A DNA stretch of 64,000 nt from the sequence record LC788710.1, one strand, 5' to 3'. The notes under the pieces were generated by a model. The model saw nothing but the letters and a program-made list of their open reading frames with translations, had not been told where the DNA came from and did no database searches. Below are positions 1-64,000 of this stretch, piece after piece. The position numbers were made by a program, and so were the translations under genes. This stretch comes from Escherichia coli phage Wa28. The number at the start of each line of letters is the position of its first letter. Within the stretch, counting starts at the first letter, position 1.

Positions 1-270
1 CTTATAGGTTTTCTTCTTGACTTTATCCAGCATCGTTTCAAGAACATTGAGAGGCAACTTCTGACCTTCAATATTCACGCCAAGCTCTTCCATTAGCATG
101 GTATTTAAGTCAATACGAGTAAGTTTCTTGCCCTTGCTAGACATACGAATTCCCGCCTTTTTCTCAAGTTTTGCACGCTCTGGTGAATCGAGGTCACGTA
201 ATGCGATGTTCAATTCATACGGAGCCATATTGTAATGGTTAGCCATCTGAGTATAGTAACGATCTGACAT
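1..270 (-). CDS. hypothetical protein, N-terminal part only (gene runs past window start)
   Basis: Open frame on minus strand starting at ATG 268-270 (MSDRYYTQMANHYNMAPYEL...), GAGGAG SD upstream, promoter module just upstream; not in ORF track because truncated. Confidence 0.4.
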   Translation of the reverse strand, partial: MSDRYYTQMANHYNMAPYELNIALRDLDSPERAKLEKKAGIRMSSKGKKLTRIDLNTMLMEELGVNIEGQKLPLNVLETMLDKVKKKTYK

Positions 271-303
271 TTGTGAAACTCCTCTGATTCAATTTATATA
301 AAT

Positions 304-332
304 ATTATATAAAAATTTCAGCGGAAAGTCAA
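304..332 (-). promoter_or_regulatory. sigma70-type early promoter (-35 TTGACT, 17 bp spacer, -10 TATAAT)
   Basis: Reverse complement of 304-332 gives TTGACT-N17-TATAAT followed by conserved ATTTATATAAATTG start region. Confidence 0.6.
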
Positions 333-345
333 CTACTTTTTTATA

Positions 346-762
346 TTAGTGTGCTTGATGTGGGAATCTCTTCCTAACTAAGTACATAGTTATTGGATAT
401 ATTGAATACATAAGTATAGGGGAGAAAAGGGTGAAATAAGCCGTGACTCCCCCAGCTAACATTAGTGGTATCAATGCTAGAGTAAGGGCCATAAGAATCA
501 TACCGAATGAGACAGCCAGGGCTACTGTGATGCAGTTCTCTAACTCCATCCAAAGCCAACAATATTTCGTATTCCTCTGGCAGTTGCATTTGCAAACGCC
601 GAATGTGCCCATAATTATATACTCTAGCCCATGAACGACTTTCTTTAATGTATCATTTTGGGTAACTAGTGCGACAACAGTGAGAATTATCATTAAGATG
701 AAAATTACTAGGCTTATTTTCCATATTCCTAGTAATATCATGGTGAATAGTTCTGCAAACAT
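346..762 (-). CDS. small integral membrane protein (several predicted TM helices), downstream of endolysin
   Basis: ORF track 138 aa; hydrophobic stretches ILLGIWKISLVIFILMIILTVVALV and others. Confidence 0.5.
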   Translation of the reverse strand: MFAELFTMILLGIWKISLVIFILMIILTVVALVTQNDTLKKVVHGLEYIIMGTFGVCKCNCQRNTKYCWLWMELENCITVALAVSFGMILMALTLALIPLMLAGGVTAYFTLFSPILMYSIYPITMYLVRKRFPHQAH

Positions 763-837
763 GGCTTTCTCCTATCATTAAGTTTTTAAAGCCCCCTTTG
801 CTTTAAAAGGCGGGAATTACCCCGCCTTGATTTATTA

Positions 838-1251
838 TCAGACTAATTCTACGTGACCACCGTCGTAAGTACCACGATCGATCTCATCATGATAATCACC
901 AGAACTATTCCAGTCGGCACCAAAACGAAGTTTGACACCAAGTTCCTTACCGGCTTGTTCAAAAGCCTTCTTAACAGCCCAAAATGCTTCCAGATCTTTC
1001 CAATCAATCTTTCCATTAATATATGGTGCAAAATCGATAGCGTCTCCAGTTACATGCTTACTCTTGCTAGGGTCTTTCAAAAATGAAGTACCATTAGCAA
1101 TGTTTTGGGCACTTTGTGCTACTGTACGAATACCCTGTACGATTGTGAAATCATATGGAGATAATTCTAAAGCCCTACGAGCTACCTTTTGTAGCTCGGG
1201 CTTAACAGTTGCTAATTGTTTTTCGCTATTTTTACCAAATTTAAAACTCAT
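838..1251 (-). CDS. lys: endolysin, L-alanyl-D-glutamate peptidase (M15 family zinc peptidase)
   Basis: 137 aa; motifs HVTGDAIDF and DGGHVEL typical of M15 peptidases; size and position match T5 endolysin. Confidence 0.75.
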   Translation of the reverse strand: MSFKFGKNSEKQLATVKPELQKVARRALELSPYDFTIVQGIRTVAQSAQNIANGTSFLKDPSKSKHVTGDAIDFAPYINGKIDWKDLEAFWAVKKAFEQAGKELGVKLRFGADWNSSGDYHDEIDRGTYDGGHVELV

Positions 1252-1904
1252 ATAGATCTACCTAATGATCTCCGTTGTGGGGAACAGAGCTTTGCTAAGT
1301 ACTCATTAAATTGTTCCGAATCAGCTGTATCTACGGGTTTATCCTTCCATGCAATACCTATGTATCCAGCATAGATATTATTTAGGTTGAAATATGGACA
1401 AGTGTAGACGTAATTAAAAGTAATGTTCTTAAATGCTGGTATATTTGACCCTGTATATTTATTTACTTTTACACTTAAATCCGCAGCGTAGTTAAAGCCT
1501 TCCAGGTGACGTCTATAAAGTTCAGACGTCTTATTTACTGCTTTATCGGCCAAGTCAGCCCTATCCAATTGCGCATTGCTTTCCCATGCAATAATGTTTG
1601 AATAATCATTTATAGCATCTGGTTTATACTTTACTACAAAAACGGCATCCGCACCAGTCTGGGAGAAAAGAACCATACTCTTTTCTCGTGCTACATTAGG
1701 AAAGTTATCTATCCTTTGGGTTTGAACATCCTGTAAAACCGAAGACGTGGAGAAAGTCTTTAAAAATGACATCACCTCGCTAGTGTTACTTACAAACAAG
1801 AAAATAATGACAGCAACTAAGATAGTTAGCAGACGTTTTAGTAGTGAAGCTGGATCTTTCGCTTCTTGTAGCAGTATCGTTAATAGTTGTATAAACTTTT
1901 CCAC
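1248..1904 (-). CDS. holin-like membrane protein immediately upstream of endolysin
   Basis: 218 aa, N-terminal TM helix (LLTILVAVIIFLFVSN), 4-nt overlap with endolysin start. Confidence 0.5.
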   Translation of the reverse strand: MEKFIQLLTILLQEAKDPASLLKRLLTILVAVIIFLFVSNTSEVMSFLKTFSTSSVLQDVQTQRIDNFPNVAREKSMVLFSQTGADAVFVVKYKPDAINDYSNIIAWESNAQLDRADLADKAVNKTSELYRRHLEGFNYAADLSVKVNKYTGSNIPAFKNITFNYVYTCPYFNLNNIYAGYIGIAWKDKPVDTADSEQFNEYLAKLCSPQRRSLGRSI

Positions 1905-2014
1905 TTGTAACCTCCTCTAACCACTACCATTATACTAATTCTAGAGTAAAATTACAATGTGTTTTTTAAGATCACTTCTGGAGCACAATTTTTTGTCGTT
2001 GTCAAGAAGAATTT

Positions 2015-2050
2015 TAGGCAAAAGAAAAGCCAGAGTCGTTAAACTCTGGC
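2015..2050 (-). terminator. rho-independent terminator (minus strand)
   Basis: Inverted repeat GCCAGAGT..ACTCTGGC followed on minus strand by T-rich run. Confidence 0.5.
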
Positions 2051-2060
2051 TTAAAACTAC

Positions 2061-2660
2061 TTACACTTCTCCATGTTCTTCTGGATGCGGGGCTTGAGCT
2101 TTACTACACTGCTCTTTACGATAATTCGCCAAAATTTCAATACGCTTATTGATTTCTTTGCTGTTGAGATAGATATTCTTATTCTCTTTTACCATGTCCT
2201 CGATTTCGTCGACAGAGAAGAACGGAAAGTAAATATCTAGCATCATATCTTCTACAAACTGGTTGTAGGATTCATATGCTTTCTTGATTTCTTGACCTTT
2301 CTCGCAGAATCCGCCAGAGAACGTATGTCCCATAAGCGTAGCATGTGGATGTACAACCCAACCGTGGCAAGATAGGAAGATTGTGCAGTAAGCAGAAGCA
2401 CTAGGACCGAGTAGGTGTCCAATAACAGTTCCACGACAGTTAGCGATTAGGTTAGATAGTTGTGCAGCAGTATCAACGTAACCACCCGGCCCATTAATCA
2501 TCAGATTAATTTCATCATCTTCACCAGCCTGCATCAGTATCATGGATAGGTCACGATACTCATCCGGTGAGCCTAATTCTTCATCAAAGAAAAAGGTATA
2601 TTCGTTAGATTGGCGAACAGTGTGAAACAGGTTAGTCTTTTCTTCTTTCTTGTTAGTCAT
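2061..2660 (-). CDS. ClpP-like serine protease
   Basis: 199 aa; ClpP-like core (MINGPGGYVDTAAQL ... GHTFSGG). Confidence 0.6.
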   Translation of the reverse strand: MTNKKEEKTNLFHTVRQSNEYTFFFDEELGSPDEYRDLSMILMQAGEDDEINLMINGPGGYVDTAAQLSNLIANCRGTVIGHLLGPSASAYCTIFLSCHGWVVHPHATLMGHTFSGGFCEKGQEIKKAYESYNQFVEDMMLDIYFPFFSVDEIEDMVKENKNIYLNSKEINKRIEILANYRKEQCSKAQAPHPEEHGEV

Positions 2661-2672
2661 AGTGATCCTTAA

Positions 2673-3425
2673 TTATCCAACTAGTGGTTCTAGCTCTAAG
2701 TCACAGAAGTGGTACACATCGGTACGAAGTGCATCAAGTCCGTTGAAGGTATTCTCAAATTTATGAGAAATATATTTTTCAGGAATACCGCTTTCAGACG
2801 GATGATCTGTCTCGATGCGATACTTATTAGTAATACCAGATTCAACCTTAATAAGCATGGAATCCATATCTAGAGTATTGGTTTCCATGATTAGTTCTCC
2901 CTCATTGGGGAAACGCACATCGGTAACGATTGCGACGTCTGGGTCGTCTTTATCGATGGATTGCTCCAGAATTATGAGCCAAATGCGTTCATGCACCAGC
3001 TGCCTTCCTAACTCAGTACCTACAAGCTGTAGCATTTTTCTTGGGGAGATAAATACGCTATACAGCGCATCATCAGCTTGCCCAATTAACTGCTGAGGAT
3101 CAAGGTATTTTCCTTCAAATATCGGCCAAACGTACGAGAAGTCCTCAAACTTATCGATACCATACTTAAACCATACGTCTCTAGCTCGCTCCAATTGAGA
3201 TTGTGTGACTGTAAACCATTGGTCAATCTCTTTTCCCCTGCGCTCTCCCAGAAACTCTGGAGTTACCCCGAGGATTACGGATGCAAGTTCGTAAACGGGT
3301 TTAGCAAAACTGTAACGACGGGATAAACACGTTGGGAACGTGTCATTACACCAGTCAATCATTAATTCTGCAACGGTATCTTTTCCCGCACCAGCCTCAC
3401 CATGTAAACCGACTAATACTGACAT
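2673..3425 (-). CDS. dnk: deoxynucleoside monophosphate kinase
   Basis: 250 aa; P-loop GLHGEAGAGKDT at N-terminus; typical position in T5-like phages. Confidence 0.7.
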   Translation of the reverse strand: MSVLVGLHGEAGAGKDTVAELMIDWCNDTFPTCLSRRYSFAKPVYELASVILGVTPEFLGERRGKEIDQWFTVTQSQLERARDVWFKYGIDKFEDFSYVWPIFEGKYLDPQQLIGQADDALYSVFISPRKMLQLVGTELGRQLVHERIWLIILEQSIDKDDPDVAIVTDVRFPNEGELIMETNTLDMDSMLIKVESGITNKYRIETDHPSESGIPEKYISHKFENTFNGLDALRTDVYHFCDLELEPLVG

Positions 3426-3778
3426 TAATCTTTCCTATTTGTAATGGGTGGATAGTAAACTAAGCAACGTTTTTCTTGTAAATCTTGACGATAGAAGCAA
3501 ACCATACCAGTCAGTCGTGAAATGTAAGAGTAAACTGCTTCCTCGCATTTTGCTTTTGCATTCCAATCTTTGTAAGGTACAACAACTACTACGCCATCTT
3601 CGCCATTCGTAGCTAATTTCTTTTCGAATTTGAAATCAAAGCTACACGGCTGAAGTCCTTTAGGCCAGTCAACATGGGCTTGCTTTAACTCATGTGAAGG
3701 CTCTGGTTTTATTTCTTCTGCACAGCCTGTGATTGTGATTGCGGCTGCGAGCAGTACTCCAAGTTTCCAGTTAAGCAT
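3425..3778 (-). CDS. lipoprotein, candidate outer-membrane spanin (Rz1-like)
   Basis: Signal peptide with lipobox LAAAITITG-C; overlaps 3' end of the upstream TM/coiled-coil ORF out of frame. Confidence 0.5.
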   Translation of the reverse strand: MLNWKLGVLLAAAITITGCAEEIKPEPSHELKQAHVDWPKGLQPCSFDFKFEKKLATNGEDGVVVVVPYKDWNAKAKCEEAVYSYISRLTGMVCFYRQDLQEKRCLVYYPPITNRKD

Positions 3779-4158
3779 GCTAATCTTTCCTCGAACTCCT
3801 TACTCTGCTTTTTAGCAATTAATGTAACCAATCCAGGCTTTGCAGCTATAATGTCTTGACGACTAAGTGCTTTATCAAGCTGACTAATTTTCTTGTCTAG
3901 ATCTGCTTGGGAAACATTATTCATTGTGAAATACTGATTCATACGAGTTTCACGAAGTTCACTTTCAGCTTTCACATTATTAAGGGAAGTCTCTAGGGAC
4001 GTAATCTTTTTAGTAGCTACTGCAAGATCACCTGCTAGAGTCTCAACCTTATTTACTAAGTGATAAGCACCGAATCCGATACCTATCGCAAGACCAGCTC
4101 CCAGGATATACCACTTACCTTGCCATATTCCTGAAAGAAGTTTTTGTATCAAATCCAT
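3709..4158 (-). CDS. membrane-anchored coiled-coil protein, candidate inner-membrane spanin (Rz-like)
   Basis: 149 aa; N-terminal TM (YILGAGLAIGIGFGAYHLV) then charged helical region. Confidence 0.5.
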   Translation of the reverse strand: MDLIQKLLSGIWQGKWYILGAGLAIGIGFGAYHLVNKVETLAGDLAVATKKITSLETSLNNVKAESELRETRMNQYFTMNNVSQADLDKKISQLDKALSRQDIIAAKPGLVTLIAKKQSKEFEERLACLTGNLEYCSQPQSQSQAVQKK

Positions 4159-4813
4159 GTGCTGCTAACCTGTCTTTATCTGATACGGTAATCATATCAG
4201 GCTCACCAGTTCCTAGTACACCGAAGATATACTGTTCGAGAACTTGGTGTAAACGGTATAAGTTACTTTCAATTTCCTGCCACGGAATACCTGACTGGTG
4301 GAAACGAATGTTTGTCTGAATTACGAAGTTACGAACATCATCGTTATCGTTCTTCTTAATACCTTTCACATATGCAATTGGTACGCGCAGTTCAGATAAG
4401 ATACGTTCTGCTTTAGGTTTTGCTTCAACCAACATATCTCGCATGGTTTCACGAACATCACCACGATTCTTGTCTAGTAAGTAAGAACGGGCATGTAATC
4501 CCATTTCTTCCATTTTATCAAATACAGCATCGATGTTGAACGTTTTGAAACTGAATGCCGGATGCCAGCAGGACAGCTCATGTAACCAGTAAACTTCACC
4601 TGCAATAAACAGCGGATTTACTGAGTATTCGAAATCACCACGGAAGGATAAGGAACCTTCACGAAACACCTGACGATTATGAACAATATTCTTTTCTACA
4701 TCGTCGGTTACTTTTACTCGCAGCTCTTCAGTTTTACGCTCCCAGACACGATCTGGATCAAATAAACTATTCTGCAAATCGTATACATCATTGAACTTTG
4801 AAATGATTCTCAT
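4115..4813 (-). CDS. hypothetical protein
   Basis: ORF track 232 aa, consistent strand and spacing. Confidence 0.5.
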   Translation of the reverse strand: MRIISKFNDVYDLQNSLFDPDRVWERKTEELRVKVTDDVEKNIVHNRQVFREGSLSFRGDFEYSVNPLFIAGEVYWLHELSCWHPAFSFKTFNIDAVFDKMEEMGLHARSYLLDKNRGDVRETMRDMLVEAKPKAERILSELRVPIAYVKGIKKNDNDDVRNFVIQTNIRFHQSGIPWQEIESNLYRLHQVLEQYIFGVLGTGEPDMITVSDKDRLAAHGFDTKTSFRNMAR

Positions 4814-4958
4814 AAATTATCCTTTTGCCTCAATCTATAAACATATTATACAATACTTGTGGCATCTGAGCAACTGAAATTTTATTACAAAAATAGCCCA
4901 GTCGCAAAATTGCAGGCTGGGCTTTGTCATTATTATTCTTGCTAGGAGGTGATTATCA

Positions 4959-5348
4959 TCACTCTTGTTTACTTAATTCTCTAGCACGACGTAGCGATCC
5001 AGCGGTTCTCCATAGTTTAATGTCGTCAACAACTTCTTTGTAGGGAGCAATAGTAAGACCTAGCGGCCCCGCTACCAACAGTCCAAAGAAACCAATTACA
5101 CGCATGTAAAGCAAGCATTCTTTGGGAGTCATTGACTGGACAGCCTGTCTTTCCTCAGCACTGTCGAACTCGTGTTCTCGATCGTCTAAACGTAGGTACT
5201 TAATAAACCATTCAGCAGAATATTCATCCAGATGACGAATAACTGCAATAGCATAGCCTAAACCAATAATAAACCATGCTGCTACAATGAATAAAATAAA
5301 GCTCATGATATCTCCAGTTAAAGTTGAGGTCAGCGACCAACTCACCAC
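4959..5348 (-). CDS. hypothetical membrane protein
   Basis: 129 aa with two hydrophobic helices. Confidence 0.5.
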   Translation of the reverse strand: MVSWSLTSTLTGDIMSFILFIVAAWFIIGLGYAIAVIRHLDEYSAEWFIKYLRLDDREHEFDSAEERQAVQSMTPKECLLYMRVIGFFGLLVAGPLGLTIAPYKEVVDDIKLWRTAGSLRRARELSKQE

Positions 5349-5423
5349 TTACCGCACTAAAGGGGCACGACTCCCTTATCCGTAACAGTTGCAGGTGACG
5401 CAACTCGGTCCTACGCGAGTTCT

Positions 5424-5708
5424 TTACTTGCTCTGCATTTCAGCGCGAAACTTTTTCATCTTACGAGTTTTACGGAAGAAGAAGTAAGTAGCTACTGGCC
5501 CGAACAAGGTGTCCATGATAAGCATACCTGACATAATGAATTTGAACATCTTTTCATCGTCAAATTCTGCTAATTCTGGTGGACGATATTTGTTTATAAC
5601 ATAAAGAATAACATCTTTATTTTTAGAGATATACAGATCATCAATCAGGCTGTAAATCGCGACAACTGCACCAATAACAAACCACAAAGCAAATGGAGAG
5701 ATAATCAT
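5424..5708 (-). CDS. hypothetical membrane protein
   Basis: 94 aa, hydrophobic N-terminus, 4-nt overlap with upstream gene. Confidence 0.5.
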   Translation of the reverse strand: MIISPFALWFVIGAVVAIYSLIDDLYISKNKDVILYVINKYRPPELAEFDDEKMFKFIMSGMLIMDTLFGPVATYFFFRKTRKMKKFRAEMQSK

Positions 5709-5998
5709 TTAAGATCCTTTTCATCAATTAGAATAGTAACAAACAATGGTACACAACCTGGGCACAAATCTTTACCAAACTTTTCCATCACATCCCAAAG
5801 TGGTAAAGTAATCACACCATTCTTAACTCTAGAATCTGTATACTCAGCTATTCGTTTATTTGCAAAATCAGTAGCTAAATCTGAGTTATGCTCGTAGCTA
5901 TAATCAGTCCAGAATTTAACATGATCCTTTCTAAGATATTCTAGCACAGCATCAGTTGCTGGAATCTGTACTAGACTGTTGAGATTTAGCTCTTTCAC
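5705..5998 (-). CDS. hypothetical protein
   Basis: ORF track 97 aa. Confidence 0.45.
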   Translation of the reverse strand: MKELNLNSLVQIPATDAVLEYLRKDHVKFWTDYSYEHNSDLATDFANKRIAEYTDSRVKNGVITLPLWDVMEKFGKDLCPGCVPLFVTILIDEKDLK

Positions 5999-6449
5999 GT
6001 TCTTCTCTCCGACGTTTGCGTTCTTTCATCATGTAAGCTGCTACAACTTCATGGTAGTAGTCGTTAATGTTACCTTCAGGCAAGAAATGCTTAATCGTTT
6101 CTAGCTGGCAGACAACACGGTAAAGATGTTTATTTGGTAAACATAATTTCATGCCCATAACAAATCCAGAGAAGCCTGGAACACTGAACATGGGTTGGGC
6201 TTCTACGTTGCCCTCTGGATTGATACTAAGTTCAATCGAGATGCCCATTTTCATGCTATAAAGCTGACAGCCTTCACCATTGCCAAATCTTGACCAAACA
6301 GTGAAGTCCTCATCTATCTGATCTTGGATTTCTTCGACTGCATGTTTAATTCTAGGGTCTAAATTACTCATCTTCACCTTCAAAGCCGCAGTCATAACGG
6401 CAAGTAAAAGAATCAGAACTATTAGTACGTTGAGTAGTGATTTCACCAC
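5952..6449 (-). CDS. hypothetical protein (N-terminal TM, basic C-terminus)
   Basis: ORF track 165 aa. Confidence 0.45.
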   Translation of the reverse strand: MVKSLLNVLIVLILLLAVMTAALKVKMSNLDPRIKHAVEEIQDQIDEDFTVWSRFGNGEGCQLYSMKMGISIELSINPEGNVEAQPMFSVPGFSGFVMGMKLCLPNKHLYRVVCQLETIKHFLPEGNINDYYHEVVAAYMMKERKRRREERERAKSQQSSTDSSN

Positions 6450-6663
6450 GTTTACTAACAGTAATAGCCGGAGTAGAGAAGTTTTTATTAGTATAGATTT
6501 CTACTTTGCCATTACGTTCTTTAACATCACGTACTTTACCATATTCGGTGGTAATGCCGTTCTGCTGAACTTTAACATTACCATTTTTCATAGAAACTTT
6601 GGTAGATGCCAGAGAACCGAAACTAACTGCTGAAATTACCAGAGCAATAATAAACTTATTCAT
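6364..6663 (-). CDS. small secreted protein (signal peptide); start moved to internal Met
   Basis: ATG at 6661-6663 with GAGGAAG SD; MNKFIIALVISAVSFGSLA signal peptide. Confidence 0.5.
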   Translation of the reverse strand: MNKFIIALVISAVSFGSLASTKVSMKNGNVKVQQNGITTEYGKVRDVKERNGKVEIYTNKNFSTPAITVSKRGEITTQRTNSSDSFTCRYDCGFEGEDE

Positions 6664-6937
6664 CAGGATCTTCCTCATTACAGTCACGGCATACATCATA
6701 ATCGTTGTAAGAATGTTCGTGCGCTTCACACCACCAGCCACATTCGTCACACAGAAAGATTTCGGTCTTTTCAATGGCTTGGCCTAGTAATTCGTAGGCT
6801 TCATCATGTGTAATCTTCAGGCTACAAACATCAGCTACTTGTTGAACAATCAGACTCCCTACTTTGTGGTAGGACATGCAGGTTCCTTGTGCATCATGCT
6901 CAAGGACGTGGATAGCACAGTCTAAGCGATTTTTCAT
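6656..6937 (-). CDS. cysteine-rich small protein (possible zinc-binding)
   Basis: 93 aa; CDECGWWCEAHEH...CRDCNEED; promoter plus SD directly upstream. Confidence 0.5.
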   Translation of the reverse strand: MKNRLDCAIHVLEHDAQGTCMSYHKVGSLIVQQVADVCSLKITHDEAYELLGQAIEKTEIFLCDECGWWCEAHEHSYNDYDVCRDCNEEDPDE

Positions 6938-6967
6938 TTCAAAGCCCTCTCATCAATTTATATAAAT

Positions 6968-6996
6968 ATTATATCAAAAGGAGAGGGTTTTAGCAA
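6968..6996 (-). promoter_or_regulatory. early promoter (-35 TTGCTA, 17 bp, -10 TATAAT)
   Basis: Reverse complement gives TTGCTA-N17-TATAAT then ATTTATATAAATTGATGAGAGG and ATG. Confidence 0.7.
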
Positions 6997-7013
6997 ATGA
7001 ATTATTTACGAAA

Positions 7014-7409
7014 TTAGTCGTAAACCCACCATAACCCACGCTTACGCAGGTCATGATCACGGTTATAGTCATAATTTTCTGGATCTTTCAGTACACGGTG
7101 AAGTTCGCGACGGCTTCCCTGACGAACCATTTTGTTAGAATGCCACTTAACACTTCTGCTAATAGAATCCCACCAGTGTCCATCTTTCTTCTCGTTACGG
7201 ATGATATTTTCCTGAATCTCCTTCTCAATTTCATCCCAAGTTTTAGCCCATGCTTCATTGGAGCGAACTTGATAATATTTCCACTGCTTACCATCCCTAT
7301 CCGTGTAGATATACGGAATACGGATATTAGTGCTATGAAAATTATAAGTAGAACGATGTGCAGCACGCCAGTGACGATCACCAGATTGTTTACGGTATGT
7401 ACGGCTCAT
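7014..7409 (-). CDS. hypothetical basic Trp-rich protein
   Basis: ORF track 131 aa. Confidence 0.45.
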   Translation of the reverse strand: MSRTYRKQSGDRHWRAAHRSTYNFHSTNIRIPYIYTDRDGKQWKYYQVRSNEAWAKTWDEIEKEIQENIIRNEKKDGHWWDSISRSVKWHSNKMVRQGSRRELHRVLKDPENYDYNRDHDLRKRGLWWVYD

Positions 7410-7467
7410 ATTACCTCCATTAAGTCTTTTAAATTAACTTAATGTGGGCGAACTTCAAAATATAACA

Positions 7468-7653
7468 TCAGTAATCTCCGTTGTCGTTGTATACTACCCC
7501 ACTGCTGGGGAGTTCTTCTACTGTCACATTTTCGAATTCTATAGAACTTCTATGGTTTCTAGCCAGTTCGATTGCTTCTTCCGCAGTTTCTGCAACGACA
7601 ATAGCTGTACCACCTAACCACAGACCTCTATAGCTCACTTTAAAAATTTTCAT
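7468..7653 (-). CDS. hypothetical small protein
   Basis: ORF track 61 aa. Confidence 0.4.
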   Translation of the reverse strand: MKIFKVSYRGLWLGGTAIVVAETAEEAIELARNHRSSIEFENVTVEELPSSGVVYNDNGDY

Positions 7654-7717
7654 TTCGAAAATCCTATATACAAGAAAACCCCAGACTACTTATTCAATAG
7701 CTGGGGTTTGTTATTAA

Positions 7718-8017
7718 TTAGATAATTTCTACAATATCCTGAGTTACAAAACCGTCGAATTCATCAGAGATACCACCTGTAAAGGTGATGCCCATAATCA
7801 TTGCATCCATCTTTTTAATCTCCGAGATTTTCATGCCTGCTTTACTATTCTTATAGTATTTGCGAGGATTCCCACACATCCAACAAGAACAGATGCAAGG
7901 AGTGGTAGTGATAATGCCTAACCGCTTAGGACTTTCTTCATGTGGGAAGACTGTCCAATACTTTTTGCGATTGTTTTTCACACGTTGCCGGTGATGGCGT
8001 CTTAATGCTCGATCCAC
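7718..8017 (-). CDS. hypothetical protein with Cys cluster
   Basis: 99 aa; CICSCWMCGNPRK. Confidence 0.45.
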   Translation of the reverse strand: MDRALRRHHRQRVKNNRKKYWTVFPHEESPKRLGIITTTPCICSCWMCGNPRKYYKNSKAGMKISEIKKMDAMIMGITFTGGISDEFDGFVTQDIVEII

Positions 8018-8098
8018 ACATTTCTCCTAAAACTTGGGAGATAAATGGAGTTTGCTCGACTACCTTGCGTAGTTGGTAGAAATCGTACCCAAACCCCA

Positions 8099-8467
8099 TT
8101 ACATCGCCTGAGTAAATGTACGACTAATAACGTCGTTCTGTTGTTCACGCGTCAATGCGTTAAATCGAACAGCATAGCCAGAGACACGGATGGTCAACTG
8201 AGGATATTTTTCAGGATGTTTCTGTGCATCCAAAAGCTGATCACGGCTTAACACATTGACATTTAGGTGCTGACCACCCTCGACTTGAGGAACCACTTCC
8301 ACATCTACAATGCGAAAGGCCTCAGGGTCAAAGTGAGGTGTGATACCTTCTAGATCTTCGACTAGAACTTTCTGTTTAAGTTCACCATCTTTAGAATATA
8401 GTTGAATGATCTGATTGTTATGAACAATGTTAATTACGCCAGACTTAAGACTTTGATATGCTTTCAT
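8099..8467 (-). CDS. autonomous glycyl radical cofactor (GrcA/YfiD-like)
   Basis: 122 aa; C-terminal [12 protein letters not shown]...[31 protein letters not shown] closely resembles the GrcA/pyruvate formate-lyase glycyl radical domain. Confidence 0.8.
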
Positions 8468-8832
8468 TAGATCTCCCTGATGTTAGAATTTGGCTCAGCT
8501 TTTTGTTAACCCAGAAGCAAGATAAAAACTGGAAGGCAGGCTTGCTTATTAAGTGAATACCCGATAATCGCTCGTAGTCCGGCTTGTGGATTGATAGTCC
8601 CATTCAGTTTAATAAGCACAGGAGCTTTGATTTTAACGTTGCGATCTTCCAGGTCTGTTGCAACTACGTGATTGCTCACGCTAAGACAATGGCTATCTAA
8701 AGTCTTAGCTTCTACATTTATACTCCTGGATAGCATGGAGTTGCAGTCTACTTCCTGCTGTCACGCCCGGCCATTTATAGAATGTGGACTCTCTTCTCAG
8801 CAGGATCTGGTACAATGACCTGATCCTCTGTT

Positions 8833-8908
8833 TGGTAGTTAGTAGTGGATTTGAACCACTGTAGTCGCTCCGTATGAAGGAGGTGCATAACCACTCTGCC
8901 AACTAACT
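8833..8908 (-). tRNA. tRNA-Met (anticodon CAT), manual call
   Basis: GTTCAAATCC T-arm, perfect 7-bp acceptor stem, encoded CCA, anticodon loop TTCATAC. Confidence 0.6.
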
Positions 8909-8914
8909 ATAATT

Positions 8915-8990
8915 TGGTACTCCGACTTGGGATCGAACCAAGATTTGACGATTATCGGTCGCCTGTTCTAACCGTTTGAACTATCGGAGC
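8915..8990 (-). tRNA. tRNA-Ile (anticodon GAT), manual call
   Basis: GGTTCGATCC T-arm, acceptor pairing, CCA end, anticodon loop CCGATAA. Confidence 0.6.
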
Positions 8991-8991
8991 A

Positions 8992-9285
8992 TTACATCAT
9001 TTCGTCTAAGTAAGAAGTATACTGGTATTTAGCTTCTCCAGTTTTATCTACTTCGACTTCTGTTCTAGGTACTTTTCGTACCAGACCGTGAATCATCTTG
9101 TACTGAATAGACTTAGATGGTTCGTGATCTTTTGGAAATACTTGTTTAACCGTTACTACTTTGAAGCCTTCACGAGGTGTTAGCACAACAACTTGATCAC
9201 CTTCTTTTATTTTCCAAGACTCAGGAAATTCGTAAGTGTAGCGTTGACCACCCGTTTGGAACACGACAGAAAGATAACGTTTCAT
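8992..9285 (-). CDS. hypothetical protein
   Basis: ORF track 97 aa; promoter module upstream. Confidence 0.5.
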   Translation of the reverse strand: MKRYLSVVFQTGGQRYTYEFPESWKIKEGDQVVVLTPREGFKVVTVKQVFPKDHEPSKSIQYKMIHGLVRKVPRTEVEVDKTGEAKYQYTSYLDEMM

Positions 9286-9315
9286 TTGGTTTCCCTCTCA
9301 TTAATTTATGTAAAT

Positions 9316-9344
9316 ATTATAACAAGAAATAAGAGAGAAGGCAA
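9316..9344 (-). promoter_or_regulatory. early promoter (-35 TTGCCT, -10 TATAAT)
   Basis: Conserved promoter module, reverse complement. Confidence 0.6.
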
Positions 9345-9359
9345 ATGAATTTTTAAATT

Positions 9360-9434
9360 TGGTGCTCCCACCAGGAATCGAACCCGGTTCAGATGCTTAC
9401 AAGGCAACTGCATCGCCAGCAATGCTTTAGGAGC
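9360..9434 (-). tRNA. tRNA-Thr (anticodon TGT), manual call
   Basis: GGTTCGATTCC T-arm, acceptor pairing with one G-U, CCA end. Confidence 0.55.
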
Positions 9435-9601
9435 AATAAACCCGTTATTTCAACGGAATTTCTTTTTCAAATACAGGAGACTTATCAGACATTACTGTCA
9501 TAGCCAACTGCTGTAGAAATTCGAATGAGAGTTTTAAACGTTCTTCACCCAACTCAACCTCAACACACTTCATTTGCTTATCAACCTTTAGCTTTAGATT
9601 A

Positions 9602-9823
9602 TCAGCCCTCTTCGGGTTCTCTTTGCTCAGCTATTGCTAGCCAGTCTGGTAAAAGAAACTTAGTACGAAATTCTTCATATGTTTCTTCTGGATGAAAGCT
9701 ATAGCCTTGCTTTTCATCATTTAATAAAACCGAACCGTCTTCCTGTTCATAAGCTCGGTATGTTTCACCAATAATTAAAACTCGTCTATTGGGGTTTTTA
9801 TTACGAAACTCAAAAACGTCCAT
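9602..9823 (-). CDS. hypothetical small protein
   Basis: ORF track 73 aa. Confidence 0.4.
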   Translation of the reverse strand: MDVFEFRNKNPNRRVLIIGETYRAYEQEDGSVLLNDEKQGYSFHPEETYEEFRTKFLLPDWLAIAEQREPEEG

Positions 9824-9838
9824 AACGTTTCCTTAAGT

Positions 9839-9913
9839 TGGTGCGGGATACGAGAGTCGAACTCGTGTCTACTGGTTGGAAGCCAGTTATTCTAGCCACT
9901 GAACTAATCACGC
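9839..9913 (-). tRNA. tRNA-Gly (anticodon TCC), manual call
   Basis: GAGTTCGACTC T-arm, CCA end, anticodon loop CTTCCAA. Confidence 0.55.
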
Positions 9914-9919
9914 ATAAAT

Positions 9920-9995
9920 TGGCTGGAGAAGGAGGAATCGAACCTACCATTAACGGAGTCAAAGGCCGTTGTGCTAACCGTTACACTACTCTCCA
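9920..9995 (-). tRNA. tRNA-Gln (anticodon TTG), manual call
   Basis: U1-A72 and discriminator G as in bacterial tRNA-Gln; loop CTTTGAC. Confidence 0.55.
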
Positions 9996-10001
9996 AGTAT
10001 T

Positions 10002-10077
10002 TGGCTGGGATGCCACGGATCGAACGTGGAACCTTCGGAGTCAGAGGCCGACGATCTGCCAATTGATCTACATCCCA
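10002..10077 (-). tRNA. tRNA-Gln (anticodon CTG), manual call
   Basis: U1-A72, discriminator G, loop CTCTGAC. Confidence 0.55.
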
Positions 10078-10084
10078 ATAATTT

Positions 10085-10285
10085 TTATTCTACAGGAACC
10101 GTGGCAATTGGATCTGGTTCTTCTAGACGTTTACCATTATGGTCAACACGAATAATACCACAACCTTCACAGATTACAACAGCACCATAGCCTTCTTTAA
10201 CTTCGGCTTCTGTAATCAGACCAGAAAGATCACCAGTATCTTTGCCCCACATATCGATAGAGCATTCTTTGCAGAAATCAGCCAT
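10085..10285 (-). CDS. hypothetical Cys-rich small protein
   Basis: 66 aa; CKEC...CEGC. Confidence 0.4.
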   Translation of the reverse strand: MADFCKECSIDMWGKDTGDLSGLITEAEVKEGYGAVVICEGCGIIRVDHNGKRLEEPDPIATVPVE

Positions 10286-10309
10286 ATTTTAGTTCCTGTA
10301 TAAGTTAAT

Positions 10310-10384
10310 TGGTGCATCCTCAGGGAATCGAACCCCGATCGTAAAGTTCGTAGCTTTACATTCTTTCCGTTGAAATAAGGACGC
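10310..10384 (-). tRNA. tRNA-Arg (anticodon ACG), manual call
   Basis: GGTTCGATTCCC T-arm, anticodon stem-loop GTAAAG-CTACGAA-CTTTAC. Confidence 0.55.
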
Positions 10385-10389
10385 ATATT

Positions 10390-10465
10390 TGGGGTGGCTA
10401 GTGGAATTCGAATCCACATAGGCCTGATTCACAATCAGGATCATTAACCAATTATGATATAGCCA
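10390..10465 (-). tRNA. tRNA-His (anticodon GTG), manual call
   Basis: Discriminator C, loop TTGTGAA, GGATTCGAATTCC T-arm. Confidence 0.6.
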
Positions 10466-10469
10466 CAAT

Positions 10470-10847
10470 TGAATACTATTAGGGGATGATCAGTCCTCCA
10501 TTTGGCCGTCTAAGGTACCAAAGTTAGTCATTCTGCGCACAGGTTTTTCTCCTGATTCTTTATTGCGAATGCTCTCTAATAATACTCAATTGTGGCGGCT
10601 CTCCGAAACTCTTCTACTCTAGCCTTAGCAGCTTACTCCCGAACGCATGTCGGGAAAGTCTTACTAAGAACATCAAATAGCACCGTTACACTTTGAGCCA
10701 TTAATGTATCAAGAAGCAGAAGGACTTGAACCTTCACGAGATAGACCATTTATCTCAGCCTCGTTTTCGGGTATCTTATGAGGAGTGGATGTTCCCCTTA
10801 CGCCCTTTAGGAAGCCCCGTCTACCGATTCCGGCATACTTCAAGATT
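10470..10847 (-). other. ORF-free segment inside tRNA cluster with T-arm-like motif; candidate degenerate tRNAs or small RNAs
   Basis: No ORF of 60 aa or more on the transcribed strand; GAAGGTTCAAGTCCTTC motif (reverse complement near 10720) without an obvious acceptor partner. Confidence 0.3.
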
Positions 10848-10937
10848 TGGCAGAAGATAATGGAGTCGAACCATCACCGTATCACTACAGCGGGCCGGTT
10901 TTCAAGACCGGTTACGTACCACTACGTCCTATCTTCT
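10848..10937 (-). tRNA. tRNA-Ser (anticodon TGA), class II, manual call
   Basis: Long variable arm, anticodon stem-loop CCGGT-CTTGAAA-ACCGG, CCA end. Confidence 0.55.
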
Positions 10938-11164
10938 AGTATTTGTTCTACTTCTTTTCGAAGATCTTCTGGATTATCATGATAGGTTGTTTGCCATACA
11001 TAAATAACTCCAGTATCACATGCTTTATCAAATATTTCTCGCTCAGGAAGTTTCATGCCCATTGCGTACTTGATATGAAACTCTAAAGCTTGCTTACTAG
11101 GGAATGTATGACGCAAGAAAAACTTATCATTAACTAAATCCAACATCATAATCTTGACTTTCAT
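10922..11164 (-). CDS. hypothetical protein
   Basis: ORF track 80 aa; 3' end overlaps the called tRNA 5' end. Confidence 0.4.
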   Translation of the reverse strand: MKVKIMMLDLVNDKFFLRHTFPSKQALEFHIKYAMGMKLPEREIFDKACDTGVIYVWQTTYHDNPEDLRKEVEQILEDRT

Positions 11165-11185
11165 TTATATTCCCTATTAGTTGTT

Positions 11186-11278
11186 TGGCGGAAGAAGAGA
11201 GATTCGAACTCTCAAGCCTGCTTTAACAAGTCAGCCACTTTCCAAGCGGTTTTCGTCACCTAATCGATTTGCTCTTCC
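11186..11278 (-). tRNA. tRNA-Ser (anticodon GGA?), class II, manual call
   Basis: GAGTTCGAATCTC T-arm, long variable region, loop TTGGAAA. Confidence 0.45.
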
Positions 11279-11452
11279 GTAGATCTCAGGATTAAATCAT
11301 AAACTTCATTAGCAGATACTGGAAGTATGAGATTATACATCTTTTGGTCATACCTCTGACCATACTCTATAAACACATACTCTTTAGTTAATGTATTAAC
11401 AGCTAACCAGATATCAGTTATAGGAGTTTTCATCATGAGTTAATCCAATGTT

Positions 11453-11533
11453 TGGTAGGGATGGAGGGACTCGAACCCACACCCGAAGACTAGAACCTAA
11501 ATCTAGCGCGTCTGCCAATTTCGCCACATCCCC
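11453..11533 (-). tRNA. tRNA-Leu (anticodon TAG), manual call
   Basis: Anticodon stem-loop CTAGA-TTTAGGT-TCTAG, extended variable arm, CCA end. Confidence 0.55.
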
Positions 11534-11540
11534 ATTTTAT

Positions 11541-11759
11541 TTAGTTAGAAATAAATAGTAACCCTGCAACAATGGAACCTATGCCACTGAATACCATTAT
11601 CAGCATAGCTTCTAAGCTGATAAAGCGGACGTTATATGGAGCGCCCCAAGAATAATCAGTAAAGAAAGTTTTCTTTTCTTTAGCTAAATCTTTAATAGTT
11701 CTAAAATAGATAGCTAGTGCTAAAGCTACAAGAACTACAGAGGCTGCTAAGAATACCAT
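11541..11759 (-). CDS. small membrane protein
   Basis: 72 aa, two hydrophobic helices. Confidence 0.45.
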   Translation of the reverse strand: MVFLAASVVLVALALAIYFRTIKDLAKEKKTFFTDYSWGAPYNVRFISLEAMLIMVFSGIGSIVAGLLFISN

Positions 11760-11778
11760 ATTATTTCCTTAATTTGTT

Positions 11779-11854
11779 TGGTGGAGTCACTCAGAATTGA
11801 ACTGAGTTCCACTGCTTGCAAGGCAGTAAGTTTAACCAAATAACCTATGACCCC
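11779..11854 (-). tRNA. tRNA-Ala (anticodon TGC), manual call
   Basis: G3-U70 pair, anticodon stem-loop ACTGC-CTTGCAA-GCAGT, CCA end. Confidence 0.6.
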
Positions 11855-11859
11855 GAATT

Positions 11860-11938
11860 TGGTGGAGAATAAGAGATTCGAACTCTTCTGATATCCTCGG
11901 TGCAAGCGAGGTGTCCACTCCAAGCAGACCCATTCCCC
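11860..11938 (-). tRNA. second tRNA-Ala-like gene (anticodon TGC), slightly longer, manual call
   Basis: G3-U70, anticodon stem-loop CCTCG-CTTGCAC-CGAGG; D-arm not resolved. Confidence 0.45.
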
Positions 11939-12200
11939 AAAATCTTTAAGTTTACTAAGGCTATTAGCTCGGTGTGCGTATTACCCTCAGACATTAGCCA
12001 GTAGAGGATAACCGCTCTTCACAAACCCGATACACTATTCAGTTGCCGCTGAATCTAGTGGACTAATCTAGAACTTATTGCAAAGTATCCCCCGCCATTA
12101 AGGGTCTACTTGCAATTGTGCTTTTTGGCAGCCAGTCCTAGGTCGAGCTAATACCTTAGTGAACTTTGATGAGGATTTCTCCTCATCAATTTATATAAAT

Positions 12201-12229
12201 ATTATAACAAGAAATTAAGCATCAAGCAA
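12201..12229 (-). promoter_or_regulatory. early promoter (-35 TTGCTT, -10 TATAAT) driving downstream noncoding leader and tRNAs
   Basis: Conserved module; overlaps stop of upstream ORF. Confidence 0.6.
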
Positions 12230-12581
12230 GTACATTTTTAGCGATTTCTTGTATTTCCTTAACGTCACTAACGAAAAGGTAATCAGAGCTTCCAGAGTGC
12301 ATACTCTGCATAACCACACCATCCTCTGGTGCATCTTCTTTCAAAGTAATACCTAACCAGAACTCGGCAAAACTAGGTGTTACCTCACCTTGACTTGCCT
12401 TGAATACATCGGCTTCTGTGATCTCCTGACCAGTAGAGAGTCCCATGTACGGTACGTTCAGATCAATATCTTTGTAAAACTCAGCTAGATCTTGTTCGAA
12501 GTCCCAACCTTTAGAGATAGCGAACTCCATTGTTACATGACCGAAATAGCCTTGAACCTTGCTTGATAATTGCATTTGCAA
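12222..12581 (-). CDS. hypothetical protein
   Basis: ORF track 119 aa. Confidence 0.5.
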   Translation of the reverse strand: MQMQLSSKVQGYFGHVTMEFAISKGWDFEQDLAEFYKDIDLNVPYMGLSTGQEITEADVFKASQGEVTPSFAEFWLGITLKEDAPEDGVVMQSMHSGSSDYLFVSDVKEIQEIAKNVLA

Positions 12582-12600
12582 TTCCTTATTTTGAGTTAAT

Positions 12601-12674
12601 TGGTACTCGGTGATAGAATCGAACTATCGCAACCGCCGTGTAAAGACGGGGTTCTCCCATTAAACTAACCGAGC
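12601..12674 (-). tRNA. tRNA with atypical anticodon arm (identity undetermined), manual call
   Basis: T-arm GTTCGATTC and acceptor pairing present; anticodon hairpin CCGT-CTTTAC-ACGG appears to have a 6-nt loop. Confidence 0.4.
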
Positions 12675-12678
12675 AATT

Positions 12679-12756
12679 TGGTGGATTGCCTGGGATTCGA
12701 ACCCAGAACTGACGGATTAAAGGTCCGCTACTCTTATCCGGTTGAGCTAGCAATCC
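12679..12756 (-). tRNA. tRNA-Lys (anticodon TTT?), manual call
   Basis: GGGTTCGAATCCC T-arm, loop CCTTTAA (C at position 33 is unusual). Confidence 0.5.
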
Positions 12757-13220
12757 AATTTTTCTACTAATAATTTAAAAGCATCTAGTACAGGTACTTC
12801 AAACCATTCCCCGGATACTCTGTAGTCTTTGAGAAGATTATGTAACTCTTTCTCCGTACGTCTTTTATCTGACGAAAATCTGAAATGGTGTAGCTTGTAG
12901 TCTCTATTAGGTGAATAGGTTTGATAACTTGCTAACCTCTCATTTACATCTATAGTCATACCTATTTTATACATGCCTGGCCATGCGGGATTACCGATTA
13001 CATATACAAAACCTTCCGTTATAGGTATTTTATGTTCTCTTTTGTATTTTAAGAGATTTAAAGCTGCCATTCGATAACAGAATTTAAATTCTGAAGTTTT
13101 TAACTTACCCTCTTTACCAGAAATTTCATTATATTTGCTCATATAAGCTCTTATAAGCTTATCATCTATAATAAAATTATCAGGAAGGTTTAAGGCAGCT
13201 AAAACTTTATTAATTAGCAT
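12747..13220 (-). CDS. T5orf172-domain protein (GIY-YIG-like putative homing endonuclease)
   Basis: 157 aa; motif FVYVIGNPAWPGMYKIGMTIDVNERLASYQ. Confidence 0.6.
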   Translation of the reverse strand: MLINKVLAALNLPDNFIIDDKLIRAYMSKYNEISGKEGKLKTSEFKFCYRMAALNLLKYKREHKIPITEGFVYVIGNPAWPGMYKIGMTIDVNERLASYQTYSPNRDYKLHHFRFSSDKRRTEKELHNLLKDYRVSGEWFEVPVLDAFKLLVEKLDC

Positions 13221-13374
13221 AAACTTCCTTAATAGAGTAGACTTTCAAGTAAGGATGATTAATACCAAATTCCGCCATTACTTCATTTTCATCTTTACCA
13301 TAATGGGCTAGTGGATACTTCTTACGATCTTTACTAGAACGTAAATCACTTACTTTTAAACGAAATAATTTCAT
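13210..13374 (-). CDS. small ORF (54 aa) missed by ORF track
   Basis: ATG at 13372-13374 with AAGGA SD; ends overlapping start of downstream gene. Confidence 0.35.
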   Translation of the reverse strand: MKLFRLKVSDLRSSKDRKKYPLAHYGKDENEVMAEFGINHPYLKVYSIKEVYAN

Positions 13375-13395
13375 TTCGAAATCCTTCTATTAAAT

Positions 13396-13472
13396 TGGAA
13401 GCGGGTGCAGGAATCGAACCTACCTCTTTCTAGCTTATGAGACTAGCGATCTCTACCAGAGATCTAACCCGC
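13396..13472 (-). tRNA. tRNA with CAT anticodon (Met/fMet candidate), manual call
   Basis: Loop CTCATAA; apparent mismatch at acceptor pair 1:72, which suggests initiator-like. Confidence 0.5.
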
Positions 13473-13479
13473 AATTGTT

Positions 13480-13557
13480 TGGTCTCCGTGGGAGGATTTG
13501 AACCCCCGACCCTATCGCCCCAAACGAAACGCTCTAGCCAAACTGAGCTACACGGAG
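13480..13557 (-). tRNA. tRNA-Pro (anticodon TGG), manual call
   Basis: GGGGGTTCAAATCCTCC T-arm, loop TTTGGGG, CCA end. Confidence 0.55.
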
Positions 13558-13589
13558 AATATTCTTTGTTAACTCACTTTATAAAATAT

Positions 13590-13618
13590 ATTATACAGAG
13601 AATTAAGCTAAATAGCAA
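13590..13618 (-). promoter_or_regulatory. early promoter (-35 TTGCTA, -10 TATAAT) upstream of tRNA-Pro and the CAT tRNA
   Basis: Conserved module. Confidence 0.6.
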
Positions 13619-13872
13619 CTACATTTTTTAATAAATTTACTTATTGCGTAGGCCACCTGGAGGGTTCAAGCCCCACGGCTGACAAAGAAGTTTGCGAGAC
13701 TTCTCTTAAACGCCAGAATAGACCCGCCGATCTATCGGAACCTACTCAATAAGTAAACTTTCGTTTACCTACACCTACCTGGTCGGGAGGATTTTCAGCG
13801 ACTAGAACCGGCCGGAAACTCATCGCCTTGTTTATCTAGGAGTCCGTTCTCTAGGAAGCAGAAACCTAAATT

Positions 13873-13946
13873 TGGTGCGGTCGGAGGGAATCGAACCCTC
13901 AACTTCTGGTTGGCAACCAAAAATTATACCTTTTAACTACGAACGC
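13873..13946 (-). tRNA. tRNA-Gly (anticodon GCC), manual call
   Basis: GAGGGTTCGATTCCCTC T-arm, loop TTGCCAA. Confidence 0.55.
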
Positions 13947-14159
13947 ATAATAAGTCAATCTAGGCAGGACTTGAACCTGCTATCACTTGTGCGGATTTAC
14001 GAGAACCATTCTTTCACTCGAATCGAACGAGCTTCTACCCTCGGCAAGCTGGTGTCCCCTCTCCACCACGCTAGAATGATAATTAGTGCCTGCTCCTTTG
14101 AATCAAGAAGTCCACCCCGGACTTTGGGTCTTTGCAGTACATCACGCTGCTCTGATGTT
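13947..14159 (-). other. ORF-free segment with two T-arm-like motifs; candidate degenerate tRNAs or small RNAs
   Basis: GCAGGTTCAAGTCCTGC and CTCGTTCGATTCGAG (reverse complement) without clean acceptor partners. Confidence 0.3.
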
Positions 14160-14236
14160 TGGTACACCCACTAGGACTTGAACCTAGAACCTACCGCTTA
14201 AGAGGCGGTAGCTCTAACCAATTGAGCTATGGATGT
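14160..14236 (-). tRNA. tRNA-Lys (anticodon CTT?), manual call
   Basis: CTAGGTTCAAGTCCTAG T-arm, anticodon stem-loop ACCGC-CTCTTAA-GCGGT. Confidence 0.5.
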
Positions 14237-14242
14237 ATAATT

Positions 14243-14317
14243 TGGCGGTACTAAGGGTAATCGAAACCCTACCTCTCCCGTGACAGGGGAGTATCCTAAC
14301 CGTTAGACTATAGTACC
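14243..14317 (-). tRNA. tRNA-Asp (anticodon GTC), manual call
   Basis: Discriminator G, anticodon stem-loop CTCCC-CTGTCAC-GGGAG. Confidence 0.6.
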
Positions 14318-14889
14318 TTTAACTTTTTAAGTTCTTTAGGATTGCCTCCTAAAGAAGTGTATCTTTTACGCAACCCATTATCTGAATAACTTAACTTTCT
14401 CCCTGCACCTGACCAGCCTAGCTCTCTTACTGTAACCTCGATTATTTCTTTAGTTATAGAGATATCTTTTGGTTTATGTGAAGAGCACTCCTGACATTTT
14501 TCAGCTTTTAAAGAAATAGCTTTACCACAATCCTTACAACAATTATCATGGTTTAGTTTACTAAATCCTTTATCTTTTAAAGTCTTTTCTAGATGCTGCT
14601 CTTTTGTGAGCACTTGTAAGTTATTAAGACCCCAATAAGTAATGTCTGTGTTAATATGGTCAACTTCTAGTTCAGAGTCTAGACTTGGTAATTTCTTAAA
14701 TGCACATGCTAAAATCCTATGTACACCGGTATTTCTCTGTTGACCATTTTTATGGAGACGTATAGATAAGTATCCGTAATTACTGGTTATTTGGGTTAGT
14801 ATTTTGTTTGATTTGATACTAAATACTAACCCATCCAAACTTACTAAGTACTCCTCAAACCCTGGAATGGGTAAGGATATTCCGTGCAT
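14308..14889 (-). CDS. HNH homing endonuclease
   Basis: 193 aa; GYLSIRL...VHRILACAF...EVDHINTDITYWGLNNLQVLT, C-terminal Cys cluster. Confidence 0.65.
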   Translation of the reverse strand: MHGISLPIPGFEEYLVSLDGLVFSIKSNKILTQITSNYGYLSIRLHKNGQQRNTGVHRILACAFKKLPSLDSELEVDHINTDITYWGLNNLQVLTKEQHLEKTLKDKGFSKLNHDNCCKDCGKAISLKAEKCQECSSHKPKDISITKEIIEVTVRELGWSGAGRKLSYSDNGLRKRYTSLGGNPKELKKLKVL

Positions 14890-14892
14890 AAT

Positions 14893-15078
14893 TTACTCAG
14901 TTTTGAGTTTTTCGATAGCTTCCTCAACCTCTTTTAGAGCTTCACGACGCTCTACTTGACCTTGAAGTTCTTCAAGAAGTTCAGCTTTCAGAGCCTTAAT
15001 AATATTACCACGAACCTTAATATTATTAATCAGATTATCACGATCAGCTTCTAGTCGAGCAATTGCACGAGTTGTCAT
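14893..15078 (-). CDS. small coiled-coil protein
   Basis: ORF track 61 aa. Confidence 0.4.
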   Translation of the reverse strand: MTTRAIARLEADRDNLINNIKVRGNIIKALKAELLEELQGQVERREALKEVEEAIEKLKTE

Positions 15079-15181
15079 ATCTATTTCCTCAGTTGTTAAT
15101 GAAAAATGGTATCTGTGACTGAATTCGATATCAGCAATGATAGCTGGTTGGCTACCGGTTTACTTAACTCTACACAGAATA

Positions 15182-15264
15182 TGGCGGGCCGTGTAGGATT
15201 CGAACCTACGTTGTCTTTCGACATGGATTAACAGTCCACCGCCAAACCGCTTGGCTAACGACCC
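15182..15264 (-). tRNA. tRNA, anticodon read as GTT (Asn?) but with long variable region; manual call
   Basis: Perfect T-arm GTAGGTTCGAATCCTAC, acceptor pairing, CCA end, loop CTGTTAA, 13-nt variable region. Confidence 0.45.
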
Positions 15265-15271
15265 TAAAATT

Positions 15272-15347
15272 TGGACGACCGCATGAGATTCGAACTCACA
15301 TAAGGAGGTTTTGCAGGCCTCCGCCTAAGCCATTCAGCCAACGGTCG
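15272..15347 (-). tRNA. tRNA-Cys (anticodon GCA), manual call
   Basis: Anticodon stem-loop GGAGG-(C)CTGCAAA(A)-CCTCC; GAGTTCGAATCTC T-arm. Confidence 0.5.
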
Positions 15348-15525
15348 ATTTATCTTGCTTTTCGAGATTAGTAAACTCTAGATCTTTAGAATGTCCTATA
15401 GATCTAGCATAATAGCCATCTCCAGCATCGTAGCCTGATTTACCGCACTCACACATCTTAAACTCTCTATAATGAGTGAAAATATGTTCAGAACCACAAC
15501 ACTTAAATTTAACTAACATTTTCAT
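15334..15525 (-). CDS. small Cys-rich protein
   Basis: 63 aa; CCGSEH...CECGKSGYD. Confidence 0.4.
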   Translation of the reverse strand: MKMLVKFKCCGSEHIFTHYREFKMCECGKSGYDAGDGYYARSIGHSKDLEFTNLEKQDKSTVG

Positions 15526-15764
15526 TTAACACGCTCCGGTAAATCTTCGAGTTTATATTGAGTAGCCACATTAGCAGCATCTAGTAACAAACCCATATGT
15601 TTAAGAATCCTAGTGATAGCCTCGCCTTCTGCTTCTTCTACAAAAGTGCGTAGTTGAATGAAGTCAATACCCCCATCCATACCAGAGAAAATGTTTAGTA
15701 AGCGAAGCATTACCAGCTTACGTTCTTTCAATTCTTGTTCTGTCATGTTGCTTCTCCAGTTCAA
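15522..15764 (-). CDS. hypothetical protein
   Basis: ORF track 80 aa; promoter module upstream. Confidence 0.45.
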   Translation of the reverse strand: MNWRSNMTEQELKERKLVMLRLLNIFSGMDGGIDFIQLRTFVEEAEGEAITRILKHMGLLLDAANVATQYKLEDLPERVK

Positions 15765-15775
15765 TTTATGTAATA

Positions 15776-15804
15776 ATTATACAGAACTTTAAGCGGTTAA
15801 GCAA
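15776..15804 (-). promoter_or_regulatory. early promoter (-35 TTGCTT, -10 TATAAT)
   Basis: Conserved module. Confidence 0.6.
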
Positions 15805-16075
15805 CTACATTTTTTAAGAATTTGATGCCTTTCTTTTTCTTCTTATATTTCCACGTTAACGGGTTCTGTCGATTATGAACGCTTGAGATCTTTGTCTCGT
15901 CAAAGTTCTTCAAAACCATGTAATCACAGGCCAACTGTTCTAGTGGGATGTGATCTCCATCAAAAGCATAAACATAAGGCTGTTGACTAGCACGATAATG
16001 ATAGACTTTGTTAATTCTGCGTTTCAGTGACTTATCCGCACAGTAAATAAAGAAGTTTTCAGGATGCATCAGCAT
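15797..16075 (-). CDS. hypothetical protein
   Basis: ORF track 92 aa. Confidence 0.4.
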   Translation of the reverse strand: MLMHPENFFIYCADKSLKRRINKVYHYRASQQPYVYAFDGDHIPLEQLACDYMVLKNFDETKISSVHNRQNPLTWKYKKKKKGIKFLKNVVA

Positions 16076-16086
16076 CTCCTTAAAAT

Positions 16087-16161
16087 TGGTGCACCCTGTT
16101 CGTATCGAACGAACCTCTCAAGCTCTTCAGGCAAGCGCTAATCCATCTCAGCTAAAGGTGC
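16087..16161 (-). tRNA. tRNA, anticodon not resolved by eye
   Basis: GTTCGTATCGAAC T-arm with 5-bp stem, acceptor pairing, CCA end. Confidence 0.4.
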
Positions 16162-16167
16162 AAATAT

Positions 16168-16243
16168 TGGCAAACCTACTAGGACTCGAACCTAGACCGT
16201 ACGGTTTTGGAGACCGACATGCTGTCCAGTAACACTCTAGGAA
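16168..16243 (-). tRNA. tRNA-Trp (anticodon CCA?), manual call
   Basis: CTAGGTTCGAGTCCTAG T-arm, loop CTCCAAA; acceptor has 2 mismatches. Confidence 0.4.
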
Positions 16244-16252
16244 TGCAGAAAT

Positions 16253-16329
16253 TGGCGTCCTGTGCGGGGATCGAACCCGCAAACCCCACCTTGAAAGGGT
16301 GGTGACTTTACCAGTTTGTCTAACAGGAC
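16253..16329 (-). tRNA. tRNA-Glu (anticodon TTC), manual call
   Basis: Discriminator G, anticodon stem-loop CCACC-CTTTCAA-GGTGG, GCGGGTTCGATCCCCGC T-arm. Confidence 0.6.
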
Positions 16330-16811
16330 TTAAATTGTTTATTGGATAGATTGTTAAACTCGGAAAGTATGTCGTCTACACTTCTGTCTAACACTACCCA
16401 TTCATTAAGCCGTTCAGGAAAGCTATTATGAAGCATTTTCTCCGCTTCTCTAGCATTAAACCAAAATGACCAATGTATTAACTTATAATCACGTAAGGGA
16501 GAATAAGTTTGGTAATTTCCTAATCTTGTTTTAGGATCAGAAGACATACCAATTTTTACATAGTTATCCCACGCTGGGTTAGTTATTGCATAAATAAAAC
16601 CACAGCTGGATTTTTCTCCAATACTTTTGTTATACTTGATAAAAGATAGGGCAGATAACTTCAAGCTATATCGACGATTACTATCGCGACCAAAGTTAGC
16701 TGTACCAAATGTGAGGCTTTCTAATATTAGATCTTTGTTTATATCGGCGGGTGAACCCAACTGTATAATACCTCTATTTGCAGCTTCTTGAATTATCCGA
16801 TCAATATACAT
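16320..16811 (-). CDS. T5orf172-domain protein (GIY-YIG-like), paralog of 12747-13220
   Basis: 163 aa; GFIYAITNPAWDNYVKIGMSSDPKTRLGNYQTYSP. Confidence 0.6.
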   Translation of the reverse strand: MYIDRIIQEAANRGIIQLGSPADINKDLILESLTFGTANFGRDSNRRYSLKLSALSFIKYNKSIGEKSSCGFIYAITNPAWDNYVKIGMSSDPKTRLGNYQTYSPLRDYKLIHWSFWFNAREAEKMLHNSFPERLNEWVVLDRSVDDILSEFNNLSNKQFKSC

Positions 16812-16829
16812 ATCCTTTACCTTTAATTT

Positions 16830-16917
16830 GGTGGGCGTTAATGGAGTCGAACCACTCGAGTCGCAATGACCAGGGATTTACAATCCCCTCCGCTACCACT
16901 TACGGAATAAACGCCCA
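16830..16917 (-). tRNA. tRNA-Tyr (anticodon GTA), class II, manual call
   Basis: Anticodon stem-loop GGGGA-TTGTAAA-TCCCT, long variable arm, CCA end. Confidence 0.6.
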
Positions 16918-17045
16918 TATTTAGAAGTATTCAAATACTTGTTTAAACACTTTTAAATATGTTTTCCAAATTAGATATCTATTATATCAAGTTTTGAAGG
17001 ACTGAGCAAGTCAAATTTTAAAGAACTTGCTCAGTGCTACATCAG

Positions 17046-17321
17046 TTACTCGAAGCTAGGAGTGACGCTCAGTTTGAATGGAAGCTCGAACACTTCTTCA
17101 TAATCATCATTGAGCGTAATTACACGACCTTCTAGCTTAGTCATGGTGATTTCGATATCAGCCCTTGCATCAGGAGCCATACCAGCTTCCACACATTTAG
17201 CTTTAACTTCCGGCAGAAGTTCTACGTCGTAGAAATAAAGCCATTCAATCTCACCTTCCCAGCCACCCCAGGATTTACAAACAGCACTTTCAACACCAGT
17301 TGCAGTAACACGTTTTGACAT
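17046..17321 (-). CDS. hypothetical protein
   Basis: ORF track 91 aa; promoter upstream. Confidence 0.45.
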   Translation of the reverse strand: MSKRVTATGVESAVCKSWGGWEGEIEWLYFYDVELLPEVKAKCVEAGMAPDARADIEITMTKLEGRVITLNDDYEEVFELPFKLSVTPSFE

Positions 17322-17351
17322 TCGTTAACTCCTTCATCAATTTATATAACT

Positions 17352-17381
17352 ATTATAACAGAAATCTTAAGTAAAAAGCAA
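17352..17381 (-). promoter_or_regulatory. early promoter (-35 TTGCTT, -10 TATAAT)
   Basis: Conserved module. Confidence 0.6.
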
Positions 17382-17411
17382 GTACATTTTTAAAATTTCT
17401 GCTTGGAGGAG

Positions 17412-17684
17412 TTAAACTCCTGATTCTTCAGCCAGATCAAGCCCAACCAACGTGATTGCCATAATAGCCGCGCCATGTTCTTTCTCCCCTAGCTCTTTGG
17501 CTTGAGCGAGAATATTGAGGAATTGCTTTTGAAAATCTGCAACTTCTTCTGTCATGCCTGCTTCAGCAATAATTCCTTTAAGCATAAAGCGTTGTGCCGT
17601 AATTTCAGGATTAGCCATTTGTTTTCTCCAGTTATTTAGAATGTAAGCCAAACTTAGGATCATAGCGATCGTAAGTCGTACCAT
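17412..17684 (-). CDS. hypothetical protein
   Basis: ORF track 90 aa. Confidence 0.45.
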   Translation of the reverse strand: MVRLTIAMILSLAYILNNWRKQMANPEITAQRFMLKGIIAEAGMTEEVADFQKQFLNILAQAKELGEKEHGAAIMAITLVGLDLAEESGV

Positions 17685-17769
17685 TAGTTGAAGCCTTAAT
17701 GCTATGGAAACGACAGTACATAAATTTACGTAGTGCTTTCTTAATAGCTTTCATTTTATTTCCTTAATT

Positions 17770-17846
17770 TGGTAGGGGTGGTGGGATTCGAACCCACAAA
17801 ACCTGAATTTTAAGTCCAGTACCTATGCCAATTCGATTACACCCCC
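17770..17846 (-). tRNA. tRNA with anticodon read as TAA but class I length (Leu-UAA? or misread Phe); manual call
   Basis: GTGGGTTCGAATCCCAC T-arm, anticodon stem-loop CTGGA-CTTAAAA-TTCAG, CCA end. Confidence 0.45.
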
Positions 17847-17854
17847 ATGTAATC

Positions 17855-18208
17855 TTAGCGAATCTCTAAACCCTGGAAATATCGAGGGAATGGAGAGCCA
17901 ACTTCAAAATTGATGCCCCAATTAAGTTCAACGAGTTCAGATTTATTAAGATCTAGGCCATTACCTTCAAAGATATAGCCGTAAACCGCAGGAAACATAG
18001 CTGCTAGATCTTCCATATCGGAATGAGCATTGTGTTCTTCACGGAACTGCTCAAACTCTTCAAAGAACTTTTCTAGGAAGAACTCAGGTACGATGAACGT
18101 TACCACATCAGTAGAATCATCGGTACGATACACCGTAGCTTGGAACAAGCCAACACCTAAAAGGTTTATTGCCGGAGTAGTAAAAATATCCATCTTAGCC
18201 TCGCTCAA
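17855..18208 (-). CDS. hypothetical acidic protein
   Basis: ORF track 117 aa. Confidence 0.45.
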   Translation of the reverse strand: MSEAKMDIFTTPAINLLGVGLFQATVYRTDDSTDVVTFIVPEFFLEKFFEEFEQFREEHNAHSDMEDLAAMFPAVYGYIFEGNGLDLNKSELVELNWGINFEVGSPFPRYFQGLEIR

Positions 18209-18380
18209 TGTCTAGACAAATTGCATATTCAGGGTTGATACCAGTACCTTTACATGTAGGACATTCCCATTCTCTACAGAAAATACCCCCCGGTTCTGCA
18301 TCATCCTGCCTACCACCACCATGACAGTCCTTACACCGACATTCTTCTAATGCTTTCTTCATTTCATAGAATCTAGACAT
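18195..18380 (-). CDS. small zinc-ribbon-like protein
   Basis: 61 aa; CKDCHGGG...CPTCKG. Confidence 0.4.
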   Translation of the reverse strand: MSRFYEMKKALEECRCKDCHGGGRQDDAEPGGIFCREWECPTCKGTGINPEYAICLDIERG

Positions 18381-18397
18381 ATAGTCTCCTGGTTAAT

Positions 18398-18475
18398 TGG
18401 TGGCTCCCGGAGGATTCGAACCTACCTACCTTTCGCTTATGAGGCGACGGCTCATACCAAATGAGCTTGAGAACC
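18398..18475 (-). tRNA. tRNA with CAT anticodon (Met or Ile2/lysidine candidate), manual call
   Basis: D-arm GCTC-ATTTGGTAT-GAGC, loop CTCATAA, acceptor GGTTCTC/GGGAGCC with G-U pairs. Confidence 0.5.
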
Positions 18476-18480
18476 AAATT

Positions 18481-18574
18481 TGGAGGAAGATGCCAGACTC
18501 GAACTGGCACACCGTGTCTCCACAGCTACTGGCTGTTTAGCAAACAGCTCCCTTACCTTTAGGGTTAATCTTCC
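18481..18574 (-). tRNA. tRNA-Ser (anticodon GCT), class II, manual call
   Basis: Anticodon stem-loop GCTGT-TTGCTAA-ACAGC, long variable arm, CCA end. Confidence 0.55.
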
Positions 18575-18588
18575 GAATTTATGAATAT

Positions 18589-18617
18589 ATTATACAGAAA
18601 ATTTCGGCATTAAGCAA
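18589..18617 (-). promoter_or_regulatory. early promoter immediately upstream of tRNA-Ser(GCT)
   Basis: Conserved module (-35 TTGCTT, -10 TATAAT). Confidence 0.6.
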
Positions 18618-18625
18618 GTGAAATT

Positions 18626-18922
18626 TTACTGAACACTGCACTGATACACTTGTTTGATACGTGTCACTGACTTCTTAGTTGGATTGATAGAAGAACCTTG
18701 CCACCAACGTGACTCTGAGCTAAGAACAGCGCCAGGAACAGCCTGCTCTTTTGGCAGAACAATATCAAAACACTGTTCACCCATATTATCTTTAATGTGT
18801 GACCAAATATCCAAAGTAAATCGTTCTAACTTATTACAAACCTGAACTTGACAAAGTTCCTGTTGCGGAGCAGCAAATACAGAAGTAGATACTAGAGCCA
18901 ATGCAAGTACAATGCGTTTCAT
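18626..18922 (-). CDS. secreted Cys-containing protein (signal peptide)
   Basis: 98 aa; MKRIVLALALVSTSVFAAP. Confidence 0.5.
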   Translation of the reverse strand: MKRIVLALALVSTSVFAAPQQELCQVQVCNKLERFTLDIWSHIKDNMGEQCFDIVLPKEQAVPGAVLSSESRWWQGSSINPTKKSVTRIKQVYQCSVQ

Positions 18923-18952
18923 GTTTGATTCCTCTCTCGAATTTATAAATAT

Positions 18953-18981
18953 ATTATACAGAAATTTTCTATATTAAGCAA
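18953..18981 (-). promoter_or_regulatory. early promoter
   Basis: Conserved module. Confidence 0.6.
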
Positions 18982-19028
18982 GTGAAAATTTCTGTATAAT
19001 AGCCCTCGCTTAGAGGGCTATAACTACT

Positions 19029-19721
19029 TTATTTGTTAACGCGTACAAAGTATCCTTTATAAGCTCCAAGAATAGAGTTGCCTAAGAATACTAGCCACAT
19101 TGCTAGGATTGCGTAAGATGCACCTGTAGATTGAGCAGTTACAAGCCAAATGTACACAGTACCAATGTTAATAGCAATCCAAATCAGCCATTGTTCAGCA
19201 TATTGTTTGACCATAAGCCACATAGCAATCACACTACCAACCGCAGTAAATGCATCCAACATTGGGAATGGATCAGCCGTAGTAGCAAGGAAACTACCAT
19301 AACCTAACGTGGCTACTGCTAAAATCCCTAGAGTCAGCAAAGCTTGAGCTTTTGTCAGAACTTTAGTTGGAACATCCGGTAGATTACTTGGCTTATTTTT
19401 ATGCCACAAGTACATTCCGTAGAACTGCATAGGAACGTAGTACAATAGGTTTAGTGCTGCGTTACCATAAAGATCAGCATTTAGAGCTGTAATACCGTAG
19501 GTCAGAACACCTACCAAACCCCAGACATAGTTGGAAACACGTCCTTTTGCAACCAGAATAACACAAACCACATTGGTTATTGCAGTAGCCCAATCTAGAG
19601 CTGTACCATTATAGTTTGCTAAACTAATGAAGACAACCGCTATGAACAGCCACAGATATTCCAGAGGTTTCCAGTTTTTAAAGTCATTTACGAGATAGTT
19701 AGTCATATTAAAACTCTCCAA
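19029..19721 (-). CDS. pnuC: nicotinamide riboside transporter PnuC-like
   Basis: 230 aa polytopic membrane protein with PnuC-like Trp/Tyr-rich helices (WKPLEYLW..., MQFYGMYLW). Confidence 0.7.
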   Translation of the reverse strand: MESFNMTNYLVNDFKNWKPLEYLWLFIAVVFISLANYNGTALDWATAITNVVCVILVAKGRVSNYVWGLVGVLTYGITALNADLYGNAALNLLYYVPMQFYGMYLWHKNKPSNLPDVPTKVLTKAQALLTLGILAVATLGYGSFLATTADPFPMLDAFTAVGSVIAMWLMVKQYAEQWLIWIAINIGTVYIWLVTAQSTGASYAILAMWLVFLGNSILGAYKGYFVRVNK

Positions 19722-20781
19722 CGTTAAAGTGATGAATCAGCCAGTCTACTGCGTTTACTGCTTCGTCCATACGAACTTTGTAGTCCGGAGAGTCGATGTA
19801 AACAGTACGCCCTTCAGGGAACTGATTTGGAAATTCTTTCTTCATCTGCTCGAACAGTTCAGAAGTAATTGAACGATCGGAGTTAATACGTAAACCATCA
19901 TCTACCCACTTGACAGTAGGCGCTAGAACAATTACTAAATCGTAATGTTCTTCTTTTGCAATTGCTGTAACCACAGGGTTCTTACTATGTTCATAAAGTC
20001 TGTGGTAGAACTCAGTAATAAAAGCATTTGTATCCACAAACATGATCTTATTTGCAGTACGTTCTGCTTCAAACTCTAGCTCTTTGTGTCTGAACGCAAT
20101 TTTACTATAGTCTTCGCTGGTAAGCAGATTTTCGTTACCAACTAGATCAACTTCACAATACGTTCGGCCATATTCTTCTACCCACGAAGTGTTGTATAGC
20201 TTCGCAAGGTATTTTGTTAAAGTAGTCTTTCCTGAGCTTTCAGTCCCAATGATTACAACCTTACGCACGTAATCTTTACGAGCTACGCTAGGAAGAAACT
20301 CCCAATACTTCATAAGATCATTACGAATCATTGTAGCTGAGATTGGAACACGAGTCCGATCAGAATCTACAATATAATGACCAAACTTCGGCAGATATTT
20401 CTTATATTCTGCATCATAGTCTAGTTCGCTAGAGAAAATGGTGATCTCAGGCAAATGTCCGTAATTTTCATTAAGGATTCTAGCATATTCCGGCCAACCA
20501 TTCGGATATTCAGGAATATCATCTTCAATAATGTACTCTACCGAAATGTGCTCAATATCCGCGTAAGTTTGTTCTAACCAACGAAGTCGATTCTTTAACT
20601 GTAATACTTCCTGATCACGAGTGTTCTGCTTATCCAGCCAACGATTATCATGACTAACTACAACAATAACTCGTTCACACATAGTTGCTGCTGTGTTTAT
20701 TAGGTTAATATGACCACGCGTTAATGGCGCGAACTTACCAATTACTAGACCAGTCTTAATCATATTTGATTCCTCTCTCAA
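19708..20781 (-). CDS. NadR-like bifunctional NMN adenylyltransferase / ribosylnicotinamide kinase
   Basis: 357 aa; nucleotidyltransferase motif GKFAPLTRGHINLI; Walker A IIGTESSGKTTL in C-terminal kinase-like domain. Confidence 0.7.
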   Translation of the reverse strand: MREESNMIKTGLVIGKFAPLTRGHINLINTAATMCERVIVVVSHDNRWLDKQNTRDQEVLQLKNRLRWLEQTYADIEHISVEYIIEDDIPEYPNGWPEYARILNENYGHLPEITIFSSELDYDAEYKKYLPKFGHYIVDSDRTRVPISATMIRNDLMKYWEFLPSVARKDYVRKVVIIGTESSGKTTLTKYLAKLYNTSWVEEYGRTYCEVDLVGNENLLTSEDYSKIAFRHKELEFEAERTANKIMFVDTNAFITEFYHRLYEHSKNPVVTAIAKEEHYDLVIVLAPTVKWVDDGLRINSDRSITSELFEQMKKEFPNQFPEGRTVYIDSPDYKVRMDEAVNAVDWLIHHFNVGEF

Positions 20782-20793
20782 ATTTATAAATAT

Positions 20794-20822
20794 ATTATAC
20801 AGAGAATTTAGCGTTCAAGCAA
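20794..20822 (-). promoter_or_regulatory. early promoter upstream of NadR-like gene
   Basis: Conserved module. Confidence 0.6.
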
Positions 20823-20969
20823 TCGAATTTTTAAACTTTTTAGTGGAAAAATCTCAAGGCATTTAGTGGTAGCACGTTGTTGCTACAATAATAGTATATG
20901 ATTCTAAAGAATTAAAGAATTAAATACTAAAGACCTTAGTTGAATAACTTATGGGCTTTTCTTTTGCCT

Positions 20970-21009
20970 TAAATACAGAAAAGCCCGCGCTCTCGGAGGA
21001 AACGCGGGC
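20970..21009 (-). terminator. rho-independent terminator (tandem hairpins)
   Basis: GCCCGCG...CGCGGGC hairpin followed on minus strand by TTTTCTGTATTT. Confidence 0.55.
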
Positions 21010-21034
21010 TTGGTTCGAAGATTACGTGTAACTA

Positions 21035-21979
21035 TTACTTGTTACGCATATCCATGATCATTTGACCATCGTAGCCAGTACCAACAACAGTCTGCGGTAC
21101 ACCACCTTGGTATTTTTCAGCACGAAGCATTTCAACTTCCAGCTGCTTCCAACGAATCATTTCAGGAGTAATGGTACGTTGCAGCGCGGCGTTAGCTTCA
21201 GCTTCTTTCTTAGCTGCGTACAGTTTAGCATCTGCGTCACGTTCGTTAGCTACTGCCATGTTTTCACGAGCAGAACGATCAGCTTCAGCTTGCTTAACTT
21301 TCTGCTGTGCTTCTTGTTCAACACGAGCCAATTCAGCTTTAGCGGCGTTAACTTGTTCTTCACGAACTTTTGTGTTTTGTACCTGTTCCATGATTACAGG
21401 TGGCAGAGTAATATCCTGAAGGAATACTTGCTTAACCGTGTAACCATAAGGACGCGCGTACTCTTCTACTTCTTGCTGAATAGCAGTTTGCAGTTGAGCC
21501 TGAATCTTAGCGTCGAACAGATCTTGTGCTTTTGGTACAGACTTACCAAACTCACGAATCGTAGATAGCATCTTCTCTTCAACGTACTTGTTCAGAGCTT
21601 GATCCTGAGTACCTGCGTTAACACGGTTCATAGGAGCTTTAGCACCATCAAACTGCAACATAACGGTAATGTCAACAGTGGACTTAAACTTATCCTGGCT
21701 AGGAACCTGGAGTTTATCCAGTTTCATAGAAATATCTTTCGTACTAAAAGTATCAAAAGAGGCGAATGGGTTGACAATATGGAACCCCGGCAATACAGGA
21801 TTAGGACTAACTTTACCCAGGAAAGTCTGAGTTTTAACCGTACCGTCCTGAACAACTGTATAGGAATTGAGAGCCAGAATAAGAGCGCCAAGACCAACTA
21901 CAGCACCAACACCCCAACGTTTAATAGTACGAATTACTTTTTGATCGGAAGTCAGTTCTTTAGTGTTTTTAGTAAACAT
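21035..21979 (-). CDS. SPFH/band-7 (prohibitin/HflK-like) membrane protein
   Basis: 314 aa; N-terminal TM, SPFH-like core and long Ala/Glu/Gln-rich coiled coil. Confidence 0.6.
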   Translation of the reverse strand: MFTKNTKELTSDQKVIRTIKRWGVGAVVGLGALILALNSYTVVQDGTVKTQTFLGKVSPNPVLPGFHIVNPFASFDTFSTKDISMKLDKLQVPSQDKFKSTVDITVMLQFDGAKAPMNRVNAGTQDQALNKYVEEKMLSTIREFGKSVPKAQDLFDAKIQAQLQTAIQQEVEEYARPYGYTVKQVFLQDITLPPVIMEQVQNTKVREEQVNAAKAELARVEQEAQQKVKQAEADRSARENMAVANERDADAKLYAAKKEAEANAALQRTITPEMIRWKQLEVEMLRAEKYQGGVPQTVVGTGYDGQMIMDMRNK

Positions 21980-21990
21980 ATATTTCCTTA

Positions 21991-22191
21991 TTATTTAGAA
22001 GAGTTAGCTACTACAGTTACTTTAGTTGCAGAAATAAACAGGCTAGCATCCACAGCAAATTCAGGAGCTTTGATATCTCCGTTATGAAATATGACTATAC
22101 CGGAGACTACTTCAAATGCTAGCGCTGTAACATCGGTGGTATTTACTTGTGAATGTTCACCTACTACTTTTACTATATATCGTGTTTTCAC
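21991..22191 (-). CDS. hypothetical small protein
   Basis: ORF track 66 aa. Confidence 0.35.
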   Translation of the reverse strand: MKTRYIVKVVGEHSQVNTTDVTALAFEVVSGIVIFHNGDIKAPEFAVDASLFISATKVTVVANSSK

Positions 22192-22217
22192 TTTATTTTC
22201 CTAGCAGTTAATAAAAT

Positions 22218-22292
22218 TGGCCGAGGTGACAGGATTCGAACCTGCATAAAGGAATTTAGAAGACTCCTGCCTATCCCTTAGACTACACCCCG
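22218..22292 (-). tRNA. tRNA-Arg (anticodon TCT), manual call
   Basis: CAGGTTCGAATCCTG T-arm, anticodon stem-loop GGAGT-CTTCTAA-ATTCC, CCA end. Confidence 0.55.
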
Positions 22293-22299
22293 TTTAGGT

Positions 22300-23130
22300 A
22301 TTTTTAAGAACTCTTATAAAAGCTCTTAAAGATACCAGACGGTAGGTAGGGTCAGCCCCCTCAGATTAAGCTCTGCAGCCCTTCCGTCAGACAATATCTT
22401 CCAGTTTAAGTCAGGGTGACTTTGTGGTTATGTTCTCCGTATGTGAAGAACTCGGTTAGGCTTAGGTCATGACTCCCAGCCTACTGCTGCCGCTCAACAG
22501 GAATTATCGCGAATTACCTGTACTATTGGGCACCATTAGTGACATCTCTCATGTCAGCGTTTCCCACTCTCATATTCACGCGGTCTGTTAGAATCGCACC
22601 TCCGATTTTCGATGCGAAGCTGGATGCCTAGTCTCAGGTTAAACGGGGCACACACTAGGCAGTGATCCCGAGTTCCGAGTTTGGTTGAGGCCGTCAGGTT
22701 TCCTCGTGGTTTAGCTGTTTCGATTCTAACCTAATACTGATCAGGTGGCGTACCTCCTGAACCGTCATAGTATGTACTCCAGCAGCGAATGCTTATCCGG
22801 TATAAGCCCGAGTTATCTGATTCTTTCCGACCGCAGGATTCGAACCTGCATCTTCCACCAGTTACGGTTTGATATTACCGTTTATACTAGGACGGCAGTG
22901 TTATCACATAAGTCAGTTCGACACCCCACTAACATAAACTAGAGAAGAGTTTACGAGATTTCGGGACAGCTCCCGAGTTTTCCGCAGATTTTCAGTTCCC
23001 TATCAATAGCAATAAGCGTTAGCTCGTAGCCTCTCTCAGAGTACTTACTAGTCTCCAACTCACCGACTCTATTCAGTGGAATAGCTATCCTAGTAGGAAT
23101 CACTAAACTCACTCAGCGTAATCGGCTCGC
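22300..23130 (-). ncRNA. ~0.8 kb promoter-driven region without ORFs; candidate structured noncoding RNA(s) with a tRNA-like T-arm element
   Basis: No minus-strand ORF of 60 aa or more; early promoter at 23152-23180 points into it; GCAGGTTCGAATCCTGC element near 22826-22850; locally higher GC. Confidence 0.35.
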
Positions 23131-23151
23131 TGTTCTCTAATTTATGAATCT

Positions 23152-23180
23152 ATTATACAGAATTTTGAGGCGTTTAGCAA
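23152..23180 (-). promoter_or_regulatory. early promoter directed into the noncoding region
   Basis: Conserved module (-35 TTGCTA, 17 bp, -10 TATAAT). Confidence 0.6.
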
Positions 23181-23188
23181 ATCAATTT

Positions 23189-23632
23189 TTAATTAAATTC
23201 GCCAGCAACCTGAGCAGCAATGCCACCGTCGTAACGACCAGGAAACTCTTCCTTAATCGCTTTCATCAGCATACCTTTTGTAATCCCAGGGTTCAACTTA
23301 ACTAATTCTGCAAAGTATTTGCGAATCTCAGAATCAGATAACTGAGGCGGCAGATACTGTTGTAGCCATTTGTTCAGTATATACTCATACTGAGCAGACT
23401 GCAAGCTATAATTATCAAGGTCTTGACCGTGAAGTTTAGCTTTCGTCTGATTAATGCTTTTCAGTTGAGCTTTTAGATAAGATACAAACTGTTCAGAAGT
23501 AATGAAGTCTTTATCAACACGCTGAAGATCTCCGATTATGGTCTGGTAGCTTTTAGCTACTTCTTTATCAGAACCATCAACCTTAGATTCCTGCAAAGCC
23601 CTACGCAAAACATCTAGAATATTCTCTTCCAT
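23189..23632 (-). CDS. GatB/YqeY-domain protein
   Basis: 147 aa; overall similarity to YqeY family, C-terminal GGIAAQVAGEF. Confidence 0.5.
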   Translation of the reverse strand: MEENILDVLRRALQESKVDGSDKEVAKSYQTIIGDLQRVDKDFITSEQFVSYLKAQLKSINQTKAKLHGQDLDNYSLQSAQYEYILNKWLQQYLPPQLSDSEIRKYFAELVKLNPGITKGMLMKAIKEEFPGRYDGGIAAQVAGEFN

Positions 23633-23802
23633 TATTTAATTCCCAGTGCTTGGTTAAAAGATTGTTCTGTCATAACTGCCGAGACTTTAGCGAAATCAAA
23701 CTTCTTAGGGTTTGTAGTAATTTCAGCAACGTTAGTAGTTTTAACTGTTTTCGTAGTACGGATACCACGAGTATTAACACCAATAATTACAACTGATTTC
23801 AT
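23632..23802 (-). CDS. small ORF (56 aa) missed by ORF track
   Basis: ATG at 23800-23802 with GAGAGG SD; stop overlaps ATG of downstream gene. Confidence 0.35.
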   Translation of the reverse strand: MKSVVIIGVNTRGIRTTKTVKTTNVAEITTNPKKFDFAKVSAVMTEQSFNQALGIK

Positions 23803-23833
23803 ATTTCGCTTCCTCTCATTAATTTATGAAAGT

Positions 23834-23862
23834 ATTATACAGAAATTTAAGGCTTTAAGCAA
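23834..23862 (-). promoter_or_regulatory. early promoter
   Basis: Conserved module. Confidence 0.6.
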
Positions 23863-23870
23863 TCGAATTT

Positions 23871-24338
23871 TTAAGTTTTCTTAACCACAGGCTTGTAGAA
23901 CGTATGGCCTTGAATCTTCGTTGTTTTCTTAAACTTCTTTGTCCAGTACGGTTTATCTTTACCACTATGGAAGTATAACGCTCCATGTGTTGGATCTTGT
24001 GGTAAATCAACGTAGTATATCACTCTAGCTAAATTCTTAGCAACTTGCCAAGCCTCATCGGTTTTATCAACTTTTGGTCTCTTGGCCACCCAAGAGAACT
24101 GGTTAGACTGATATACTACTTTACAGTAAGAATCAGGAAAAGTACCAGAGTTAACACGGTTTTTAGTAACCTGTGCAACTGCGATCATTCCTTTAGTGCC
24201 CTCACCTCGTGCTTCGAAGTAGATATTTTTTGCAATGCAATCAATCTGCTTTGAGTCGTAGGTCGCATGACTATTGAAGCTATAGGTTAGGGCAGCTATT
24301 AAAAGCAAAGCTGCCTTCATTTTATTTACTCCGGCCAA
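23871..24338 (-). CDS. secreted SleB-like cell wall hydrolase domain protein
   Basis: 155 aa; signal peptide; NIYFEARGEGTKGMIAVAQVTKNRV...FPDSYCKVVYQSNQFSW. Confidence 0.6.
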   Translation of the reverse strand: MAGVNKMKAALLLIAALTYSFNSHATYDSKQIDCIAKNIYFEARGEGTKGMIAVAQVTKNRVNSGTFPDSYCKVVYQSNQFSWVAKRPKVDKTDEAWQVAKNLARVIYYVDLPQDPTHGALYFHSGKDKPYWTKKFKKTTKIQGHTFYKPVVKKT

Positions 24339-24643
24339 TCGTACTCAATACGATTAGGGCTTTCTTGATACCCTTCGTCTAAGAGATCATTACGCATGGT
24401 CTCTTTAGCTACTGGGTTCGAGGTTACTAGTACCACTTTCTTGGGTCTCTGACCAAATTCTAGGAGTAAACGAAGAATTTGATAACCTTCCATACCATCT
24501 ACAGCCAGATCGTTATCCATATAAACGAAATGACCTGTGGTATCGGTTTTATTCAGAAACTCAACAGCGGCTTCGGGGGTTCGAATGATAATGTCCATTC
24601 CATGAAGGTTACGCACATCATCAATCAGAATATGAAAAATCAT
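24326..24643 (-). CDS. hypothetical protein
   Basis: ORF track 105 aa. Confidence 0.45.
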   Translation of the reverse strand: MIFHILIDDVRNLHGMDIIIRTPEAAVEFLNKTDTTGHFVYMDNDLAVDGMEGYQILRLLLEFGQRPKKVVLVTSNPVAKETMRNDLLDEGYQESPNRIEYDWPE

Positions 24644-24673
24644 AATAGCCTCGTCTCATCAATTTAAAAATAT

Positions 24674-24702
24674 ATTATACAGAAAACTAAACTAATTAGC
24701 AA
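24674..24702 (-). promoter_or_regulatory. early promoter
   Basis: Conserved module. Confidence 0.6.
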
Positions 24703-25082
24703 ATACATTTTTAAATTGAGAGACTAGTAAACCGATAAACAGCCTAGAGGCGCCACAGGCCATATCTTATGAGCCATGTACCTTTGATCTAGGGTTTGAA
24801 TCATCAACGAATACTTTGCATCTTTTAGCTTTAGAAGGTTAGAAGTTTGAGTGCTTTTAACTTTTCAGCTTTCATACTTGAGCGTTGATCTTTGAAGTTG
24901 TGTTGGTACTACCAACGACCGTTTTTACAGTTCAGCTTAAGAGGCTGGTGTAATAAACATAATCTCCAATAGATTATACTTTATAGTATGGTCAGCGGTC
25001 TTATTTAACCTCGTATTTCAACCGCTGCTGCGAGGTAAGATGCTTGGGCTTTCGTCTACCGATTTACTAGTCTTTTAAATTA

Positions 25083-25721
25083 TTACTCTACTTCGATAAA
25101 AGTAGAGGCGTTGGACTCAGATAGAACAAAGTCAACGTTAGTTGCAAAGTCCTGGTACTCTTCGTCGTGTTGCTTGATCAGCTTTTCCAGCCCCAGCGGA
25201 TCGATCAGGAACGGAGTGTTCTTGAGTTCCAGCAGGTTAAGCTGCATCTTAACTTCATCCTCGGAAGTCTTCTTGTCGCGGGTAGCCATGGTATCCTGCA
25301 AACGCTCATACTTAGCATCAAACTGAGCTTTCTGAGTGTTAAACTTAACAGTAGCAGCATGGAACTGCTTACGCATGTTAGCCAGCAACTGAGCTTTGAG
25401 TTCCATAGAACGCTTAGCTTCGATTGCTTCCGCAACAGTCATAGAGCGCGAACCGATCTCTACAACAGTTTCAGCATTGCTCTTGATCAGCGCAGCTTTC
25501 AGACGATCACGCTGGGACATCATATCCAGCAGAGACTGGAAATCAGTCTTAATACGGGTAGACAGAGCATCTACTTCGATTGCAGCGCCAACGACAACTT
25601 GGTTCTTGTCCTTACCTTCACCAACAGCGATCAAAAGCTGTTGTTCAGTAGCTTTACGGATTTTAGCTTCCAGAGACTTGATAGTTGCCAGAGCACGAGT
25701 TTTAGAGATACGAGTAGTCAT
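25083..25721 (-). CDS. hypothetical coiled-coil protein
   Basis: ORF track 212 aa. Confidence 0.5.
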   Translation of the reverse strand: MTTRISKTRALATIKSLEAKIRKATEQQLLIAVGEGKDKNQVVVGAAIEVDALSTRIKTDFQSLLDMMSQRDRLKAALIKSNAETVVEIGSRSMTVAEAIEAKRSMELKAQLLANMRKQFHAATVKFNTQKAQFDAKYERLQDTMATRDKKTSEDEVKMQLNLLELKNTPFLIDPLGLEKLIKQHDEEYQDFATNVDFVLSESNASTFIEVE

Positions 25722-25774
25722 TATTTGCTTCCTTATATGAAGTTTGAGATTTGAATTTGTTTAAAAACGGCCTA

Positions 25775-25957
25775 TTACAGACCGATTGCCAGCATAGTGT
25801 GCAGAACAGTATCAGAACTGTTATCAATATTCGGATTGGCGCGATTCAGTACATTAAAGATTTTCTGGATGCCGGACTGACGTTCAGCCATACGACGCAG
25901 ACCCAGGTTACGTTTTGCTACTTTACCATTTTTACGGACGTTTTTAGATACTGGCAT
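25775..25957 (-). CDS. small basic protein
   Basis: 60 aa; AAGGAAA SD upstream. Confidence 0.4.
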   Translation of the reverse strand: MPVSKNVRKNGKVAKRNLGLRRMAERQSGIQKIFNVLNRANPNIDNSSDTVLHTMLAIGL

Positions 25958-25997
25958 AATTGTTTTCCTTTTGTTGTTCTCTCAAATTTATGAATAT

Positions 25998-26026
25998 ATT
26001 ATACAGAATTTTGGAGCTGAAAGCAA
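25998..26026 (-). promoter_or_regulatory. early promoter
   Basis: Conserved module. Confidence 0.6.
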
Positions 26027-26027
26027 A

Positions 26028-26729
26028 TCAAATTTTGATTTTTTCGATCATGACGGCTACACAATAACTTTCAACTAAAGCATCGAATGCTGGATCATGC
26101 TTCACAGGATAGATTCCATAACGAATGGTGTCCATCTTTTCCATTTTAGCTTTTGCCCAGCTAGCACCTTCGGCTTCTAGATCTTTATAGCTATAACCAG
26201 CTTGCATCCACTGATTACGGAAAGATCGAACGTTACCTAAGTTCCAGAATTTCCACGGAACTATTTCTTCATGGGTTCCGGCATGGAACGTATTTGCAGA
26301 GTAGATTGTCATATCAAACTCTGGGCCATTGCCGTAGTACAGAGCATTATCTCCTAGAGACAATTCCATAATGTTCTGAGCCATAGAGAAGGCAGCATAA
26401 TTAGAGCCTACGTCATTAGTGCAGTGATGCTTACCATCACGGAAGGCAATCAGTTTAGGATTACGACCATTTAGAGCCTCCATAATATGGAGCGCAGATG
26501 GACTGTTTTTAGCTTGATCCATCCAGAATGCAATAGTAGAGGCAGTTACCTTAGCACCCGCATTAAGCTGATCTTGAACGTCTAGAGTAACGAATACCAG
26601 ATCAGGATCTTTATCAATTCCGTGCATCGCTACAAAAGCGAAAGAAGGCATTGCAATATGAGTAGTACCGCAATTTCCTGGAGTACCTAGAGATTCAATG
26701 TCCAGCATACCAAAGGGCTTGAATTTCAT
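26028..26729 (-). CDS. hypothetical protein, possibly DEDD-type exonuclease-like
   Basis: 233 aa; N-terminal FGMLDIESLG resembles Exo I motif; weak. Confidence 0.4.
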   Translation of the reverse strand: MKFKPFGMLDIESLGTPGNCGTTHIAMPSFAFVAMHGIDKDPDLVFVTLDVQDQLNAGAKVTASTIAFWMDQAKNSPSALHIMEALNGRNPKLIAFRDGKHHCTNDVGSNYAAFSMAQNIMELSLGDNALYYGNGPEFDMTIYSANTFHAGTHEEIVPWKFWNLGNVRSFRNQWMQAGYSYKDLEAEGASWAKAKMEKMDTIRYGIYPVKHDPAFDALVESYCVAVMIEKIKI

Positions 26730-26759
26730 AATTATGTCCTTTATTGTTGTAGAAAACTA

Positions 26760-26972
26760 TTAAAGAGCTGTCTCTTTAATAGACTCCCACTGTTTGGGGT
26801 CTTTCAGAGGAAGTTCCTCTTCTTCAAACAGGTCTGTTCCATTTTCACTAACATCCCAGTTTTCTTCCATGATTTCTTCTAGAAGCTCATGTTTAGAAAG
26901 ACGAGTGTAGTCTCTAGCAGACTTGTGAGTGCTAGCACGGTTAAAATCATTCTTTGCAACGAAGTTACGCAT
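26760..26972 (-). CDS. hypothetical small protein
   Basis: ORF track 70 aa. Confidence 0.4.
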   Translation of the reverse strand: MRNFVAKNDFNRASTHKSARDYTRLSKHELLEEIMEENWDVSENGTDLFEEEELPLKDPKQWESIKETAL

Positions 26973-26974
26973 AG

Positions 26975-27004
26975 TTTCTCCAAATAAGAGGGGCTTTCGC
27001 CCCC
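26975..27004 (-). terminator. rho-independent terminator
   Basis: AGGGGC-TTTC-GCCCCT hairpin followed on minus strand by T-rich tract. Confidence 0.5.
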
Positions 27005-27013
27005 TGATTTAAA

Positions 27014-27229
27014 TTACTTGCCCAGCAGTTTAAGGATATTTTCCTTAATAGTTTGAGCAGATTTTTCACTCTTATTGGTTTCAGCCAGTTTCAGAGCGAG
27101 TTCTTCCTGCTGTTTCTGAATATCAGCAGCAGTTTTCTGGTCAGCTTCAATACGAGCTTGAAGTTCATCAGTAATAGTGGTAAAGGAAGCAACGATTTCA
27201 GTAACGGAACGTGGTTTCTTAGAGAACAT
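27014..27229 (-). CDS. small coiled-coil protein
   Basis: ORF track 71 aa. Confidence 0.4.
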   Translation of the reverse strand: MFSKKPRSVTEIVASFTTITDELQARIEADQKTAADIQKQQEELALKLAETNKSEKSAQTIKENILKLLGK

Positions 27230-27290
27230 AAAAATATCCTTAATTAGTCAGAGAAAGAGTTAGTATATGGGGCTTTCGCCCCATCAATCA

Positions 27291-27815
27291 TTACTTCGCT
27301 TTACGCTTACGAGCAGGTTTAGTGGATTTAGTGGATTTACGATCAGAAGCACCAGTAAACTTAATACCGATACCATAGCACAGAGCGCGAACGTTGTCAC
27401 GGCTATACTCTACCCCGAAGATATTCGGTTTAACGGAGCCAAACTGTCCACGGGATTCACGCATTACGTCAGCCATTGGCTTACGCTTCTGATTGACTGC
27501 TTTTTCGTAATCTTTCAGAGCCATACCGTTGCGGGCGAACATCTCAGCACCTCCGTTAAAGCTCAGAGTTACCGGTACAGACTTATGACCTTCACCCTTG
27601 ATGAACACAACCTGCTTAGCAGTTGCGCGAGTGGAGTTCTTAGCCTTCGGCTTCTGACGAATCGGAGCCGGAGACTTCAGAGCAGTCTGAGCCTGAGCAT
27701 CGCTAGGATGCTTACGCAGATGACGTTCCAGACGAGCCTTACGATTGGCTTCGGTCTGAGCGAAAGTTTTAACTGCCGGAGCTGCCTGAGTTTTTGCGTT
27801 TTTCTGCTTAGCCAT
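27291..27815 (-). CDS. hypothetical basic protein
   Basis: 174 aa; Lys/Arg-rich termini. Confidence 0.5.
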   Translation of the reverse strand: MAKQKNAKTQAAPAVKTFAQTEANRKARLERHLRKHPSDAQAQTALKSPAPIRQKPKAKNSTRATAKQVVFIKGEGHKSVPVTLSFNGGAEMFARNGMALKDYEKAVNQKRKPMADVMRESRGQFGSVKPNIFGVEYSRDNVRALCYGIGIKFTGASDRKSTKSTKPARKRKAK

Positions 27816-27853
27816 TATTTGTTTTCCTTTTTGTTGATCAATTTATGAGATAT

Positions 27854-27882
27854 ATTATACTAAATTTTGAAGCGTTTAGCAA
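27854..27882 (-). promoter_or_regulatory. early promoter
   Basis: Conserved module. Confidence 0.6.
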
Positions 27883-27898
27883 ATGAATTTTTTAAAAA

Positions 27899-28177
27899 TT
27901 ATCTGCCGATCATCTTAGCTTGTTCCTCACTGGAAACGTATTGATAACCACCCTTGTTATACGCAGGAGCAGTACACAGTTTCTTACGCTCAATTTCTTC
28001 TTGAGCTTTGCGTTCCCTTTCGGCTAACTCTTCATCTAGGTAAACTAGACGTTGCTCCGGAGGTGGTGGAAGCCTAGTTTCTGGCTCACCAATATTTGCC
28101 TTTCTGATCTGACGCGGAGATTGTGCGCGTTTTCTCAAAGGTTTAAATCCTAATGAATTTGAGTTGTAAATTCGCAT
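27899..28177 (-). CDS. hypothetical protein
   Basis: ORF track 92 aa. Confidence 0.45.
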   Translation of the reverse strand: MRIYNSNSLGFKPLRKRAQSPRQIRKANIGEPETRLPPPPEQRLVYLDEELAERERKAQEEIERKKLCTAPAYNKGGYQYVSSEEQAKMIGR

Positions 28178-28204
28178 AAAGCCCTCCTCACTTTCAATAC
28201 GAAT

Positions 28205-28233
28205 ATTATACTAAATTCGAGGGCTTTAAGCAA
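28205..28233 (-). promoter_or_regulatory. early promoter
   Basis: Conserved module. Confidence 0.6.
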
Positions 28234-28253
28234 GTGAATTTTTAATTTATTTA

Positions 28254-28742
28254 TTACATCTCAGCAAGTTCTTGCTCAGTAATTACAGTATTGCATAGAG
28301 CATCAACTTCTTCATTACCACGAATACCTGAGTGACCTTTAACCTTAACAAAGGTTGGATTGGTATCATGGAAGTTAATGTACTGTTGGGTTAGTTTAAA
28401 TGCTTCTTGCCAGAGTTCTAGATTAAGAGGGGTTTCACCATCTCCCTTCTTCCAGCCTTTCTTCTGCCAAGACCACATCCAGCTTTCCATACCATTTTTG
28501 CAGTAAGCAGAATCAGTGTAGATAATTACTGGACGATTATCTTTCTTAGTAGACCAACGAAGAACTTCTACAATTGCAGTAAGTTCCATTTCGTTATTAG
28601 TAGTTTTAGGGCTGAAGCCAGATTTAGAGCCAATACGATCATCATTATCATTATAGACAACGAATCCCCACGCACCTAAACCAGGATTGCCTTTACATGC
28701 ACCATCTGTATATATGTGGAAAACCGACATTATTTGCTCCAA
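28254..28742 (-). CDS. rnh: ribonuclease H (RNase HI-like)
   Basis: 162 aa; IYTDGACKGNPG ... MELTAIVEVL ... IYTDSAYC ... KGHSGIRGNEEVD. Confidence 0.8.
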   Translation of the reverse strand: MEQIMSVFHIYTDGACKGNPGLGAWGFVVYNDNDDRIGSKSGFSPKTTNNEMELTAIVEVLRWSTKKDNRPVIIYTDSAYCKNGMESWMWSWQKKGWKKGDGETPLNLELWQEAFKLTQQYINFHDTNPTFVKVKGHSGIRGNEEVDALCNTVITEQELAEM

Positions 28743-28999
28743 TCAATTTCAAGCCAAAAACCTTCACGCTGTTCATACTTAGCTTCTACAACATAACCTA
28801 GTTTGCTAAGTTTTTGCATGACGCTATTTCTAGCGTTTTCTGAGTATTCAGTTAATCCCTGGATGTGACAATTAAATTCTTTATCTTTAATAGCTTTGTC
28901 AATCTCTACGGCAATAAGTGATTCTAGGTCAATTACTTCCTTTTTAATGCTAGCAATAGTATTTTGTTTTGCTTCTAAAGCAGATAAAAGAATAGACAT
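28730..28999 (-). CDS. hypothetical protein
   Basis: ORF track 89 aa. Confidence 0.45.
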   Translation of the reverse strand: MSILLSALEAKQNTIASIKKEVIDLESLIAVEIDKAIKDKEFNCHIQGLTEYSENARNSVMQKLSKLGYVVEAKYEQREGFWLEIDWSK

Positions 29000-29001
29000 A
29001 T

Positions 29002-29580
29002 TTATTCTCCAATTACTAAAATATCATGTTGAGAAGATACACCACACATATAATCTGCACAATGCGTAAAAGCCAGATCAATGATTTCAAATATATCATC
29101 TACATCTAAATCTGTGGCTCGACAATCCGCAATAGCTAAACCTGTACGAATACTGGAAAGTACATCTTCTCCTCCACAGCCTACACCGGCATATTCAACT
29201 TCTAGAATAGAAGCATTAGATTGGAAAATAAAGATTCTTCCTTTGTAGAGCATAATAAATTGTCCCAGATTAGGTTCAGCATATTTTTCATTTTTCTTTT
29301 CGCCAAAATCTTTCTGGTTAAACATATCACGTAATTTAGGTACTATTTCCGTATATAAATATTTATCATCAGAAATATCTGCTAAACGTGGTGGTACAGT
29401 AAAGCTATGCTCTAGTAATTGTCCCATGTAGAAGGAACTAGTGTATCCGAAGCACAAATCATCAGAGATTTTGAATACTTTCGGATTTTTAACCAGCAGT
29501 TTCGTATAGCCATTAGAACCCATACGATCACCGGCTAAGTATACTTTATCTTTATATTTAAATGCTACTATGGCTGTCAT
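29002..29580 (-). CDS. hypothetical protein, possibly HslV/proteasome-like Ntn hydrolase
   Basis: 192 aa; MTAIVAF...YLAGD...GVGCGG resembles HslV Thr2 / GD / GSGG pattern; weak. Confidence 0.4.
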   Translation of the reverse strand: MTAIVAFKYKDKVYLAGDRMGSNGYTKLLVKNPKVFKISDDLCFGYTSSFYMGQLLEHSFTVPPRLADISDDKYLYTEIVPKLRDMFNQKDFGEKKNEKYAEPNLGQFIMLYKGRIFIFQSNASILEVEYAGVGCGGEDVLSSIRTGLAIADCRATDLDVDDIFEIIDLAFTHCADYMCGVSSQHDILVIGE

Positions 29581-29610
29581 TATTAAATCCTTCTGTCAAA
29601 TTAGAAGTAT

Positions 29611-29639
29611 ATTATATTTGAATTTCACTCAGTAAGCAA
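29611..29639 (-). promoter_or_regulatory. early promoter
   Basis: Conserved module. Confidence 0.6.
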
Positions 29640-29678
29640 ATGAAATTTAAATATAATAGCCCCGAAGGGCTATTTGAA

Positions 29679-30032
29679 TTAGATTATAATCAAGATTATT
29701 AGGGCGTATGTCAGATAATGCAGTAACTGATCAAATCCTAAAGCTATCCAAAACTTAGCATCGCTTATAGCGTATTTACAGCGTTGTGCTTTCCAATAAT
29801 CTATAATAAAGTGTAGAATTAATTCCATAATAGCTAAAGCTATAGACATTCCTGGTGATGTGAATAGGATTAGAATTGCAAATGTTAATCCAGCATGTAC
29901 TAGCGAATGGGTTAATAATGGAAGTTTCCACCCTATTTTATGCGTCTTTCTTAGCATATATGGTGTTTGGAGTGGATAATCGGCCATAAAATGTTTTAGA
30001 AAGAATATGACAAATAATAGTATAATTAACAT
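29679..30032 (-). CDS. small membrane protein
   Basis: 117 aa, three hydrophobic helices. Confidence 0.45.
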   Translation of the reverse strand: MLIILLFVIFFLKHFMADYPLQTPYMLRKTHKIGWKLPLLTHSLVHAGLTFAILILFTSPGMSIALAIMELILHFIIDYWKAQRCKYAISDAKFWIALGFDQLLHYLTYALIILIII

Positions 30033-30035
30033 ATG

Positions 30036-30890
30036 TTACACCGTAAATGGATATGCAATAGCAGGATGGTGTTCATAGCCACGAACAGTAAAATCATCCT
30101 TACTTACCCACGTTAATACATCATCCAAAGTTCTAATATTTGGATTGATTTCTAAAGTAGGAGGTGCAAAAGGTTCACGATCGAATTGCTTGTGCTCCAT
30201 CAGAACATTATACTGATCTTCATAGATATGAAGATTAATAATCTTTTGACGAGCAATACCTGGCTTAAGACCTGTAATCTGTGCCATAATAGCTAGAAGT
30301 GCATAGCATTGCACCATATTAAATACTTGGCCCAGCAAGAAATCATTAGACCTCTGGAAAGAGTTTAGGTATAGTGTATCACCTAAAATAGAGAATTGAT
30401 GGGTATGCATACACGGACGTAGGCATCCTTTACGAAATTCCCCAGGGTTCCAAAAAGTTAAAATTTCTCCACGATCGTCAATCCCTCTTTTCAAATTATG
30501 ATAGACTTTGGCTAACTGATCAAATACCATACCATCAGAATTAGTCCAATGACGTCCTTGAACACCATAGACTCGTCCCATATCATCCTCGCCTTTACGG
30601 AATGGATTACCTAGCCAGGCAATATTTTCATTTGCATTAGCATTCCATGTATTAACACCAATAGCGCGGAATTGTGCTGCTGAGTCGTACCCACGGAGAT
30701 ATCCGATCATTTCCATTATTGCTTGTTTAGCAAATGCTTTACGAGTAGTTACTAGCGGCAGTTCTCCTGCTCCTACGTTAAAGGTAAAGTCTGCATCAAT
30801 AATGGTTAGGCAACGAACCCCTGTTCTAGGATTCGTTACCCATACACCCTCTTCAAGAATACGTTTTCCAGTTTCAATATATTGCTTCAT
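30036..30890 (-). CDS. thyA: thymidylate synthase
   Basis: 284 aa; active-site region [11 protein letters not shown] and overall ThyA-like sequence. Confidence 0.85.
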
Positions 30891-31417
30891 TTAAATATCA
30901 CCAATTCTTGTAAGAATGAAAGCGTTTTATCTGCATTCTGTCCTGCTACATAATCCATTCTAGTTGCCATTGAATTAGTTAAAGTAATGTGATGATGCAG
31001 ATGTACATCAGCAGATAATGGTGTAGCTGAAGTAATAGTAGAGATATACGCCATATCTAGATGATTTTTGACATACATTTCAAGAAGCAGAGTTGCTCCC
31101 CCTAATACTACAGTTACTTCTTCCTTGAGGAAATCAGGTAGACTGTATCCAATGTTACTTATGCGTGTGGCTGATCCTACAGAGTTAGGTAGTGGTCTAT
31201 TTGCATAAATAAATAGGTCAGAATCTCCTAGTATTCTTTTTTGCAGAGTCTCAGGGAAGGCTAACCAAGTTCCTGCACCTACAATAATATTATCAGGTGC
31301 TAGAGAATCCAAAGTAGTATAGAAGATATCTAGTTCTTCTTTGAAAGAACCCCAGGGGAGCTTACCATTGAGGCCGAACTCCCCATTCGGCCCAGTTGCA
31401 TAGATTGCTGCTATCAT
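30887..31417 (-). CDS. dihydrofolate reductase
   Basis: 176 aa; N-terminal [22 protein letters not shown] typical of DHFR; adjacent to thyA. Confidence 0.7.
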
Positions 31418-32562
31418 TAGAACATGCCCTCAAATTCGTTACCCAGATCTTTCAGGGTATCAGCAGAAGTTTCAGTTACCTGACCCACACGATATGCTGC
31501 ACCAATCTGGATTTCTTGTGGGGCAGGCTGTAAGGAAGTAGTATCCAGCCAGTTCATAATCCACGGAATAGGGTTCTTAGTAATTACAGGTAAGTGGCTT
31601 GGCCATTCTACACCAATGTGCATAAATGCGTTACGTCCTACAAAGTAAAGGTATTCTTCAAGCAGTTCTGCATTCAAACCAATCAGACTACGGCCTTTAA
31701 AGATAAAGTGACCCCATTCAATCTCAGTTTTCAGAGTTTTCAGGAGTTGTGCTGGTGCTTTAGCTAATGCTTCATCTACCAGATCTTTATCAAACTGCTG
31801 GAACATAATCTGGATGATAGCTTTAGACATTTGAGTATGCAGAGCTTCATCTTTAGCGATTAATTGCAGGTTCTTAGCAATACCTTGCAGAATATCGTTC
31901 TCTGCTAGAGCAAAGGTACATGCAAAAGATGCGTAGAACTGCATTGCTTCCAGACCGTAGATTGCAAAGTAAGCATCTAACAGCTTAGCCTGAGTTTCAC
32001 GTTTAACTTCAGGGAACTCAGTTTCTGGATAAGTATTATCACCACGATGATCACGTACTGCAAGGAAATACTGACCTAACAGATACAATTCATCAAACAG
32101 TTCAACAGAATCTGCGATACGTGCAAATGCTTCTTGGTTTTTAGTTACAGAATCAATAAATTCTGCTGGGTCAGTCAGAACGTTACGAATAATGTTACTA
32201 TACGCACGGCTATGTAGATCTTCGAAGTAGCTCCACTGCTTGAGCATACCTTCCAATTCAGGACGGCTTACAAGTGGCATAATAGCTGCCTCAGGAGCAC
32301 GACTAATGAAAGAATCTGTTTGAACCTGCCAAGCTAAGTTCAGCAGAGTGATTTCTTGTATTTCTCTTGGAAGATTAGGCCATTGCTTTTTGTCACTTTC
32401 TAGACTGATTTCAGTTTCAGTCCAAAACTGGCTCCTCTGTAATAGTGCGAGTCGTTCTAGCTCTGGATGAGCAACACGAACATAGTCTGCTACTCCCAGG
32501 GCATCTCCGAGAAATAGCTCTTCAGAATCAGGATTCCAGTTCAGATTTAGTAAGGTTGTCAT
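31417..32562 (-). CDS. nrdB: ribonucleotide reductase class Ia beta subunit
   Basis: 381 aa; NrdB-like length and ferritin-like helical pattern; adjacent to nrdA. Confidence 0.8.
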   Translation of the reverse strand: MTTLLNLNWNPDSEELFLGDALGVADYVRVAHPELERLALLQRSQFWTETEISLESDKKQWPNLPREIQEITLLNLAWQVQTDSFISRAPEAAIMPLVSRPELEGMLKQWSYFEDLHSRAYSNIIRNVLTDPAEFIDSVTKNQEAFARIADSVELFDELYLLGQYFLAVRDHRGDNTYPETEFPEVKRETQAKLLDAYFAIYGLEAMQFYASFACTFALAENDILQGIAKNLQLIAKDEALHTQMSKAIIQIMFQQFDKDLVDEALAKAPAQLLKTLKTEIEWGHFIFKGRSLIGLNAELLEEYLYFVGRNAFMHIGVEWPSHLPVITKNPIPWIMNWLDTTSLQPAPQEIQIGAAYRVGQVTETSADTLKDLGNEFEGMF

Positions 32563-32565
32563 TAA

Positions 32566-33084
32566 TTATTCTCCATTATTAGCGTATTCGCCATGAAATT
32601 CTTTAAGTTTAATATCTCTATGTTCTAGAGCTTTTTCTAGAGGCATTGCGGAAGATCTGTAAACAGTACCGTTGTGTGTTATCCTAACCCTCCAGTTTCC
32701 TGAACTAAGAGGCTCTAGGTTTTTATGTCCATGGGTATTGTTTTTACCGGCTCCCCTATTTTGGGCATTACCAGCATCGGTTGATTCTCGTAGATTTAAA
32801 GGATGGTTATTAAGTTTATTTGTATCTTTATGGTCTACTGTCTTAGTTGGGTAATATCCATAATAGAGACAGAAGATTACTACATGATTTCTTAATTCCC
32901 ATCTATAACCTTCCACGTTAAGTCGGAAGCATAGGTAGCCATTTCCATTGACGGCTCCTACAGGTTTTCCAGCAAATCTAGTATTAAATCCACCTTTATT
33001 AGTCTCTCTTGGCTTCCAATAGAGAGTATCTTCTCTGAGTTCTAGATATTTCTCTAGAAATTCTTTTGTTAGTTGAGGTTTCAC
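32566..33084 (-). CDS. HNH homing endonuclease (freestanding, between nrdB and nrdA)
   Basis: 172 aa; GYLCFRL...VDHKDTNKLNNHPLNLR plus AP2-like C-terminal region. Confidence 0.65.
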   Translation of the reverse strand: MKPQLTKEFLEKYLELREDTLYWKPRETNKGGFNTRFAGKPVGAVNGNGYLCFRLNVEGYRWELRNHVVIFCLYYGYYPTKTVDHKDTNKLNNHPLNLRESTDAGNAQNRGAGKNNTHGHKNLEPLSSGNWRVRITHNGTVYRSSAMPLEKALEHRDIKLKEFHGEYANNGE

Positions 33085-33108
33085 AGTATATCTCCTTAAT
33101 ATAGAGAT

Positions 33109-33137
33109 ATTATAGCAAATCTGGTAGCGATTAGCAA
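33109..33137 (-). promoter_or_regulatory. early promoter
   Basis: Conserved module (-35 TTGCTA, -10 TATAAT). Confidence 0.6.
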
Positions 33138-33183
33138 GTAAAATTTCAAAGAAAAAGGAGACCCGAAGATCTCCTTGTTTTTA

Positions 33184-35514
33184 TTATAGGTTACAACCAC
33201 CGGATGCACAACCTGCTGCTTCTTCACCAGCTCCACCACCATTTTCAGTGTTGAAGTTAGCGTAGTACCAAGTTTTCCAACCATACTTAACAGCAGTCAT
33301 GAAGTCACGAACTACTACTGGGCCAGGAATAATTTCATTCTCAAACTTGGTGTAGTCATAGTACATATTCGTACTTATAGACTGACTGAAGAATTTCTGC
33401 ATGGTTGCTACCCATTTGATCCACTCGATACGATCTACATCATAAGCCAGTTTATAGCTCATTAATGTATCCCAATCAGTTGCACCTGGAGCAATTGCAA
33501 TTACTTTATTCACTGCACTACCCTTGATAGATACAATCTTACGAGGCGGTTCAATAGAGTTAGTAACACCTAGCAGTACAGAGGAACTTTCACCCGGCAT
33601 CTGAGCAGTCAGAACGGAGTTACGCATACCATATTTCAGGATATCTGCACGCAGAGATTCCCAATCCATTTCTAGATCAACAGTTACCAGTTCATCAACA
33701 GTTTTCTTGTACGTGTCGATTACCAGAGTCCCTTTGGATGGCTTAGTACGATTAAACCAGTCACATGCACCTTGTTCTTTAGCCAGACGTACAGAGGCTT
33801 TGTGCAGGAAGTAGGACAGCTTCTCAGCTTCACGGTGAATCCAGTTACGGGCTTCAACACCTTCATAAGCCAAACCTTCTGCTGCCATTGCACCTGCTGC
33901 ATTCATCAGACCAATACCAACGTTACGACGTTTCTTAGCCGTGTATTCCATGGTTGGGAATGGATAATCCTGAATCTCGATGATTGTATCAACGAATTTC
34001 AGAAGGATGTAGCAAGTTTTCTCCCATTCAGCCAGAGATTCCATGCGACCTAGTACAACACCACCTAAGTTACACAGAGATACTTCACCAATGTCCTCTG
34101 GACGCATATCGTCTAACTGATCTTGGGTCTTATACAGTTCCGTAATGTGATGGAATGGACGGGTTGGCTGAGTAATTTCAACACAAAGGTTGGTCATACG
34201 AATCGGGTCAAGGAAGTTACCATGACGGTTAGATTCACCAATGTGATGAGCATACATACGCCCTGTTTCCATACGGATACGTAACCAAGTATCTAGGATT
34301 TCTTTTGCAGAGATTCTAGGAGCTGCTGGAATTGTTTTTCCTTCGTGGTCGATCTTTGTAAGAGATGCCACACGTTTCTCCGCTGCCACGTAGATTTCTT
34401 CAAACTTAGCCTCATCTTCATCATAAAACGCTTCATGAACTTCTGGTGCGTAGAAGTAGGACATTAGCGTAATATCTTCGTTTTTCAGGTAACGTTTTAA
34501 CAGAAGGTTGTTAAAGCTCAGAGAGTAATCCATTTTATCGATTTTATTCTCGTCTGTAGCACGTTGTTGTTTAACCTGCATCAATTGAATGATTTCAGGA
34601 TCGAAGTATGGATAAGACACAGTAGCAGAACCGCCACGGGTTTGCTGAGTGTTAGCTTTTACTGAACGGTCAATGTGTCGATAATATGGCAGTTTTCCGG
34701 AATGCGGGAATGCCCCATTTCGCACCGGATCAGCAATTGATCGGCTTTCAAGATGATACCCGATTCCCGCTCGGGCTGCGACCATTTTGAAGACGATATG
34801 CTCGGCTGTGTCGATTGAATCGAGGGTATCAGTACTATCAACAAGACAACAAGAAGCAAAACCGCGGTCGCTGCTCCTAAGACCCACGAGAGGTGGAGTC
34901 GGCACGTTGATTTTATGGAGTGACATTGCGTTGTAGAGGTCGATTGCATCGAGAATTGTCCAGTTAGGTTGAGATAACATCGCCATTGCCATACCCATAT
35001 AGGCAAACTGCGGGGTTTCATAAATTTCACCAGTTGCAATATTACGACGAGAATACTTGTCGAAGAACTGTTTCAGTCCACCACTGGTGAATAAACGATC
35101 ACGATCATGATCAATAACTTGGTTCAGAGCGTCAAACTGATCATCGCTAATCCATGCACTCATGTCTTCCCAAGCGCCTGCACGAACCATATGATCGTGG
35201 AAGAAACGCAGAGAAGGAGGTTCAAAGGAATCATATAGGCGTTTACGCATCTGCGCAAGACGTAATTCCTTTGCTACAGTATCATATGCTGGGTTGTCTT
35301 TGATAAGACCTTCAGCGGCTTTAATTAACACATCTTGGAGTGTATCGGAGTCTACAACACCTTTGGGTAGATTTTTCAGGGCAGCCATAACTACGGCAGA
35401 CCAACTTACGTCAGTATCTTTACATGCCCATGCAGCCCAATCATTGAGTTTTTCAGGAGCAAAGTCCTGAACAGTACCGTCACGTTTAATTACTTTTTCG
35501 ATGCGATGGCTCAT
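33184..35514 (-). CDS. nrdA: ribonucleotide reductase class Ia alpha subunit; start moved to second Met
   Basis: Strong similarity to NrdA including FASCCLVDSTDTLDSI active-site region; ATG at 35512-35514 with AAGGAAA SD; track start at 35574 lies inside the promoter. Confidence 0.85.
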   Translation of the reverse strand: MSHRIEKVIKRDGTVQDFAPEKLNDWAAWACKDTDVSWSAVVMAALKNLPKGVVDSDTLQDVLIKAAEGLIKDNPAYDTVAKELRLAQMRKRLYDSFEPPSLRFFHDHMVRAGAWEDMSAWISDDQFDALNQVIDHDRDRLFTSGGLKQFFDKYSRRNIATGEIYETPQFAYMGMAMAMLSQPNWTILDAIDLYNAMSLHKINVPTPPLVGLRSSDRGFASCCLVDSTDTLDSIDTAEHIVFKMVAARAGIGYHLESRSIADPVRNGAFPHSGKLPYYRHIDRSVKANTQQTRGGSATVSYPYFDPEIIQLMQVKQQRATDENKIDKMDYSLSFNNLLLKRYLKNEDITLMSYFYAPEVHEAFYDEDEAKFEEIYVAAEKRVASLTKIDHEGKTIPAAPRISAKEILDTWLRIRMETGRMYAHHIGESNRHGNFLDPIRMTNLCVEITQPTRPFHHITELYKTQDQLDDMRPEDIGEVSLCNLGGVVLGRMESLAEWEKTCYILLKFVDTIIEIQDYPFPTMEYTAKKRRNVGIGLMNAAGAMAAEGLAYEGVEARNWIHREAEKLSYFLHKASVRLAKEQGACDWFNRTKPSKGTLVIDTYKKTVDELVTVDLEMDWESLRADILKYGMRNSVLTAQMPGESSSVLLGVTNSIEPPRKIVSIKGSAVNKVIAIAPGATDWDTLMSYKLAYDVDRIEWIKWVATMQKFFSQSISTNMYYDYTKFENEIIPGPVVVRDFMTAVKYGWKTWYYANFNTENGGGAGEEAAGCASGGCNL

Positions 35515-35550
35515 TTGGCTTTCCTTTTTGTAGTTATCAGGATTTAGGAA

Positions 35551-35579
35551 ATATTCTACTTTGTTTTGGGTCATTTTGC
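35551..35579 (-). promoter_or_regulatory. nrdA promoter (-35 TTGCAA, 17 bp, -10 TAGAAT)
   Basis: Reverse complement gives TTGCAA-N17-TAGAAT. Confidence 0.5.
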
Positions 35580-35589
35580 AAGTACAATT

Positions 35590-35630
35590 TTACAGATAAA
35601 AAGAGCCCGGATATTTTCATACCCAGGCTC
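35590..35630 (-). terminator. rho-independent terminator
   Basis: GAGCCCGG...CCAGGCTC hairpin followed on minus strand by CTTTTTATCTG. Confidence 0.5.
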
Positions 35631-35637
35631 GTCTGTC

Positions 35638-35880
35638 TTACCATTTAAGTTTATCGGTCATATCAGTTAGTTTCTGTCGTATTTCCTTAGCCATAAGAAT
35701 GTCTATAGAAGTACTCAGTTCATTATAGTTGAAAGGCCGATTTGGATTAGAGGCTACAATTTTCCACGCTAGGGTAGTCTTAGGACTTTCTTCTCCTTCC
35801 TTACGTGTAATCATATTAGCAGCACTCAATGAAGTACGGTGGATCTTAGTTTTGCGGTGCAGATGTACGACGTTTTCCAT
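35638..35880 (-). CDS. hypothetical protein
   Basis: ORF track 80 aa. Confidence 0.4.
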   Translation of the reverse strand: MENVVHLHRKTKIHRTSLSAANMITRKEGEESPKTTLAWKIVASNPNRPFNYNELSTSIDILMAKEIRQKLTDMTDKLKW

Positions 35881-35881
35881 A

Positions 35882-36643
35882 TTACACCTTCCCCATATCC
35901 TTAAAGATATCGTAGAATGCTTTAGACTCTGGTGAGCGAACGTTGTCGATCAGTTCGATCATAGAGAAAGGAGAGTTTTCGTACTTCTCATAGACTTCCA
36001 TAAGAAGTGCTAGACCTGAATCACCCTTGATGTCTTTCTGAGCTATATCTCCACAGATAATTAGACGACAATCTTGTCCGACACGAGTCAAGAGACAGAT
36101 CATTGCTTCAACGGAGATATTCTGAGCTTCATCGACAATTACATAGGAGTTGTTGAAAGTTCGGCCACGGGCATGTTCGATAGCCAGGAATTTAATTTTC
36201 TGACGTTCGACATATCCTTTGTAGGCGTGATCACCGATTGCCCATTTCATGCCATCGGCTATTGGTTCCAACCAAGGCTCTAGCTTTTCTGCCAGATCAC
36301 CTGGGAGCATACCAAGAGATTTACCTAGAGGTTCGTTTGGACGCACGAGGATCACTTGCTCAATATCTGAGTGAATGTCTACGAGTTCCTGAGCTGCAAG
36401 AACGGATGGAATAAAGGTTTTACCAGTACCTGGCTCACCAATACCCACAGTCACTGTGTTGTTCTTGATCATATTGATATATGATTTTTGCTCACGGTTT
36501 TTACCAACTAGGGATTTAGCAACTGGATTGGCGTAATCACCAGAGAAATCTGCTTGAATTACGTTACTCTCGTACTTGTTGCCACGCTTTCTTGAACCAT
36601 TGCGGTTCTCTCTTTTTTGACGTGCTTTTCCCATAAATAACAC
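35882..36643 (-). CDS. phoH: PhoH-like ATPase
   Basis: 253 aa; Walker A GEPGTGKT and Walker B VIVDEAQN. Confidence 0.8.
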   Translation of the reverse strand: MLFMGKARQKRENRNGSRKRGNKYESNVIQADFSGDYANPVAKSLVGKNREQKSYINMIKNNTVTVGIGEPGTGKTFIPSVLAAQELVDIHSDIEQVILVRPNEPLGKSLGMLPGDLAEKLEPWLEPIADGMKWAIGDHAYKGYVERQKIKFLAIEHARGRTFNNSYVIVDEAQNISVEAMICLLTRVGQDCRLIICGDIAQKDIKGDSGLALLMEVYEKYENSPFSMIELIDNVRSPESKAFYDIFKDMGKV

Positions 36644-36707
36644 TCCTATAGTGTACTTCGCTAACAGAGGATCAACAAAAAGATCTTGTTTATCAACTTA
36701 CAAATAT

Positions 36708-36736
36708 ATTATACCAATATATGCGGGAGAAAGCAA
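36708..36736 (-). promoter_or_regulatory. early promoter for phoH (minus-strand side of divergent region)
   Basis: Conserved module. Confidence 0.6.
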
Positions 36737-36928
36737 CTACAATTTTAAATAAGCCTATGATATTGCATTTAAATAAAAAATTTGCTTGCTTTTATTGGGA
36801 GATGTATGGTACTAGATAATCATTTTATATCGCGTACACGGGTGCGTGATTATACTATTTTTAGTAGAGGTTGGCAAATAAAATTTTTTGACTCAGATCA
36901 ATTTACAGAATGTTATAGTAAAATATTG

Positions 36929-36957
36929 TTGACATCCGCCTTCGAATGAGTTATAAT
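36929..36957 (+). promoter_or_regulatory. consensus sigma70 promoter for nrdD (TTGACA-17bp-TATAAT)
   Basis: TTGACA at 36929-36934, TATAAT at 36952-36957, AGGAGGG SD before ATG 36987. Confidence 0.7.
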
Positions 36958-36986
36958 AGTAGTCTTAGTTAGAGAAGGAGGGTATA

Positions 36987-38861
36987 ATGAATCGCAATGA
37001 AGAACTAAAGTATAAAGGAATGCAGTCCTTGATTCGAAACTGCAAAGAAATTATCGAAGGTTCAGCAGATGAAGAGCTGCTGTTTAATAATGCCAATAAG
37101 CCCTCAGAACGTTTCCCTACACAAAGGGATATGCTTGCAGGGGAATTGAGTAAATATCTGATTCTGGAAGAAATGCCGATCCAGATTCGAAATGCTCACA
37201 TGATTGGTGATATTCACTTCCATGATGCTGATTACGCTGCGTTAGGTATGACTAACTGTTGCCTGGTTGCTTTGGAAGATATGTTGAAGAATGGTATGAA
37301 GGTTGGTAATGCTGAAATCAGTACGCCAAACTCTATCACTACTGCGGCTGCTATTACAGCTCAGATTATCACTCAGGTTAGCTCACACCAATATGGTGGT
37401 ACTTCTGTAGACCGATTAGATGAAGTATTGGCTCCTTATGTTCGTAAGTCTTATGATAAGAATCATGCGTTTGCAAAACGTTGGACTAAGGATGAAGCCA
37501 AAGCATCTGTAATGGCTACGGAAATGACTGAGAAAGAAGTTTACGATGCCTGCCAGGGTCTAGAGTACGAAATCAATACGATGTTCAACTCTAATGGTCA
37601 GAGTCCATTTATTACCTTTGGTTTCGGTTTAGGAACTTCTTGGGAAGCACGTCTTGTACAGAAAGCAATCTTAGAAGTGCGTATGGATGGTTTGGGTATC
37701 AATAAACGTACTGCTATCTTCCCTAAACTGGTATTTGTTCTACGTGACGGCGTAAACATGAAACCTGGCGATGTTAACTATGATATCAAGAAGTTAGCTA
37801 TGAAGTGTACTGCTGAACGTATGTATCCGGACTATATCAGCTATGATAAGGTTGTAGAAGTTACGGGGGACTACAAAGTCTCTATGGGCTGTCGTTCATT
37901 CCTGGCTGCTGCGGAAGATGGTGAAACTTCTGGTCGTAACAACTTAGGCGTTGTTTCCGTAAACCTTCCTCGAATCGCTATCGAAGCGGAAGGAAATATT
38001 GATCTATTCTTCGATCTGCTTGAGCTGCGTGTGGATACCGCGTTAAAAGCATTGGAGTGGAGGGTTGATCGCTTAAAATACATTCAAGCTAAAGCTGCGC
38101 CCATCCTCTATATGTCAGGAGCCTTTGGATTACGTCTGGGGCCAGATGAATATGTATTTGATCATTTCTACAAGCGTGCTTCTGTATCCCTAGGATATAT
38201 TGGCTGCCACGAAATGTTGCAGCTCATGTTTGGTAAAGATGTAGATACAATGTCTGAGTCTTGTATCAAGTTCGTTCAACGTGTGCTACAATACATGCGT
38301 GATCGTGCTGATCAGAAGAAGGAAGAGACTCAATTAGGGTATAGTCTGTATGCTACACCATCTGAATCTCTATGTGATCGCTTCTGTCGCCTAGACCGTG
38401 AGTATTTCCCAGAGCATGAAGATATTCTGGCTAAAGGATATTACACTAATTCCCATCACCTTGATGTAGAACGTAAGGTTGCTCCAAATGTGAAGTTTGA
38501 TTATGAGTCTAACTTTACTCCTATTGCTTCTGGTGGGTGCATTTCCTATGTGGAATTACCTGATATGAAACGATTCCCTGATGCATTGGAATGGGTTATT
38601 AACTATGCTGCAAGTAAAGTTCATTACTTCGGTATTAATACTCCAGTAGACTCTTGTGGGGAATGCGGGTTCTTGGGTGAAACTATAGCTTCTGAGGATG
38701 GTTTCAAATGTCCAATTTGTGGCAATCATGATCCTGAGACTCTTGAGGTAACTCGTCGAGTTTGTGGATATCTTGGAAATCCAGGTGCTCGTCCGTTTAA
38801 CCCAGGTAAACAACATGAGGTTATGGGTCGAGTGAAACATCAAGACATTCGCGCTAAATAA
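36987..38861 (+). CDS. nrdD: anaerobic ribonucleoside-triphosphate reductase (class III)
   Basis: 624 aa; C-terminal CPICGNHD zinc site and RRVCGYLG glycyl radical motif. Confidence 0.85.
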   Translation: MNRNEELKYKGMQSLIRNCKEIIEGSADEELLFNNANKPSERFPTQRDMLAGELSKYLILEEMPIQIRNAHMIGDIHFHDADYAALGMTNCCLVALEDMLKNGMKVGNAEISTPNSITTAAAITAQIITQVSSHQYGGTSVDRLDEVLAPYVRKSYDKNHAFAKRWTKDEAKASVMATEMTEKEVYDACQGLEYEINTMFNSNGQSPFITFGFGLGTSWEARLVQKAILEVRMDGLGINKRTAIFPKLVFVLRDGVNMKPGDVNYDIKKLAMKCTAERMYPDYISYDKVVEVTGDYKVSMGCRSFLAAAEDGETSGRNNLGVVSVNLPRIAIEAEGNIDLFFDLLELRVDTALKALEWRVDRLKYIQAKAAPILYMSGAFGLRLGPDEYVFDHFYKRASVSLGYIGCHEMLQLMFGKDVDTMSESCIKFVQRVLQYMRDRADQKKEETQLGYSLYATPSESLCDRFCRLDREYFPEHEDILAKGYYTNSHHLDVERKVAPNVKFDYESNFTPIASGGCISYVELPDMKRFPDALEWVINYAASKVHYFGINTPVDSCGECGFLGETIASEDGFKCPICGNHDPETLEVTRRVCGYLGNPGARPFNPGKQHEVMGRVKHQDIRAK

Positions 38862-38867
38862 TGAATC

Positions 38868-38899
38868 AGCCAGGTTGCTAGTCGACCTGGCTTTTATTT
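38868..38899 (+). terminator. rho-independent terminator
   Basis: GCCAGGT..ACCTGGC hairpin then TTTTATTTT. Confidence 0.6.
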
Positions 38900-38902
38900 T
38901 AT

Positions 38903-38931
38903 TTGCTTTCGAGCTAAAACTTATGTATAAT
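38903..38931 (+). promoter_or_regulatory. early promoter (TTGCTT-17bp-TATAAT)
   Basis: Followed by conserved ATTTATAAATTTGAGAGGAG and ATG. Confidence 0.65.
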
Positions 38932-38959
38932 TGATTTATAAATTTGAGAGGAGAAAGCT

Positions 38960-39241
38960 ATGAGCGAATTGCTTCCGAAAGTAGATGTTTCCCATCTTGT
39001 AGAGCCTAGTGAAGAACGTAAGGCTCTAGATTGGTTGGGCGGATTTGATTATCGTCGTGTTGTTGCAACATGGAATGATAAGAAAGTTAAGAAGTTTCGG
39101 GTACATTATGTAGGTAAAGACAAGTGGCTCTGGATTGATTATGAAGAATCGAAGGGGTCTACTAAGGCTGTGAAAATTTATCGTATGTATGGGTATTATT
39201 ATGCTCACTGTGATAAGAATGAATTTACAGTACAGAACTAA
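38960..39241 (+). CDS. hypothetical protein
   Basis: ORF track 93 aa. Confidence 0.5.
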   Translation: MSELLPKVDVSHLVEPSEERKALDWLGGFDYRRVVATWNDKKVKKFRVHYVGKDKWLWIDYEESKGSTKAVKIYRMYGYYYAHCDKNEFTVQN

Positions 39242-39250
39242 GGAACAAGA

Positions 39251-39454
39251 ATGAAAAACGTAAAACATCTTAAATATCGCTTAATTTACAACGGACGTAT
39301 GGAAACAGAAGATCTAGCTCAGCTAGCGATCAATTCAGATGAAGTTACAGTTCGTGCTTTGTCCATCGAGAAGCTGCGTGCTTCTTACGAAAATCGTATT
39401 ATGGAATTGGAGGAAAAACTTTATGGACTTCTTGAATCAGAATCTAAAAAGTAA
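39251..39454 (+). CDS. hypothetical small protein
   Basis: ORF track 67 aa. Confidence 0.45.
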   Translation: MKNVKHLKYRLIYNGRMETEDLAQLAINSDEVTVRALSIEKLRASYENRIMELEEKLYGLLESESKK

Positions 39455-39617
39455 TTTAGAAAATATGCTTATGGAGCAGTGGAATGCTGGGTATAATGCT
39501 GGAGTAGCTACCTGTATTGCTGGTTTGGATATGCTTATTAAGCAAGAGAAGGTTCGCCCAGAAGAAGCAATTCTGCTCCAAAATATCATCGAAGGATTCA
39601 AGCAAGGAATCGTATAA
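39423..39617 (+). CDS. hypothetical small protein (start uncertain; track gives 39339)
   Basis: In-frame ATG at 39423 limits overlap with upstream ORF. Confidence 0.35.
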   Translation: MDFLNQNLKSNLENMLMEQWNAGYNAGVATCIAGLDMLIKQEKVRPEEAILLQNIIEGFKQGIV

Positions 39618-40468
39618 TGCGTAGACTAATCGTTGTTAGTGGTGCAGGTTTGAGTGTAGATAGTGGTGTTCGTGCTTTCCGTACTGATACTGCTAGTGGG
39701 AAATCCTTATGGGATGAGTACGATCTAGAGGAAGTATGTAGCTTGCCTAACTTTGAAGCTGGCTTCCGTCGCTTCTGTGGTGAAGATGATCCTAACTACT
39801 TCAGTGCTCGTTTCCCTGGCATTGATGAAGATGGTAACGATCTGTATCTCAAGACTCATGAGTTCTACAACATGCGTCGTCAGGAATTACAGACTGTTGA
39901 GCCTAACATTGCCCATCTGCGAATTGCAGAATGGTTCCAGCGTTATGGTGCGGATAGCGTGAAGAACTTCACTACTAACGTTGATGACCTTCTGGAACGT
40001 GCTGGTATCCCTCGTGATGAAATCATTCACGCTCACGGGTACTTGAAAGAGGTGATCTATCGTCAGGGTCGCAACCAAATCATTGAAGATGTTGGGTATA
40101 CTGCGATTGCCCCTGAGGATTACGAATGGGTAAAACCAAACGTAACATTCTTTGGTGAGACGGCTCCGTGGTATATGGGTCAGATTAACCTGTTTGATAC
40201 ACTTACTAGCAATGATATGGTTATTGTAGTAGGTTGTAGCAACCAAGTAATCGACTTCAACTGGGAGCTATTTCCTGCTGTATGTCGTGGAACTAAGATG
40301 ATGGTTGTTAACCCACAAGTTCGTTATGACGAACAGCTTGAGTATGAGAAACGTGGTGTTACTGTATGGCGTGCTGGAGCTGCCGAAGTTTTTGGTAATA
40401 AACACTTTATTGATCAAGTTGAAGCTTTTATGGAGGGAAATATTTATGTCCCAGAAAAGCATGTGTGA
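39617..40468 (+). CDS. Sir2-family (sirtuin-like) NAD-dependent protein
   Basis: 283 aa; N-terminal VVSGAGLSVDSGVRAFRT matches the sirtuin GAGIS...G...FR NAD-binding motif. Confidence 0.6.
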   Translation: MRRLIVVSGAGLSVDSGVRAFRTDTASGKSLWDEYDLEEVCSLPNFEAGFRRFCGEDDPNYFSARFPGIDEDGNDLYLKTHEFYNMRRQELQTVEPNIAHLRIAEWFQRYGADSVKNFTTNVDDLLERAGIPRDEIIHAHGYLKEVIYRQGRNQIIEDVGYTAIAPEDYEWVKPNVTFFGETAPWYMGQINLFDTLTSNDMVIVVGCSNQVIDFNWELFPAVCRGTKMMVVNPQVRYDEQLEYEKRGVTVWRAGAAEVFGNKHFIDQVEAFMEGNIYVPEKHV

Positions 40469-40628
40469 TCTTTTAGTATGGCCAGACGGTAGTTGGTGCT
40501 ACCGTTTCGAATTTGCTACTGATGACTTCTCATGGAAGAGTGATGATTTCTGCGTTATCTATGAGGATACAGCAGAATGGAAAGAGTTCCTTATTAAGGA
40601 GGGAGAATATGGTGAAGAAGATTTTTAA
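40446..40628 (+). CDS. hypothetical small protein
   Basis: ATG at 40446 with GGAGGG SD; 60 aa. Confidence 0.3.
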   Translation: MSQKSMCDLLVWPDGSWCYRFEFATDDFSWKSDDFCVIYEDTAEWKEFLIKEGEYGEEDF

Positions 40629-40794
40629 GGGTATCTGGAAAGGTCTAGTATGGTTTGTTAACCTAATCGGTATGATTACCATTTATTCTCTGTTCCTATC
40701 TGTTATGTGGGGTAAAGGTGAGCTGAAGGTTCCAATTCCTTTTACTGATGAAGTTAAAGTCTGGACGTGGGATGCTACTGGTGGAAATAAGTAA
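40609..40794 (+). CDS. small membrane protein
   Basis: ATG at 40609 with AAGGAGGG SD; hydrophobic helix. Confidence 0.35.
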   Translation: MVKKIFKGIWKGLVWFVNLIGMITIYSLFLSVMWGKGELKVPIPFTDEVKVWTWDATGGNK

Positions 40795-41287
40795 TACTCC
40801 TATAATTTTTCTGGATATTGATGGAGTGCTCAATTCGAGCATCTCTCACCATCATGCTCCAGATAGTGAAAAGCTATTCTTTGGTAGTGATTGGGTTTAT
40901 AAGCCCTTACTCCAGGCTTTTCAGAACTTCCTTAAACCTTCTCCAATAATGATTGTTGGGGTATCTTCGTGGTTTTCTGTACGAAACGAGATGGAGAACG
41001 TCCAGATTATGACCGGACTCGGTTTGATCGATCGTTTTCTTGGTACTACAGATTTTACTGGAGGTGGTTTATATCGAGGTAATTCTGTCTTACGTTTCGT
41101 AGAAAAACATAAGCTCAAGCATTGGTGCGTCCTAGATGATGCTGGTGCTATGATGTACCAATTTCCTACTGTTATTGTAAATGGCAGGAATGGAATAAAC
41201 CTTCAAGATTTAAATGCTATAAGCTATATGCTGGAATTTAGTCCAGATCTTGAAATGTGTAAGGCTCTTCAGAAACTTAAGGTATAA
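40772..41287 (+). CDS. HAD-superfamily phosphatase-like protein (start uncertain; track gives 40748)
   Basis: N-terminal IIFLDIDGVLN matches HAD motif I (DxDG). Confidence 0.5.
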   Translation: MLLVEISNTPIIFLDIDGVLNSSISHHHAPDSEKLFFGSDWVYKPLLQAFQNFLKPSPIMIVGVSSWFSVRNEMENVQIMTGLGLIDRFLGTTDFTGGGLYRGNSVLRFVEKHKLKHWCVLDDAGAMMYQFPTVIVNGRNGINLQDLNAISYMLEFSPDLEMCKALQKLKV

Positions 41288-41289
41288 GC

Positions 41290-41718
41290 ATGTTCAATAA
41301 TATTTTCATGAAAGAGGTAAATCCTATGCTCCTCAACTTCTGGCGTTCTCTCCCTAATGGTATGTACAATGAAACCATCAATCTGCTTAAGATTTGGTGT
41401 GAGAATAACGATATCTTCCTGTCTTTTAAAGGCCCACTAGAGGAAGCTCCGTGTATTGGAGTTAGCGTGGATTTAGGGGAGGGAGTAGAAGAAATTGTAG
41501 ACTGGAAAGAACTCGATGAAATGGGTCTGGTTTTTGCCTTGAACCATAAGCTGTTTATGCCTGCAAATCACCGTCTTATTGTAAACTATCGCACTGGTGA
41601 AGCTCCTGCTTTCCAGGTAAATGAACGTGAGGGCTGGTCATATTCGCCCGAAGAAGTAAATGAGGGGATTCAGAAACTTCGTCGTTTCGGGTATATGATC
41701 CCAGGTTTAACTGCTTAA
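41290..41718 (+). CDS. hypothetical acidic protein (paralog A)
   Basis: 142 aa; shares WxELxxMGLxxALN ... GE(A/S)P ... PGL pattern with the next ORF. Confidence 0.5.
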   Translation: MFNNIFMKEVNPMLLNFWRSLPNGMYNETINLLKIWCENNDIFLSFKGPLEEAPCIGVSVDLGEGVEEIVDWKELDEMGLVFALNHKLFMPANHRLIVNYRTGEAPAFQVNEREGWSYSPEEVNEGIQKLRRFGYMIPGLTA

Positions 41719-41727
41719 GGAGGCAGA

Positions 41728-42123
41728 ATGGAACAAGTATTTTGGCGTCAGATAGATCCTAGTTTGGTAGAGCGTGCTGAAGGGCTCCTTGCACGTTGGT
41801 GGGGGGTTGACAAGGTTAGTGTAACATTTCCGTTTACTTCTGTAACAGACCCTAGTGTAGGTGTCTTTGTGGACGAAGATGAAGATGATGGTTGGGAAGC
41901 TGACTGGAATGAATTGTCCAGTATGGGCTTGATTGTTGCCCTCAACTTCTCTATATTCCACCCACGTGGTTTAGCTATTACACGTGATCCCGAAACCGGT
42001 GAATCCCCTTATCTTTTGCAAGTAGAAGATGATATTTGGGAGTACACCGAAGATATTCTCGAAGAAGCTAAAGGTCAATTAAATCGCATTGGGATCTATG
42101 TTCCAGGCCTAAATGATGATTGA
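41728..42123 (+). CDS. hypothetical acidic protein (paralog B)
   Basis: 131 aa; tandem paralog of 41290-41718. Confidence 0.5.
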   Translation: MEQVFWRQIDPSLVERAEGLLARWWGVDKVSVTFPFTSVTDPSVGVFVDEDEDDGWEADWNELSSMGLIVALNFSIFHPRGLAITRDPETGESPYLLQVEDDIWEYTEDILEEAKGQLNRIGIYVPGLNDD

Positions 42124-42146
42124 TTTTCATTAGTCCAATCCTGATT

Positions 42147-42170
42147 ACCGAGTCATTTTGGCTCGGTTTT
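42147..42170 (+). terminator. rho-independent terminator
   Basis: CCGAGTCATTTTGGCTCGG then TTTT. Confidence 0.6.
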
Positions 42171-42214
42171 CTCTGTGCTCAAAGACACTGATAGCACCTT
42201 CGGAAAAATTTTAC

Positions 42215-42243
42215 TTGCAGGATGGTCAAAATCTTGATATAAT
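42215..42243 (+). promoter_or_regulatory. promoter with extended -10 (TTGCAG-17bp-TGATATAAT)
   Basis: Followed by conserved ATTTATATTGAATTGAGAG start region. Confidence 0.55.
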
Positions 42244-42739
42244 ATTTATATTGAATTGAGAGACATTAGTAAAAATTGATTTTGCTAATTTTTCTTGTTT
42301 ACAATCCGCAATACGGAACAGTTAGGCTGCCCCATTAAGGGTTGTTTTAACTATTACTAGTGTTTATACTGCATTAGTTAATTATCAATTAAGTGATCTG
42401 CGTACCCTGAATTCGGAAAGGTAAATCCAAACCGTGCATATTTAGCTCGTTATATAGGCAGAGCTTTATATGGGGGTGCGAACGAAAAGAGCAGCGAATG
42501 GTGACACGTCCAGTAGCCACCTACCAATAGGATAGTGAGGGCAATCAGAATCGGCTTAGCGGCCAATGACCTAGGTTCTGATCTGGATAAGAGTTAAGAG
42601 AGCGCAGCACTGAGGTATGATAACTTATTCATACTGCTTGATGATGATTAATGTTTGTGTAAATGGTAGTAATAGTTGTTCTATTCTTTTGAATAGTCCT
42701 AAAGAAAGATATTCGAATAACCAACATAGGAGTATTGTT

Positions 42740-45529
42740 GTGTTCTCAATCCTACAAGGTCACGCAGGATTTTCCAGAGATAAAGCTACTGGCATCTGGA
42801 AAGAGATCAAAGTGGAAGATTACACCTTTGCAAAGCGATTCTCTAAAGAGCATCCAGAAGGTAAACCAGCTTCCATGCCCTTCAAATTTGATGTACTTGA
42901 AGAACTTGACCCGCAAAACCTTGCTGAAATGTTACCTATCATGCGTCGTCTTACCAAAGACCCGCATATTGTAGCTATTCGTGGTAAATGTTTAGCTCCA
43001 AAAGATAATGTGCGTCGTACCAGAGGAAACTTTAACGTATCCAATCCTAGTCATATTATTGCTATGGACGTGGACGGTATTGTAGATACTGGTGGCTATG
43101 ACAAGTTTAATCTTGTTGGCATGGCACGTCATATTATTAAGATGTTGAATAGTATTAGTGAGGATATGTTTCCTCTTGATGCAGGGTTTATTGCTCATGC
43201 ATCGTCTTCGGCTGGCCTAAAACCAGGTATCCGAATGCACTTAATGCTAGAATCTAATGTCAAGGTAACGCAGGGACAATTAAAATTCTTATTTACATCC
43301 ATCAATGACAGTAGTAAGCAAAAGTATGGCTTTGATATTGCTGACTTAGCTTATTATTCTTCTGTTCAGCTTCACTATTTCGCAGATCCCTTATTTGATG
43401 ATGGTATAGTCGATCCGTTTAAAGCGGAGAATAAACCACGTCTTGTGTATGTTAAGGGTTCGAAAGTGAATCTACCCAATAACCTAGTTGACTTTGAAAC
43501 AACTAGAGGTGAGTTTAAAGAAGAATTCTACTCCTTACTTGACCAAATTAAAGGCAAGAAGGCTGCATCTGATAAAGTGGAAGAAACCATCAGCGAACTA
43601 GAAGAAGCTGAGGATGGGGTGTACCTGCGTATTATTCCAAAACTTTACCACAGAGCGTTAGAAGATGGTGTTGACTTTACATGGTTAGAACGTGAGATTA
43701 AACCAGCTTTATCTGAATATATTGCAACTAAAGATAATAGTCGTAATATTCAAGATTACTTTAATAACGGTCGTAAGCAGGCTCTCAAAGCCTTTGTAAA
43801 TAACTCCAAACGTGAGATTCCACCCAACTTAAAAGGTGTACCATTAAAACGTCTGGACACAGATTCTCCACCAGAAGTTCCATACCTGAAAATTAATATT
43901 GTACCACCAAAAGGACATTTAACATTTGTTAAGGCAAGTCTTGGTACGGGTAAAACTACAGCAGTAACTAAGTGGCTAGATGCAGGTGTTCTTCCAGGAA
44001 ACTTTATTGCAATCACAAATACTAGGGCACTTGTATCTTCTAACGCGAAGAAATTCGGTGCTGGTCAGTATGATAAGTCAGTTGATATGCTGAACTTCAA
44101 ACGTGGTGCCATTGATCGTATGTCTTCAACTATTCACTCTATCCATAAGTTCAAGAGCTTTGTGGGTCAGATTGATACGATCTTTATTGATGAATGTGAC
44201 GCAGTAATGAATGATCTGTTATTCGCTCCGGTTGTTAAAAATCGTCGTGAATGTATTCAGGTTCTTCGTGATATCCTTATTACTGCTAAAACTGTTATCT
44301 TATCCGATGGTGATATTAGTGCAGAAACGATTGAAGCCTATGGTTCTTTGATTGATTTTGATAAACCAGTCGCATTTTATAATCACCACCGTAAAATGCT
44401 GGCGAAAGCTCATGCTTATGAATTCCCTGATGAATCCAGTATTTGGGTTGCACTTCAAACATCTTTAGAGATGGGGGGGAAATCAATCCTAGTATCTGAC
44501 TGTGGCCCGGATGAACTGAATGAGAAGGGAATGGCATTACGTCGTAATACTGGTGCGTTAGTTAAAGAAATTCACTCAAACTCTACGTCTGATGTAGATA
44601 TCCGACGTATTCTGGATTATACAACTAATGAGCTAATTGATCAACAGATTGATTGTTTATTATGTAGTCCATCTGTAACGAGTGGTGTTGACTTTAACTA
44701 TTTTGATAACGTATTCGTAATCACTAGAACCTCAAACCAAGCGCCAAACATGCGTTTTCAAGCAATCAGGCGCGACCGTGGTGCTCAGAACATTTATTAT
44801 TTTATTGATAAATCTACGAGTGGATTTTCTGCGGGTTCCGAGCAATATAATATTGACGAAGGTTGGATTGAGTTAGCCCAACAACTGTACGCACGTCGTC
44901 GTGAGCTGGAATCTAGAAACTATACCAGTACTTTGCGGTATTATCTTCTCGATCAAGGTGCAACTATTGATATTTTCAGTGAAAGCTGGGGAACTATCGA
45001 AGGTGCAGGCAAAGAGTATACAGAAGAGCGAATCAAAGCTATTTTGCACTCAACTCCTGAATATTGCGCACCACGTCATGCAGACGCATATGAAGCTAAA
45101 TTGCTTCTGGTTCGCTATTATCATCTGGATTCTATCAAAGATGTAACAATGGAACATGTTGAACAGTATATCAAGGATAAACCGAATGATCGAGCTGCAT
45201 TTTTCCACAAGATGCACGACATGTTCTGGGAAGATATTAAAAAGTGTTCAAACGTAACAATCAAACCGTTTATCGAAGCTCTTAAGAATAAGAAGAAGGA
45301 TTTCTTCCTTAAGACAGGTCAGAGCGCTAACCCAAAATATGCTCGTATGTATCTTGGCATGATGGGTATCGGTAAAGATCTGGATACGGAAAAGATTGTG
45401 GACTGGTACAGAACTTACTGTAAGATCGAATGTATGCCGATTCCAGTTAAGTTTATGACAGACGAAGAACGTCAGATGCACGAGGAAGCTCTTGCTGAAT
45501 TGGGAGCTAGAAATGACAGTGAAGAATAA
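42740..45529 (+). CDS. large P-loop NTPase, putative replication helicase/initiator-like protein; start moved to GTG
   Basis: Walker A SLGTGKTT and Walker B IFIDECD; GTG at 42740 with AGGAG SD 7 nt upstream. Confidence 0.6.
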   Translation: MFSILQGHAGFSRDKATGIWKEIKVEDYTFAKRFSKEHPEGKPASMPFKFDVLEELDPQNLAEMLPIMRRLTKDPHIVAIRGKCLAPKDNVRRTRGNFNVSNPSHIIAMDVDGIVDTGGYDKFNLVGMARHIIKMLNSISEDMFPLDAGFIAHASSSAGLKPGIRMHLMLESNVKVTQGQLKFLFTSINDSSKQKYGFDIADLAYYSSVQLHYFADPLFDDGIVDPFKAENKPRLVYVKGSKVNLPNNLVDFETTRGEFKEEFYSLLDQIKGKKAASDKVEETISELEEAEDGVYLRIIPKLYHRALEDGVDFTWLEREIKPALSEYIATKDNSRNIQDYFNNGRKQALKAFVNNSKREIPPNLKGVPLKRLDTDSPPEVPYLKINIVPPKGHLTFVKASLGTGKTTAVTKWLDAGVLPGNFIAITNTRALVSSNAKKFGAGQYDKSVDMLNFKRGAIDRMSSTIHSIHKFKSFVGQIDTIFIDECDAVMNDLLFAPVVKNRRECIQVLRDILITAKTVILSDGDISAETIEAYGSLIDFDKPVAFYNHHRKMLAKAHAYEFPDESSIWVALQTSLEMGGKSILVSDCGPDELNEKGMALRRNTGALVKEIHSNSTSDVDIRRILDYTTNELIDQQIDCLLCSPSVTSGVDFNYFDNVFVITRTSNQAPNMRFQAIRRDRGAQNIYYFIDKSTSGFSAGSEQYNIDEGWIELAQQLYARRRELESRNYTSTLRYYLLDQGATIDIFSESWGTIEGAGKEYTEERIKAILHSTPEYCAPRHADAYEAKLLLVRYYHLDSIKDVTMEHVEQYIKDKPNDRAAFFHKMHDMFWEDIKKCSNVTIKPFIEALKNKKKDFFLKTGQSANPKYARMYLGMMGIGKDLDTEKIVDWYRTYCKIECMPIPVKFMTDEERQMHEEALAELGARNDSEE

Positions 45530-45746
45530 AAAGTGGGAAACAAGGAAGTTTCCAGTAAAAGAACGTAAAACTTCTGTTTACGATACTGCGGAGAAACTAT
45601 GTAGGGTTGTACCACCTCGTCTCGCTGGCATCCCTAATGTCTCCATATGGTTACTTAAACAACGGAAGACTCGTGTGTCTCTTCGCATTGGCTTTGAGTT
45701 AGATAAAGTCTATGCTGAACTTGCTTCTTTGCTCAAAGAATCATAA
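45513..45746 (+). CDS. hypothetical small basic protein
   Basis: ATG at 45513 with GGGAG SD. Confidence 0.4.
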   Translation: MTVKNKKWETRKFPVKERKTSVYDTAEKLCRVVPPRLAGIPNVSIWLLKQRKTRVSLRIGFELDKVYAELASLLKES

Positions 45747-45755
45747 AAATTTTAT

Positions 45756-45784
45756 TTGCTTTCAGGAAAAATTTTCTGTATAAT
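45756..45784 (+). promoter_or_regulatory. T5 PN25-type strong early promoter
   Basis: TCATAAAAAATTTATTTGCTTTCAGGAAAATTTTTCTGTATAATAGATTCATAAATTTGAGAGAGGAG matches the PN25 sequence as I recall it. Confidence 0.85.
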
Positions 45785-45815
45785 AGATTCATAAATTTGA
45801 GAGAGGAGTTTAAAT

Positions 45816-46520
45816 ATGGCTGGTTCTCGTAGAAAGAAACTTATCCATGAAATCCCTGATGAAACCTTTAAAAAGGTTATTGAACATCTGGAGAATGGTG
45901 GTACTAAGAAAGCAGCATGTGAGATGCTCGGTGTTTCTTCTAACCCAACTATGGAACGAATGATCGAGGAATGGAGAGATCGTCAGGTTCAAGTTGCGGA
46001 AATGAAAAAGAAGAAGCGCGGAACACTAATTGAAGGTGTTGAGCTTGCAAACGTAATTGAACAGTATCTTTCTGGTGATTCTTTTGAAGAAATCGCAGAT
46101 CGTAACTATCGTTCTGTAGCGATGATTAAATCTGTTCTGGAACGTTATGGTGCTCTGCTTCGTTTAAACGATATTGTTGATCCATTGAATCCTCCATTGA
46201 TTCCTGATGATGCAATGGCAGAAGAATTTGAAGTTGGAGAACTTGTTTGGGTTCCCGGCTACCAGTGTATTGGTGAAATCAAGAAAGCAATGACTAACCC
46301 AGTTGGCTGCTACCGTGTTTGGTTGTTATCAGAAGGTAAACAACAGAACGTTCATTATATGCACTACGAATTAGCTTCTGTTAAACATCTGGAAAAGCTG
46401 GGAGTTAATGTTAAAGCTCTGGGCTTTAAATGGAGCCGTGAAGAAGTTATCACGTTGGTTAATGAAGCTGTTAAAGCCGCCCTGAAACTCGATAAAGAGA
46501 AAGGAAAACGTCGTGAGTAA
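45816..46520 (+). CDS. hypothetical protein, possible HTH DNA-binding N-terminus
   Basis: 234 aa directly downstream of PN25-type promoter. Confidence 0.55.
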   Translation: MAGSRRKKLIHEIPDETFKKVIEHLENGGTKKAACEMLGVSSNPTMERMIEEWRDRQVQVAEMKKKKRGTLIEGVELANVIEQYLSGDSFEEIADRNYRSVAMIKSVLERYGALLRLNDIVDPLNPPLIPDDAMAEEFEVGELVWVPGYQCIGEIKKAMTNPVGCYRVWLLSEGKQQNVHYMHYELASVKHLEKLGVNVKALGFKWSREEVITLVNEAVKAALKLDKEKGKRRE

Positions 46521-46746
46521 ACTAACTGATCTGTTAAAAGCTGGAGACGTGAAATATCTCCAGCGAGATAGCTGGAAGAACACCCGAGACTTTACATTCT
46601 TGTTAAAATTTGATGTAGATAGTGACACTGTTAAGCTATATGAGTGGCCTAGTATACACTGCGTACGCCCGATAGTAACAGTAGTTAATCTTAGTCTAGA
46701 AGAAGCTCTGGCCGACGATTGGGAGATCGTTGAACTAGATGTGTAG
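46513..46746 (+). CDS. hypothetical small protein
   Basis: ORF track 77 aa. Confidence 0.45.
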   Translation: MSKLTDLLKAGDVKYLQRDSWKNTRDFTFLLKFDVDSDTVKLYEWPSIHCVRPIVTVVNLSLEEALADDWEIVELDV

Positions 46747-46766
46747 CAGTTACTGAAAAATTTCAG

Positions 46767-46795
46767 TTGCTTAATCCTGTAATTCTTGATATAAT
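46767..46795 (+). promoter_or_regulatory. early promoter (TTGCTT-17bp-TATAAT)
   Basis: Sequence. Confidence 0.6.
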
Positions 46796-46853
46796 ATTCT
46801 CATAGTTTGAAAGAACTATTCTGTTTAATTCTTAATTAAGGAAATCGAAAAAT

Positions 46854-47264
46854 ATGACTACTCCAACTCAGTGGACTGATGAACTGTTCGAAAAAATGTC
46901 TTCCGACTACGTTGCTCGTATGGAGCAATTCCCAGAAGACGAGCGTCCGGGCGTTAGCATGGAAATTGTTAGCGAAATTGCTCAGGAAAATGGTGTAACT
47001 CCGAACGGTTTCCGTATGAAGCTGACCAAAGCAGGTCTGTATATCAAGAAAGCTGCTGGCTCTACTTCTAAATCAAGCGCATCTACTGGAGAAAAAGCTT
47101 CTGGTGGTTCTCGTACTTCCAAAGCTCAGGCTCACTCCGATCTTCGCTCTGCATTCTCTGATGCTGGCTTAGCACCGGACTTCCTGGACGACGCAATCAT
47201 CGACAAGCTGACCGGTAAAGCAGCTGCTCATCTGGCAGAAGCTATCCGAGCTATCACTAAGTAA
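46854..47264 (+). CDS. hypothetical protein with high-expression-like codon usage
   Basis: 136 aa; strong bias to CTG/GGT/CGT/GCT codons. Confidence 0.55.
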   Translation: MTTPTQWTDELFEKMSSDYVARMEQFPEDERPGVSMEIVSEIAQENGVTPNGFRMKLTKAGLYIKKAAGSTSKSSASTGEKASGGSRTSKAQAHSDLRSAFSDAGLAPDFLDDAIIDKLTGKAAAHLAEAIRAITK

Positions 47265-47300
47265 TTCTTAGATAAATCCACCAACACAAGGAATACAGTT

Positions 47301-47597
47301 ATGAATAAAGCTGAAATTATTGCTCAATGCGAAAAATTTGGTGAGTTTTATCTTCATTACGAAAAACTTCGTCAGAAAGGAACCACGTACCTTCAGGGTA
47401 CGATGGAGTTTGATCCAGCTCAGGATAAATACCTGGCTGAGCGTATTAAACGTGAGCGCATCCGTAAGCCGAAAGAAGATGAAATCCTCGTTTTCTCTCG
47501 TACTAACGATAGCTTCCGTTTCATTCCTGTTGCGAAAGTTCGCCGTGTGACGAGCCTCCAGTCAGAGTTAGATCGTGCTTCTCCAGTAGGCCGATAA
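47301..47597 (+). CDS. hypothetical protein
   Basis: ORF track 98 aa. Confidence 0.5.
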   Translation: MNKAEIIAQCEKFGEFYLHYEKLRQKGTTYLQGTMEFDPAQDKYLAERIKRERIRKPKEDEILVFSRTNDSFRFIPVAKVRRVTSLQSELDRASPVGR

Positions 47598-47607
47598 GAA
47601 ACCAATT

Positions 47608-47629
47608 AGCCCCTATATGGGGCTTTTTG
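47608..47629 (+). terminator. rho-independent terminator
   Basis: AGCCCC-TATAT-GGGGCT then TTTTTG. Confidence 0.6.
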
Positions 47630-47647
47630 TGTATTTGGGATATGTAA

Positions 47648-47956
47648 ATGAGCGATCAGGTAAATCAAAACTATGAAGGACACATTGACGACCAGTCCAT
47701 CATGCTTTGGGAGAAGGACGGGGAACAAGTAAGACTAACCGTATCTGAATTTCGTGGGAATCTATACATGGGAATTCGTTACTGGCTCCAAGATATTACT
47801 GGAGAGTGGTTTCCAACGAAATCCGGCTTCTCTTTTCCTTATACCCTAGAAACTACATCACAGCTATTTTACGCTTTTACGCAAATCCTCAGTGAATCCG
47901 AGGTCTTGCATGAAATACAGAAACGAGCTGAAGAACTCAAAGCCAAGAATGCCTAG
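47648..47956 (+). CDS. hypothetical protein
   Basis: ORF track 102 aa. Confidence 0.5.
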   Translation: MSDQVNQNYEGHIDDQSIMLWEKDGEQVRLTVSEFRGNLYMGIRYWLQDITGEWFPTKSGFSFPYTLETTSQLFYAFTQILSESEVLHEIQKRAEELKAKNA

Positions 47957-47970
47957 TTCTTGGCTTTTTC
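47943..47970 (+). terminator. rho-independent terminator
   Basis: CCAAGAA..TTCTTGG hairpin then CTTTTTCTTT. Confidence 0.55.
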
Positions 47971-47983
47971 TTTATAAATGTAC

Positions 47984-48012
47984 TTGCTTTCGACTCAGTT
48001 TTGTTATATAAT
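47984..48012 (+). promoter_or_regulatory. early promoter (TTGCTT-17bp-TATAAT)
   Basis: Followed by ATTTATATAAATTGATGAGAG and ATG 48044. Confidence 0.65.
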
Positions 48013-48043
48013 ATTTATATAAATTGATGAGAGATATAAATAA

Positions 48044-49015
48044 ATGACTAATGTAAAAGAATTTATTAAACGCTGTCAAGAAGCATATTATCAAGGTATG
48101 TCTTTAATCTCTGACGAAGAATATGATCGTCTGATTAAAAGATTCCCACTAGAGGAAGAAATCGGACCGAAAGGTGATATTCCTCATTTGTATCGTATGT
48201 ATTCTTTGCAGAAAGTCTATTACGGTCGCGGTGATAAAGCTCCATTCAATCCATTAGGTCAGGTTGAAACTGATAAGTTAGATGGTTGTGCGATTTCTCT
48301 ATTATATATTAATGGTGAATTTGTTCAAGCGTTAACTCGTGGTAACGGTATTCTAGGGAATGATGTAACGCATAATGTTAAAATGCTGAACATCCCCAAA
48401 ACTATTTCCCAAAAAGTACCAACTCAAATCACTGGTGAAGTTCTCATTACTAAAGAAGTAGAGAACAAACGTAACTACGCTTCGGGTGCTATTAACCTGA
48501 AAGACAGCGATGATTTCATCCAACGTATTGGTGAAGGTGGTTTAATCTTCGTTGCATACGGTATCCAGTGTTCAGCGGAAACAGTCGGTATTACAGAAGC
48601 CTATTTAAAAGATATGCTTTGGCTAGAGAATGAGAACTTCTTGACAGTTGTTAATGTTCGTTCCTTCTTTAAATGGATTCCGACAGATGGTAAAGTTGTT
48701 CGCATTAACGACAACAATAAATTCTTCCGTGAAGGTTGGACTAATAAATTTCCTCGTGGTGCATTTGCTATTAAAGAGGATGAAGAAGGCGAAATTACCA
48801 CACTTGTTAAAGTTGAATGGCAAGTAGGGGCTTCTGGTAAAGTAACTCCAGTTGGTTATTTCGAACCGGTGATTATTGATGATGCCACAATCGTTAAAGC
48901 AACTCTTAATAACGTTGATTATATTAACGCTCTCGATTTAGAGATCGGTTGCCAGATTCGAGTGATTCGTGCTGGTGGTGTAATCCCTTGTATAGTAGAG
49001 CGAGTATACGACTAA
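48044..49015 (+). CDS. ligA: NAD-dependent DNA ligase, N-terminal (adenylation/OB) part
   Basis: 323 aa; adenylation motif KLDGCAISLLY and LigA-like domain order. Confidence 0.75.
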   Translation: MTNVKEFIKRCQEAYYQGMSLISDEEYDRLIKRFPLEEEIGPKGDIPHLYRMYSLQKVYYGRGDKAPFNPLGQVETDKLDGCAISLLYINGEFVQALTRGNGILGNDVTHNVKMLNIPKTISQKVPTQITGEVLITKEVENKRNYASGAINLKDSDDFIQRIGEGGLIFVAYGIQCSAETVGITEAYLKDMLWLENENFLTVVNVRSFFKWIPTDGKVVRINDNNKFFREGWTNKFPRGAFAIKEDEEGEITTLVKVEWQVGASGKVTPVGYFEPVIIDDATIVKATLNNVDYINALDLEIGCQIRVIRAGGVIPCIVERVYD

Positions 49016-49158
49016 TTCGTAACCCTTTGCTACCCGTTTACCATGTCGGAATTATAAAGTGGTTATTGACATTTTCGCCGCTTAGGTATATACTATTATC
49101 ATTCAGTTGAGGGATAGAAAGTTATGGCGAGGGTAAGCAAAGTTAGTTAAAATTGTAG

Positions 49159-49188
49159 TTGCTAAATGCTTAAATACTTGCTATAATA
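49159..49188 (+). promoter_or_regulatory. early promoter between the two ligase ORFs
   Basis: TTGCTA ... TATAAT then ATTTATATAAATTGATAAGGAAG. Confidence 0.6.
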
Positions 49189-49214
49189 TTTATATAAATT
49201 GATAAGGAAGAAAT

Positions 49215-49997
49215 TTGATGAAAATCGAAATTCCAACACAATGTCCCTCTTGTGGTTCTAAGCTAGATCTTGTCAACGGGCAATTATTCTGTAGGAATAA
49301 GTCCAACTGTCCAGCGCAATCAAGTAAGTTAATCGAGAACTTCTGCACAAAAATGAAGTTAAAGGGCTTTGGCCCGAAAACTATTGAGAAACTGGAGCTG
49401 ACTAAGATCTCAGAACTGTTTTACCTGACCGAAGAAGATTTGGTCGGAGCTGTGGGTAGCAAGGTTGCCACTAAATTGATTAGCGAGTTAAATACTAAGG
49501 TTCGCGGAGACATTGACTTTGGTTCAGTTCTCGGTTCTTTAGGAATTCCTCTTATTGGAGAGGTTGCAGCAAAGAAACTGTCCCAAAATTGCACTAGCTT
49601 CCACGATGTGAAGGCTGACGGCAAGGCTGGAGAAAATTACAAAACCTGGCTAAATTCCCCACAAGGCAAGGATGTTATTGAATTACCGTGGAAATTCTCA
49701 ACTGGTATCCGAGGTGCTAAAGCTGACATCATCATTACAGATGATTTAGTTGCCCAGCCAAATGGAATCACGGTCTGTATTACCGGATCTTTGCAATATT
49801 TTGCAAATCGAACGGATGCAACAAACTATTTAGAAAGTCTAGGGTATACGGTTAAGAAGTCCGTTACCAAAGACGTCAAATACCTAATCTGTGAGGATGA
49901 ATCAAAACGTTCTTCCTCATCTTATAAGAAAGCCGAAACGAATGGGATAGAAATCCTGTCGATTAAAGAACTATTGGAGAAAAATAATAATGTCTAA
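49215..49997 (+). CDS. NAD-dependent DNA ligase, C-terminal (Zn-finger/HhH/BRCT) part
   Basis: 260 aa; CPSCGSKLDLVNGQLFCRNKSNCPAQ zinc finger like LigA; BRCT-like C-terminus. Confidence 0.75.
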   Translation: MMKIEIPTQCPSCGSKLDLVNGQLFCRNKSNCPAQSSKLIENFCTKMKLKGFGPKTIEKLELTKISELFYLTEEDLVGAVGSKVATKLISELNTKVRGDIDFGSVLGSLGIPLIGEVAAKKLSQNCTSFHDVKADGKAGENYKTWLNSPQGKDVIELPWKFSTGIRGAKADIIITDDLVAQPNGITVCITGSLQYFANRTDATNYLESLGYTVKKSVTKDVKYLICEDESKRSSSSYKKAETNGIEILSIKELLEKNNNV

Positions 49998-50757
49998 ACT
50001 GAACTGGAACGTAGAAGGTGTAACCGAGTCTCTGAAAGCAAAAGCCACTGCTCTGGGTGTTGCTGTAATCTCTCAAGAACAAGTAGCTGCTATCGCTGCT
50101 GAACTGGCTACCGAGACTGGTAAAGACGTTACCGCTCGCTCTGTTGGCTCTAAGCTGCGTAAAGAAGGTTTCGAAGTACAGAAAGCTAACGAAGTACAGA
50201 AATCCCCGTGGACTCCTGAGCAGGAAGCTGAACTGGTTGATTTCCTGAACGCTCATGCGGGTCAGTATACTTACGCTGAAATCGCTGCTGCTGTAGCTGG
50301 TGGTCAGTTCGGTGCTAAGCAGGTTCAGGGTAAGATCCTGAGTCTGGAAATGACTGCTTCTGTTAAGCCAACCGAAAAAGCTGCTGCTGTTCGTTCCTTC
50401 ACTCCTGACGAAGAAACTGATTTCGTTAATCAGGTTGTTGCTGGTGCTACTATTGAAGCTATCGCTGCTCACTTCGGTCGCAATATTAAGCAGATCCGTG
50501 GTAAAGCTCTGAGTCTGCTTCGTGAAGGTCGTATCGCTGCTATGCCGGTACAGGAAACTTCAAGTGCTAAAACTCGTGAAGATCTGTTAGAAGGTCTGGA
50601 TCTGGCTAACATGACTGTTGCTGAGATCGCTGAGAAAACTGGTAAGTCTGAGCGCGGTGTTAAATCTATGCTGTCTCGTCGTGGTCTGGTTGCTAAGGAC
50701 TATGATGGTGCCGCTAAGCGTGCTAAACTGGATGCAAAAGCTGCGGCTGCTGAATAA
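49990..50757 (+). CDS. hypothetical protein with four internal repeats, high-expression-like codon usage
   Basis: 255 aa; repeated ~50-aa units with AEIA...G...GK.LS.. pattern. Confidence 0.55.
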   Translation: MSKLNWNVEGVTESLKAKATALGVAVISQEQVAAIAAELATETGKDVTARSVGSKLRKEGFEVQKANEVQKSPWTPEQEAELVDFLNAHAGQYTYAEIAAAVAGGQFGAKQVQGKILSLEMTASVKPTEKAAAVRSFTPDEETDFVNQVVAGATIEAIAAHFGRNIKQIRGKALSLLREGRIAAMPVQETSSAKTREDLLEGLDLANMTVAEIAEKTGKSERGVKSMLSRRGLVAKDYDGAAKRAKLDAKAAAAE

Positions 50758-50773
50758 TCTGGTAAATTAAACC

Positions 50774-50808
50774 TAAGGGGAGGGGGCTATGCTCCTTCCC
50801 CTTTTTGC
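50774..50808 (+). terminator. rho-independent terminator
   Basis: AAGGGGAGGGGG..CTCCTTCCCCTT hairpin then TTTTTGC. Confidence 0.6.
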
Positions 50809-50839
50809 ATTTAGAAGGCACGAAAGCGTGCAAAGGAGA

Positions 50840-52312
50840 ATGACCTTGTTTAACGTGCAAGCTGTAGTGTTGAAGATGCTTCTCGCTTCTGAACAGAAGC
50901 AAATAGCATTGGAAACATTCTCAAAACTGCATAAAGATCATTTTAATGACGCTTTCTCCTCAATTTACCAAGCCGTCCAGAATTATTATAAGAAATATAA
51001 CGCAATGCCGTCCATTGACGCACTGATGCTTGAGGCCAATAGGAACGCCCGCCTTTCTCAAGCTCTTGTCGTCTTAGCTAACACTCAAATTCCAGAAGTG
51101 AGCATGGAACAGGCGCTTGAAGTCCTAGAAGCCGAATATACACAGGATCTATTCCTGAAACTTCTAGAAACAGACGTGCTTCAAGATTTAACAATGCTGG
51201 ATCAGGGAGAAATTCTCAACCGAGTTGCCTCCCTTCACTTAAAATTAGAAGAGAAAGTAACGAATACTGGAAAGGTATTCAACGCAGACACAATGCGTAT
51301 TTTCCAGAGAGAAGAAGATACCAAACTGAACTTGATCGCTCTTGGTATTTGTAATGAGTTCGACGCTCAAATTGGTTTAGCTCGCACAGAAACGTTACTG
51401 CTTGGTGGTTGGCGTGGTACTGGTAAATCCATTATCTGTTCAAACATACAGGTTCAGCAATATTTGAATGGAGACATTGCTCCATATTTCTCAATTGAGA
51501 TGAAAGAGCACGAAGTGTTTAGACGTAATCTGGCTATGTTAGCTGGAGTATCTGCATTAGCAATGCGTAACAACACTCTTGAAGGTGCTGCTCTGTTGAG
51601 ATTAGCCAGAACTAGGGCTAGGATGTTTAATGGTGGTGAAGAGCTTTTCGATAACTTCGTTAAGCAATACACTATGGCTAAAATGAGTGACTTCTATGAT
51701 ATGGAAAGTAAACTCCTTGAAGGCTATGAGCTTCACACTCCTATGATCATCGTTTACGATCCTGAACTGTCTATTACGACGGTTGACGTAGAATTAAATA
51801 AACTAGTTGCTAAGTATGGTGATAAGGTTACTGTAGCTCTTCTAGACTATATTAACCAAACAAGACTTCCAGATTCAAAGACCATTGATATGTATGACTG
51901 GAAAGAACAGATGGTTGTTAGTTCATCTTTCAAATCTATCTGCCAGAAACATAACGTGGCTGGTGTTGCCCCTTACCAGATTGACCAAGATGGTAGAACG
52001 CGTATGTCTAAAGGGATTCTTGATTCCGCAGATATGGCTGCTAATCTTAATGCTGCAAAAGCTGATAACGGTCAAGGTGCTATTATGTTTGACTTCGTTA
52101 AGACTCGTTCCTCTGATAGTGTGAAGTTTATGCCTAAGATGAACTGGGAAACTCTACGAATGGATAACACTACCAACCTAGCAATGGAAGATATTGCGCA
52201 AATGGAAGCTGAGTTCGTTATTCCAATTGAAAAGGATAAACCAACTCAACCTAAACGTGCTAAGAAAGACAAAGTTGAAAATTCAACAGGTGAACAGGCC
52301 AGCGATATATGA
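50840..52312 (+). CDS. DnaB-like replicative helicase (RecA-fold ATPase); start uncertain
   Basis: Walker A GGWRGTGKS; track start 50789 lies inside the terminator hairpin, so a later in-frame start is likelier. Confidence 0.6.
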   Translation: MTLFNVQAVVLKMLLASEQKQIALETFSKLHKDHFNDAFSSIYQAVQNYYKKYNAMPSIDALMLEANRNARLSQALVVLANTQIPEVSMEQALEVLEAEYTQDLFLKLLETDVLQDLTMLDQGEILNRVASLHLKLEEKVTNTGKVFNADTMRIFQREEDTKLNLIALGICNEFDAQIGLARTETLLLGGWRGTGKSIICSNIQVQQYLNGDIAPYFSIEMKEHEVFRRNLAMLAGVSALAMRNNTLEGAALLRLARTRARMFNGGEELFDNFVKQYTMAKMSDFYDMESKLLEGYELHTPMIIVYDPELSITTVDVELNKLVAKYGDKVTVALLDYINQTRLPDSKTIDMYDWKEQMVVSSSFKSICQKHNVAGVAPYQIDQDGRTRMSKGILDSADMAANLNAAKADNGQGAIMFDFVKTRSSDSVKFMPKMNWETLRMDNTTNLAMEDIAQMEAEFVIPIEKDKPTQPKRAKKDKVENSTGEQASDI

Positions 52313-53199
52313 GTAGAATAACAGAACTACTTGATCTGAAAGGCATTGAATACAAAGACACAGGTGGGGACATCCTCATCTGTTGTCTCAATCCAGATCA
52401 TGATGATAAACACCCAAGTTTGCGTATTGATCCTGAATCAGGTATTATGCATTGCTTGAGCTGTGGCTTCGGTAGAGGAATACCGAGCATTTACCATTAT
52501 TTTAATGAGACTCAGTACAGACAGTCACCAAGATTGTCACAAGTACGTAAAAAGATTTCAGAGATTAGGAATGGATCTACGAATCTTGCAATTCCTGAAT
52601 CTGCTTACCTTTTCGAAGGTGATTTCCGAGGTATCAGTTCTAAGACCTTGAAGAAATATTTTGCTTTCCAACATCAAGCAGATTGGGAAGGCAGAATTGT
52701 ATTCCCAATAACAGATGCTGTTGGACGCAATATCCTATTCTTGGGACGTTCTATAAACAGTTCTGCCCCTCCTAAATACTTAGTAAAACCAAAACAAGTT
52801 TCACCACCGATTTTCCCTGTACGATATAATACACCAGTCCTTGTTCTAGTTGAAGGTATCTTTGATATGTTGAATCTAGAAGATAATGGTGTGGATTATG
52901 CTTCTTGCTGCTTTGGTACGCATCAGTTCACCTCTGATAATATTGCAGATAAGTTCAGTCCTTACATTATTGCTGGAGTAAGAGTAGTTGTTATCTTACT
53001 AGATAACGATGCTTCTGGTAATAAAGCTGCACAAGCATTGGCGAAGCTAATTCGTACAAAAACGCGTTTAACACCTGTAGTTGGTAACTTCCTTCTTCCA
53101 GAAGGTAAAGACCCAGGTGATTTAAATAAAGAAGAGATCGATATGTTGGCTCAACGTATTGAAATTTTAGTTGCCGAATCGCTAAAAGATTTGGTATAA
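52309..53199 (+). CDS. DNA primase (zinc-binding plus TOPRIM-like)
   Basis: 296 aa; N-terminal CLNPDHDDKHPS...HCLSCG zinc motif. Confidence 0.7.
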   Translation: MSRITELLDLKGIEYKDTGGDILICCLNPDHDDKHPSLRIDPESGIMHCLSCGFGRGIPSIYHYFNETQYRQSPRLSQVRKKISEIRNGSTNLAIPESAYLFEGDFRGISSKTLKKYFAFQHQADWEGRIVFPITDAVGRNILFLGRSINSSAPPKYLVKPKQVSPPIFPVRYNTPVLVLVEGIFDMLNLEDNGVDYASCCFGTHQFTSDNIADKFSPYIIAGVRVVVILLDNDASGNKAAQALAKLIRTKTRLTPVVGNFLLPEGKDPGDLNKEEIDMLAQRIEILVAESLKDLV

Positions 53200-53200
53200 T
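53171..53200 (+). promoter_or_regulatory. promoter with extended -10 (TGGTATAAT) overlapping primase stop
   Basis: TTGCCG ... TGGTATAAT; followed by a 9-bp hairpin and SD AAAGGAGA. Confidence 0.5.
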
Positions 53201-53261
53201 ATATTGGTAAGTTAGAGAAGAAACACTGAAGTTATACTTACTTACCAAAAGGAGACTAAAT

Positions 53262-55829
53262 TTGAAAATTGCAGTAGTTGATAAAGCTCTAAATAATACT
53301 CGTTATGATAAACACTTCCAGCTTTACGGTGAGGAAGTTGATGTATTCCATATGTGTAACGAGAAGTTATCTGGTCGTTTGCTGAAAAAGCATATTACAA
53401 TCGGAACTCCAGATAACCCGTTCGATCCGAACGATTACGATTTTGTTGTACTAGTTGGTGCTGAACCTTTCCTGTATTTTGCAGGTAAGAAAGGTATCGG
53501 TGATTATACTGGTAAACGTGTAGAGCATGGCGGTTATGCCAACTGGATTGCAAGTATTAGTCCAGCTCAGCTACACTTTAAGCCTGAAATGAAACCGGTC
53601 TTTGAAGCAACTGTAGAAAGTATTCACGACATTATTAATGGTCGTGAGAAGATTGCAAAAGCCGGTGATTATCGTCCTATTACTGATCCAGATGAAGCTG
53701 AAGAATACATCAAGATGGTGTATAACATGGTTATAGGACCTATCGCATTCGACTCCGAAACCTCAGCTCTGTATGCTCGTGATGGTTATCTTCTAGGTGT
53801 TTCTATGTCTCACCAAGAGTATCAGGGTGTCTATATTGACTCTGACAGCATCACCGAAGTAGCTGTACATTATCTCCAGAAAATTCTGGATAGCAAGAAT
53901 CATCAGATCGTTTTTCATAACTTGAAGTTCGATATGCACTTTTACTCCTATCATCTAGGACTTTCCTTCGAGAAAGCACATAAAGAGCGTAGACTTCATG
54001 ATACCATGTTACAACACTATGTTCTCGATGAACGTCGTGGTACTCACGGCTTGAAATCTCTGGCTATGAAGTATACTGACATGGGCGATTACGACTTTGA
54101 ACTGGATAAGTTCAAGGATGATTATTGCAAAGCACATAAGATCAAGAAAGAAGATTTCAGCTATGATCTGATTCCATTTGATATTATGTGGCCTTATGCT
54201 GCAAAAGATACCGATGCTACTCTGCGTCTGCATAACTTCTTCTTACCGAAAATTGAGAAGAATGAAAAACTTCGCAGTCTATACTATGATGTTCTGATGC
54301 CTGGTTGCGTATTCCTGCAACGTGTTGAAGATCGTGGTGTACCAATTTCTGTTGATCGCTTGAAAGAAGCTCAGTATCAGTTAACTCACAACCTGAACAA
54401 GGCTCGTGAAAAGCTGTATACTTATCCAGAAGTCGTTCAGCTAGAGAAAGATCAGAACGAAGCATTTAACCCGAACTCTGTTAAGCAACTTCGTGTTCTT
54501 CTGTTTGATTATGTTGGTCTGACTCCAACTGGTAAACTGACAGATACAGGTGCAGATTCTACAAACGCAGAAGCTCTGAATGAATTGGCTACTCAGCACC
54601 CGATTGCGAAAACTCTGCTAGAGATTCGTAAGCTGACTAAGCTGATCTCTACTTATGTTGAGAAAATTCTTCTGAGCATCGATGCAGATGGTTGCATTCG
54701 TACCGGTTTCCACGAACACATGACTACTTCTGGTCGTCTGAGTTCTTCTGGTAAGCTAAACCTGCAACAGTTACCACGTGATGAATCTATTATTAAGGGT
54801 TGTGTAGTAGCTCCCCCTGGATATCGTGTAATCGCATGGGACTTAACAACTGCGGAAGTTTATTACGCTGCTGTGCTGTCTGGTGACAGAAACATGCAAC
54901 AAGTATTTATCAACATGAAGAATGAGCCTGATAAATACCCTGACTTCCACTCAAACATCGCACACATGGTATTTAAACTGACCTGTGAACCACGTGATGT
55001 TAAGAAGCTGTTCCCAGCTCTGCGTCAGGCTGCTAAGGCAATTACCTTCGGTATTCTGTATGGTTCTGGCCCAGCTAAAGTAGCTCATTCTGTTAACGAA
55101 GCTCTTCTGGAACAGGCTGCTAAGACAGGCGAACCGTTTGTTGAATGTACCGTTGCAGATGCGAAGGACTATATCGAAACTTACTTCGGTCAGTTCCCTC
55201 AGCTTAAGCGTTGGATTGATAAGTGCCACGATCAGATTAAGAACTTTGGATTCATCTATAGTCACTTTGGTCGTAAGCGTCGTCTGCACAATATCCACTC
55301 CGAAGATCGCGGTGTTCAGGGTGAAGAAATCCGTTCTGGATTTAACGCAATCATTCAGTCTGCATCTTCTGATAGCCTGTTGTTAGGTGCTATTGATGCG
55401 GATGAGGAAATCCTGTCCCTGGGTCTAGGAAAAGAGATGAAGATCGTCATGTTGGTTCACGACTCCGTGGTTGCTATTGTACGTGAAGATCTGATTGATC
55501 AATATAACGAGATTCTGATTCGTAACATCCAGAAGGATCGTGGTATTAGTATCCCTGGCTGCCCAATCGGTATTGATTCTGATTCTGAGAAAGGTGGTTC
55601 TCGTGACTACTCTTGTGGTAAGATGAAGAAACAGCACCCATCAATCGCTTGTATTGATGATGATGAGTATACTCGTTATGTTAAGGGTGTATTACTCGAT
55701 GCAGATTTCGAGTATAAGAAGTTAGCTGCAATGGATAAAGAGCATCCAGACCACAGCAAGTACAAGGATGATAAGTTTATTGCTGTATGTAAAGATCTGG
55801 ATAATGTGAAAAGGATTTTAGGTGCTTGA
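53262..55829 (+). CDS. DNA polymerase, family A (T5-type), TTG start
   Basis: 855 aa; Pol A motif B RQAAKAITFGILYGSG; 3'-5' exonuclease region; matches size of T5 DNA polymerase. Confidence 0.9.
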   Translation: MKIAVVDKALNNTRYDKHFQLYGEEVDVFHMCNEKLSGRLLKKHITIGTPDNPFDPNDYDFVVLVGAEPFLYFAGKKGIGDYTGKRVEHGGYANWIASISPAQLHFKPEMKPVFEATVESIHDIINGREKIAKAGDYRPITDPDEAEEYIKMVYNMVIGPIAFDSETSALYARDGYLLGVSMSHQEYQGVYIDSDSITEVAVHYLQKILDSKNHQIVFHNLKFDMHFYSYHLGLSFEKAHKERRLHDTMLQHYVLDERRGTHGLKSLAMKYTDMGDYDFELDKFKDDYCKAHKIKKEDFSYDLIPFDIMWPYAAKDTDATLRLHNFFLPKIEKNEKLRSLYYDVLMPGCVFLQRVEDRGVPISVDRLKEAQYQLTHNLNKAREKLYTYPEVVQLEKDQNEAFNPNSVKQLRVLLFDYVGLTPTGKLTDTGADSTNAEALNELATQHPIAKTLLEIRKLTKLISTYVEKILLSIDADGCIRTGFHEHMTTSGRLSSSGKLNLQQLPRDESIIKGCVVAPPGYRVIAWDLTTAEVYYAAVLSGDRNMQQVFINMKNEPDKYPDFHSNIAHMVFKLTCEPRDVKKLFPALRQAAKAITFGILYGSGPAKVAHSVNEALLEQAAKTGEPFVECTVADAKDYIETYFGQFPQLKRWIDKCHDQIKNFGFIYSHFGRKRRLHNIHSEDRGVQGEEIRSGFNAIIQSASSDSLLLGAIDADEEILSLGLGKEMKIVMLVHDSVVAIVREDLIDQYNEILIRNIQKDRGISIPGCPIGIDSDSEKGGSRDYSCGKMKKQHPSIACIDDDEYTRYVKGVLLDADFEYKKLAAMDKEHPDHSKYKDDKFIAVCKDLDNVKRILGA

Positions 55830-56319
55830 TTTCAAATTGCCCGTATATGCTTTACGGGCGTTTGTATCAATTGAGCAGGAAGGTGATTATTCCGTAACTA
55901 CAACAAGATATAATAAATATGTGCTAGATAACAGGGAGTTGCCTGGCACATTCTCTCAACGTAGGTTAGCCTTATTTGAGAAGCGGAAAGAATTACCTTA
56001 TAAGCTCTATCCTATTCGTGGTAGAATATCAATGTTGTCCCAATTAGTTGGGTCAAAGCGTAGCCAGTTCATAGATTCTGATGGAAATCTCATTAACTGG
56101 AAGAAAACTACGTTCTATGATGTTATCACGTCTAAAGTTCTGCATTCTGCAAGAATTTATAATGGAAAGTATCAATGCTATGTGGCTAAAGTCCCGTATC
56201 CATTCGTGCTATCCTATGTTCCAGCTTATATAAGCTATATTCTGGTAAATAATAGCCCTGTTATTTACCAAGTCCATCAAGAGGAGCCTGAAATTCCTAG
56301 ACTTAGAATAAAATTATGA
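55822..56319 (+). CDS. hypothetical protein
   Basis: ORF track 165 aa. Confidence 0.5.
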   Translation: MLDFKLPVYALRAFVSIEQEGDYSVTTTRYNKYVLDNRELPGTFSQRRLALFEKRKELPYKLYPIRGRISMLSQLVGSKRSQFIDSDGNLINWKKTTFYDVITSKVLHSARIYNGKYQCYVAKVPYPFVLSYVPAYISYILVNNSPVIYQVHQEEPEIPRLRIKL

Positions 56320-57668
56320 AGGTCATTATATCTAATAAAGCCTATTTCAAGCCCGATGATGAACTCTGGGATTATTGTAGTAAGCAAACCACTTATCACA
56401 TAGAGACAATGACTAGTAAATACCCTATTATGTATAAGAATAGTGGTGTTGTTGCTAAAGAGATTAAGTGGATTCCCATTACGCGTCTGGATTTGCTAGA
56501 TGCTAAGGGAGTAAAATACGAATTAGTTGATAAACGCACGTTAGCTCCTGTAGAAATACCAGAACCTCAGTTCAAGCTACGTGAAGAAGATCAGCTTCCT
56601 ATATATGAAGAGTGCGATGATACCTGTATTATTAATGGTAAGCCTGGATTTGGTAAAACTATCCTAGCTCTAGCTCTTGCATATAAGTTTGGCCAGAAAA
56701 CTCTGGTAATCTGTACCAACACATCCATTCGTGAAATGTGGGCTGCAGAAGTTCGTAAATGGTTTGGATTCGAGCCGGGTATTATAGGTTCTGGGAAGTA
56801 TAATATTGATCCACCAATAGTGGTCAGTAATATACAAACAGTGAACAAACATGCGAATAATCTTTCTAAGGTGTTCGGTACTGTTATAGTTGATGAAGTA
56901 CACCACTGTGTAGCTACAACTTTCACTAATTTCCTAGAGATCTCGTGTGCTCGCTACAAGATTGGTTTATCAGGTACGTTAAAGCGTAAAGACGGCCTAC
57001 AAGTTATGTTCAAAGATTTCTTTGGATATAAGATCTTTAGTCCGCCTGTTAATAACACTGTTCCACCCACAATCCATAGGTACTCCGTGCCTGTTGAGTT
57101 ATCAGGAAACCAGAACGTACCGTGGGCATTACGTGCTAACGATGTGTATAATCATCCTGAATATCGAGAGACTATTATAAATCTAGCTCATTTATATGTG
57201 TCCATGGGGCATAAGGTTCTCTTTGTAAGTGATAGAACAGAACTAATTCAAACAATACTAGAAGCTCTCGCACAACGTGGTGTTACAACCTATGAGATTA
57301 TAGGTGCAACTCCTTTGGATGATCGATTGAGAATCCAGAAAGATGTAGCGGAGGGCGGACCTTGTGTACTTGCAGCAGCTCAGAGTATCTTCTCAGAAGG
57401 TATTTCTCTTAACGAGCTATCTTGTTTAATAATGGGAAGTCTCATTAATAATGAATCTCTCATAGAACAGCTAGCAGGTCGCGTTCAACGTATTGTTGAC
57501 GGAAAACTAGATCCGATTGTTGTAGATTTAATTATGAAAGGAGGTACTGGTTTAAGACAGGCTTCTGGACGTATGGCCGTGTATCGCAATAATGCATGGA
57601 AAACTATTACTATGACTCCGGAGAAAGCAGTACAATTAGCTAAAATTGCATTTGGCAACTGCTCATAA
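56316..57668 (+). CDS. SF2 DEAD/DEAH-box helicase
   Basis: 450 aa; Walker A GKPGFGKT and Walker B VIVDEVHH. Confidence 0.75.
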   Translation: MKVIISNKAYFKPDDELWDYCSKQTTYHIETMTSKYPIMYKNSGVVAKEIKWIPITRLDLLDAKGVKYELVDKRTLAPVEIPEPQFKLREEDQLPIYEECDDTCIINGKPGFGKTILALALAYKFGQKTLVICTNTSIREMWAAEVRKWFGFEPGIIGSGKYNIDPPIVVSNIQTVNKHANNLSKVFGTVIVDEVHHCVATTFTNFLEISCARYKIGLSGTLKRKDGLQVMFKDFFGYKIFSPPVNNTVPPTIHRYSVPVELSGNQNVPWALRANDVYNHPEYRETIINLAHLYVSMGHKVLFVSDRTELIQTILEALAQRGVTTYEIIGATPLDDRLRIQKDVAEGGPCVLAAAQSIFSEGISLNELSCLIMGSLINNESLIEQLAGRVQRIVDGKLDPIVVDLIMKGGTGLRQASGRMAVYRNNAWKTITMTPEKAVQLAKIAFGNCS

Positions 57669-57680
57669 TTATTGTATAAT
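57652..57680 (+). promoter_or_regulatory. early promoter (first of tandem pair)
   Basis: TTGGCA-17bp-TATAAT then ATACACATAAATTTGAGAGAG. Confidence 0.55.
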
Positions 57681-57751
57681 ATACACATAAATTTGAGAGA
57701 GAAAGTTTCGGATTGATAAGAAAGTCCGAAGCAGAAAAATAAAAATTGTAC

Positions 57752-57781
57752 TTGTCAAATCCTCCCGATTTAATGTATAAT
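57752..57781 (+). promoter_or_regulatory. early promoter (second of tandem pair)
   Basis: TTGTCA-18bp-TATAAT then ATATACATAAATTGATGAGAG and ATG 57809. Confidence 0.6.
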
Positions 57782-57808
57782 ATATACATAAATTGATGAG
57801 AGACAAAA

Positions 57809-58171
57809 ATGAAATTCTTTGATTACGAGAGAATTTACCTCTTAGCTAAAGGAAACTCCGACCTGATTGTCAAGCTATTTAATAGAATGCTTGCAGAGCC
57901 TGATGCTCACCAACTACTGGTCGGTTCTTCATTCATCTTGAATGAATCAACTATTGTTGATAACCCTTACAAATTGTCTAATAGACAACTGGCAGAATAT
58001 CTAGGAATTCTAAGTCTACGAAATTATGCCGAATATAAGTTTACAAACGATCCGAGTTTGGACATGCAATATGTTCCCGTATGGATACCACGTTCTGTAA
58101 TCGACACTAACCCACTAATTGCAATCAATAAATCGAAGATAATCTTTAAAGAGGAAATAAAATATGGCTAA
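57809..58171 (+). CDS. hypothetical protein
   Basis: ORF track 120 aa. Confidence 0.5.
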   Translation: MKFFDYERIYLLAKGNSDLIVKLFNRMLAEPDAHQLLVGSSFILNESTIVDNPYKLSNRQLAEYLGILSLRNYAEYKFTNDPSLDMQYVPVWIPRSVIDTNPLIAINKSKIIFKEEIKYG

Positions 58172-58937
58172 GTCTTGGGGCGAAACTACTGGCGGTTCTA
58201 ACGATAAAATCGACTTCCTGAAATTCAACAACGGTGTAACTCGTGTTCGTATCGTTTCTGGTGTTCTTCCACGTTATGTATACTGGCTGACTAACAAAGA
58301 TGGTAATGCAGCTCCGTTTGAGTGCCTGCGTTTCAACCGTACTAAAGAGAGCTTCGTTCGCGGTAAAGCTGACCCGATTCACGAAATGGGTTTCTTCGAG
58401 AAAGAGCTGGACAAAGATGGTAATCGTGTTCCGCTGAAACCGAAGAAAAACTACATCGCTTTCGTTATCGACCGTTCTGATAACAAACTGAAAGTTATGG
58501 AAGTTAAAGCTACGATCCTGAAAGGCATCCAGTCTATCATGAAGCAGCTTGAACTGGCAGATCCATTCGATATCGATATTTCTATCGAGAAGAAAGGTAA
58601 AGGCTTCGATACTGAGTACGATGTACAGCAGATCGCAGCAATGCAGTTCCAGATGAAACTGAAAGATCCTACCAGTGCTGAGTCTAAACTGCACGCCGCT
58701 GATGTTGATATCCTCGGTGAAGCTATGTGTGATGATACTGGTGAGTTCATCAAGTTCGAAAAAGTTCCTTCTCTGGAAGAAACCTACCCGGTTCCGTCCT
58801 ATGAAGAGCAGAAAGAAGCTATTCTCGCCTTCATGGAAGGTCGTGAGAAGCAAGAAGGCGGTGACGCTAAGTCTGGTGGAGATGCTGGTTCTCAGAAAGG
58901 CATCGACGCTGAAGCTGCTAGCGATCTGGACGACTAA
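58164..58937 (+). CDS. hypothetical protein with acidic C-terminal tail (possible ssDNA-binding protein), high-expression-like codon usage
   Basis: 257 aa; C-terminal GIDAEAASDLDD tail; sits inside the replication gene block. Confidence 0.45.
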   Translation: MAKSWGETTGGSNDKIDFLKFNNGVTRVRIVSGVLPRYVYWLTNKDGNAAPFECLRFNRTKESFVRGKADPIHEMGFFEKELDKDGNRVPLKPKKNYIAFVIDRSDNKLKVMEVKATILKGIQSIMKQLELADPFDIDISIEKKGKGFDTEYDVQQIAAMQFQMKLKDPTSAESKLHAADVDILGEAMCDDTGEFIKFEKVPSLEETYPVPSYEEQKEAILAFMEGREKQEGGDAKSGGDAGSQKGIDAEAASDLDD

Positions 58938-58944
58938 TAAACCA

Positions 58945-58971
58945 AGGGGAGCTACGGCTCCCTTTCTTTTT
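58945..58971 (+). terminator. rho-independent terminator
   Basis: GGGGAGC-TACG-GCTCCC then TTTCTTTTT. Confidence 0.6.
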
Positions 58972-58976
58972 AACTT

Positions 58977-59954
58977 ATGAGAATACTATTTAGTGCTGAT
59001 CATCATATCAAATTAGGACAAGATAAAGTTCCAAAGGAATGGCAGAAGCGTCGCTTCCTGATGCTAGGAGAACGGTTAAATGACATATTCCATAATCATA
59101 ACTGTGATCTGCATATTGCTGGTGGTGATATTCTTGATGTTGCCGACCCATCGTCGGAAGAAATAGAACTTCTTGAACAGTTCATGTCAAGACTTGACCA
59201 TCCAGGCAAGATCTTCACAGGGAACCATGAAATGTTAACTAAAACTATTTCATGTCTGTATCACTATGCAGGAGTTATTAATAAAGTAACAAACGGAAAT
59301 TGGGAAGTCATTACTAAACCATATCGTTCTCCTGAATTTGATATTGTCCCTTATGATGAGATCCACAAACCAAAGTGGAAACCATCTGAGTCAAAACTAT
59401 GTTTCACGCATGTTCGTGGTGAAATCCCTCCACATGTAAAACCAGAGATTGATCTAACGAGGTATAACTGTTATGACACTGTAATTGCTGGCGATTTACA
59501 TTCTTATACTAATAGTCAAACTGTTGGTTCTACTAGACTTCTTTATCCAGGATCTCCATTAACTACATCGTTCCACAGAGAACGCACAAAAGGTACAAAT
59601 GGTTGTTTTATCATTGATACCGACACATTAAAAGTAGAATGGATTGAACTTGGTGACTTACCACAGCTGATTCGTAAAACAATCGGAGTTGGTGAGGAAA
59701 TGGAGCCTAGTGACTATGACCGTGTAATTTATGAAGTCACTGGTGACGTCGTTCAGTTAAAGTCTATTAAAGATTCCGATCTCCTAGATAAAAAGATTAA
59801 CCATCGAGTTACTAAAGATGCTAAGTTAAATCTTGTCGATCTTGATATGTTAGGCGAGCTTGAGCTTTACTTCCGTGAAGTTGAAAAGCTGTCTCAAGGC
59901 GACATTGATAGAATCTTAGCTAGAGCTGCTAAATATGTCAAAGATTACAATTAA
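58977..59954 (+). CDS. SbcD/Mre11-like metallophosphatase nuclease
   Basis: 325 aa; MRILFSADHH, GDILD, GNHE metallophosphoesterase motifs. Confidence 0.75.
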   Translation: MRILFSADHHIKLGQDKVPKEWQKRRFLMLGERLNDIFHNHNCDLHIAGGDILDVADPSSEEIELLEQFMSRLDHPGKIFTGNHEMLTKTISCLYHYAGVINKVTNGNWEVITKPYRSPEFDIVPYDEIHKPKWKPSESKLCFTHVRGEIPPHVKPEIDLTRYNCYDTVIAGDLHSYTNSQTVGSTRLLYPGSPLTTSFHRERTKGTNGCFIIDTDTLKVEWIELGDLPQLIRKTIGVGEEMEPSDYDRVIYEVTGDVVQLKSIKDSDLLDKKINHRVTKDAKLNLVDLDMLGELELYFREVEKLSQGDIDRILARAAKYVKDYN

Positions 59955-61773
59955 GACACTAAAATTCAGCAACGTCATGTCTTACGGTAAGGATATCGTA
60001 ATTCATTTCGATAAGAATCCAGTTACTCAGTTAATTGGAGGAAATGGTCTAGGGAAGTCCACTATTGCTACTGTTATTGAGGAATTGTTTTATAACAAGA
60101 ACTCACGTGGTATCAAGAAGGACGCCCTATTCTCTTGGGGTTCTCCGAAGAAAGAGTATGATATGCACGCTTACTTCTCGAAAGATGAAGATGAGTATGA
60201 ATTGCATAAAGTAGTTAAATCAACTGCTAAGGTTACGCTGATTAAGAACGGGGAAGATATCAGTGGGCACACAGCAACTCAAACGTACAAGATGATTGAA
60301 GAGATTATGGGTGGTGACTTCCAAACATTCACTAAACTGATCTATCAATCTGTTGGTTCCAATCTAGACTTCCTCAAAGCAACTGATGCAACACGTAAAG
60401 CTTTTCTTGTTAATCTGTTCAATCAGGAACAGTATAAAGAGATGTCAGAAACTATTAAGGCTGATCGTAAAGAAGTGGCAAGTACGTTAAGTAACTTGCA
60501 AGGCCAGATGGCCGTAATTACGAAGATCCTCAATGGAAAAGGTAATCTCGGAAGTTTACAAGAACCAGTTGAAGTTCCAGAGTTTGATGAAGAACCGTTA
60601 GCACAAGAACTTACTGAATCGAAAATTAAGGCGGCATTAGCCAAGTCACAAGAGGCTAATATTACTAAACTCCGTAATTTGGACAAAGCTGTACAAGTTG
60701 CCGAACAATCTTTCGAGCCTTTCAAAAATTTCCCTGCGCCCACTGACCAATCTGAAGAGATCTCAAGTGTTACGCGTGACCTAACGATCGTTACCTCACG
60801 TGCGGGAGAAGTCAAGAAACGTTATCAGAAGTTCAAGCAAGAGGCTTCAAATACTGAATGTCCTACTTGTGGCACTCACCTTGATACAACTGCTGCTCAA
60901 AAAGCCATGGATATGGCTAGAACAGAATATGATCCTCTGTTTAAAGAGAAACAATCTCTTGAAGCTACATTGGAGCAGTTGAAGAAAGAACAAGTCGAGT
61001 ACACTGCGTATACTAGAGCTAAGGATGCTTTGGATAAGGCAGTAGCAGCTAGAGACGAATTCAAAAATTCAATGAGTGATGCTTCTTTTGAAGAACTCAA
61101 TGTGCAAATCCTACAGGTGCAAATCCGACAATTAGAACAGGAAATCGCAGATGGACGTTCTAAAGTTGCAATTGCCAAAGAACATAATGCAAATGTCGAA
61201 TTAGCCAATGCAAAGTATAAAGCGAAACTAGAACAGATTGAGAAAGCTGAGGCAGAAATGTCTGAGATAACGTCCAAACTGGAAGGAGTATCAGAAGCTG
61301 TTGCTGATCTTGATATTCTGATCGCTGCATTGAAAAATCTGGTAGGATATAAACTAGAGCATAGTGTGAAAGTATTTGAGGAATTAATTAATAAATATCT
61401 TTCTATTATGACTGGTGGTAAGTTCGCACTTGGATTTGAACTTGATGAAACTAAATTACAAGTAGTAATCTTCAATGATGGAAATCGTACTAGTATGGAG
61501 AACTGCTCCACTGGTCAGCAAAGTAGAATTAATTTAGCAACTCTGTTAGCTATTCGAATGCTGTTAACATCTATCAGCAAAGTTAATATTAATCTTCTGT
61601 TCCTTGACGAAGTTATTAGCTTTATTGATACGAAAGGACTTGATACTCTCGTTGAATTATTAAATGAGGAAGATAGTCTAAACTCTATCATTGTTTCTCA
61701 TGGGCATACGCATCCATTAGCCCATAAGATTACTGTCAAAAAAGATGCAGAAGGATTTTCCTACTTAGAATAA
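59935..61773 (+). CDS. SbcC/Rad50-like ATPase
   Basis: 612 aa; Walker A GGNGLGKST, central coiled coil with CPTCG hook, C-terminal LLFLDEV. Confidence 0.75.
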   Translation: MSKITIKTLKFSNVMSYGKDIVIHFDKNPVTQLIGGNGLGKSTIATVIEELFYNKNSRGIKKDALFSWGSPKKEYDMHAYFSKDEDEYELHKVVKSTAKVTLIKNGEDISGHTATQTYKMIEEIMGGDFQTFTKLIYQSVGSNLDFLKATDATRKAFLVNLFNQEQYKEMSETIKADRKEVASTLSNLQGQMAVITKILNGKGNLGSLQEPVEVPEFDEEPLAQELTESKIKAALAKSQEANITKLRNLDKAVQVAEQSFEPFKNFPAPTDQSEEISSVTRDLTIVTSRAGEVKKRYQKFKQEASNTECPTCGTHLDTTAAQKAMDMARTEYDPLFKEKQSLEATLEQLKKEQVEYTAYTRAKDALDKAVAARDEFKNSMSDASFEELNVQILQVQIRQLEQEIADGRSKVAIAKEHNANVELANAKYKAKLEQIEKAEAEMSEITSKLEGVSEAVADLDILIAALKNLVGYKLEHSVKVFEELINKYLSIMTGGKFALGFELDETKLQVVIFNDGNRTSMENCSTGQQSRINLATLLAIRMLLTSISKVNINLLFLDEVISFIDTKGLDTLVELLNEEDSLNSIIVSHGHTHPLAHKITVKKDAEGFSYLE

Positions 61774-61776
61774 AAC

Positions 61777-62259
61777 ATGGCCGTAGATAGTAGAGAGAAA
61801 GGTAAACGTGGTGAATATCAGGTAAGAGATATACTGCGTGAACGTACAGGTCTTGAGTGGGAACGTGTTCCAGGCTCTGGTGCTTTTGGCCAGAGCCATG
61901 GACTGAAGGGTGACATCTACCTCCCACCACAAAGCGGACACATTAGTAAATACTGCTTCGAAGTTAAGTGGTATAAAGATGATAACATATCAAGTAATTT
62001 ATTTAACGTTGGTGAATCCACTCTAGAGAAGTGGTGGCAGCAGTGTTCCCGTGAAGGTGAACAGATGAACTCCAAACCAGCCTTAATATTCAAGAAAGAC
62101 AGAGGACAGTGGTTAATTGCTTTGGATAGCTCAGACCCGATGGTTGACAACTTAATGAGTCGTACCCATATGGTGTTAAATAAGAAAGACATGGAAATCG
62201 TAATAGGGTTATTCGAACCGTGGTTACATCACGCATCTGTTGAGGACTTAATTAAATAA
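61777..62259 (+). CDS. putative PD-(D/E)xK nuclease, Hjc-like Holliday junction resolvase
   Basis: 160 aa; GKRGE...GSG...GDIY...EVK pattern. Confidence 0.45.
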   Translation: MAVDSREKGKRGEYQVRDILRERTGLEWERVPGSGAFGQSHGLKGDIYLPPQSGHISKYCFEVKWYKDDNISSNLFNVGESTLEKWWQQCSREGEQMNSKPALIFKKDRGQWLIALDSSDPMVDNLMSRTHMVLNKKDMEIVIGLFEPWLHHASVEDLIK

Positions 62260-63134
62260 TGAGTAAATCCTGGGGAAAATTTATTGAAGAGGAAGAAGCT
62301 GAGCTGGCTTCTCGTCGCAACCTAATGATTGTTGACGGAACTAACTTAGGCTTCCGCTTTAAGCATAATAACAGTAAGAAACCTTTTGCTTCTAGTTATG
62401 TATCAACGATTCAATCTTTAGCGAAATCTTACTCTGCTAGAACTACGATCGTCCTTGGTGATAAAGGTAAGTCTGTGTTCCGTCTTGAACATCTTCCTGA
62501 TTATAAAGGCAATCGTGATGAAAAGTATGCACAACGTACAGAAGAAGAGAAAGCTCTAGATGAGCAGTTCTTTGAGTATCTTCGTGACGCTTTCGAGTTG
62601 TGTGAAACTACATTTCCAACCTTCACTATTCGCGGTGTAGAAGCAGATGATATGGCAGCTTATATTGTTAAGCTCATTGGTCACTTATATGATCACGTTT
62701 GGCTGATCTCTACTGATGGTGACTGGGATACTTTATTAACTGATCGAGTTTCTCGCTTCTCCTTTACCACACGTCGTGAATACCATCTTCGTGATATGTA
62801 TGAACACCATAACGTTGATGATGTTGACCAGTTTATCTCTCTGAAAGCAATCATGGGAGATCTTGGTGATAACATTCGTGGTGTTGAGGGCATTGGTGCA
62901 AAACGTGGTTATAATATTATACGTGAATTTGGTAATGTTCTGGATATTATTGATCAACTCCCGTTGCCTGGGAAACAGAAATATATACAGAATCTGAACG
63001 CATCGGAGGAGTTGCTTTTCCGAAACTTGATTCTGGTTGATTTACCGACCTATTGTGTAGATGCTATTGCTGCTGTAGGTCAAGACGTATTAGATAAGTT
63101 TACGAAAGATATTTTGGAGATCGCAGGACAATGA
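62259..63134 (+). CDS. flap endonuclease / 5'-3' exonuclease
   Basis: 291 aa; N-terminal MIVDGTNLGFRF and FEN-like acidic motifs; matches T5 5'-exonuclease in size. Confidence 0.85.
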   Translation: MSKSWGKFIEEEEAELASRRNLMIVDGTNLGFRFKHNNSKKPFASSYVSTIQSLAKSYSARTTIVLGDKGKSVFRLEHLPDYKGNRDEKYAQRTEEEKALDEQFFEYLRDAFELCETTFPTFTIRGVEADDMAAYIVKLIGHLYDHVWLISTDGDWDTLLTDRVSRFSFTTRREYHLRDMYEHHNVDDVDQFISLKAIMGDLGDNIRGVEGIGAKRGYNIIREFGNVLDIIDQLPLPGKQKYIQNLNASEELLFRNLILVDLPTYCVDAIAAVGQDVLDKFTKDILEIAGQ

Positions 63135-63577
63135 TTAAAATTAAACTAACTCATCCAGATTGCATGCCGAAGATTGGTTCTGATGATGCCGCAGGTATGG
63201 ATCTGCGCGCATTCTTCGGTACTAACCTTGCAGCAGATTTACGTGCTATTGCACCAGGCAAATCCCTTATGATTGACACCGGTGTCGCGGTGGAAATTCC
63301 GCGAGGTTGGTTTGGTTTGGTAGTTCCTCGCAGCTCTTTAGGTAAGCGTAAACTGATGATCGCAAACACCGCAGGAGTGATCGACTCAGACTACCGTGGT
63401 ACTATTAAGATGAACCTTTATAACTACGGTTCTGAAATGCAAACTCTGGAGAATTTCGAGAGACTTTGTCAGCTAGTGGTACTACCACACTATTCAACCC
63501 ATCATTTTGAAATCGTTGACGAACTAGAGGAGACTGATCGTGGAGAAGGCGGCTTTGGAAGCTCAGGAAGTAAATAA
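63131..63577 (+). CDS. dut: dUTP diphosphatase
   Basis: 148 aa; AAGMDLRA, IANTAGVIDSDYRGTI, GEGGFGSSG dUTPase motifs. Confidence 0.85.
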   Translation: MIKIKLTHPDCMPKIGSDDAAGMDLRAFFGTNLAADLRAIAPGKSLMIDTGVAVEIPRGWFGLVVPRSSLGKRKLMIANTAGVIDSDYRGTIKMNLYNYGSEMQTLENFERLCQLVVLPHYSTHHFEIVDELEETDRGEGGFGSSGSK

Positions 63578-63806
63578 TTTTGCTGATCCTAATATGGTAG
63601 GGGTAGATGTAGACCAACCTAATTTTTGCAAGATTGATATTAAATACGTTGAACCTGAGAAAATAGTATTGAGGGTTGATGTATCTGGTGTAGTAGAACA
63701 GTGGGATGAAGAAGGATTTATCGCACTTTGCACTGAATCTCAAGATCATATGCTTAAAGCCATGCTAGCAGTATATAACTTAGGTAGTATTGCAGGTAGT
63801 AGATAA
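63540..63806 (+). CDS. hypothetical small protein
   Basis: ORF track 88 aa, overlaps dut end. Confidence 0.4.
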   Translation: MEKAALEAQEVNNFADPNMVGVDVDQPNFCKIDIKYVEPEKIVLRVDVSGVVEQWDEEGFIALCTESQDHMLKAMLAVYNLGSIAGSR

Positions 63807-63812
63807 TAATAA

Positions 63813-63848
63813 ACCCCAGTGGACAATCCACTGGGGTTTTCTCTTATT
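63813..63848. terminator. bidirectional rho-independent terminator
   Basis: CCCCAGTGG-ACAAT-CCACTGGGG with T-runs on both strands. Confidence 0.65.
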
Positions 63849-63889
63849 TAGTAAGGAGTTGTTTTACTAATTCCTTTATTTTATTAATC

Positions 63890-63914
63890 TTTTTTTTTTT
63901 TTTTTTTTTTTTTT
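63890..63914. repeat. homopolymeric T25 tract
   Basis: 25 consecutive T residues. Confidence 0.95.
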
Positions 63915-63938
63915 GAGAGGGTGCAAAACGAACCTCTT

Positions 63939-63966
63939 GCATTTTGCATTTTGCATTTTGCGTTTT
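63939..63966. repeat. tandem heptamer repeat (GCATTTT x3 plus GCGTTTT)
   Basis: gcattttgcattttgcattttgcgtttt. Confidence 0.9.
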
Positions 63967-64000
63967 CATATTGTACATAAGAACAGCCTAAGAATCAGCG

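Follow-up and report, generated by a model that had tools for sequence, protein, structure and literature searches.

The 64,000-nucleotide stretch of Escherichia coli phage Wa28 DNA analysed here (record LC788710.1, in the following termed the window) contains a single type of extended sigma-70 promoter module, present in 30 full copies. Judged by their sequence, the modules are very probably sigma-70 promoters of the early class in a T5-like phage, strong and read by the host RNA polymerase. The transcribed block of the module is composed of two joined functions, an ATAAATT element and a Shine-Dalgarno sequence.

Genomic setting

The window shares 98.3% identity with E. coli phage Shin27 and resembles hundreds of further T5-like phages, its DNA polymerase shows 99.9% identity to the counterpart in Salmonella phage BSP22A, and 29 tRNA genes are present. 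It corresponds to the early region in the genome of a member of the T5-like Demerecviridae. Large parts of it reach no more than 75-93% identity when aligned to T5, and Wa28 is a species distinct from T5.

Definition and occurrence of the module

Modules were located across the whole window with a weight matrix iterated from the seed TTGCT-N18-TATAAT. In order, each comprises AAAA(A/T)TT at -45, TTGCT(T/A), the spacer, TATAAT, the discriminator ATATT(T/C) and ATAAATTGATGAGAGG from +1 onwards. Twenty-one modules lie on the minus strand (positions of the first -10 T, 309 to 36713) and nine on the plus strand (38926 to 57776), the outermost -10 hexamers matching exactly the limits 304 and 57781 of the initial annotation. 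Its recurring promoter module on both strands is thus confirmed by the weight matrix, while its count of more than 30 copies was slightly generous, the window holding 30 full modules and about five additional sigma-70 promoters without the downstream block.

Each position of TATAAT is kept in 29-30 of the 30 modules, TTGC of the -35 hexamer in 28-30 per position, AAAA at -45 to -42 in 27-28 and the A at -6 in 27. The conservation past +1 that had been described is borne out, with T+2 to T+7 found in 24-27 of the 30 (T+2 27, A+3 25, A+4 25, A+5 24, T+6 24, T+7 27). To call the copies near-identical was an overstatement, since pairwise identity over -45 to +17 has a mean of only 60% (range 37-84%). 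The spacer has the length given earlier (17 bp in 27 modules, 18 bp in three), but its A/T-richness is weak (66% A+T versus 60% in the window), and a G/C-richer patch is located at about -26 to -24. Overall the A+T content of the modules is 75%, in agreement with the value reportedly given for T5 early promoters by Gentz and Bujard in 1985.

Full-matrix scores of the 30 modules range from 33 to 74 bits, whereas the best score in 20 composition-matched (Markov-1) random windows was 4.3 bits, so that none of these controls contained anything comparable. Scored on its own, the 23-nt downstream block surpasses the highest random score at 16 sites, and apart from one weak match of 15.8 bits it always accompanies a promoter core. 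The sequence TATAATATTTATA occurs eight times with at most one mismatch (0.28 expected). All 30 modules have the orientation of their downstream genes, the 21 minus-strand copies lying within the zone of minus-strand genes and tRNAs (up to 36.7 kb) and the nine plus-strand copies within that of plus-strand genes.

Promoter modules of the window. Coordinates span -45 to +17; scores are from the weight matrix; percentages are BLAST identities to the T5 record AY543070; features given by coordinates are T5 promoter features.
Module	Strand	Downstream feature and remarks	Bits	T5 counterpart
281..342	-	-10 hexamer 309-304; -35 TTGACT; start codon +28	50.8	Positional partner 19368-19442, 64/90 identical
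4822..4883	-	ATG +26, ORF 4115-4813	42.1	24443-24517, 85.6%
6945..7006	-	ATG +25, ORF 6656-6937	67.4	26722-26796, 87.5%
9293..9354	-	ATG +25, ORF 8992-9285, then tRNA-Ile, tRNA-Met	66.2	P11, 93.3%
12178..12239	-	-10 at 12206; noncoding stretch, tRNA-Ala downstream; transcript hairpin +6..+29 (12166-12189)	65.2	P13b, 95.6%
13567..13628	-	-10 at 13595; tRNA-Pro (~+27), tRNA-Met directly downstream	52.7	P13a, 94.5%
15753..15814	-	ATG +24	64.3	P14b, 90%
16958..17019	-	-10 at 16986; tRNA-Tyr start ~+59	61.6	P14a, 91.3%
17329..17390	-	18-bp spacer; -10 hexamer 17357-17352; ATG +25, ORF 17046-17321	28.6-32.7 (two registers)	P15c, 91.5%
18566..18627	-	-10 at 18594; adjoins tRNA-Ser 18481-18574, start +9	67.9	Position of P15b
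18930..18991	-	ATG +25, ORF 18626-18922	67.2	Nearest sequence P15a, 36 nt only
20771..20832	-	ATG +25, into NadR-like and PnuC genes (Pfam); best score of window	74.2	P15a, 95.2%
23129..23190	-	-10 at 23157; ~850 nt noncoding (like T5 rnaX), tRNA-Arg	65.7	P16-17, 89.7%
23811..23872	-	ATG +26	69.6	P-D/E33, 92.8%
24651..24712	-	ATG +25, ORF 24326-24643	69.3	43067-43141, 94%
25975..26036	-	ATG +35	71.6	44393-44467, 96.6%
27831..27892	-	ATG +33, ORF 27291-27815	58.1	P-H207, 93.3%
28182..28243	-	ATG +22, ORF 27899-28177	46.6	46337-46411, 95.5%
29588..29649	-	ATG +25, proteasome-type subunit gene 29002-29580 (Pfam); terminator-like hairpin immediately upstream	47.0	No BLAST match in T5 (sole such module)
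33086..33147	-	GTG +19, ORF 32566-33084; terminator-like hairpin immediately upstream	37.0	50061-50135, 98.2%
36685..36746	-	Last minus-strand module; ~58-nt leader, ORF 35882-36643	59.6	53638-53712, 95.6%
38893..38954	+	First plus-strand module; ATG +23; upstream A/T block overlapped by terminator T-run	51.2	55708-55782, 94.2%
42205..42266	+	-10 at 42238; 367-nt untranslated leader, gene 42617-45529 (T5 counterpart annotated as replication origin-binding protein)	58.2	58999-59073, 97.4%
45746..45807	+	ATG +26, D2 gene	70.2	P-N25, 96.7% over 90 nt
46757..46818	+	~52-nt leader, D3 gene	58.6	P-N26, 95.2%
47974..48035	+	ATG +26, DNA ligase subunit A gene; terminator-like hairpin immediately upstream	62.2	65284-65358, 96.7%
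49149..49210	+	ATG +25, DNA ligase subunit B gene; promoter of different type in tandem upstream (49089)	73.8	P-K28a, 100% over 90 nt
53162..53223	+	18-bp spacer; ~55-nt leader, DNA polymerase gene	39.6	70987-71061, 97.7%
57642..57703	+	Leads tandem pair	63.4	P31A, 94.3%
57743..57804	+	18-bp spacer; ATG +22, ORF 57809-58171	41.4	Position of P31B; positional partner 75568-75642, 62/90 identical

Correspondence to T5 promoters

In a BLAST comparison with the T5 record, the best match of 29 of the 30 modules falls within an annotated promoter feature, and the promoter identity assigned to the modules is therefore fully supported. The matched features include P-N25, P-N26, P-K28a, P-H207, P-D/E33, P11, P13a/b, P14a/b, P15a/c, P16-17 and P31A, many being named, experimentally cloned promoters (e.g. 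P-N25, P-N26, P-K28a, P-H207). The "T5 promoter" used in expression vectors derives from P-N25. The T5 record further annotates rnaX downstream of P16-17; many of its promoter features are unnamed and possibly predictions themselves.

T5-type early promoters have been known since the 1980s, and their consensus, including the A/T blocks at -43 and +1, is already published. Start-site position and early timing are taken from the literature on T5, where the +1 of N25 is the A seven bases past TATAAT and early transcripts from P15A and Ppol have been seen by primer extension (Klimuk et al. 2020, PMC7472727). We infer that every copy is active in Wa28; some may nevertheless be inactive in vivo, as primer extension in T5 gave products for only 11 of the 19 promoters tested (PMC7472727).

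Two functions within the transcribed block

In 20 of the 30 modules a start codon follows at +19 to +35 (median +25), and 17 of these 20 contain a Shine-Dalgarno core measuring 4 nt or more within the conserved block (GAGG or GAGAGG at about +10 to +16); of the ten modules that precede a tRNA, noncoding RNA or an extended leader, one does (Fisher p=0.0001). The module hence commonly supplies the ribosome-binding site, as the initial annotation had stated, and its placement of modules directly upstream of tRNAs and of the noncoding region likewise holds (tRNA-Pro, 13595; tRNA-Ser, 18594; tRNA-Tyr, 16986; noncoding stretches, 12206 and 23157; a 367-nt leader follows at 42238). These figures might suggest that the whole block is a shared translation leader, i.e. 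an A/U-rich enhancer joined to a Shine-Dalgarno sequence and devoid of any role in transcription. Such an explanation is improbable, and for +1 to +7 largely refuted, because ATAAATT is almost equally kept in the ten modules of the second group (5.4 of 7 positions versus 6.2 in coding modules), e.g. at 18594, where tRNA-Ser begins at +9. Its retention even before tRNAs indicates a role in transcription. Moreover, in purified, ribosome-free transcription the segment +3 to +20 of P-N25 alters the RNA yield: the native sequence supports fast promoter escape, and its replacement leads to about 10-fold less productive RNA (Hsu and Han 2025, PMC12464699), a loss originally described by Kammerer et al. 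1986 (cited in PMC12464699). This effect of the initial sequence is one of constitutive strength and not of regulation.

Conservation and origin of the copies

Between orthologous promoters of Wa28 and T5, the -10 hexamer is 99%, the -35 hexamer 96% and the segment +1 to +8 95% identical, compared to 85-87% for spacer and flanks; the functional promoter positions are thus shown to be under purifying selection. Applied elsewhere, the same matrix detects 31 modules in the T5 genome, 20 in that of Pectobacterium phage DU_PP_V and 15 in that of Vibrio phage PG07; shuffled sequence yielded none. Both TATAAT and ATAAATT are retained in the modules of all three phages, and the non-consensus -35 hexamer (TTGCTW, not TTGACA) and the single discriminator are retained across Escherichia, Salmonella, Pectobacterium and Vibrio phages.

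The many dispersed copies on both strands could also be thought of as a mobile or recombination-spread element that resembles a promoter, such as a miniature transposon or a T4-type promoter-stem-loop cassette. A terminator-like hairpin directly precedes five of the 30 modules, and some alignment blocks to T5 stop at modules (e.g. 12251, 15723, 16957, 18603, 33090). However, the hairpin is missing from the other 25, all copies are co-oriented with the downstream gene, and modules are not enriched at synteny breaks, since a module is found within 60 nt of only 8 of the 58 break edges, whereas about one in four gene boundaries has one. An origin by mobile copying, which the initial annotation had named as the alternative to promoters, was rejected by the flanks: these, including the spacer, are only 38-43% identical between different modules of the window, as opposed to the 85-87% between orthologous sites. 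Each copy is therefore old and locus-specific with only the functional positions shared, and a mobile element is exceedingly unlikely.

Proposed mechanism and possible regulation

As early promoters, the modules would be read by host RNA polymerase with no need for a phage polymerase, each forming a stack of elements that favour strong transcription. The A-tract at -45 to -39 resembles a proximal UP-element subsite and may be contacted by the C-terminal domain of the alpha subunit. It would act together with a core of TTGCT(T/A), a 17-bp spacer, the perfect -10 hexamer TATAAT and the A/T-rich discriminator ATATT(T/C). The transcript would start with an A/T-rich and then purine-rich sequence, A(+1)TAAATTGATGAGAGG, of which the ATAAATT block, judging from P-N25, may allow fast escape of the very tightly bound polymerase. 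GAGAGG (about +10 to +16) would serve as Shine-Dalgarno sequence for a gene starting at about +25; with this arrangement in two thirds of the modules, promoter, leader of about 24 nt and ribosome-binding site would form a compact expression unit.

Besides acting as strong promoters, the modules might contain a class-specific target (about -6 to +8) for phage proteins that shut off the early class at the early-to-late transition, the candidates being RNA polymerase modified by gpT5.026 or the DNA-binding protein D5. This possibility, which we regard as rather doubtful, supplements the explanation by promoter strength instead of replacing it and makes concrete the shared mechanism acting on the initial transcribed sequence that the initial annotation had suggested. 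That a shared switch acts on the discriminator and the initial bases of the transcript is a plausible hypothesis, already proposed earlier. It is consistent with the retention of the block -6 to +7 at tRNA, noncoding RNA and mRNA promoters alike, and in Pectobacterium and Vibrio phages too. Furthermore, a second promoter type with a TTGACA-type -35 hexamer or other discriminators and without ATAAATT (before the nrdD gene, before the holin and endolysin genes, and P-K28b) is conserved as well: T5 has it at the same loci, and DU_PP_V does in part.

In T5, gpT5.026 lowers the binding of RNA polymerase to N25 probes covering -12 to +2 about 8-fold, and in a mutant phage early RNA is increased and late RNA reduced (Klimuk et al. 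2020, PMC7472727). The discriminator is the main difference between early and late T5 promoters; ATATT is common to all known early ones, and the RNA polymerase-binding gpT5.026 was suggested to act there (PMC7472727). Its effect on transcription in vitro is, on the other hand, two-fold or less (PMC7472727). The D5 homologue (49990-50757) resembles four tandem helix-turn-helix bundles and has a weak Pfam match to sigma-70 region 4, but this match is a generic helix-turn-helix signal and the fold search gave no significant hit (best E 0.004, TM 0.2). An A/T-rich discriminator and initial sequence would be equally expected if selection favoured stability of the open complex and rapid escape. Selection for strength alone is, however, not an obvious account of the kept TTGCTW and discriminator, nor of a coexisting second promoter type devoid of these features, which leaves room for an extra class-specific regulatory role. 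The mechanism initially suggested is thus supported only in part: the block splits into ATAAATT and a Shine-Dalgarno sequence, the P-N25 effect concerns constitutive strength (PMC12464699), and regulation via gpT5.026 is a proposal (PMC7472727).

Comparison with known promoter systems

T4-type early promoters and promoter-stem-loop cassettes were reportedly described by Arbiol, Comeau and Krisch in 2010. Like the modules, T4-type early promoters follow a phage-wide extended sigma-70 consensus that recurs in dozens of copies upstream of small early genes; we know of no extension of the T4 consensus into the transcript. Contrary to the T4-type cassettes, Wa28 shows no enrichment at synteny breaks, and an adjacent hairpin is confined to the five modules mentioned above. 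Host promoters that contain an UP element, such as rrnB P1, share the A-tract at about -45 to -40 upstream of a near-consensus core and the very high strength. Promoters of the rrn P1 type have a G/C-rich discriminator and form short-lived, regulatable open complexes, whereas the T5 type combines an A/T-rich discriminator with very stable complexes.

The Wa28 counterpart of the P-N25 escape system (Kammerer et al. 1986; Hsu and co-workers; PMC12464699, PMC5961368) is module 45746-45807, which from +1 to +17 presents the same A/T-rich, then purine-rich sequence that supports fast escape in P-N25. Those experiments employed a single promoter in vitro and on plasmids, from which we infer the behaviour of the 30 Wa28 modules. 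For the T5-like phage AKFV33, 32 promoters were reported with TTGCTw, TATAATA, a spacer of 17-18 bp, AAAAATT at -43 and TAAATT at +1 (Niu et al. 2012, PMC3326045), which matches the Wa28 consensus and comes close to its count; that study neither split the transcribed block into an escape and a Shine-Dalgarno part nor compared distant genera, both of which were done here. The T5 early promoters themselves share element order and genome positions with the Wa28 modules. Individual promoters are 85-100% identical, a few modules (-10 at 18958 and 29616) have no one-to-one partner in T5, and the two sets do not differ in kind.

Promoter modules in the window

An initial scan for a TTG-type -35 hexamer, a spacer of 16-18 bp and a TATAAT-like -10 hexamer returned a conspicuous subset of sites with common flanks. 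A weight matrix seeded with 23 perfect sites and iterated to convergence retrieved 30 modules, 21 on the minus strand (309 to 36713) and nine on the plus strand (38926 to 57776), each denoted by the window position of the first T of its -10 hexamer. All 30 are co-oriented with the downstream gene or tRNA. Their consensus reads AAAA(A/T)TT-N-A-N-TTGCT(T/A)-N17-TATAAT-ATATT(T/C)-ATAAATTGATGAGAGG and is numbered after the published N25 probe (TATAATAGATTCAT = -12 to +2; PMC7472727), with +1 being the A seven bases past the -10 hexamer.

Within the -35/-10 core, each position of TTGC is found in 28-30 and each position of TATAAT in 29-30 of the 30 modules, the two hexamers lying 17 bp apart in 27 modules and 18 bp apart in three. 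An A-rich block (AAAAATT) is located near -43, with A in 27-28 modules at each of the positions -45 to -42 and T at -40 in 28. The discriminator between the -10 hexamer and +1 conforms to ATATT(T/C) (A-6 in 27, T-5 in 23 and T-3 in 26 modules), and the transcript start is formed by T+2 (27), A+3 (25), A+4 (25), A+5 (24), T+6 (24) and T+7 (27), followed by GAGAG. Core and spacer, the A block, ATATT, TAAATT with its purine run, orthology to T5 and the co-oriented early location together characterize the modules as T5-type early promoters. The A-tract at -45 to -39 resembles the proximal UP-element subsite and may, by this analogy, function as an UP element.

The initial annotation had described more than 30 near-identical copies from 304 to 57781, and these ends indeed correspond to the first and last -10 hexamers of the modules. 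The full modules number 30, in addition to about five sigma-70 promoters that are devoid of the downstream block. Near-identity is true of the core blocks only, the mean pairwise identity over -45 to +17 being 60% (range 37-84%), and the spacer, described as A/T-rich, is just mildly so (66%).

Full-matrix scores of the real modules amount to 33-74 bits, compared to a best score of 4.3 bits in 20 composition-matched random windows. A generic sigma-70 consensus scan between 12 and 30 kb found 44 sites versus 46.5 expected and is uninformative; signal and noise are told apart by the extended module only. Likewise, AAATTGAGAGAG alone with two mismatches is not enriched (12 seen versus 11 expected); scoring of the downstream block must keep its position relative to the -10 hexamer fixed. 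When the window was scored with this block alone, 16 sites exceeded the random maximum and the block was never found away from a promoter core.

Five modules (309, 6973, 12206, 48007 and 49182) harbor a perfect 12-bp palindrome, ATTTATATAAAT, at the start site, centered between -1 and +1, which explains weak reverse-strand matrix matches at two of them. As the remaining modules are non-palindromic at this position, a reading as operator is weak.

The early region and its other loci

The window is colinear with the early region of T5 (AY543070, about 19.2 to 81.4 kb), the identity being 68-93%. Up to about 36.7 kb the genes lie on the minus strand, beyond about 36.9 kb on the plus strand, and the turn of the cumulative GC skew coincides with this switch. 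A search with the first 20 kb gave matches in 703 phage records; E. coli phage Shin27 ranks first (98.3% identity, 95% query coverage), ahead of numerous T5-like phages of Salmonella and Escherichia. The DNA polymerase and its counterpart in Salmonella phage BSP22A are 99.9% identical.

Promoters of the second type and other features of the window
Feature	Position	Strand	Remarks
Promoter 36952	36929-36957	+	before nrdD; perfect TTGACA-17-TATAAT
Promoter 36854	36849-36877	-	no ATATT/ATAAATT
Promoter 35558	35553-35581	-	no ATATT/ATAAATT
Promoter 1934	1929-1957	-	before holin and endolysin genes
Promoter 49089	49066-49094	+	P-K28b counterpart
29 tRNA genes	8.8-22.3 kb	-	
Second tRNA-Ala	11860-11938		ARAGORN; absent from Rfam list
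tRNA-Tyr	16829-16916		ARAGORN; absent from Rfam list
tRNA-like element	22825-22896	-	borderline, Rfam 29.3 bits; absent from ARAGORN
Hairpin in module 12206 transcript	12166-12189	-	+6 to +29
NadR-like gene (cytidylyltransferase + AAA_28) and PnuC nicotinamide mononucleotide transporter gene	19029-20781	-	downstream of module 20799, upstream of modules 18958 and 18594; stretch unrelated in T5 (alignment gap 2272 nt in window vs 2351 nt in T5)
Noncoding, about 850 nt	22293-23145	-	module 23157 to tRNA-Arg; matches T5 'rnaX' stable RNA
Proteasome-type subunit	29002-29580	-	accessory early gene; Pfam Proteasome, 38 bits
Sir2-family protein	39617-40468	+	accessory early gene
Untranslated stretch, 367 nt	42250-42616	+	module 42238 to gene annotated in T5 as replication origin-binding protein; two further promoter-like sites (-10 hexamers 42300 and 42365)
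Small protein	47648-47956	+	accessory early gene; PC4 transcriptional-coactivator-like domain
D5 homologue	49990-50757	+	annotated in T5 as a DNA-binding protein; required for late transcription and for early shut-off
DNA polymerase	53262-55829		

The untranslated stretch behind module 42238 may serve as a regulatory leader or as an origin. Its fold is just marginally better than that of shuffled sequences (z = -1.9), and a comparable gap of about 470-640 nt precedes the origin-binding gene in T5, Pectobacterium phage DU_PP_V and Vibrio phage PG07. The presence of NAD-salvage genes in the phage and of A as first base of all transcripts gave rise to the idea of an NAD cap; the sequence from -3 to +4 (TTTATAA), however, presumably lies outside the published preference.

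Orthology to T5 and origin of the modules

In this region, the T5 record lists about 40 'promoter' features, many of them under historical names. For 29 of the 30 modules the best BLAST match lies within such a feature, which bears out the promoter interpretation of the initial annotation. The named counterparts comprise P-K28a (100% identity), P-N25 (96.7%), P13b (95.6%), P-N26 and P15a (95.2% each), P13a (94.5%), P31A (94.3%), P-H207 and P11 (93.3% each), P-D/E33 (92.8%), P15c (91.5%), P14a (91.3%), P14b (90%) and P16-17 (89.7%), while further modules match unnamed T5 promoter features.

Ungapped alignment (at least 65 of 90 positions identical) yielded 22 clear one-to-one positional orthologues, for which identities between the window phage and T5 were compared with those between different modules of the window. 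The two values are close for the -10 hexamer (99% versus 94%), but diverge for the -35 hexamer (96% versus 80%), for +1 to +8 (95% versus 64%), for the spacer (85% versus 43%) and for the flanks (85-87% versus 32-38%). High identity among orthologues and low identity among modules in spacer and flanks imply a locus-specific background that is inherited vertically. Only the functional positions are common to the modules, evolving more slowly than their surroundings, which demonstrates purifying selection on the first transcribed bases.

Dispersal by a mobile element, the alternative considered in the initial annotation, is rejected on account of this locus-specific background: in a miniature transposon the nonfunctional positions would be common to the copies as well. 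Neither terminal inverted repeats nor target-site duplications are evident within the aligned modules of the matrix set.

A second candidate was a cassette of the T4 type, in which promoter and stem-loop are shuffled together. Cassettes of this type would each include a stem-loop as an integral part and be enriched where genes have been gained, lost or replaced between related genomes; the window modules show neither trait. Of the 58 edges of alignment breaks between the window and T5, eight are no more than 60 nt away from a module, and about one quarter of the gene boundaries carry one, so that the 58 edges are not enriched near modules beyond the gene-boundary expectation. A terminator-like hairpin is found directly upstream of five modules out of 30. 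With break edges unenriched and hairpins confined to these five, a role in cassette shuffling, as proposed for T4-type phages, is not supported.

The T-run hairpins upstream of modules 29616, 33114, 38926, 42238 and 48007 end 45-82 nt before +1. At four of the five sites the end lies at -45 to -52, where the T-run enters the upstream A/T block and a compact terminator-promoter junction results.

Two functions of the transcribed block

In 20 of the 30 modules a start codon is positioned at +19 to +35 (median +25; 17 of the 20 at +22 to +28). Of these 20 coding modules, 17 contain a Shine-Dalgarno core (4 nt or longer) within the conserved block, compared to one of the ten modules with a tRNA, noncoding sequence or a long leader (Fisher p=0.0001). 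That the module often supplies the ribosome-binding site, as initially annotated, is hereby substantiated, as is its occurrence in front of tRNAs and noncoding sequence: tRNA-Ser begins at +9 of module 18594, module 13595 precedes tRNA-Pro and module 23157 the rnaX-like stretch. Conservation of ATAAATT (+1 to +7) does not differ significantly between the two groups (6.2/7 coding versus 5.4/7 noncoding). Since the Shine-Dalgarno core is limited almost to coding modules and ATAAATT is found in both, the transcribed block joins two functions. Positions +1 to +7 are the transcription-linked part and GAGG is the ribosome-binding part, a split visible from the sequence alone.

A mechanism for the transcription-linked part is available from published work on P-N25. 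This promoter forms extremely stable open complexes, with escape as the rate-limiting step, and fast escape is supported by its native initial transcribed sequence, which is rich in A/T and purines (PMC12464699; PMC5961368). Replacement of +3 to +20 lowered productive RNA about 10-fold (PMC12464699, citing Kammerer et al. 1986).

The transcript of module 12206 would begin with a perfect 10-bp hairpin, TTGATGAGGA-GAAA-TCCTCATCAA, partly made from the conserved GATGAGGAG block. Its GATGAGGAGAAAT part is present in the T5 P13b feature, too, which ends at about +20. An Rfam search over the window recovered tRNAs only, so that none of the transcribed leaders matches a known RNA family.

Conservation across Demerecviridae and a second promoter type

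Limited to -45 to +17 and with a cut-off of 20 bits, the matrix finds 30 matches in this window, 31 in T5 (10-85 kb), 20 in Pectobacterium phage DU_PP_V (83 kb, Mccorquodalevirinae) and 15 in Vibrio phage PG07 (49 kb), the DNA polymerase of which is about 55% identical. Ten shuffles of the Vibrio locus gave no match at this cut-off. All four genomes share TATAAT, ATAAATT and a discriminator of the form A..T.T; the -35 hexamer of the Vibrio phage has drifted to T(T/A)GC(T/C). Demerecviridae that infect Pectobacterium and Vibrio thus retain the entire module, together with its initial transcribed bases and its non-consensus -35 hexamer.

Five good sigma-70 promoters of the window lack the ATATT and ATAAATT blocks. 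Both blocks are also absent from the T5 counterparts of all five and from the DU_PP_V counterparts of the nrdD and P-K28b promoters, hence two promoter types stably coexist in the early region. The breadth of the module and the second promoter type bear on the question of how T5 switches temporal classes with the host sigma-70 polymerase alone.

A possible shared regulatory mechanism

From the uniformity of the modules, the initial annotation had proposed a shared regulatory mechanism acting on the initial transcribed sequence. This is reasonable but unproven. The same discriminator, the same initial transcribed sequence and a -35 hexamer that departs from the consensus are retained family-wide, promoters of the second type coexist in the same region, and gpT5.026 has been suggested to act through the discriminator (PMC7472727). 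However, selection for very strong constitutive promoters would give the same features.

In one specific, rather improbable form of shared regulation, the invariant stretch from -6 to +8 would not just be optimal for strength but act as a checkpoint that is read after polymerase binding. Here, ATATT and TAAATT (+2 to +7) would hold sigma-70 and cause a common pause or slow step early in every early transcript, at which gpT5.026, D5 or other phage proteins might act to shut off the whole early class. TAAATT fits the -10-like pattern TAnnnT and, by inspection of the sequences, is present in 25 of the 30 modules. If the checkpoint existed, the conservation of -6 to +8 in the Pectobacterium and Vibrio relatives would mark a family-wide switch.

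The D5 homologue shows a weak Sigma70_r4_2 Pfam match (29.1 bits, residues 204-230) and several other helix-turn-helix matches. Its AlphaFold model (pLDDT 70) consists of four tandem three-helix bundles, for which Foldseek found no significant structural match in the PDB. That D5 might recognize the -35 hexamer in the manner of sigma region 4 is a lead and not evidence.

Comparison with known T5 promoters

The T5 promoter family is textbook knowledge and the standard model for promoter-escape studies; the 'T5 promoter' of the pQE vectors derives from P-N25. Promoters of this type from T5 were reportedly characterised by Gentz and Bujard (1985). As the family and its consensus are already published for T5-like phages, the modules as such have little discovery value. 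ATATT is present in the discriminator of every T5 early promoter identified so far (Klimuk et al. 2020, PMC7472727); initiation at the A seven bases past the -10 hexamer, early kinetics and the use of host sigma-70 are known from publications on T5 only (N25 numbering; primer extension on P15A and Ppol; PMC7472727). In another T5-like phage, Niu et al. 2012 described 32 promoters in which TTGCTw and TATAATA are separated by 17-18 bp and accompanied by AAAAATT at -43 and by TAAATT at +1 (PMC3326045). The initial observation is confirmed, and the modules are known T5-type early promoters, ordinary for this phage family.

What the first reader, a model, noticed from the sequence alone, without database searches (positions are those of the whole stretch)
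3425..4158. Candidate overlapping spanin pair located away from holin and endolysin
A TM-plus-coiled-coil protein (3709-4158) overlaps out of frame with a lipoprotein bearing a lipobox (ITG-C, 3425-3778). That is the usual inner/outer spanin arrangement. The pair is separated from the holin-endolysin cassette (838-1904) by the dNMP kinase and ClpP-like genes.
Basis: inference. Interest (0 to 1): 0.5.

Follow-up and report, generated by a model that had tools for sequence, protein, structure and literature searches.

The report
Known T5-type overlapping spanin gene pair

Summary
Two ORFs lie on the minus strand at exactly the given coordinates. The first (4158..3709, 149 aa) has an N-terminal transmembrane segment and a helical domain with a heptad pattern. 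The second (3778..3425, 117 aa) has a lipoprotein signal, LLAAAITITG|C19. They overlap by 70 nt, out of frame.

The window comes from a T5-like phage (Epseptimavirus; 100% identical to E. coli phage Shin27 over 3300-4300). The proteins are 94% and 90% identical to T5.045 and T5.044, which the T5 reference genome annotates as Rz-like spanins. They match the same PHROG families (739 and 812) as T4 PseT.3 and PseT.2, a pair shown by experiment to replace lambda Rz/Rz1. The two cysteines essential in T4 PseT.2 are conserved here (C94, C105).

Kongari et al. 2018 (PMC6139136) already describe a "T5 family" of overlapped spanins with a 70-bp overlap. It includes EPS7, the namesake of this genus.

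The gap between the spanins and the holin-endolysin pair (dNMP kinase, Clp-like protease, terminator, promoter) recurs in all five Demerecviridae loci examined. It mirrors T4, whose spanins are also remote from t and e.

Nothing here is new, so interest is low. No direct experiment on a T5-family spanin was found.

The parts
3709..4158 (-). i-spanin gene (149 aa): N-terminal transmembrane segment, helical periplasmic domain, C-terminal Cys128/Cys136
   Evidence: ORF. PHROG 739 'Rz-like spanin', E 3e-38. 94% identical to T5.045. 29% identical to T4 PseT.3, E 7e-07. dN/dS 0.12 against T5.
3425..3778 (-). o-spanin gene (117 aa precursor, 99 aa from the lipidated Cys19)
   Evidence: ORF. PHROG 812 'Rz-like spanin', E 5e-30. 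90% identical to T5.044. 29% identical to T4 PseT.2, E 2e-07. dN/dS 0.07 against T5.
3709..3778 (-). 70-nt dual-coding overlap. It encodes the i-spanin C-terminus (including Cys128 and Cys136) and, offset by 2 nt, the o-spanin signal peptide and lipobox.
   Evidence: Only 3 of 70 nt differ from T5. The same 70-bp overlap is reported for T5 in PMC6139136.
3722..3733 (-). Lipobox codons I16-T17-G18-C19 (ATC ACA GGC TGT); Cys19 is the predicted lipidation site
   Evidence: Pattern match; DNA. G18 and C19 are invariant in alignment A1. The Sugarland homologue record notes LipoP SPII cleavage at residues 18-19.
4054..4110 (-). Predicted transmembrane segment of the i-spanin (residues 17-35, glycine-rich: GAGLAIGIGFGA)
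   Evidence: Kyte-Doolittle maximum. Partly helical in the AF2 model: helix from residue 25, residues 15-24 coil, pLDDT about 50 over this stretch.
3964..4053 (-). Heptad-repeat (coiled-coil-like) helix alpha-1 of the i-spanin, residues 36-65
   Evidence: 8 of 8 a/d positions hydrophobic; 41 of 2000 shuffles reach this. pLDDT 81-91 over residues 41-70. The A2 profile weakly hits coiled-coil proteins in the PDB.
3464..3499 (-). Codons for the o-spanin segment C94-FYRQDLQEKR-C105; the two cysteines align with the essential C87/C98 of T4 PseT.2
   Evidence: Alignments (both Cys invariant). Essentiality in T4 from PMC6139136.
2673..3425 (-). dNMP kinase gene; its ATG overlaps the o-spanin stop codon (TAATG)
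2061..2660 (-). Clp-like protease gene, last gene of the unit that holds the spanins
2027..2052 (-). Terminator-like hairpin (11 pairs plus a T run) after the Clp-like gene; it separates the spanin unit from the holin-endolysin unit
   Evidence: A terminator is annotated at the equivalent place in T5, Sugarland, Slocum and PR1.
1929..1957 (-). Promoter-like site (TTGTAA-17-TATAAT, 10 of 12 matches) upstream of the holin gene
   Evidence: A promoter is annotated at the equivalent place in T5.
1248..1904 (-). Holin gene (T4 T-type)
   Evidence: Pfam Phage_holin_T, E 8e-111. PHROG 860.
838..1251 (-). Endolysin gene (M15 peptidase, T5 type)
   Evidence: Pfam Peptidase_M15_4. PHROG 465.
4115..4813 (-). 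232-aa gene of unknown function (T5.047 homologue); it overlaps the i-spanin start by 44 nt and is the likely first gene of the transcription unit
   Evidence: (PHROG 4243). A promoter-like site lies at 4907-4879. A promoter is annotated upstream of T5.047.

Best explanation
The two genes encode the two-component spanin of a T5-like phage (Epseptimavirus), in the 'overlapped' architecture.

- **Anchoring (inferred).** The 149-aa protein is anchored in the inner membrane by its N-terminal transmembrane segment and projects a helical, partly coiled-coil domain into the periplasm. The 117-aa protein is exported, lipidated on Cys19 and cleaved by signal peptidase II. Because residue +2 is Ala rather than Asp, the Lol system sorts it to the inner leaflet of the outer membrane.
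- **Complex (inferred).** The C-terminal parts of the two proteins bind each other, making a bridge across the periplasm that is threaded through the peptidoglycan. Disulfide bonds probably stabilise it. Candidates are the o-spanin C94/C105, equivalent to the essential T4 pair, and the i-spanin C128/C136.
- **Action (inferred).** When the T-type holin and the M15 endolysin, made from the next transcription unit downstream, destroy the cell wall, the complexes are freed. They then disrupt the outer membrane, most likely by fusing it with the inner membrane, and release the virions.

Shown here: the ORFs, their signals, purifying selection, homology and synteny. Inferred from homology to T4 PseT.3/PseT.2 and from the lambda Rz/Rz1 model: topology, complex formation, disulfides and the fusion step.
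For: - The ORFs and their 70-nt out-of-frame overlap are real.
- The lipobox fits the PS51257-type pattern, with Ala at +2.
- The i-spanin has a TMD and a heptad helix.
- PHROG 739 and 812 'Rz-like spanin' match at E 3e-38 and 5e-30. T4 PseT.3 and PseT.2 match the same two families.
- Direct BLASTP to the T4 pair gives E 7e-07 and 2e-07. The T4 C87/C98 equivalents and the KPGL motif are conserved.
- The T4 pair complements lambda Rz-am/Rz1-am, and its two Cys are essential (PMC6139136).
- The proteins are 94% and 90% identical to T5.045/T5.044, annotated as Rz-like spanins.
- The T5 spanin family, including EPS7 and the 70-bp overlap, is published.
- Near-identical genes are annotated i-spanin/o-spanin in phages IrmaTschudi, TrudiRoth, Seafire and SmurfNell.
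- dN/dS is 0.07-0.12 in the annotated frames and above 2 in the control frames.
- The order spanins-dnk-Clp-terminator-holin-endolysin recurs in T5, Shivani (where the two spanin genes are split by an inserted gene), Sugarland, Slocum and PR1.
Against: - My searches found no direct experiment on any T5-family spanin. The function rests on about 29% identity to the tested T4 pair.
- No Pfam family matched either protein at E <= 0.01. NCBIfam gave no family for the o-spanin and only sub-threshold chance-level matches for the i-spanin.
- The signal-peptidase-II site was tested only with a pattern, not with LipoP or SignalP.
- The positive-inside bias around the TMD is weak: net +1 on the N side and 0 on the C side, read from the sequence.
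- The Sugarland record carries an automated note 'N out C in' for its homologue. That is the opposite of the required topology.
- The single-sequence AF2 models have low overall confidence, mean pLDDT 64 and 55.
Confidence: 0.93

Rival explanations
1. The 117-aa lipoprotein has a different role, for example a receptor-blocking or superinfection-exclusion lipoprotein like T5 Llp. On this view the 149-aa protein is an unrelated bitopic membrane protein, for example FtsL-like, and the overlap is only compact phage gene packing.
For: - Lipoproteins of T5-like phages are known to have other roles (own knowledge of Llp).
- The o-spanin profile weakly hits a PDB chain called 'Phage lipoprotein' (9rps_D, E 0.068), and BamB.
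- The i-spanin weakly hits an FtsL model at 21 bits, against a cut-off of 50.
Against: - The PDB hits cover only the signal-peptide part (profile positions 1-44) and are not significant. The FtsL hit is far below its cut-off.
- Both proteins match the T4 PseT.2/PseT.3 families strongly, and the cysteines essential for function are conserved.
- The two genes stay paired in every Demerecviridae genome examined. This holds even in Shivani, where an inserted gene splits them.
Confidence: 0.04
2. The downstream ORF (3778..3425) is a chance open frame and not a gene, as its absence from several GenBank annotations would suggest.
For: Several records annotate nothing or only 'hypothetical protein' under it. 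Examples are EscoHU1 NC_133119, SH9 NC_047999 and STG2 MK005300.
Against: - dN/dS is 0.07 in this frame and above 2 in the other frames.
- The ORF is conserved down to 38% identity, with invariant G18-C19, W38-P39, C94 and C105.
- It matches PHROG 812 at E 5e-30.
- Its stop overlaps the dnk start (TAATG), and a GAGGAAAG motif precedes its ATG.
- Missed embedded or overlapped o-spanin genes are a documented annotation problem (PMC6139136).
Confidence: 0.01
3. The pair is a true spanin homologue but is dispensable or inactive in this phage, with outer-membrane disruption done by another factor such as a disruptin-type peptide.
For: No experiment on the T5 family was found. Lambda spanin defects are conditional on divalent cations (own knowledge of the Rz/Rz1 phenotype).
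Against: Strong purifying selection acts on both genes, and all functional motifs are conserved across genera. I noticed no other candidate outer-membrane disruptor, but I did not search for one systematically.
Confidence: 0.02

Closest known systems
Phage T5 spanins T5.045 (i-spanin) and T5.044 (o-spanin); the 'T5 family' of Kongari et al. 2018, which includes EPS7
   Same: - 94% and 90% amino-acid identity.
- The same 70-nt overlap and the same frame offset.
- The same neighbours: dnk, Clp-like protease, terminator, promoter, holin, endolysin.
- The same six periplasmic cysteines.
   Different: - The first 10 or so residues of the i-spanin differ.
- T5 has the HNH endonuclease gene hegF between T5.047 and T5.045. 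Here the T5.047 homologue overlaps the i-spanin start by 44 nt.
- There are a few substitutions in the o-spanin linker.
Phage T4 PseT.3 / PseT.2 spanins (experimentally validated)
   Same: - The same PHROG families, 739 and 812.
- A conserved KPGL motif in the i-spanin, and a conserved CxYRxxLxExxC motif in the o-spanin with both essential cysteines.
- The o-spanin is offset by 2 nt relative to the i-spanin (coordinates).
- Both pairs lie away from the holin and endolysin genes. Both phages use a T-type holin.
   Different: - Only about 29% identity.
- T4 is 'separated', with a 4-nt ATGA junction, against a 70-nt overlap here.
- The i-spanin here carries a C-terminal extension of about 30 aa with two cysteines. 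T4 PseT.3 has none.
- The o-spanin here has two extra cysteines (C45, C78) and a 12-aa C-terminal tail.
Lambda Rz / Rz1
   Same: The same functional class and topology: a type II inner-membrane protein with a coiled-coil periplasmic domain, plus an outer-membrane lipoprotein encoded out of frame in overlapping DNA. Periplasmic cysteines are present in both partners.
   Different: - No detectable sequence similarity: Pfam returned no family for either protein.
- Lambda Rz1 is fully embedded, short, proline-rich and unstructured (PMC6139136).
- Here the o-spanin extends beyond the i-spanin gene. A low-confidence model predicts a beta-alpha-beta domain.
- Lambda's genes sit in the lysis cassette; these do not.
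Salmonella phage Shivani / phiR201 spanins (T5 family, 'separated')
   Same: The proteins are 87% identical across the periplasmic domains.
   Different: In Shivani a 232-aa endonuclease-like gene sits between the two spanin genes and removes the overlap. The i-spanin C-terminal tail and the o-spanin N-terminus are replaced. This is already described in PMC6139136.

Membership tests
Two-component spanin (functional class) | i-spanin: a single N-terminal transmembrane segment followed by a helical or coiled-coil periplasmic domain | tested here: met
   Hydrophobic stretch at residues 17-35. Heptad pattern at residues 36-65, reached by 41 of 2000 shuffles. AF2 helix over 25-79 with pLDDT up to 91. 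N-in/C-out topology is only weakly supported by the charge bias.
Two-component spanin (functional class) | o-spanin: signal-peptidase-II signal with a lipobox Cys, and no inner-membrane retention residue (Asp) at +2 | tested here: met
   LLAAAITITG|C19 fits the PS51257-type pattern, with Lys5 in the n-region and Ala at +2. G18-C19 are invariant in homologues. LipoP and SignalP were not available.
Two-component spanin (functional class) | Adjacent i- and o-spanin genes in an embedded, overlapped or separated architecture | tested here: met
   Overlapped: 70 nt shared, and the o-spanin extends 284 nt beyond the i-spanin stop.
Two-component spanin (functional class) | Periplasmic cysteines available for intermolecular disulfide bonds | tested here: met
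   i-spanin C128 and C136; o-spanin C45, C78, C94 and C105. Whether they form disulfides cannot be tested here.
Two-component spanin (functional class) | Needed for outer-membrane disruption; complements lambda Rz/Rz1 mutants | not testable with these tools
   This needs an experiment. It has been shown only for the T4 homologues (PMC6139136).
T4 PseT.3/PseT.2 sequence family (PHROG 739 / PHROG 812) | Significant profile match of both partners to the families that hold the T4 proteins | tested here: met
   Window proteins: E 3e-38 (PHROG 739) and 5e-30 (PHROG 812). T4 PseT.3 and PseT.2: E 1e-37 and 5e-42 to the same families.
T4 PseT.3/PseT.2 sequence family (PHROG 739 / PHROG 812) | Conservation of the two o-spanin cysteines essential in T4 (C87, C98) | tested here: met
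   C94 and C105 align with them and are invariant in all seven sequences.
T5 spanin family of Kongari et al. 2018 (at least 40% identity over at least 40% of length) | Identity to the T5 i- and o-spanins above the family threshold | tested here: met
   94% over 139 of 149 residues, and 90% over 117 of 117 residues. Family definition from the abstract of PMC6139136.
Lambda Rz / Rz1 sequence families | Sequence match to lambda-type Rz and Rz1 models | tested here: not met
   Pfam-A returned no family for either protein at E <= 0.01. The pair is therefore a functional analogue of lambda Rz/Rz1, not a detectable homologue. That Pfam holds lambda Rz and Rz1 models is my own knowledge.
Receptor-blocking phage lipoproteins (T5 Llp type) | Sequence similarity of the mature part to such a lipoprotein | tested here: not met
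   The only PDB 'Phage lipoprotein' hit (9rps_D) has E 0.068 and covers profile positions 3-43, that is the signal peptide and linker.

The most novel reading that the evidence does not exclude
The T5-family spanin may differ mechanistically from its T4 relative. Three features suggest this:

- A conserved Cys-containing C-terminal extension on the i-spanin (CLTGNxEYC).
- Two extra o-spanin cysteines, giving six periplasmic Cys in all.
- Co-transcription with early nucleotide-metabolism genes rather than with the holin.

The complex might therefore be assembled early and held by a different disulfide architecture, for example i-spanin homodimers as in lambda plus the T4-type o-spanin pair. That would make it a natural hybrid of the lambda and T4 disulfide strategies. 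Nothing here tests this.
Probability: 0.15. Interest if true: 0.3.

Novelty: already known. Interest (0 to 1): 0.06.

Why it matters
It matters little for discovery. The pair is a routine member of a published spanin family in a very well sampled phage group, with about 540 records holding both genes.

Its practical value is for annotation. Many GenBank records of near-identical phages leave the o-spanin unannotated or call both genes 'hypothetical'. This includes the record that is 100% identical to the window over the 1-kb stretch compared. Transferring the spanin labels would correct these records.

One gap remains. The searches here found no T5-family spanin tested by experiment. The family's extra cysteines would make it a reasonable comparison case for the disulfide requirements worked out in lambda and T4.

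Tried and rejected
- **Pfam-A and NCBIfam.** Pfam returned no family for either protein. NCBIfam gave only sub-threshold matches (FtsL at 21 bits against a cut-off of 50), rejected as composition or coiled-coil noise.
- **PDB sequence search with family profiles.** No homologue has a solved structure. The hits were lipoprotein signal peptides and generic coiled coils.
- **Single-sequence AlphaFold2 of the o-spanin.** Confidence is low (mean pLDDT 55). I used only its secondary-structure order, beta-beta-alpha-beta-beta after a disordered linker, as a weak echo of the beta-alpha-beta layout described for T4 PseT.2. I ran no fold search on it.
- **Spurious-ORF reading.** I considered that the o-spanin ORF might be spurious because some records omit it. 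Selection and conservation reject this.
- **Llp-type exclusion lipoprotein.** Considered and rejected.
- **False starts.** Two literature calls failed on terms that were too short. One script failed on a file name. My first guess at the T4 pseT region was wrong and was corrected.
- **Deliberately not run.** I did not run the large protein-database searches, the search for related loci or the metagenome scans, because the annotated phage collection and the literature had already settled the question.
Full report
**What is in the sequence**

- The upstream gene runs 4158..3709 (ATG start, 149 aa).
- The downstream gene runs 3778..3425 (ATG start, 117 aa).
- They share 70 nt (3709-3778). The downstream frame is offset by 2 nt.
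- The downstream stop overlaps the start of the dNMP kinase gene (TAATG at 3427-3423).
- The upstream start lies 44 nt inside the preceding 232-aa gene, so the genes are tightly packed in one direction.

**Features of the two proteins**

The 149-aa protein:

- Its most hydrophobic stretch is residues 17-35, YILGAGLAIGIGFGAYHLV.
- Residues 36-65 follow with a clean heptad pattern. Hydrophobic residues occupy 8 of 8 a/d positions, and 41 of 2000 shuffles reach that value.
- A single-sequence AlphaFold2 model gives one continuous helix over 25-79, with pLDDT 81-91 over residues 41-70, and then shorter helices up to residue 129. Overall confidence is modest, mean pLDDT 64.
- It has two cysteines near the C-terminus, C128 and C136. 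Both are encoded within the overlap.

The 117-aa protein:

- It begins MLNWKLGVLLAAAITITG|C. That is a basic residue, a hydrophobic core and a lipobox, and it fits the PROSITE PS51257-type pattern.
- Ala follows the lipidated Cys19. By the established +2 rule for E. coli lipoproteins, this means outer-membrane sorting (the rule is my own knowledge).
- The mature part has four more cysteines: C45, C78, C94 and C105.

**Are both frames really coding?**

Yes.

| Comparison with T5 | Annotated frame | Other two frames |
|---|---|---|
| o-spanin, outside the overlap (dN/dS) | 0.07 | 2.6 and 2.1 |
| i-spanin, outside the overlap (dN/dS) | 0.12 | 3.7 and 2.1 |

- The 70-nt overlap differs from T5 at only 3 positions, against 15% divergence over the whole o-spanin gene. 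That is what dual coding predicts.
- Translated searches find the o-spanin in 539 phage records and the i-spanin in 541.
- The most distant homologues are in Klebsiella (Sugarland), Serratia (Slocum) and Providencia (PR1) phages, at 38-46% (o-spanin) and 30-36% (i-spanin) identity.
- In a seven-sequence alignment that includes T4, the o-spanin residues G18, C19, W38, P39, C94 and C105 are invariant. So is the i-spanin K107-P108-(G)-L110 motif.

**Where the window comes from, and what is already annotated**

- Bases 3300-4300 are 100% identical to E. coli phage Shin27. They are at least 99% identical to 21 records of Epseptimavirus phages (Demerecviridae, T5-like).
- The proteins are 94% and 90% identical to T5.045 and T5.044. 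The T5 reference genome annotates both as 'Rz-like spanin', with notes pointing to T4 PseT.2 and PseT.3.
- Near-identical genes are labelled i-spanin and o-spanin in phages IrmaTschudi, TrudiRoth, Seafire and SmurfNell.
- Both proteins match PHROG families annotated 'Rz-like spanin': PHROG 739 at E 3e-38 and PHROG 812 at E 5e-30.
- T4 PseT.3 and PseT.2 match the same two families, at E 1e-37 and 5e-42.
- Direct BLASTP to the T4 proteins gives 29% identity, with E 7e-07 and 2e-07.

**Literature**

Kongari et al. 2018 (PMC6139136) built a spanin database. Their findings bear directly on this pair.

- They list a 'T5 family' among the overlapped i- and o-spanin families. Members are T5, EPS7, Stitch, SPC35, AKFV33, FFH1, DT57C and My1, plus Shivani and phiR201 as 'separated' members.
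- They state that the T5 spanins overlap by 70 bp.
- They report that in Shivani and phiR201 a GIY-YIG homing endonuclease gene of about 700 bp splits the pair. I saw the same thing independently in the Shivani locus.
- They show that T4 pseT.3/pseT.2 complement a lambda Rz-am/Rz1-am lysogen, and that both PseT.2 cysteines (C87, C98) are essential. These are the residues that align with C94 and C105 here.
- I found no paper reporting an experiment on a T5-family spanin.

**Surroundings and transcription**

Reading downstream on the minus strand, the order is:

1. The 232-aa T5.047 homologue (4813..4115).
2. The i-spanin.
3. The o-spanin.
4. The dNMP kinase gene (3425..2673).
5. The Clp-like protease gene (2660..2061).
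6. A strong terminator-like hairpin (2052..2027).
7. A good sigma-70-like promoter (1957..1929, TTGTAA-17-TATAAT).
8. The T-type holin gene (1904..1248, Pfam Phage_holin_T, E 8e-111).
9. The M15 endolysin gene (1251..838).

- The T5 reference annotates a terminator and a promoter at the same place, and a promoter upstream of T5.047.
- The whole order, with the terminator, recurs in Sugarland, Slocum and PR1.
It is the conserved layout of the five Demerecviridae loci examined (T5, Shivani, Sugarland, Slocum, PR1).
- The spanins most likely sit in a different transcription unit from the holin and endolysin. This is inferred from consensus scans and from other records' annotations, not measured.

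**Most likely mechanism**

This follows the Rz/Rz1 and PseT.3/PseT.2 models.

1. The i-spanin is a type II inner-membrane protein.
2. The o-spanin is lipidated at Cys19 and sorted to the outer membrane.
3. The two bind through their C-terminal regions across the periplasm and are stabilised by disulfides.
4. After holin-triggered endolysin action removes the peptidoglycan, the complexes act on the outer membrane, probably by fusing it with the inner membrane.

Shown here: signals, homology, conservation, selection and synteny. Inferred: topology, complex formation, disulfides and fusion.

**Differences from T4**

- Here there is a 70-nt overlap. T4 has a 4-nt junction.
- The i-spanin has a C-terminal extension of about 30 residues with a conserved C-x7-C. 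It is present in all Demerecviridae sequences aligned and absent in T4.
- The o-spanin has two extra cysteines and a 12-residue tail.
- A low-confidence model (mean pLDDT 55) of the o-spanin shows a disordered linker followed by beta-beta-alpha-beta-beta. This loosely resembles the beta-alpha-beta layout described for PseT.2.

**Weak points**

- The function rests on about 29% identity to the tested T4 pair.
- No Pfam model matches either protein, and no NCBIfam model reaches its cut-off. No homologue has a solved structure.
- The SPase II site was tested only by pattern.
- The charge bias around the TMD is weak.
- One homologue's record carries an automated 'N out C in' note.

**Rivals**

The rival readings are a lipoprotein with another role, a spurious ORF, and an inactive homologue. 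Each is unlikely, for the reasons given in its entry.

**Verdict**

The pair is already known, as a member of the published T5 spanin family, and interest is low. The only useful by-product is for annotation: several near-identical GenBank records lack the o-spanin CDS or call both genes hypothetical.

Noticed in passing
L004 (Salmonella phage Shivani KP143763) 1909-3354: A 232-aa gene with Zn-ribbon-like CxxC motifs (2315-3013) lies between the i-spanin and o-spanin genes. It turns the overlapped pair into a separated one. The i-spanin C-terminal tail and the o-spanin N-terminus are replaced. This is already described as a GIY-YIG homing endonuclease insertion in PMC6139136.
   Followed up: yes
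L001 (EscoHU1 NC_133119) 3626-3979; also SH9 NC_047999 and STG2 MK005300; L002 (Shin27 LC788709): Several near-identical phage records have no CDS at all for the o-spanin, or label both spanin genes 'hypothetical protein'. This includes Shin27, which is 100% identical to the window over 3300-4300. It is an annotation gap, not a biological difference.
   Followed up: partly
L010 (Providencia phage PR1 KY363465) 3006-3458: The annotated i-spanin (PR1_50, 3117-3458) starts downstream of its transmembrane segment. The ORF starting at 3006 gives 150 aa with a TMD (ANWATILILVLLILSGI), so the deposited start is probably wrong. The record also calls it an 'outer membrane lipoprotein i-spanin'.
   Followed up: partly
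window 346-762 (-): A 138-aa very hydrophobic protein lies directly downstream of the endolysin gene. Its position matches T5.039, which the T5 record says has four transmembrane domains and its own promoter. Its function is unknown. Whether it takes part in lysis control was not examined. It has no significant NCBIfam match.
   Followed up: no
window 4959-5348 (-) and 5424-5708 (-): Two small hydrophobic proteins lie upstream of the spanin unit. Their positions match T5.048 and T5.049, both annotated 'two transmembrane domains' in the T5 record. Their function is unknown.
   Followed up: no
window 8833-22292 (-): A cluster of 29 tRNA genes, all on the minus strand. It includes three tRNA-Met (CAT) and duplicated Gln, Ala, Gly, Lys, Leu, Ser and Arg genes. 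This is the T5-type tRNA region.
   Followed up: no
window 838-1904 and 3425-4158: T5-like phages share two lysis components with T4: the holin family (Phage_holin_T) and the spanin families (PHROG 739 and 812). Their endolysin is unrelated, an M15 peptidase instead of T4 lysozyme. So holin and spanins, but not the endolysin, are common to the two phage groups.
   Followed up: partly
search hits (e.g. MG065692 'Campylobacter phage C13'; three 'Listeria' records): Records named as Campylobacter or Listeria phages carry this enterobacterial T5-like region. One (MG065692) is 88% identical at protein level. These are probably mislabelled hosts or contaminating phages in those deposits.
   Followed up: no
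window 4115-4158 versus L005 (T5) 6246-6743: In T5 the HNH endonuclease gene hegF sits between T5.047 and the i-spanin gene. In the window that gene is absent, and the T5.047 homologue overlaps the i-spanin start by 44 nt. The first 10 or so residues of the i-spanin differ among the window, T5 and Shivani. Both ends of the i-spanin gene therefore look like endonuclease insertion sites.
   Followed up: partly

What the first reader, a model, noticed from the sequence alone, without database searches (positions are those of the whole stretch)
8099..8467. GrcA-like glycyl-radical spare-part protein carried alongside a class III ribonucleotide reductase
The C-terminal ~60 residues of the 122-aa protein closely resemble the glycyl radical domain of GrcA/pyruvate formate-lyase (RVSGYAVRF). 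Together with nrdD (36987-38861) this suggests the phage can support anaerobic dNTP synthesis or repair oxygen-damaged glycyl-radical enzymes. No activase gene was recognised in the window.
Basis: partly seen in the sequence, partly recalled or inferred. Interest (0 to 1): 0.45.

Follow-up and report, generated by a model that had tools for sequence, protein, structure and literature searches.

The report
T5-like phage GrcA spare-part protein
This is the T5-like phage version of a small "spare part" protein that is already known from E. coli (GrcA/YfiD) and phage T4 (Y06I) to restore oxygen-damaged pyruvate formate-lyase, so the finding is real but ordinary.

Summary
Window 8099-8467 (minus strand) encodes a 122-aa protein. 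Its last 62 residues are 77-79% identical to the C-terminus of E. coli PflB and to GrcA, and it keeps the full RVSGYAV radical motif (radical Gly = G97).

The window comes from a T5-like phage (Demerecviridae, about 98% identical to Shin27, faergetype and TrudiRoth). The gene is the ortholog of T5.056 and a full-length relative (51% identity) of T4 vs.6/Y06I. Y06I is one of only two biochemically validated spare parts. Close relatives already annotate the gene as "glycyl radical cofactor".

It is under strong purifying selection (dN/dS 0.06). It sits in an early operon: P11-like promoter, tRNAs, this gene, a 99-aa ORF, then a terminator.

nrdD (36987-38861) is real and of the T4/E. coli formate-using type. 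It lies 28.5 kb away on the other strand. The spare part resembles PFL, not NrdD.

No NrdG- or PflA-type activase is present in the window or in a complete close relative, as already published for T5-likes. Both radical proteins must therefore use host activases.

The likely role is to keep host PFL working in low oxygen, giving acetyl-CoA and ATP plus the formate that NrdD consumes. Already known; low interest.

The parts
8099..8467 (-). grcA-like gene (ortholog of T5.056; homolog of T4 vs.6/Y06I), 122 aa
   Evidence: ORF list and sequence. Pfam PF01228. PHROG 1209 full length, 160 bits. PDB GrcA and PflB hits. 100% identical protein in phages Wa28 and NBSal002. dN/dS 0.056 across 29 T5-like alleles.
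8162..8188 (-). Codons for RVSGYAVRF (aa 94-102). The radical glycine G97 is codon 8177-8179. This is the recognition motif of PFL-activating enzyme.
   Evidence: Read directly from the sequence. R94-F102 are invariant in the 16-sequence alignment; in the 68-sequence alignment all are invariant except V100, which is >=90% conserved. Both alignments include phage and bacterial homologs.
8099..8284 (-). C-terminal half (aa 62-122): PFL-type glycyl radical domain
   Evidence: 77% identical to PflB 698-759 and 79% to GrcA 66-127. The AF2 model matches the YfiD NMR structure 6owr (TM 0.73 on the target) and PFL 2pfl. dN/dS 0.011.
8285..8467 (-). N-terminal half (aa 1-61): lineage-specific, diverged counterpart of the GrcA N-terminal half
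   Evidence: Not matched by the GrcA HMM TIGR04365. Only aa 50-60 align to bacterial GrcA by BLASTP. hhalign gives a colinear but marginal match to the N-halves of other phages (E 0.017), and those match bacterial GrcA (E 7e-5). dN/dS 0.10. AF2 predicts beta strands with pLDDT 83-89, and does the same for bacterial GrcA.
8473..8478 (-). Shine-Dalgarno AGGGAG, 5 nt before the ATG
   Evidence: Read from the sequence.
9316..9344 (-). Sigma-70 promoter (TTGCCT-17-TATAAT with an extended -10 TG), homolog of T5 early promoter P11. Probable start of the transcription unit.
   Evidence: Promoter scan, 10/12 matches. 93% identical to the annotated T5 P11 region.
8833..8990 (-). tRNA-Ile(GAU) and tRNA-Met(CAU), between the promoter and the grcA-like gene on the same strand
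   Evidence: ARAGORN and Rfam. T5 has the same order.
7718..8017 (-). 99-aa Cys-rich ORF (T5.055 homolog, PHROG 4499, function unknown), the last gene of the unit
7672..7708 (-). Rho-independent terminator (AACCCCAG, 16-nt loop, CTGGGGTT, then a T run)
   Evidence: Sequence, nearly identical to the annotated T5 terminator after T5.055. The automatic scan missed it because the loop is longer than 8 nt.
36987..38861 (+). nrdD, class III ribonucleotide reductase of the T4/E. coli (formate-using) type, without an ATP-cone. A possible indirect beneficiary through formate.
   Evidence: Pfam NRDD 574.6 bits. T4 NrdD 1h78 E 1e-175. Conserved TNCC, MGCRSFL finger loop, GRNNLG, CxxCx14CxxC and RRVCGYLG. 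54% identical to E. coli NrdD from residue 113 onward.

Best explanation
The gene encodes a phage-borne autonomous glycyl-radical cofactor, a 'spare part' for host pyruvate formate-lyase (PFL).

It is expressed early from a sigma-70 promoter, together with phage tRNAs. The proposed steps are:
1. When oxygen cleaves host PflB at its radical glycine (G734), the 122-aa protein docks into the damaged enzyme.
2. Its C-terminal half replaces the lost PflB C-terminus.
3. Host PFL-activating enzyme (PflA) installs a radical on G97 through the RVSGYAV motif.
4. That radical is passed to PflB Cys419, which restores pyruvate conversion to acetyl-CoA plus formate.

The payoff for the phage would be continued fermentative ATP and acetyl-CoA production in low-oxygen hosts. 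T5-type phages shut down the host, so it can no longer make its own GrcA or PflB. The phage would also keep a supply of formate, the reductant of its T4/E. coli-type NrdD.

The phage encodes no activase, so both of its radical proteins depend on host PflA and NrdG.

What is shown: gene, motif, homology, selection, operon context, absence of an activase, and NrdD subtype. What is inferred: activation by PflA, docking to cleaved PFL, and the physiological benefit, including the formate link.
For: Homology:
- Pfam Gly_radical E 4e-18.
- Best solved relatives are YfiD/GrcA (2e-29) and PflB (8e-27).
- 48/62 and 49/62 identities to the PflB and GrcA C-termini.
- Full-length 51% identity to T4 vs.6/Y06I, and both belong to PHROG 1209.

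Precedent: Y06I and YfiD are the two validated spare parts. They are activated by PFL-AE and restore O2-cleaved PFL (PMC8683613, citing Wagner 2001, pmid 11444864). GrcA also rescues PflB G734A in vivo (PMC12338860).

Conservation: all of RVSGYAV and about 30-39 further C-half positions are invariant or nearly invariant across phage and bacterial homologs.

Selection: dN/dS is 0.056 overall, 0.011 in the C-half and 0.10 in the N-half.

Structure: the AF2 model superposes on the YfiD NMR structure and on PFL.

Expression signals: SD sequence, P11-like promoter and terminator.

No activase; full relative genome; literature.

NrdD: it carries the T4/E. coli catalytic signature, and those enzymes use formate (PMC4493059). 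PflB and TdcE are the formate sources in E. coli (PMC5600444).

Co-occurrence: the sampled lineages that carry the gene (T5-like, T4-like, about 350-kb Klebsiella/Escherichia jumbo phages, large Vibrio phages) also show class III RNR genes in at least some members.
Against: - No biochemical or genetic data exist for any T5-type protein.
- The N-terminal half is needed in YfiD for binding cleaved PFL and for efficient activation (PMC8683613). Here it is barely recognisable as homologous to GrcA: hhalign finds no direct match, and the only link is a chain through other phage versions at E 0.017.
- The protein scores below the NCBIfam GrcA equivalog cutoff (119 against 170 bits). The validated T4 Y06I also falls below it (151 bits).
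- The formate/NrdD coupling is pure inference. The genes are unlinked.
- Other enterobacterial phage groups with nrdD/nrdG (Felix O1-like, rV5-like) did not appear among the sampled carriers of the gene.
Confidence: 0.78

Rival explanations
1. It is a spare part for a different glycyl-radical enzyme. Candidates are the phage's own (or the host's) oxygen-cleaved NrdD, or another host GRE such as TdcE. The diverged N-terminal half would provide the new targeting.
For: The N-half is lineage-specific yet under purifying selection (dN/dS 0.10). nrdD is in the same genome. The field has speculated that spare parts for other GREs exist (PMC8683613). TdcE is a close PflB paralog, so rescue of TdcE would be a minor variant of the main explanation (PMC5600444).
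Against: The radical domain is PFL-type throughout (77% identical to PflB). It has no detectable similarity to the phage NrdD (E 17), whose radical loop is RRVCGYLGNP and is preceded by a Zn ribbon. The RVSGYAV motif is the PflA substrate motif, not the NrdG one. T4, which has both NrdD and NrdG, carries the same kind of protein, and that protein was shown to act on PFL (PMC8683613).
Confidence: 0.06
2. It acts as a decoy or regulator rather than a repair part. By competing for PflA, or by occupying PFL, it would redirect or damp host fermentative flux during infection.
For: It keeps a perfect PflA recognition motif. The phage brings no activase, so it necessarily draws on the host PflA pool.
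Against: The whole C-half is nearly invariant, including the parts that replace PflB structure and not just the activase motif (dN/dS 0.011). The T4 homolog restores activity rather than inhibiting it (PMC8683613).
Confidence: 0.07
3. It is a non-functional remnant of a captured 3' end of host pflB or grcA, carried passively.
For: It is a small gene in a region of many small hypothetical ORFs and indels. For example, a 365-nt spacer upstream is absent in T5.
Against: The reading frame is intact, with an RBS, in all 31 copies examined. Synonymous differences outnumber non-synonymous ones about 3:1 overall and about 13:1 in the C-half. The gene is present in hundreds of T5-like genomes and, in all, in 1583 phage records.
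Confidence: 0.02

Closest known systems
Phage T4 vs.6 / Y06I (autonomous glycyl radical cofactor, NP_049730)
   Same: A stand-alone phage protein of about 120 aa. It aligns over its full length at 51% identity and belongs to the same PHROG 1209. It has the same RVSGYAVRF motif and starts with the same MKAYQ. Y06I is biochemically validated as a PFL spare part activated by PFL-AE (PMC8683613).
   Different: The T4 C-half is 59/62 identical to E. coli GrcA, whereas the window's is 49/62 and is equally distant from PflB. The T4 N-half is detectably homologous to GrcA's (BLASTP E 7e-5), whereas the window's is not. T4 encodes its own NrdG next to nrdD, and the T5-like phage encodes no activase. 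The genomic contexts are unrelated.
E. coli GrcA / YfiD (b2579; PDB 6owr)
   Same: Same size class. The C-terminal radical domain is 79% identical. The predicted fold matches the NMR structure. The presumed mechanism and activase (PflA) are the same.
   Different: The N-terminal 50 residues are unrelated at the pairwise and HMM level. The protein is below the TIGR04365 cutoff. It is phage-encoded and expressed from a phage early operon with tRNAs, rather than under host stress, pH or anaerobic control.
C-terminal glycyl radical domain of pyruvate formate-lyase PflB (residues 698-759; PDB 1h16/2pfl)
   Same: 48/62 identical, including G734-equivalent G97. Even the C-terminal ending TQAM resembles PflB's TQSM.
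   Different: It lacks the roughly 700-residue catalytic barrel with Cys418/Cys419. The GenBank annotations of this gene as 'pyruvate formate-lyase', 'acetyltransferase-related protein' or 'ribonucleotide reductase subunit' are therefore misnomers.
T5.056 of phage T5 and orthologs in Epseptimavirus/Tequintavirus (e.g. faergetype gp136 'glycyl radical cofactor')
   Same: Orthologous: 91-100% identity and the same position at the edge of the tRNA cluster, followed by the T5.055 homolog and the same terminator.
   Different: Only allelic differences, plus a 365-nt insertion between tRNA-Met and the gene relative to T5.

Membership tests
Autonomous glycyl radical cofactor (GrcA/YfiD/Y06I spare-part proteins) | Small stand-alone protein (about 120-130 aa) that lacks the GRE catalytic barrel | tested here: met
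   122-aa ORF bounded by stops, with its own RBS.
Autonomous glycyl radical cofactor (GrcA/YfiD/Y06I spare-part proteins) | C-terminal glycyl radical domain with the radical Gly in an RVSGYAV motif | tested here: met
   Pfam PF01228 at 66 bits against a 22-bit cutoff. RVSGYAVRF at aa 94-102, with G97.
Autonomous glycyl radical cofactor (GrcA/YfiD/Y06I spare-part proteins) | The radical domain specifically mimics the PflB C-terminus (residues ~698-759) | tested here: met
   48/62 identical to PflB and 49/62 to GrcA. The model superposes on 6owr and 2pfl.
Autonomous glycyl radical cofactor (GrcA/YfiD/Y06I spare-part proteins) | N-terminal half homologous to that of GrcA (needed for binding cleaved PFL) | tested here: inconclusive
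   No direct match to bacterial GrcA N-halves. The only link is a marginal colinear match to other phage N-halves (E 0.017), and those match GrcA (E 7e-5). The predicted beta-rich architecture is similar to that of GrcA.
Autonomous glycyl radical cofactor (GrcA/YfiD/Y06I spare-part proteins) | Scores above the NCBIfam TIGR04365 equivalog cutoff (170 bits) | tested here: not met
   119 bits, with only aa 54-122 matching. This is a curation threshold tuned to bacterial GrcA, not a functional criterion. The validated T4 Y06I scores 151, T5.056 scores 121.5, and other phage versions score 135-137, all below the cutoff. E. coli GrcA scores 234.
Autonomous glycyl radical cofactor (GrcA/YfiD/Y06I spare-part proteins) | Glycyl radical installed by PFL-activating enzyme (PflA) | not testable with these tools
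   Only the substrate motif can be checked (present). No phage activase exists, so host PflA would be required.
Autonomous glycyl radical cofactor (GrcA/YfiD/Y06I spare-part proteins) | Restores activity to O2-cleaved PFL | not testable with these tools
   Shown only for YfiD and T4 Y06I (PMC8683613).
PHROG 1209 (phage GrcA-like proteins, includes T4 vs.6) | Full-length match to the family profile | tested here: met
   160.3 bits, aa 1-122 on profile positions 1-121. T4 vs.6 scores 208 bits on the same profile.
Pyruvate formate-lyase / formate C-acetyltransferase (as annotated in several GenBank records) | Catalytic barrel of about 750 aa with the Cys418/Cys419 pair | tested here: not met
   Only profile positions 683-744 of 744 in TIGR01255 are matched: 85 bits against a 994-bit cutoff.
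Class III RNR system NrdD+NrdG (context claim) | The reductase is accompanied by its radical-SAM activase NrdG | tested here: not met
   NrdD is present. No NrdG is found in the window or in the complete faergetype genome. NrdG occurs in 2280 other phage records, none of them T5-like in the 60 rows sampled. nrdD without nrdG has been published for many phages, and the nrdD-phoH-nrdAB layout for T5, EPS7 and SPC35 (PMC3653736).

The most novel reading that the evidence does not exclude
The T5-type protein may be more than a copy of the PFL repair part. Its N-terminal half is diverged and lineage-specific but clearly under selection. That half could direct the PFL-type radical domain to a partner other than oxygen-cleaved PflB, for example the phage's own cleaved NrdD or another host glycyl-radical enzyme. 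Alternatively, it could let the protein take over intact, unactivated PFL. Either case would be the first spare part with a non-canonical target, in a phage that relies entirely on host activases.
Probability: 0.05. Interest if true: 0.55.

Novelty: already known. Interest (0 to 1): 0.18.

Why it matters
The finding matters little as a discovery. The protein family, its phage members and the absence of nrdG in T5-like phages are all documented.

It does have three modest uses:
- It corrects common misannotations of this gene ('pyruvate formate-lyase', 'acetyltransferase-related protein', 'ribonucleotide reductase subunit').
- It documents that T5-like phages carry two glycyl-radical proteins but no activase, so anaerobic or microaerobic infection should depend on host PflA and NrdG.
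- It gives a testable rationale for gut phages: keep PFL alive to supply ATP and the formate that NrdD consumes.

The T5-type N-terminal half is also a natural variant for probing how spare parts recognise damaged PFL.

Tried and rejected
- Activase in the window: a CX3CX2C scan of all six frames found only the 99-aa ORF 7718-8017, which is too short and has no Pfam hit. tblastn with T4 and E. coli NrdG against the window and the complete faergetype genome gave only noise.
- The 99-aa Cys-rich neighbour as a partner of the spare part: the linkage is T5-lineage synteny only, and the ORF is absent next to T4 vs.6 and in the non-T5 loci. Dropped.
- Spare part for NrdD: there is no similarity between the two proteins.
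- A folded N-terminal domain as a T5-specific novelty: AF2 predicts confident beta strands, but the control run on bacterial GrcA gives the same picture, even though NMR shows that region disordered in solution. The prediction is therefore not discriminating.
- Failure of the NCBIfam GrcA cutoff as evidence against membership: rejected, because the validated T4 Y06I also fails it.
- Terminator scan: the automatic scan found no minus-strand terminator. Manual comparison with the T5 annotation found a conserved one with a 16-nt loop.
- An Rfam scan of 6000-24000 found only tRNAs.
- A 109-kb Salmonella phage with an NrdG hit looked like a possible T5-like exception, but it belongs to the Ounavirinae.
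- A quantitative genome-wide co-occurrence of the grcA-like gene with nrdD could not be computed, because the search tool returns only sampled rows.

Full report
**1. What is there**

Window 8099..8467 (minus strand) is an intact 122-aa ORF with an ATG start. A Shine-Dalgarno sequence, AGGGAG, lies five nucleotides upstream. Residues 94-102 read RVSGYAVRF, and the radical glycine is G97 (codon GGC at 8179..8177).

Pfam assigns residues 62-103 to the glycine-radical domain PF01228 (66.3 bits, cutoff 22.2, E 4e-18). Among solved structures the best matches are E. coli YfiD/GrcA (6owr, E 2e-29) and pyruvate formate-lyase PflB (1h16, E 8e-27). Residues 61-122 align without gaps to PflB 698-759. 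The identity over these 62 residues is as follows (E. coli GrcA sequence taken from MG1655):

| Comparison | Identical residues |
|---|---|
| Window protein vs PflB 698-759 | 48/62 |
| Window protein vs E. coli GrcA 66-127 | 49/62 |
| Window protein vs T4 vs.6 | 47/62 |

**2. Where the window comes from**

The region is 97-99% identical to T5-like phages of the Demerecviridae (genus Epseptimavirus). These include Escherichia phage Shin27, Salmonella phages faergetype and S114, and Escherichia phage TrudiRoth.

The identical protein is already deposited for phages Wa28 and NBSal002. Orthologs at 91-99% identity carry a mix of names: 'glycyl radical cofactor', 'pyruvate formate-lyase', 'acetyltransferase-related protein', 'ribonucleotide reductase subunit' and 'hypothetical protein'. 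In T5 itself the gene is T5.056, 'putative acetyltransferase-related protein'.

A tblastn search finds relatives in 1583 phage records. T5-likes match at more than 90% identity. T4-likes match at about 50% over the full length. About 350-kb jumbo phages and large Vibrio phages match mainly in the C-half. T4's copy is vs.6, historically Y06I, which RefSeq annotates as GrcA.

**3. Relation to the known spare parts**

According to PMC8683613 (citing Wagner et al. 2001, pmid 11444864), YfiD/GrcA of E. coli and Y06I of T4 are the only two validated spare parts. PFL-activating enzyme installs a glycyl radical on them, and they restore activity to PFL that oxygen has cleaved at G734. In YfiD the C-terminal half (61-127) is structured and mimics the PflB C-terminus. 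The N-terminal half (1-60) is disordered in solution but is needed for binding cleaved PFL and for efficient activation. GrcA also rescues a PflB G734A variant in vivo (PMC12338860).

The window protein aligns with T4 vs.6 over its full length (51% identity, E 3e-38). Both are full-length members of PHROG 1209 (160 and 208 bits).

The GrcA equivalog model TIGR04365 matches only residues 54-122 and scores 119 bits, below its 170-bit cutoff. This is not informative about function, as the control scores show:

| Protein | TIGR04365 score (bits) |
|---|---|
| E. coli GrcA | 234 |
| T4 Y06I (validated) | 151 |
| Other phage versions | 135-137 |
| T5.056 | 121.5 |
| Window protein | 119 |

**4. The N-terminal half**

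By BLASTP, only residues 50-60 of the window protein resemble bacterial GrcA. The T4 N-half, in contrast, is detectably homologous to GrcA's (E 7e-5).

I ran profile-profile comparisons of N-halves with the last 11 residues removed. The results form a chain:
- Other-phage type against bacterial GrcA: E 7e-5, colinear.
- T5-type against other-phage type: E 0.017, colinear over 43 columns.
- T5-type against bacterial GrcA: no match.

The T5-type N-half is therefore best read as a strongly diverged derivative that contains a different central segment.

AlphaFold2 gives a confident beta-rich N-half (pLDDT 83-89). The control run on bacterial GrcA gives the same result, although NMR finds that region disordered. 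The prediction therefore does not distinguish the two proteins. The C-half of the model superposes on the YfiD NMR structure (TM 0.73 on the target, 80% identity) and on PFL.

**5. Is the gene functional?**

Thirty T5-like loci from IMG/VR, together with the window, gave 29 distinct alleles, all with intact frames. Median pairwise dN/dS values were:

| Region | dN/dS |
|---|---|
| Whole gene | 0.056 |
| N-half | 0.10 |
| C-half | 0.011 |

The RVSGYAV motif is essentially invariant in 16- and 68-sequence alignments spanning phages and bacteria: every position is fully invariant in the first, and all but V100 (>=90% conserved) in the second. A further 30-39 or so C-half positions are invariant or nearly so. 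A decaying gene fragment is excluded.

**6. Expression context**

The gene lies at the edge of a 29-gene tRNA cluster, all on the minus strand. The order along the minus strand is:
1. A sigma-70 promoter at 9344..9316 (TTGCCT-17-TATAAT with TG), which is 93% identical to the annotated T5 early promoter P11.
2. A 97-aa ORF.
3. tRNA-Ile and tRNA-Met.
4. A 365-nt spacer that T5 lacks.
5. The grcA-like gene.
6. A 99-aa Cys-rich ORF (T5.055 homolog, PHROG 4499).
7. A hairpin-plus-T-run at 7708..7672, nearly identical to the annotated T5 rho-independent terminator.

The gene is thus part of an early, host-RNA-polymerase-dependent unit.

**7. The class III reductase and the missing activase**

The ORF at 36987-38861 (+) is a bona fide NrdD: Pfam NRDD 574.6 bits, T4 NrdD structure E 1e-175, and 54% identity to E. 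coli NrdD.

It keeps several signatures:
- the T4 active-site residues (TNCC with the Cys79 equivalent);
- the MGCRSFL finger loop, with the Met and the Cys290 equivalent;
- GRNNLG;
- the CxxCx14CxxC zinc site;
- the RRVCGYLG radical loop.

These place it with the enzymes that use formate as reductant (PMC4493059). It lacks the ATP-cone, as T4 NrdD does. Its radical loop is almost identical to that of E. coli NrdD, which is consistent with activation by host NrdG. That last point is an inference.

nrdD is 28.5 kb from the grcA-like gene, on the opposite strand. The two proteins share no detectable similarity (E 17).

No activase gene exists in the window or in a close relative:
- There is no radical-SAM CX3CX2C motif in any ORF of at least 60 aa, apart from the 99-aa ORF.
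- tblastn with T4 or E. coli NrdG finds nothing in the window or in the complete genome of faergetype (best E 0.4).
- No activase is annotated in the faergetype genome.
- NrdG homologs occur in 2280 phage records. In a 60-row sample spread down the ranking these were T4-like, Felix O1-like, rV5-like, Vibrio and other phages, and none was T5-like. The one 109-kb candidate belongs to the Ounavirinae.

Dwivedi et al. 2013 already reported that many phages carry nrdD without nrdG, and that T5, EPS7 and SPC35 have the nrdD-phoH-nrdAB layout (PMC3653736).

**8. Mechanism proposed**

*Shown:* a selected, expressed, stand-alone PFL-type glycyl radical domain with an intact activase motif, in a phage without any activase.

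*Inferred from the T4 and E. coli precedents:* host PflA installs the radical on G97. The protein docks into oxygen-cleaved host PflB and hands the radical to Cys419, which restores pyruvate cleavage to acetyl-CoA and formate.

*Inferred physiology:* T5-type phages shut down and degrade the host genome early (established T5 biology, from my own knowledge). The cell can then no longer replace PflB or GrcA, and a phage-encoded spare part would sustain fermentative ATP production in microaerobic hosts such as those in the gut. PflB and TdcE are the cell's formate sources (PMC5600444), and T4/E. coli-type NrdD consumes formate. The same repair would therefore also feed the phage's anaerobic dNTP synthesis.

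**9. Rivals**

- *A spare part for NrdD or another GRE.* This is disfavoured by the thoroughly PFL-type sequence and by the T4 precedent.
- *A decoy for PflA.* This is disfavoured by the near-invariance of the whole C-half and by the rescue activity of Y06I.
- *A pseudogene.* This is excluded by the selection analysis.

**10. Verdict**

The finding is real and correctly interpreted, but it describes a known gene family in a known genomic setting. Novelty: already known. Interest is low (0.18). The only mildly open point is what the diverged but conserved T5-type N-terminal half does.

Noticed in passing
window 7718-8017 (-): A 99-aa ORF (GTG start) with the Cys cluster TPCICSCWMCGNPRK, which is the only CX3CX2C match in the window. 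It belongs to PHROG 4499 (unknown function), has no Pfam hit, and is the T5.055 homolog. It lies 85 nt downstream of the grcA-like gene in every T5-like locus where it was found, and is absent next to T4 vs.6. It is too short to be a radical-SAM activase, and its function is unknown.
   Followed up: partly
window 8468-8832: A 365-nt spacer between tRNA-Met and the grcA-like gene. T5 lacks it and has only a 13-nt gap. It contains a 76-aa ORF (8506-8736, minus strand) whose first 49 residues match PHROG 19031, possibly an extended or frame-altered copy of a 64-aa hypothetical gene seen in faergetype.
   Followed up: partly
window 8833-22292 (-), and 22825-22896 (-): A cluster of 29 tRNA genes, all on the minus strand and interleaved with small ORFs, as is typical of T5-like phages. 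Rfam adds one borderline tRNA-like hit at 22825-22896 (29.3 bits against a 29-bit cutoff) that ARAGORN did not call.
   Followed up: no
window 36987-38861 (+): The phage NrdD begins at the equivalent of E. coli NrdD residue ~113, so it lacks the N-terminal ATP-cone (as T4 NrdD does). Its C-terminal radical loop (VTRRVCGYLGNPGARPFNPGKQ) is nearly identical to that of E. coli NrdD, which fits reliance on host NrdG.
   Followed up: partly
window 39617-40468 (+) and neighbours: Downstream of nrdD lies a 283-aa ORF that corresponds to the gene annotated 'Sir2 (NAD-dependent deacetylase)' in faergetype. The relatives also annotate nicotinamide-nucleotide adenylyltransferase (NadR-like) and a PnuC-like transporter elsewhere in the early region, which amounts to an NAD-metabolism gene set.
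   Followed up: no
T4 locus L002:7558-7920 and NCBIfam TIGR04365: The biochemically validated T4 Y06I scores 151 bits, below the 170-bit trusted cutoff of the GrcA equivalog model. All tested phage versions fall below it (119-151 bits). HMM-based annotation will therefore systematically miss or misname the phage spare parts.
   Followed up: yes
AF2 models m6b71675d9ed0 (window protein) and m70d0a150a6e8 (bacterial GrcA P0072): AlphaFold2 predicts a confident 5-strand beta arrangement for the N-terminal half of both the phage protein and bacterial GrcA. NMR reports YfiD residues 1-60 as disordered in solution. This may reflect a fold adopted on binding PFL, or over-prediction.
   Followed up: partly
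window 7014-7409 (-): A 131-aa ORF that matches Pfam DUF7295 over its full length (192 bits). It is a conserved phage protein of unknown function, two genes downstream of the terminator.
   Followed up: no
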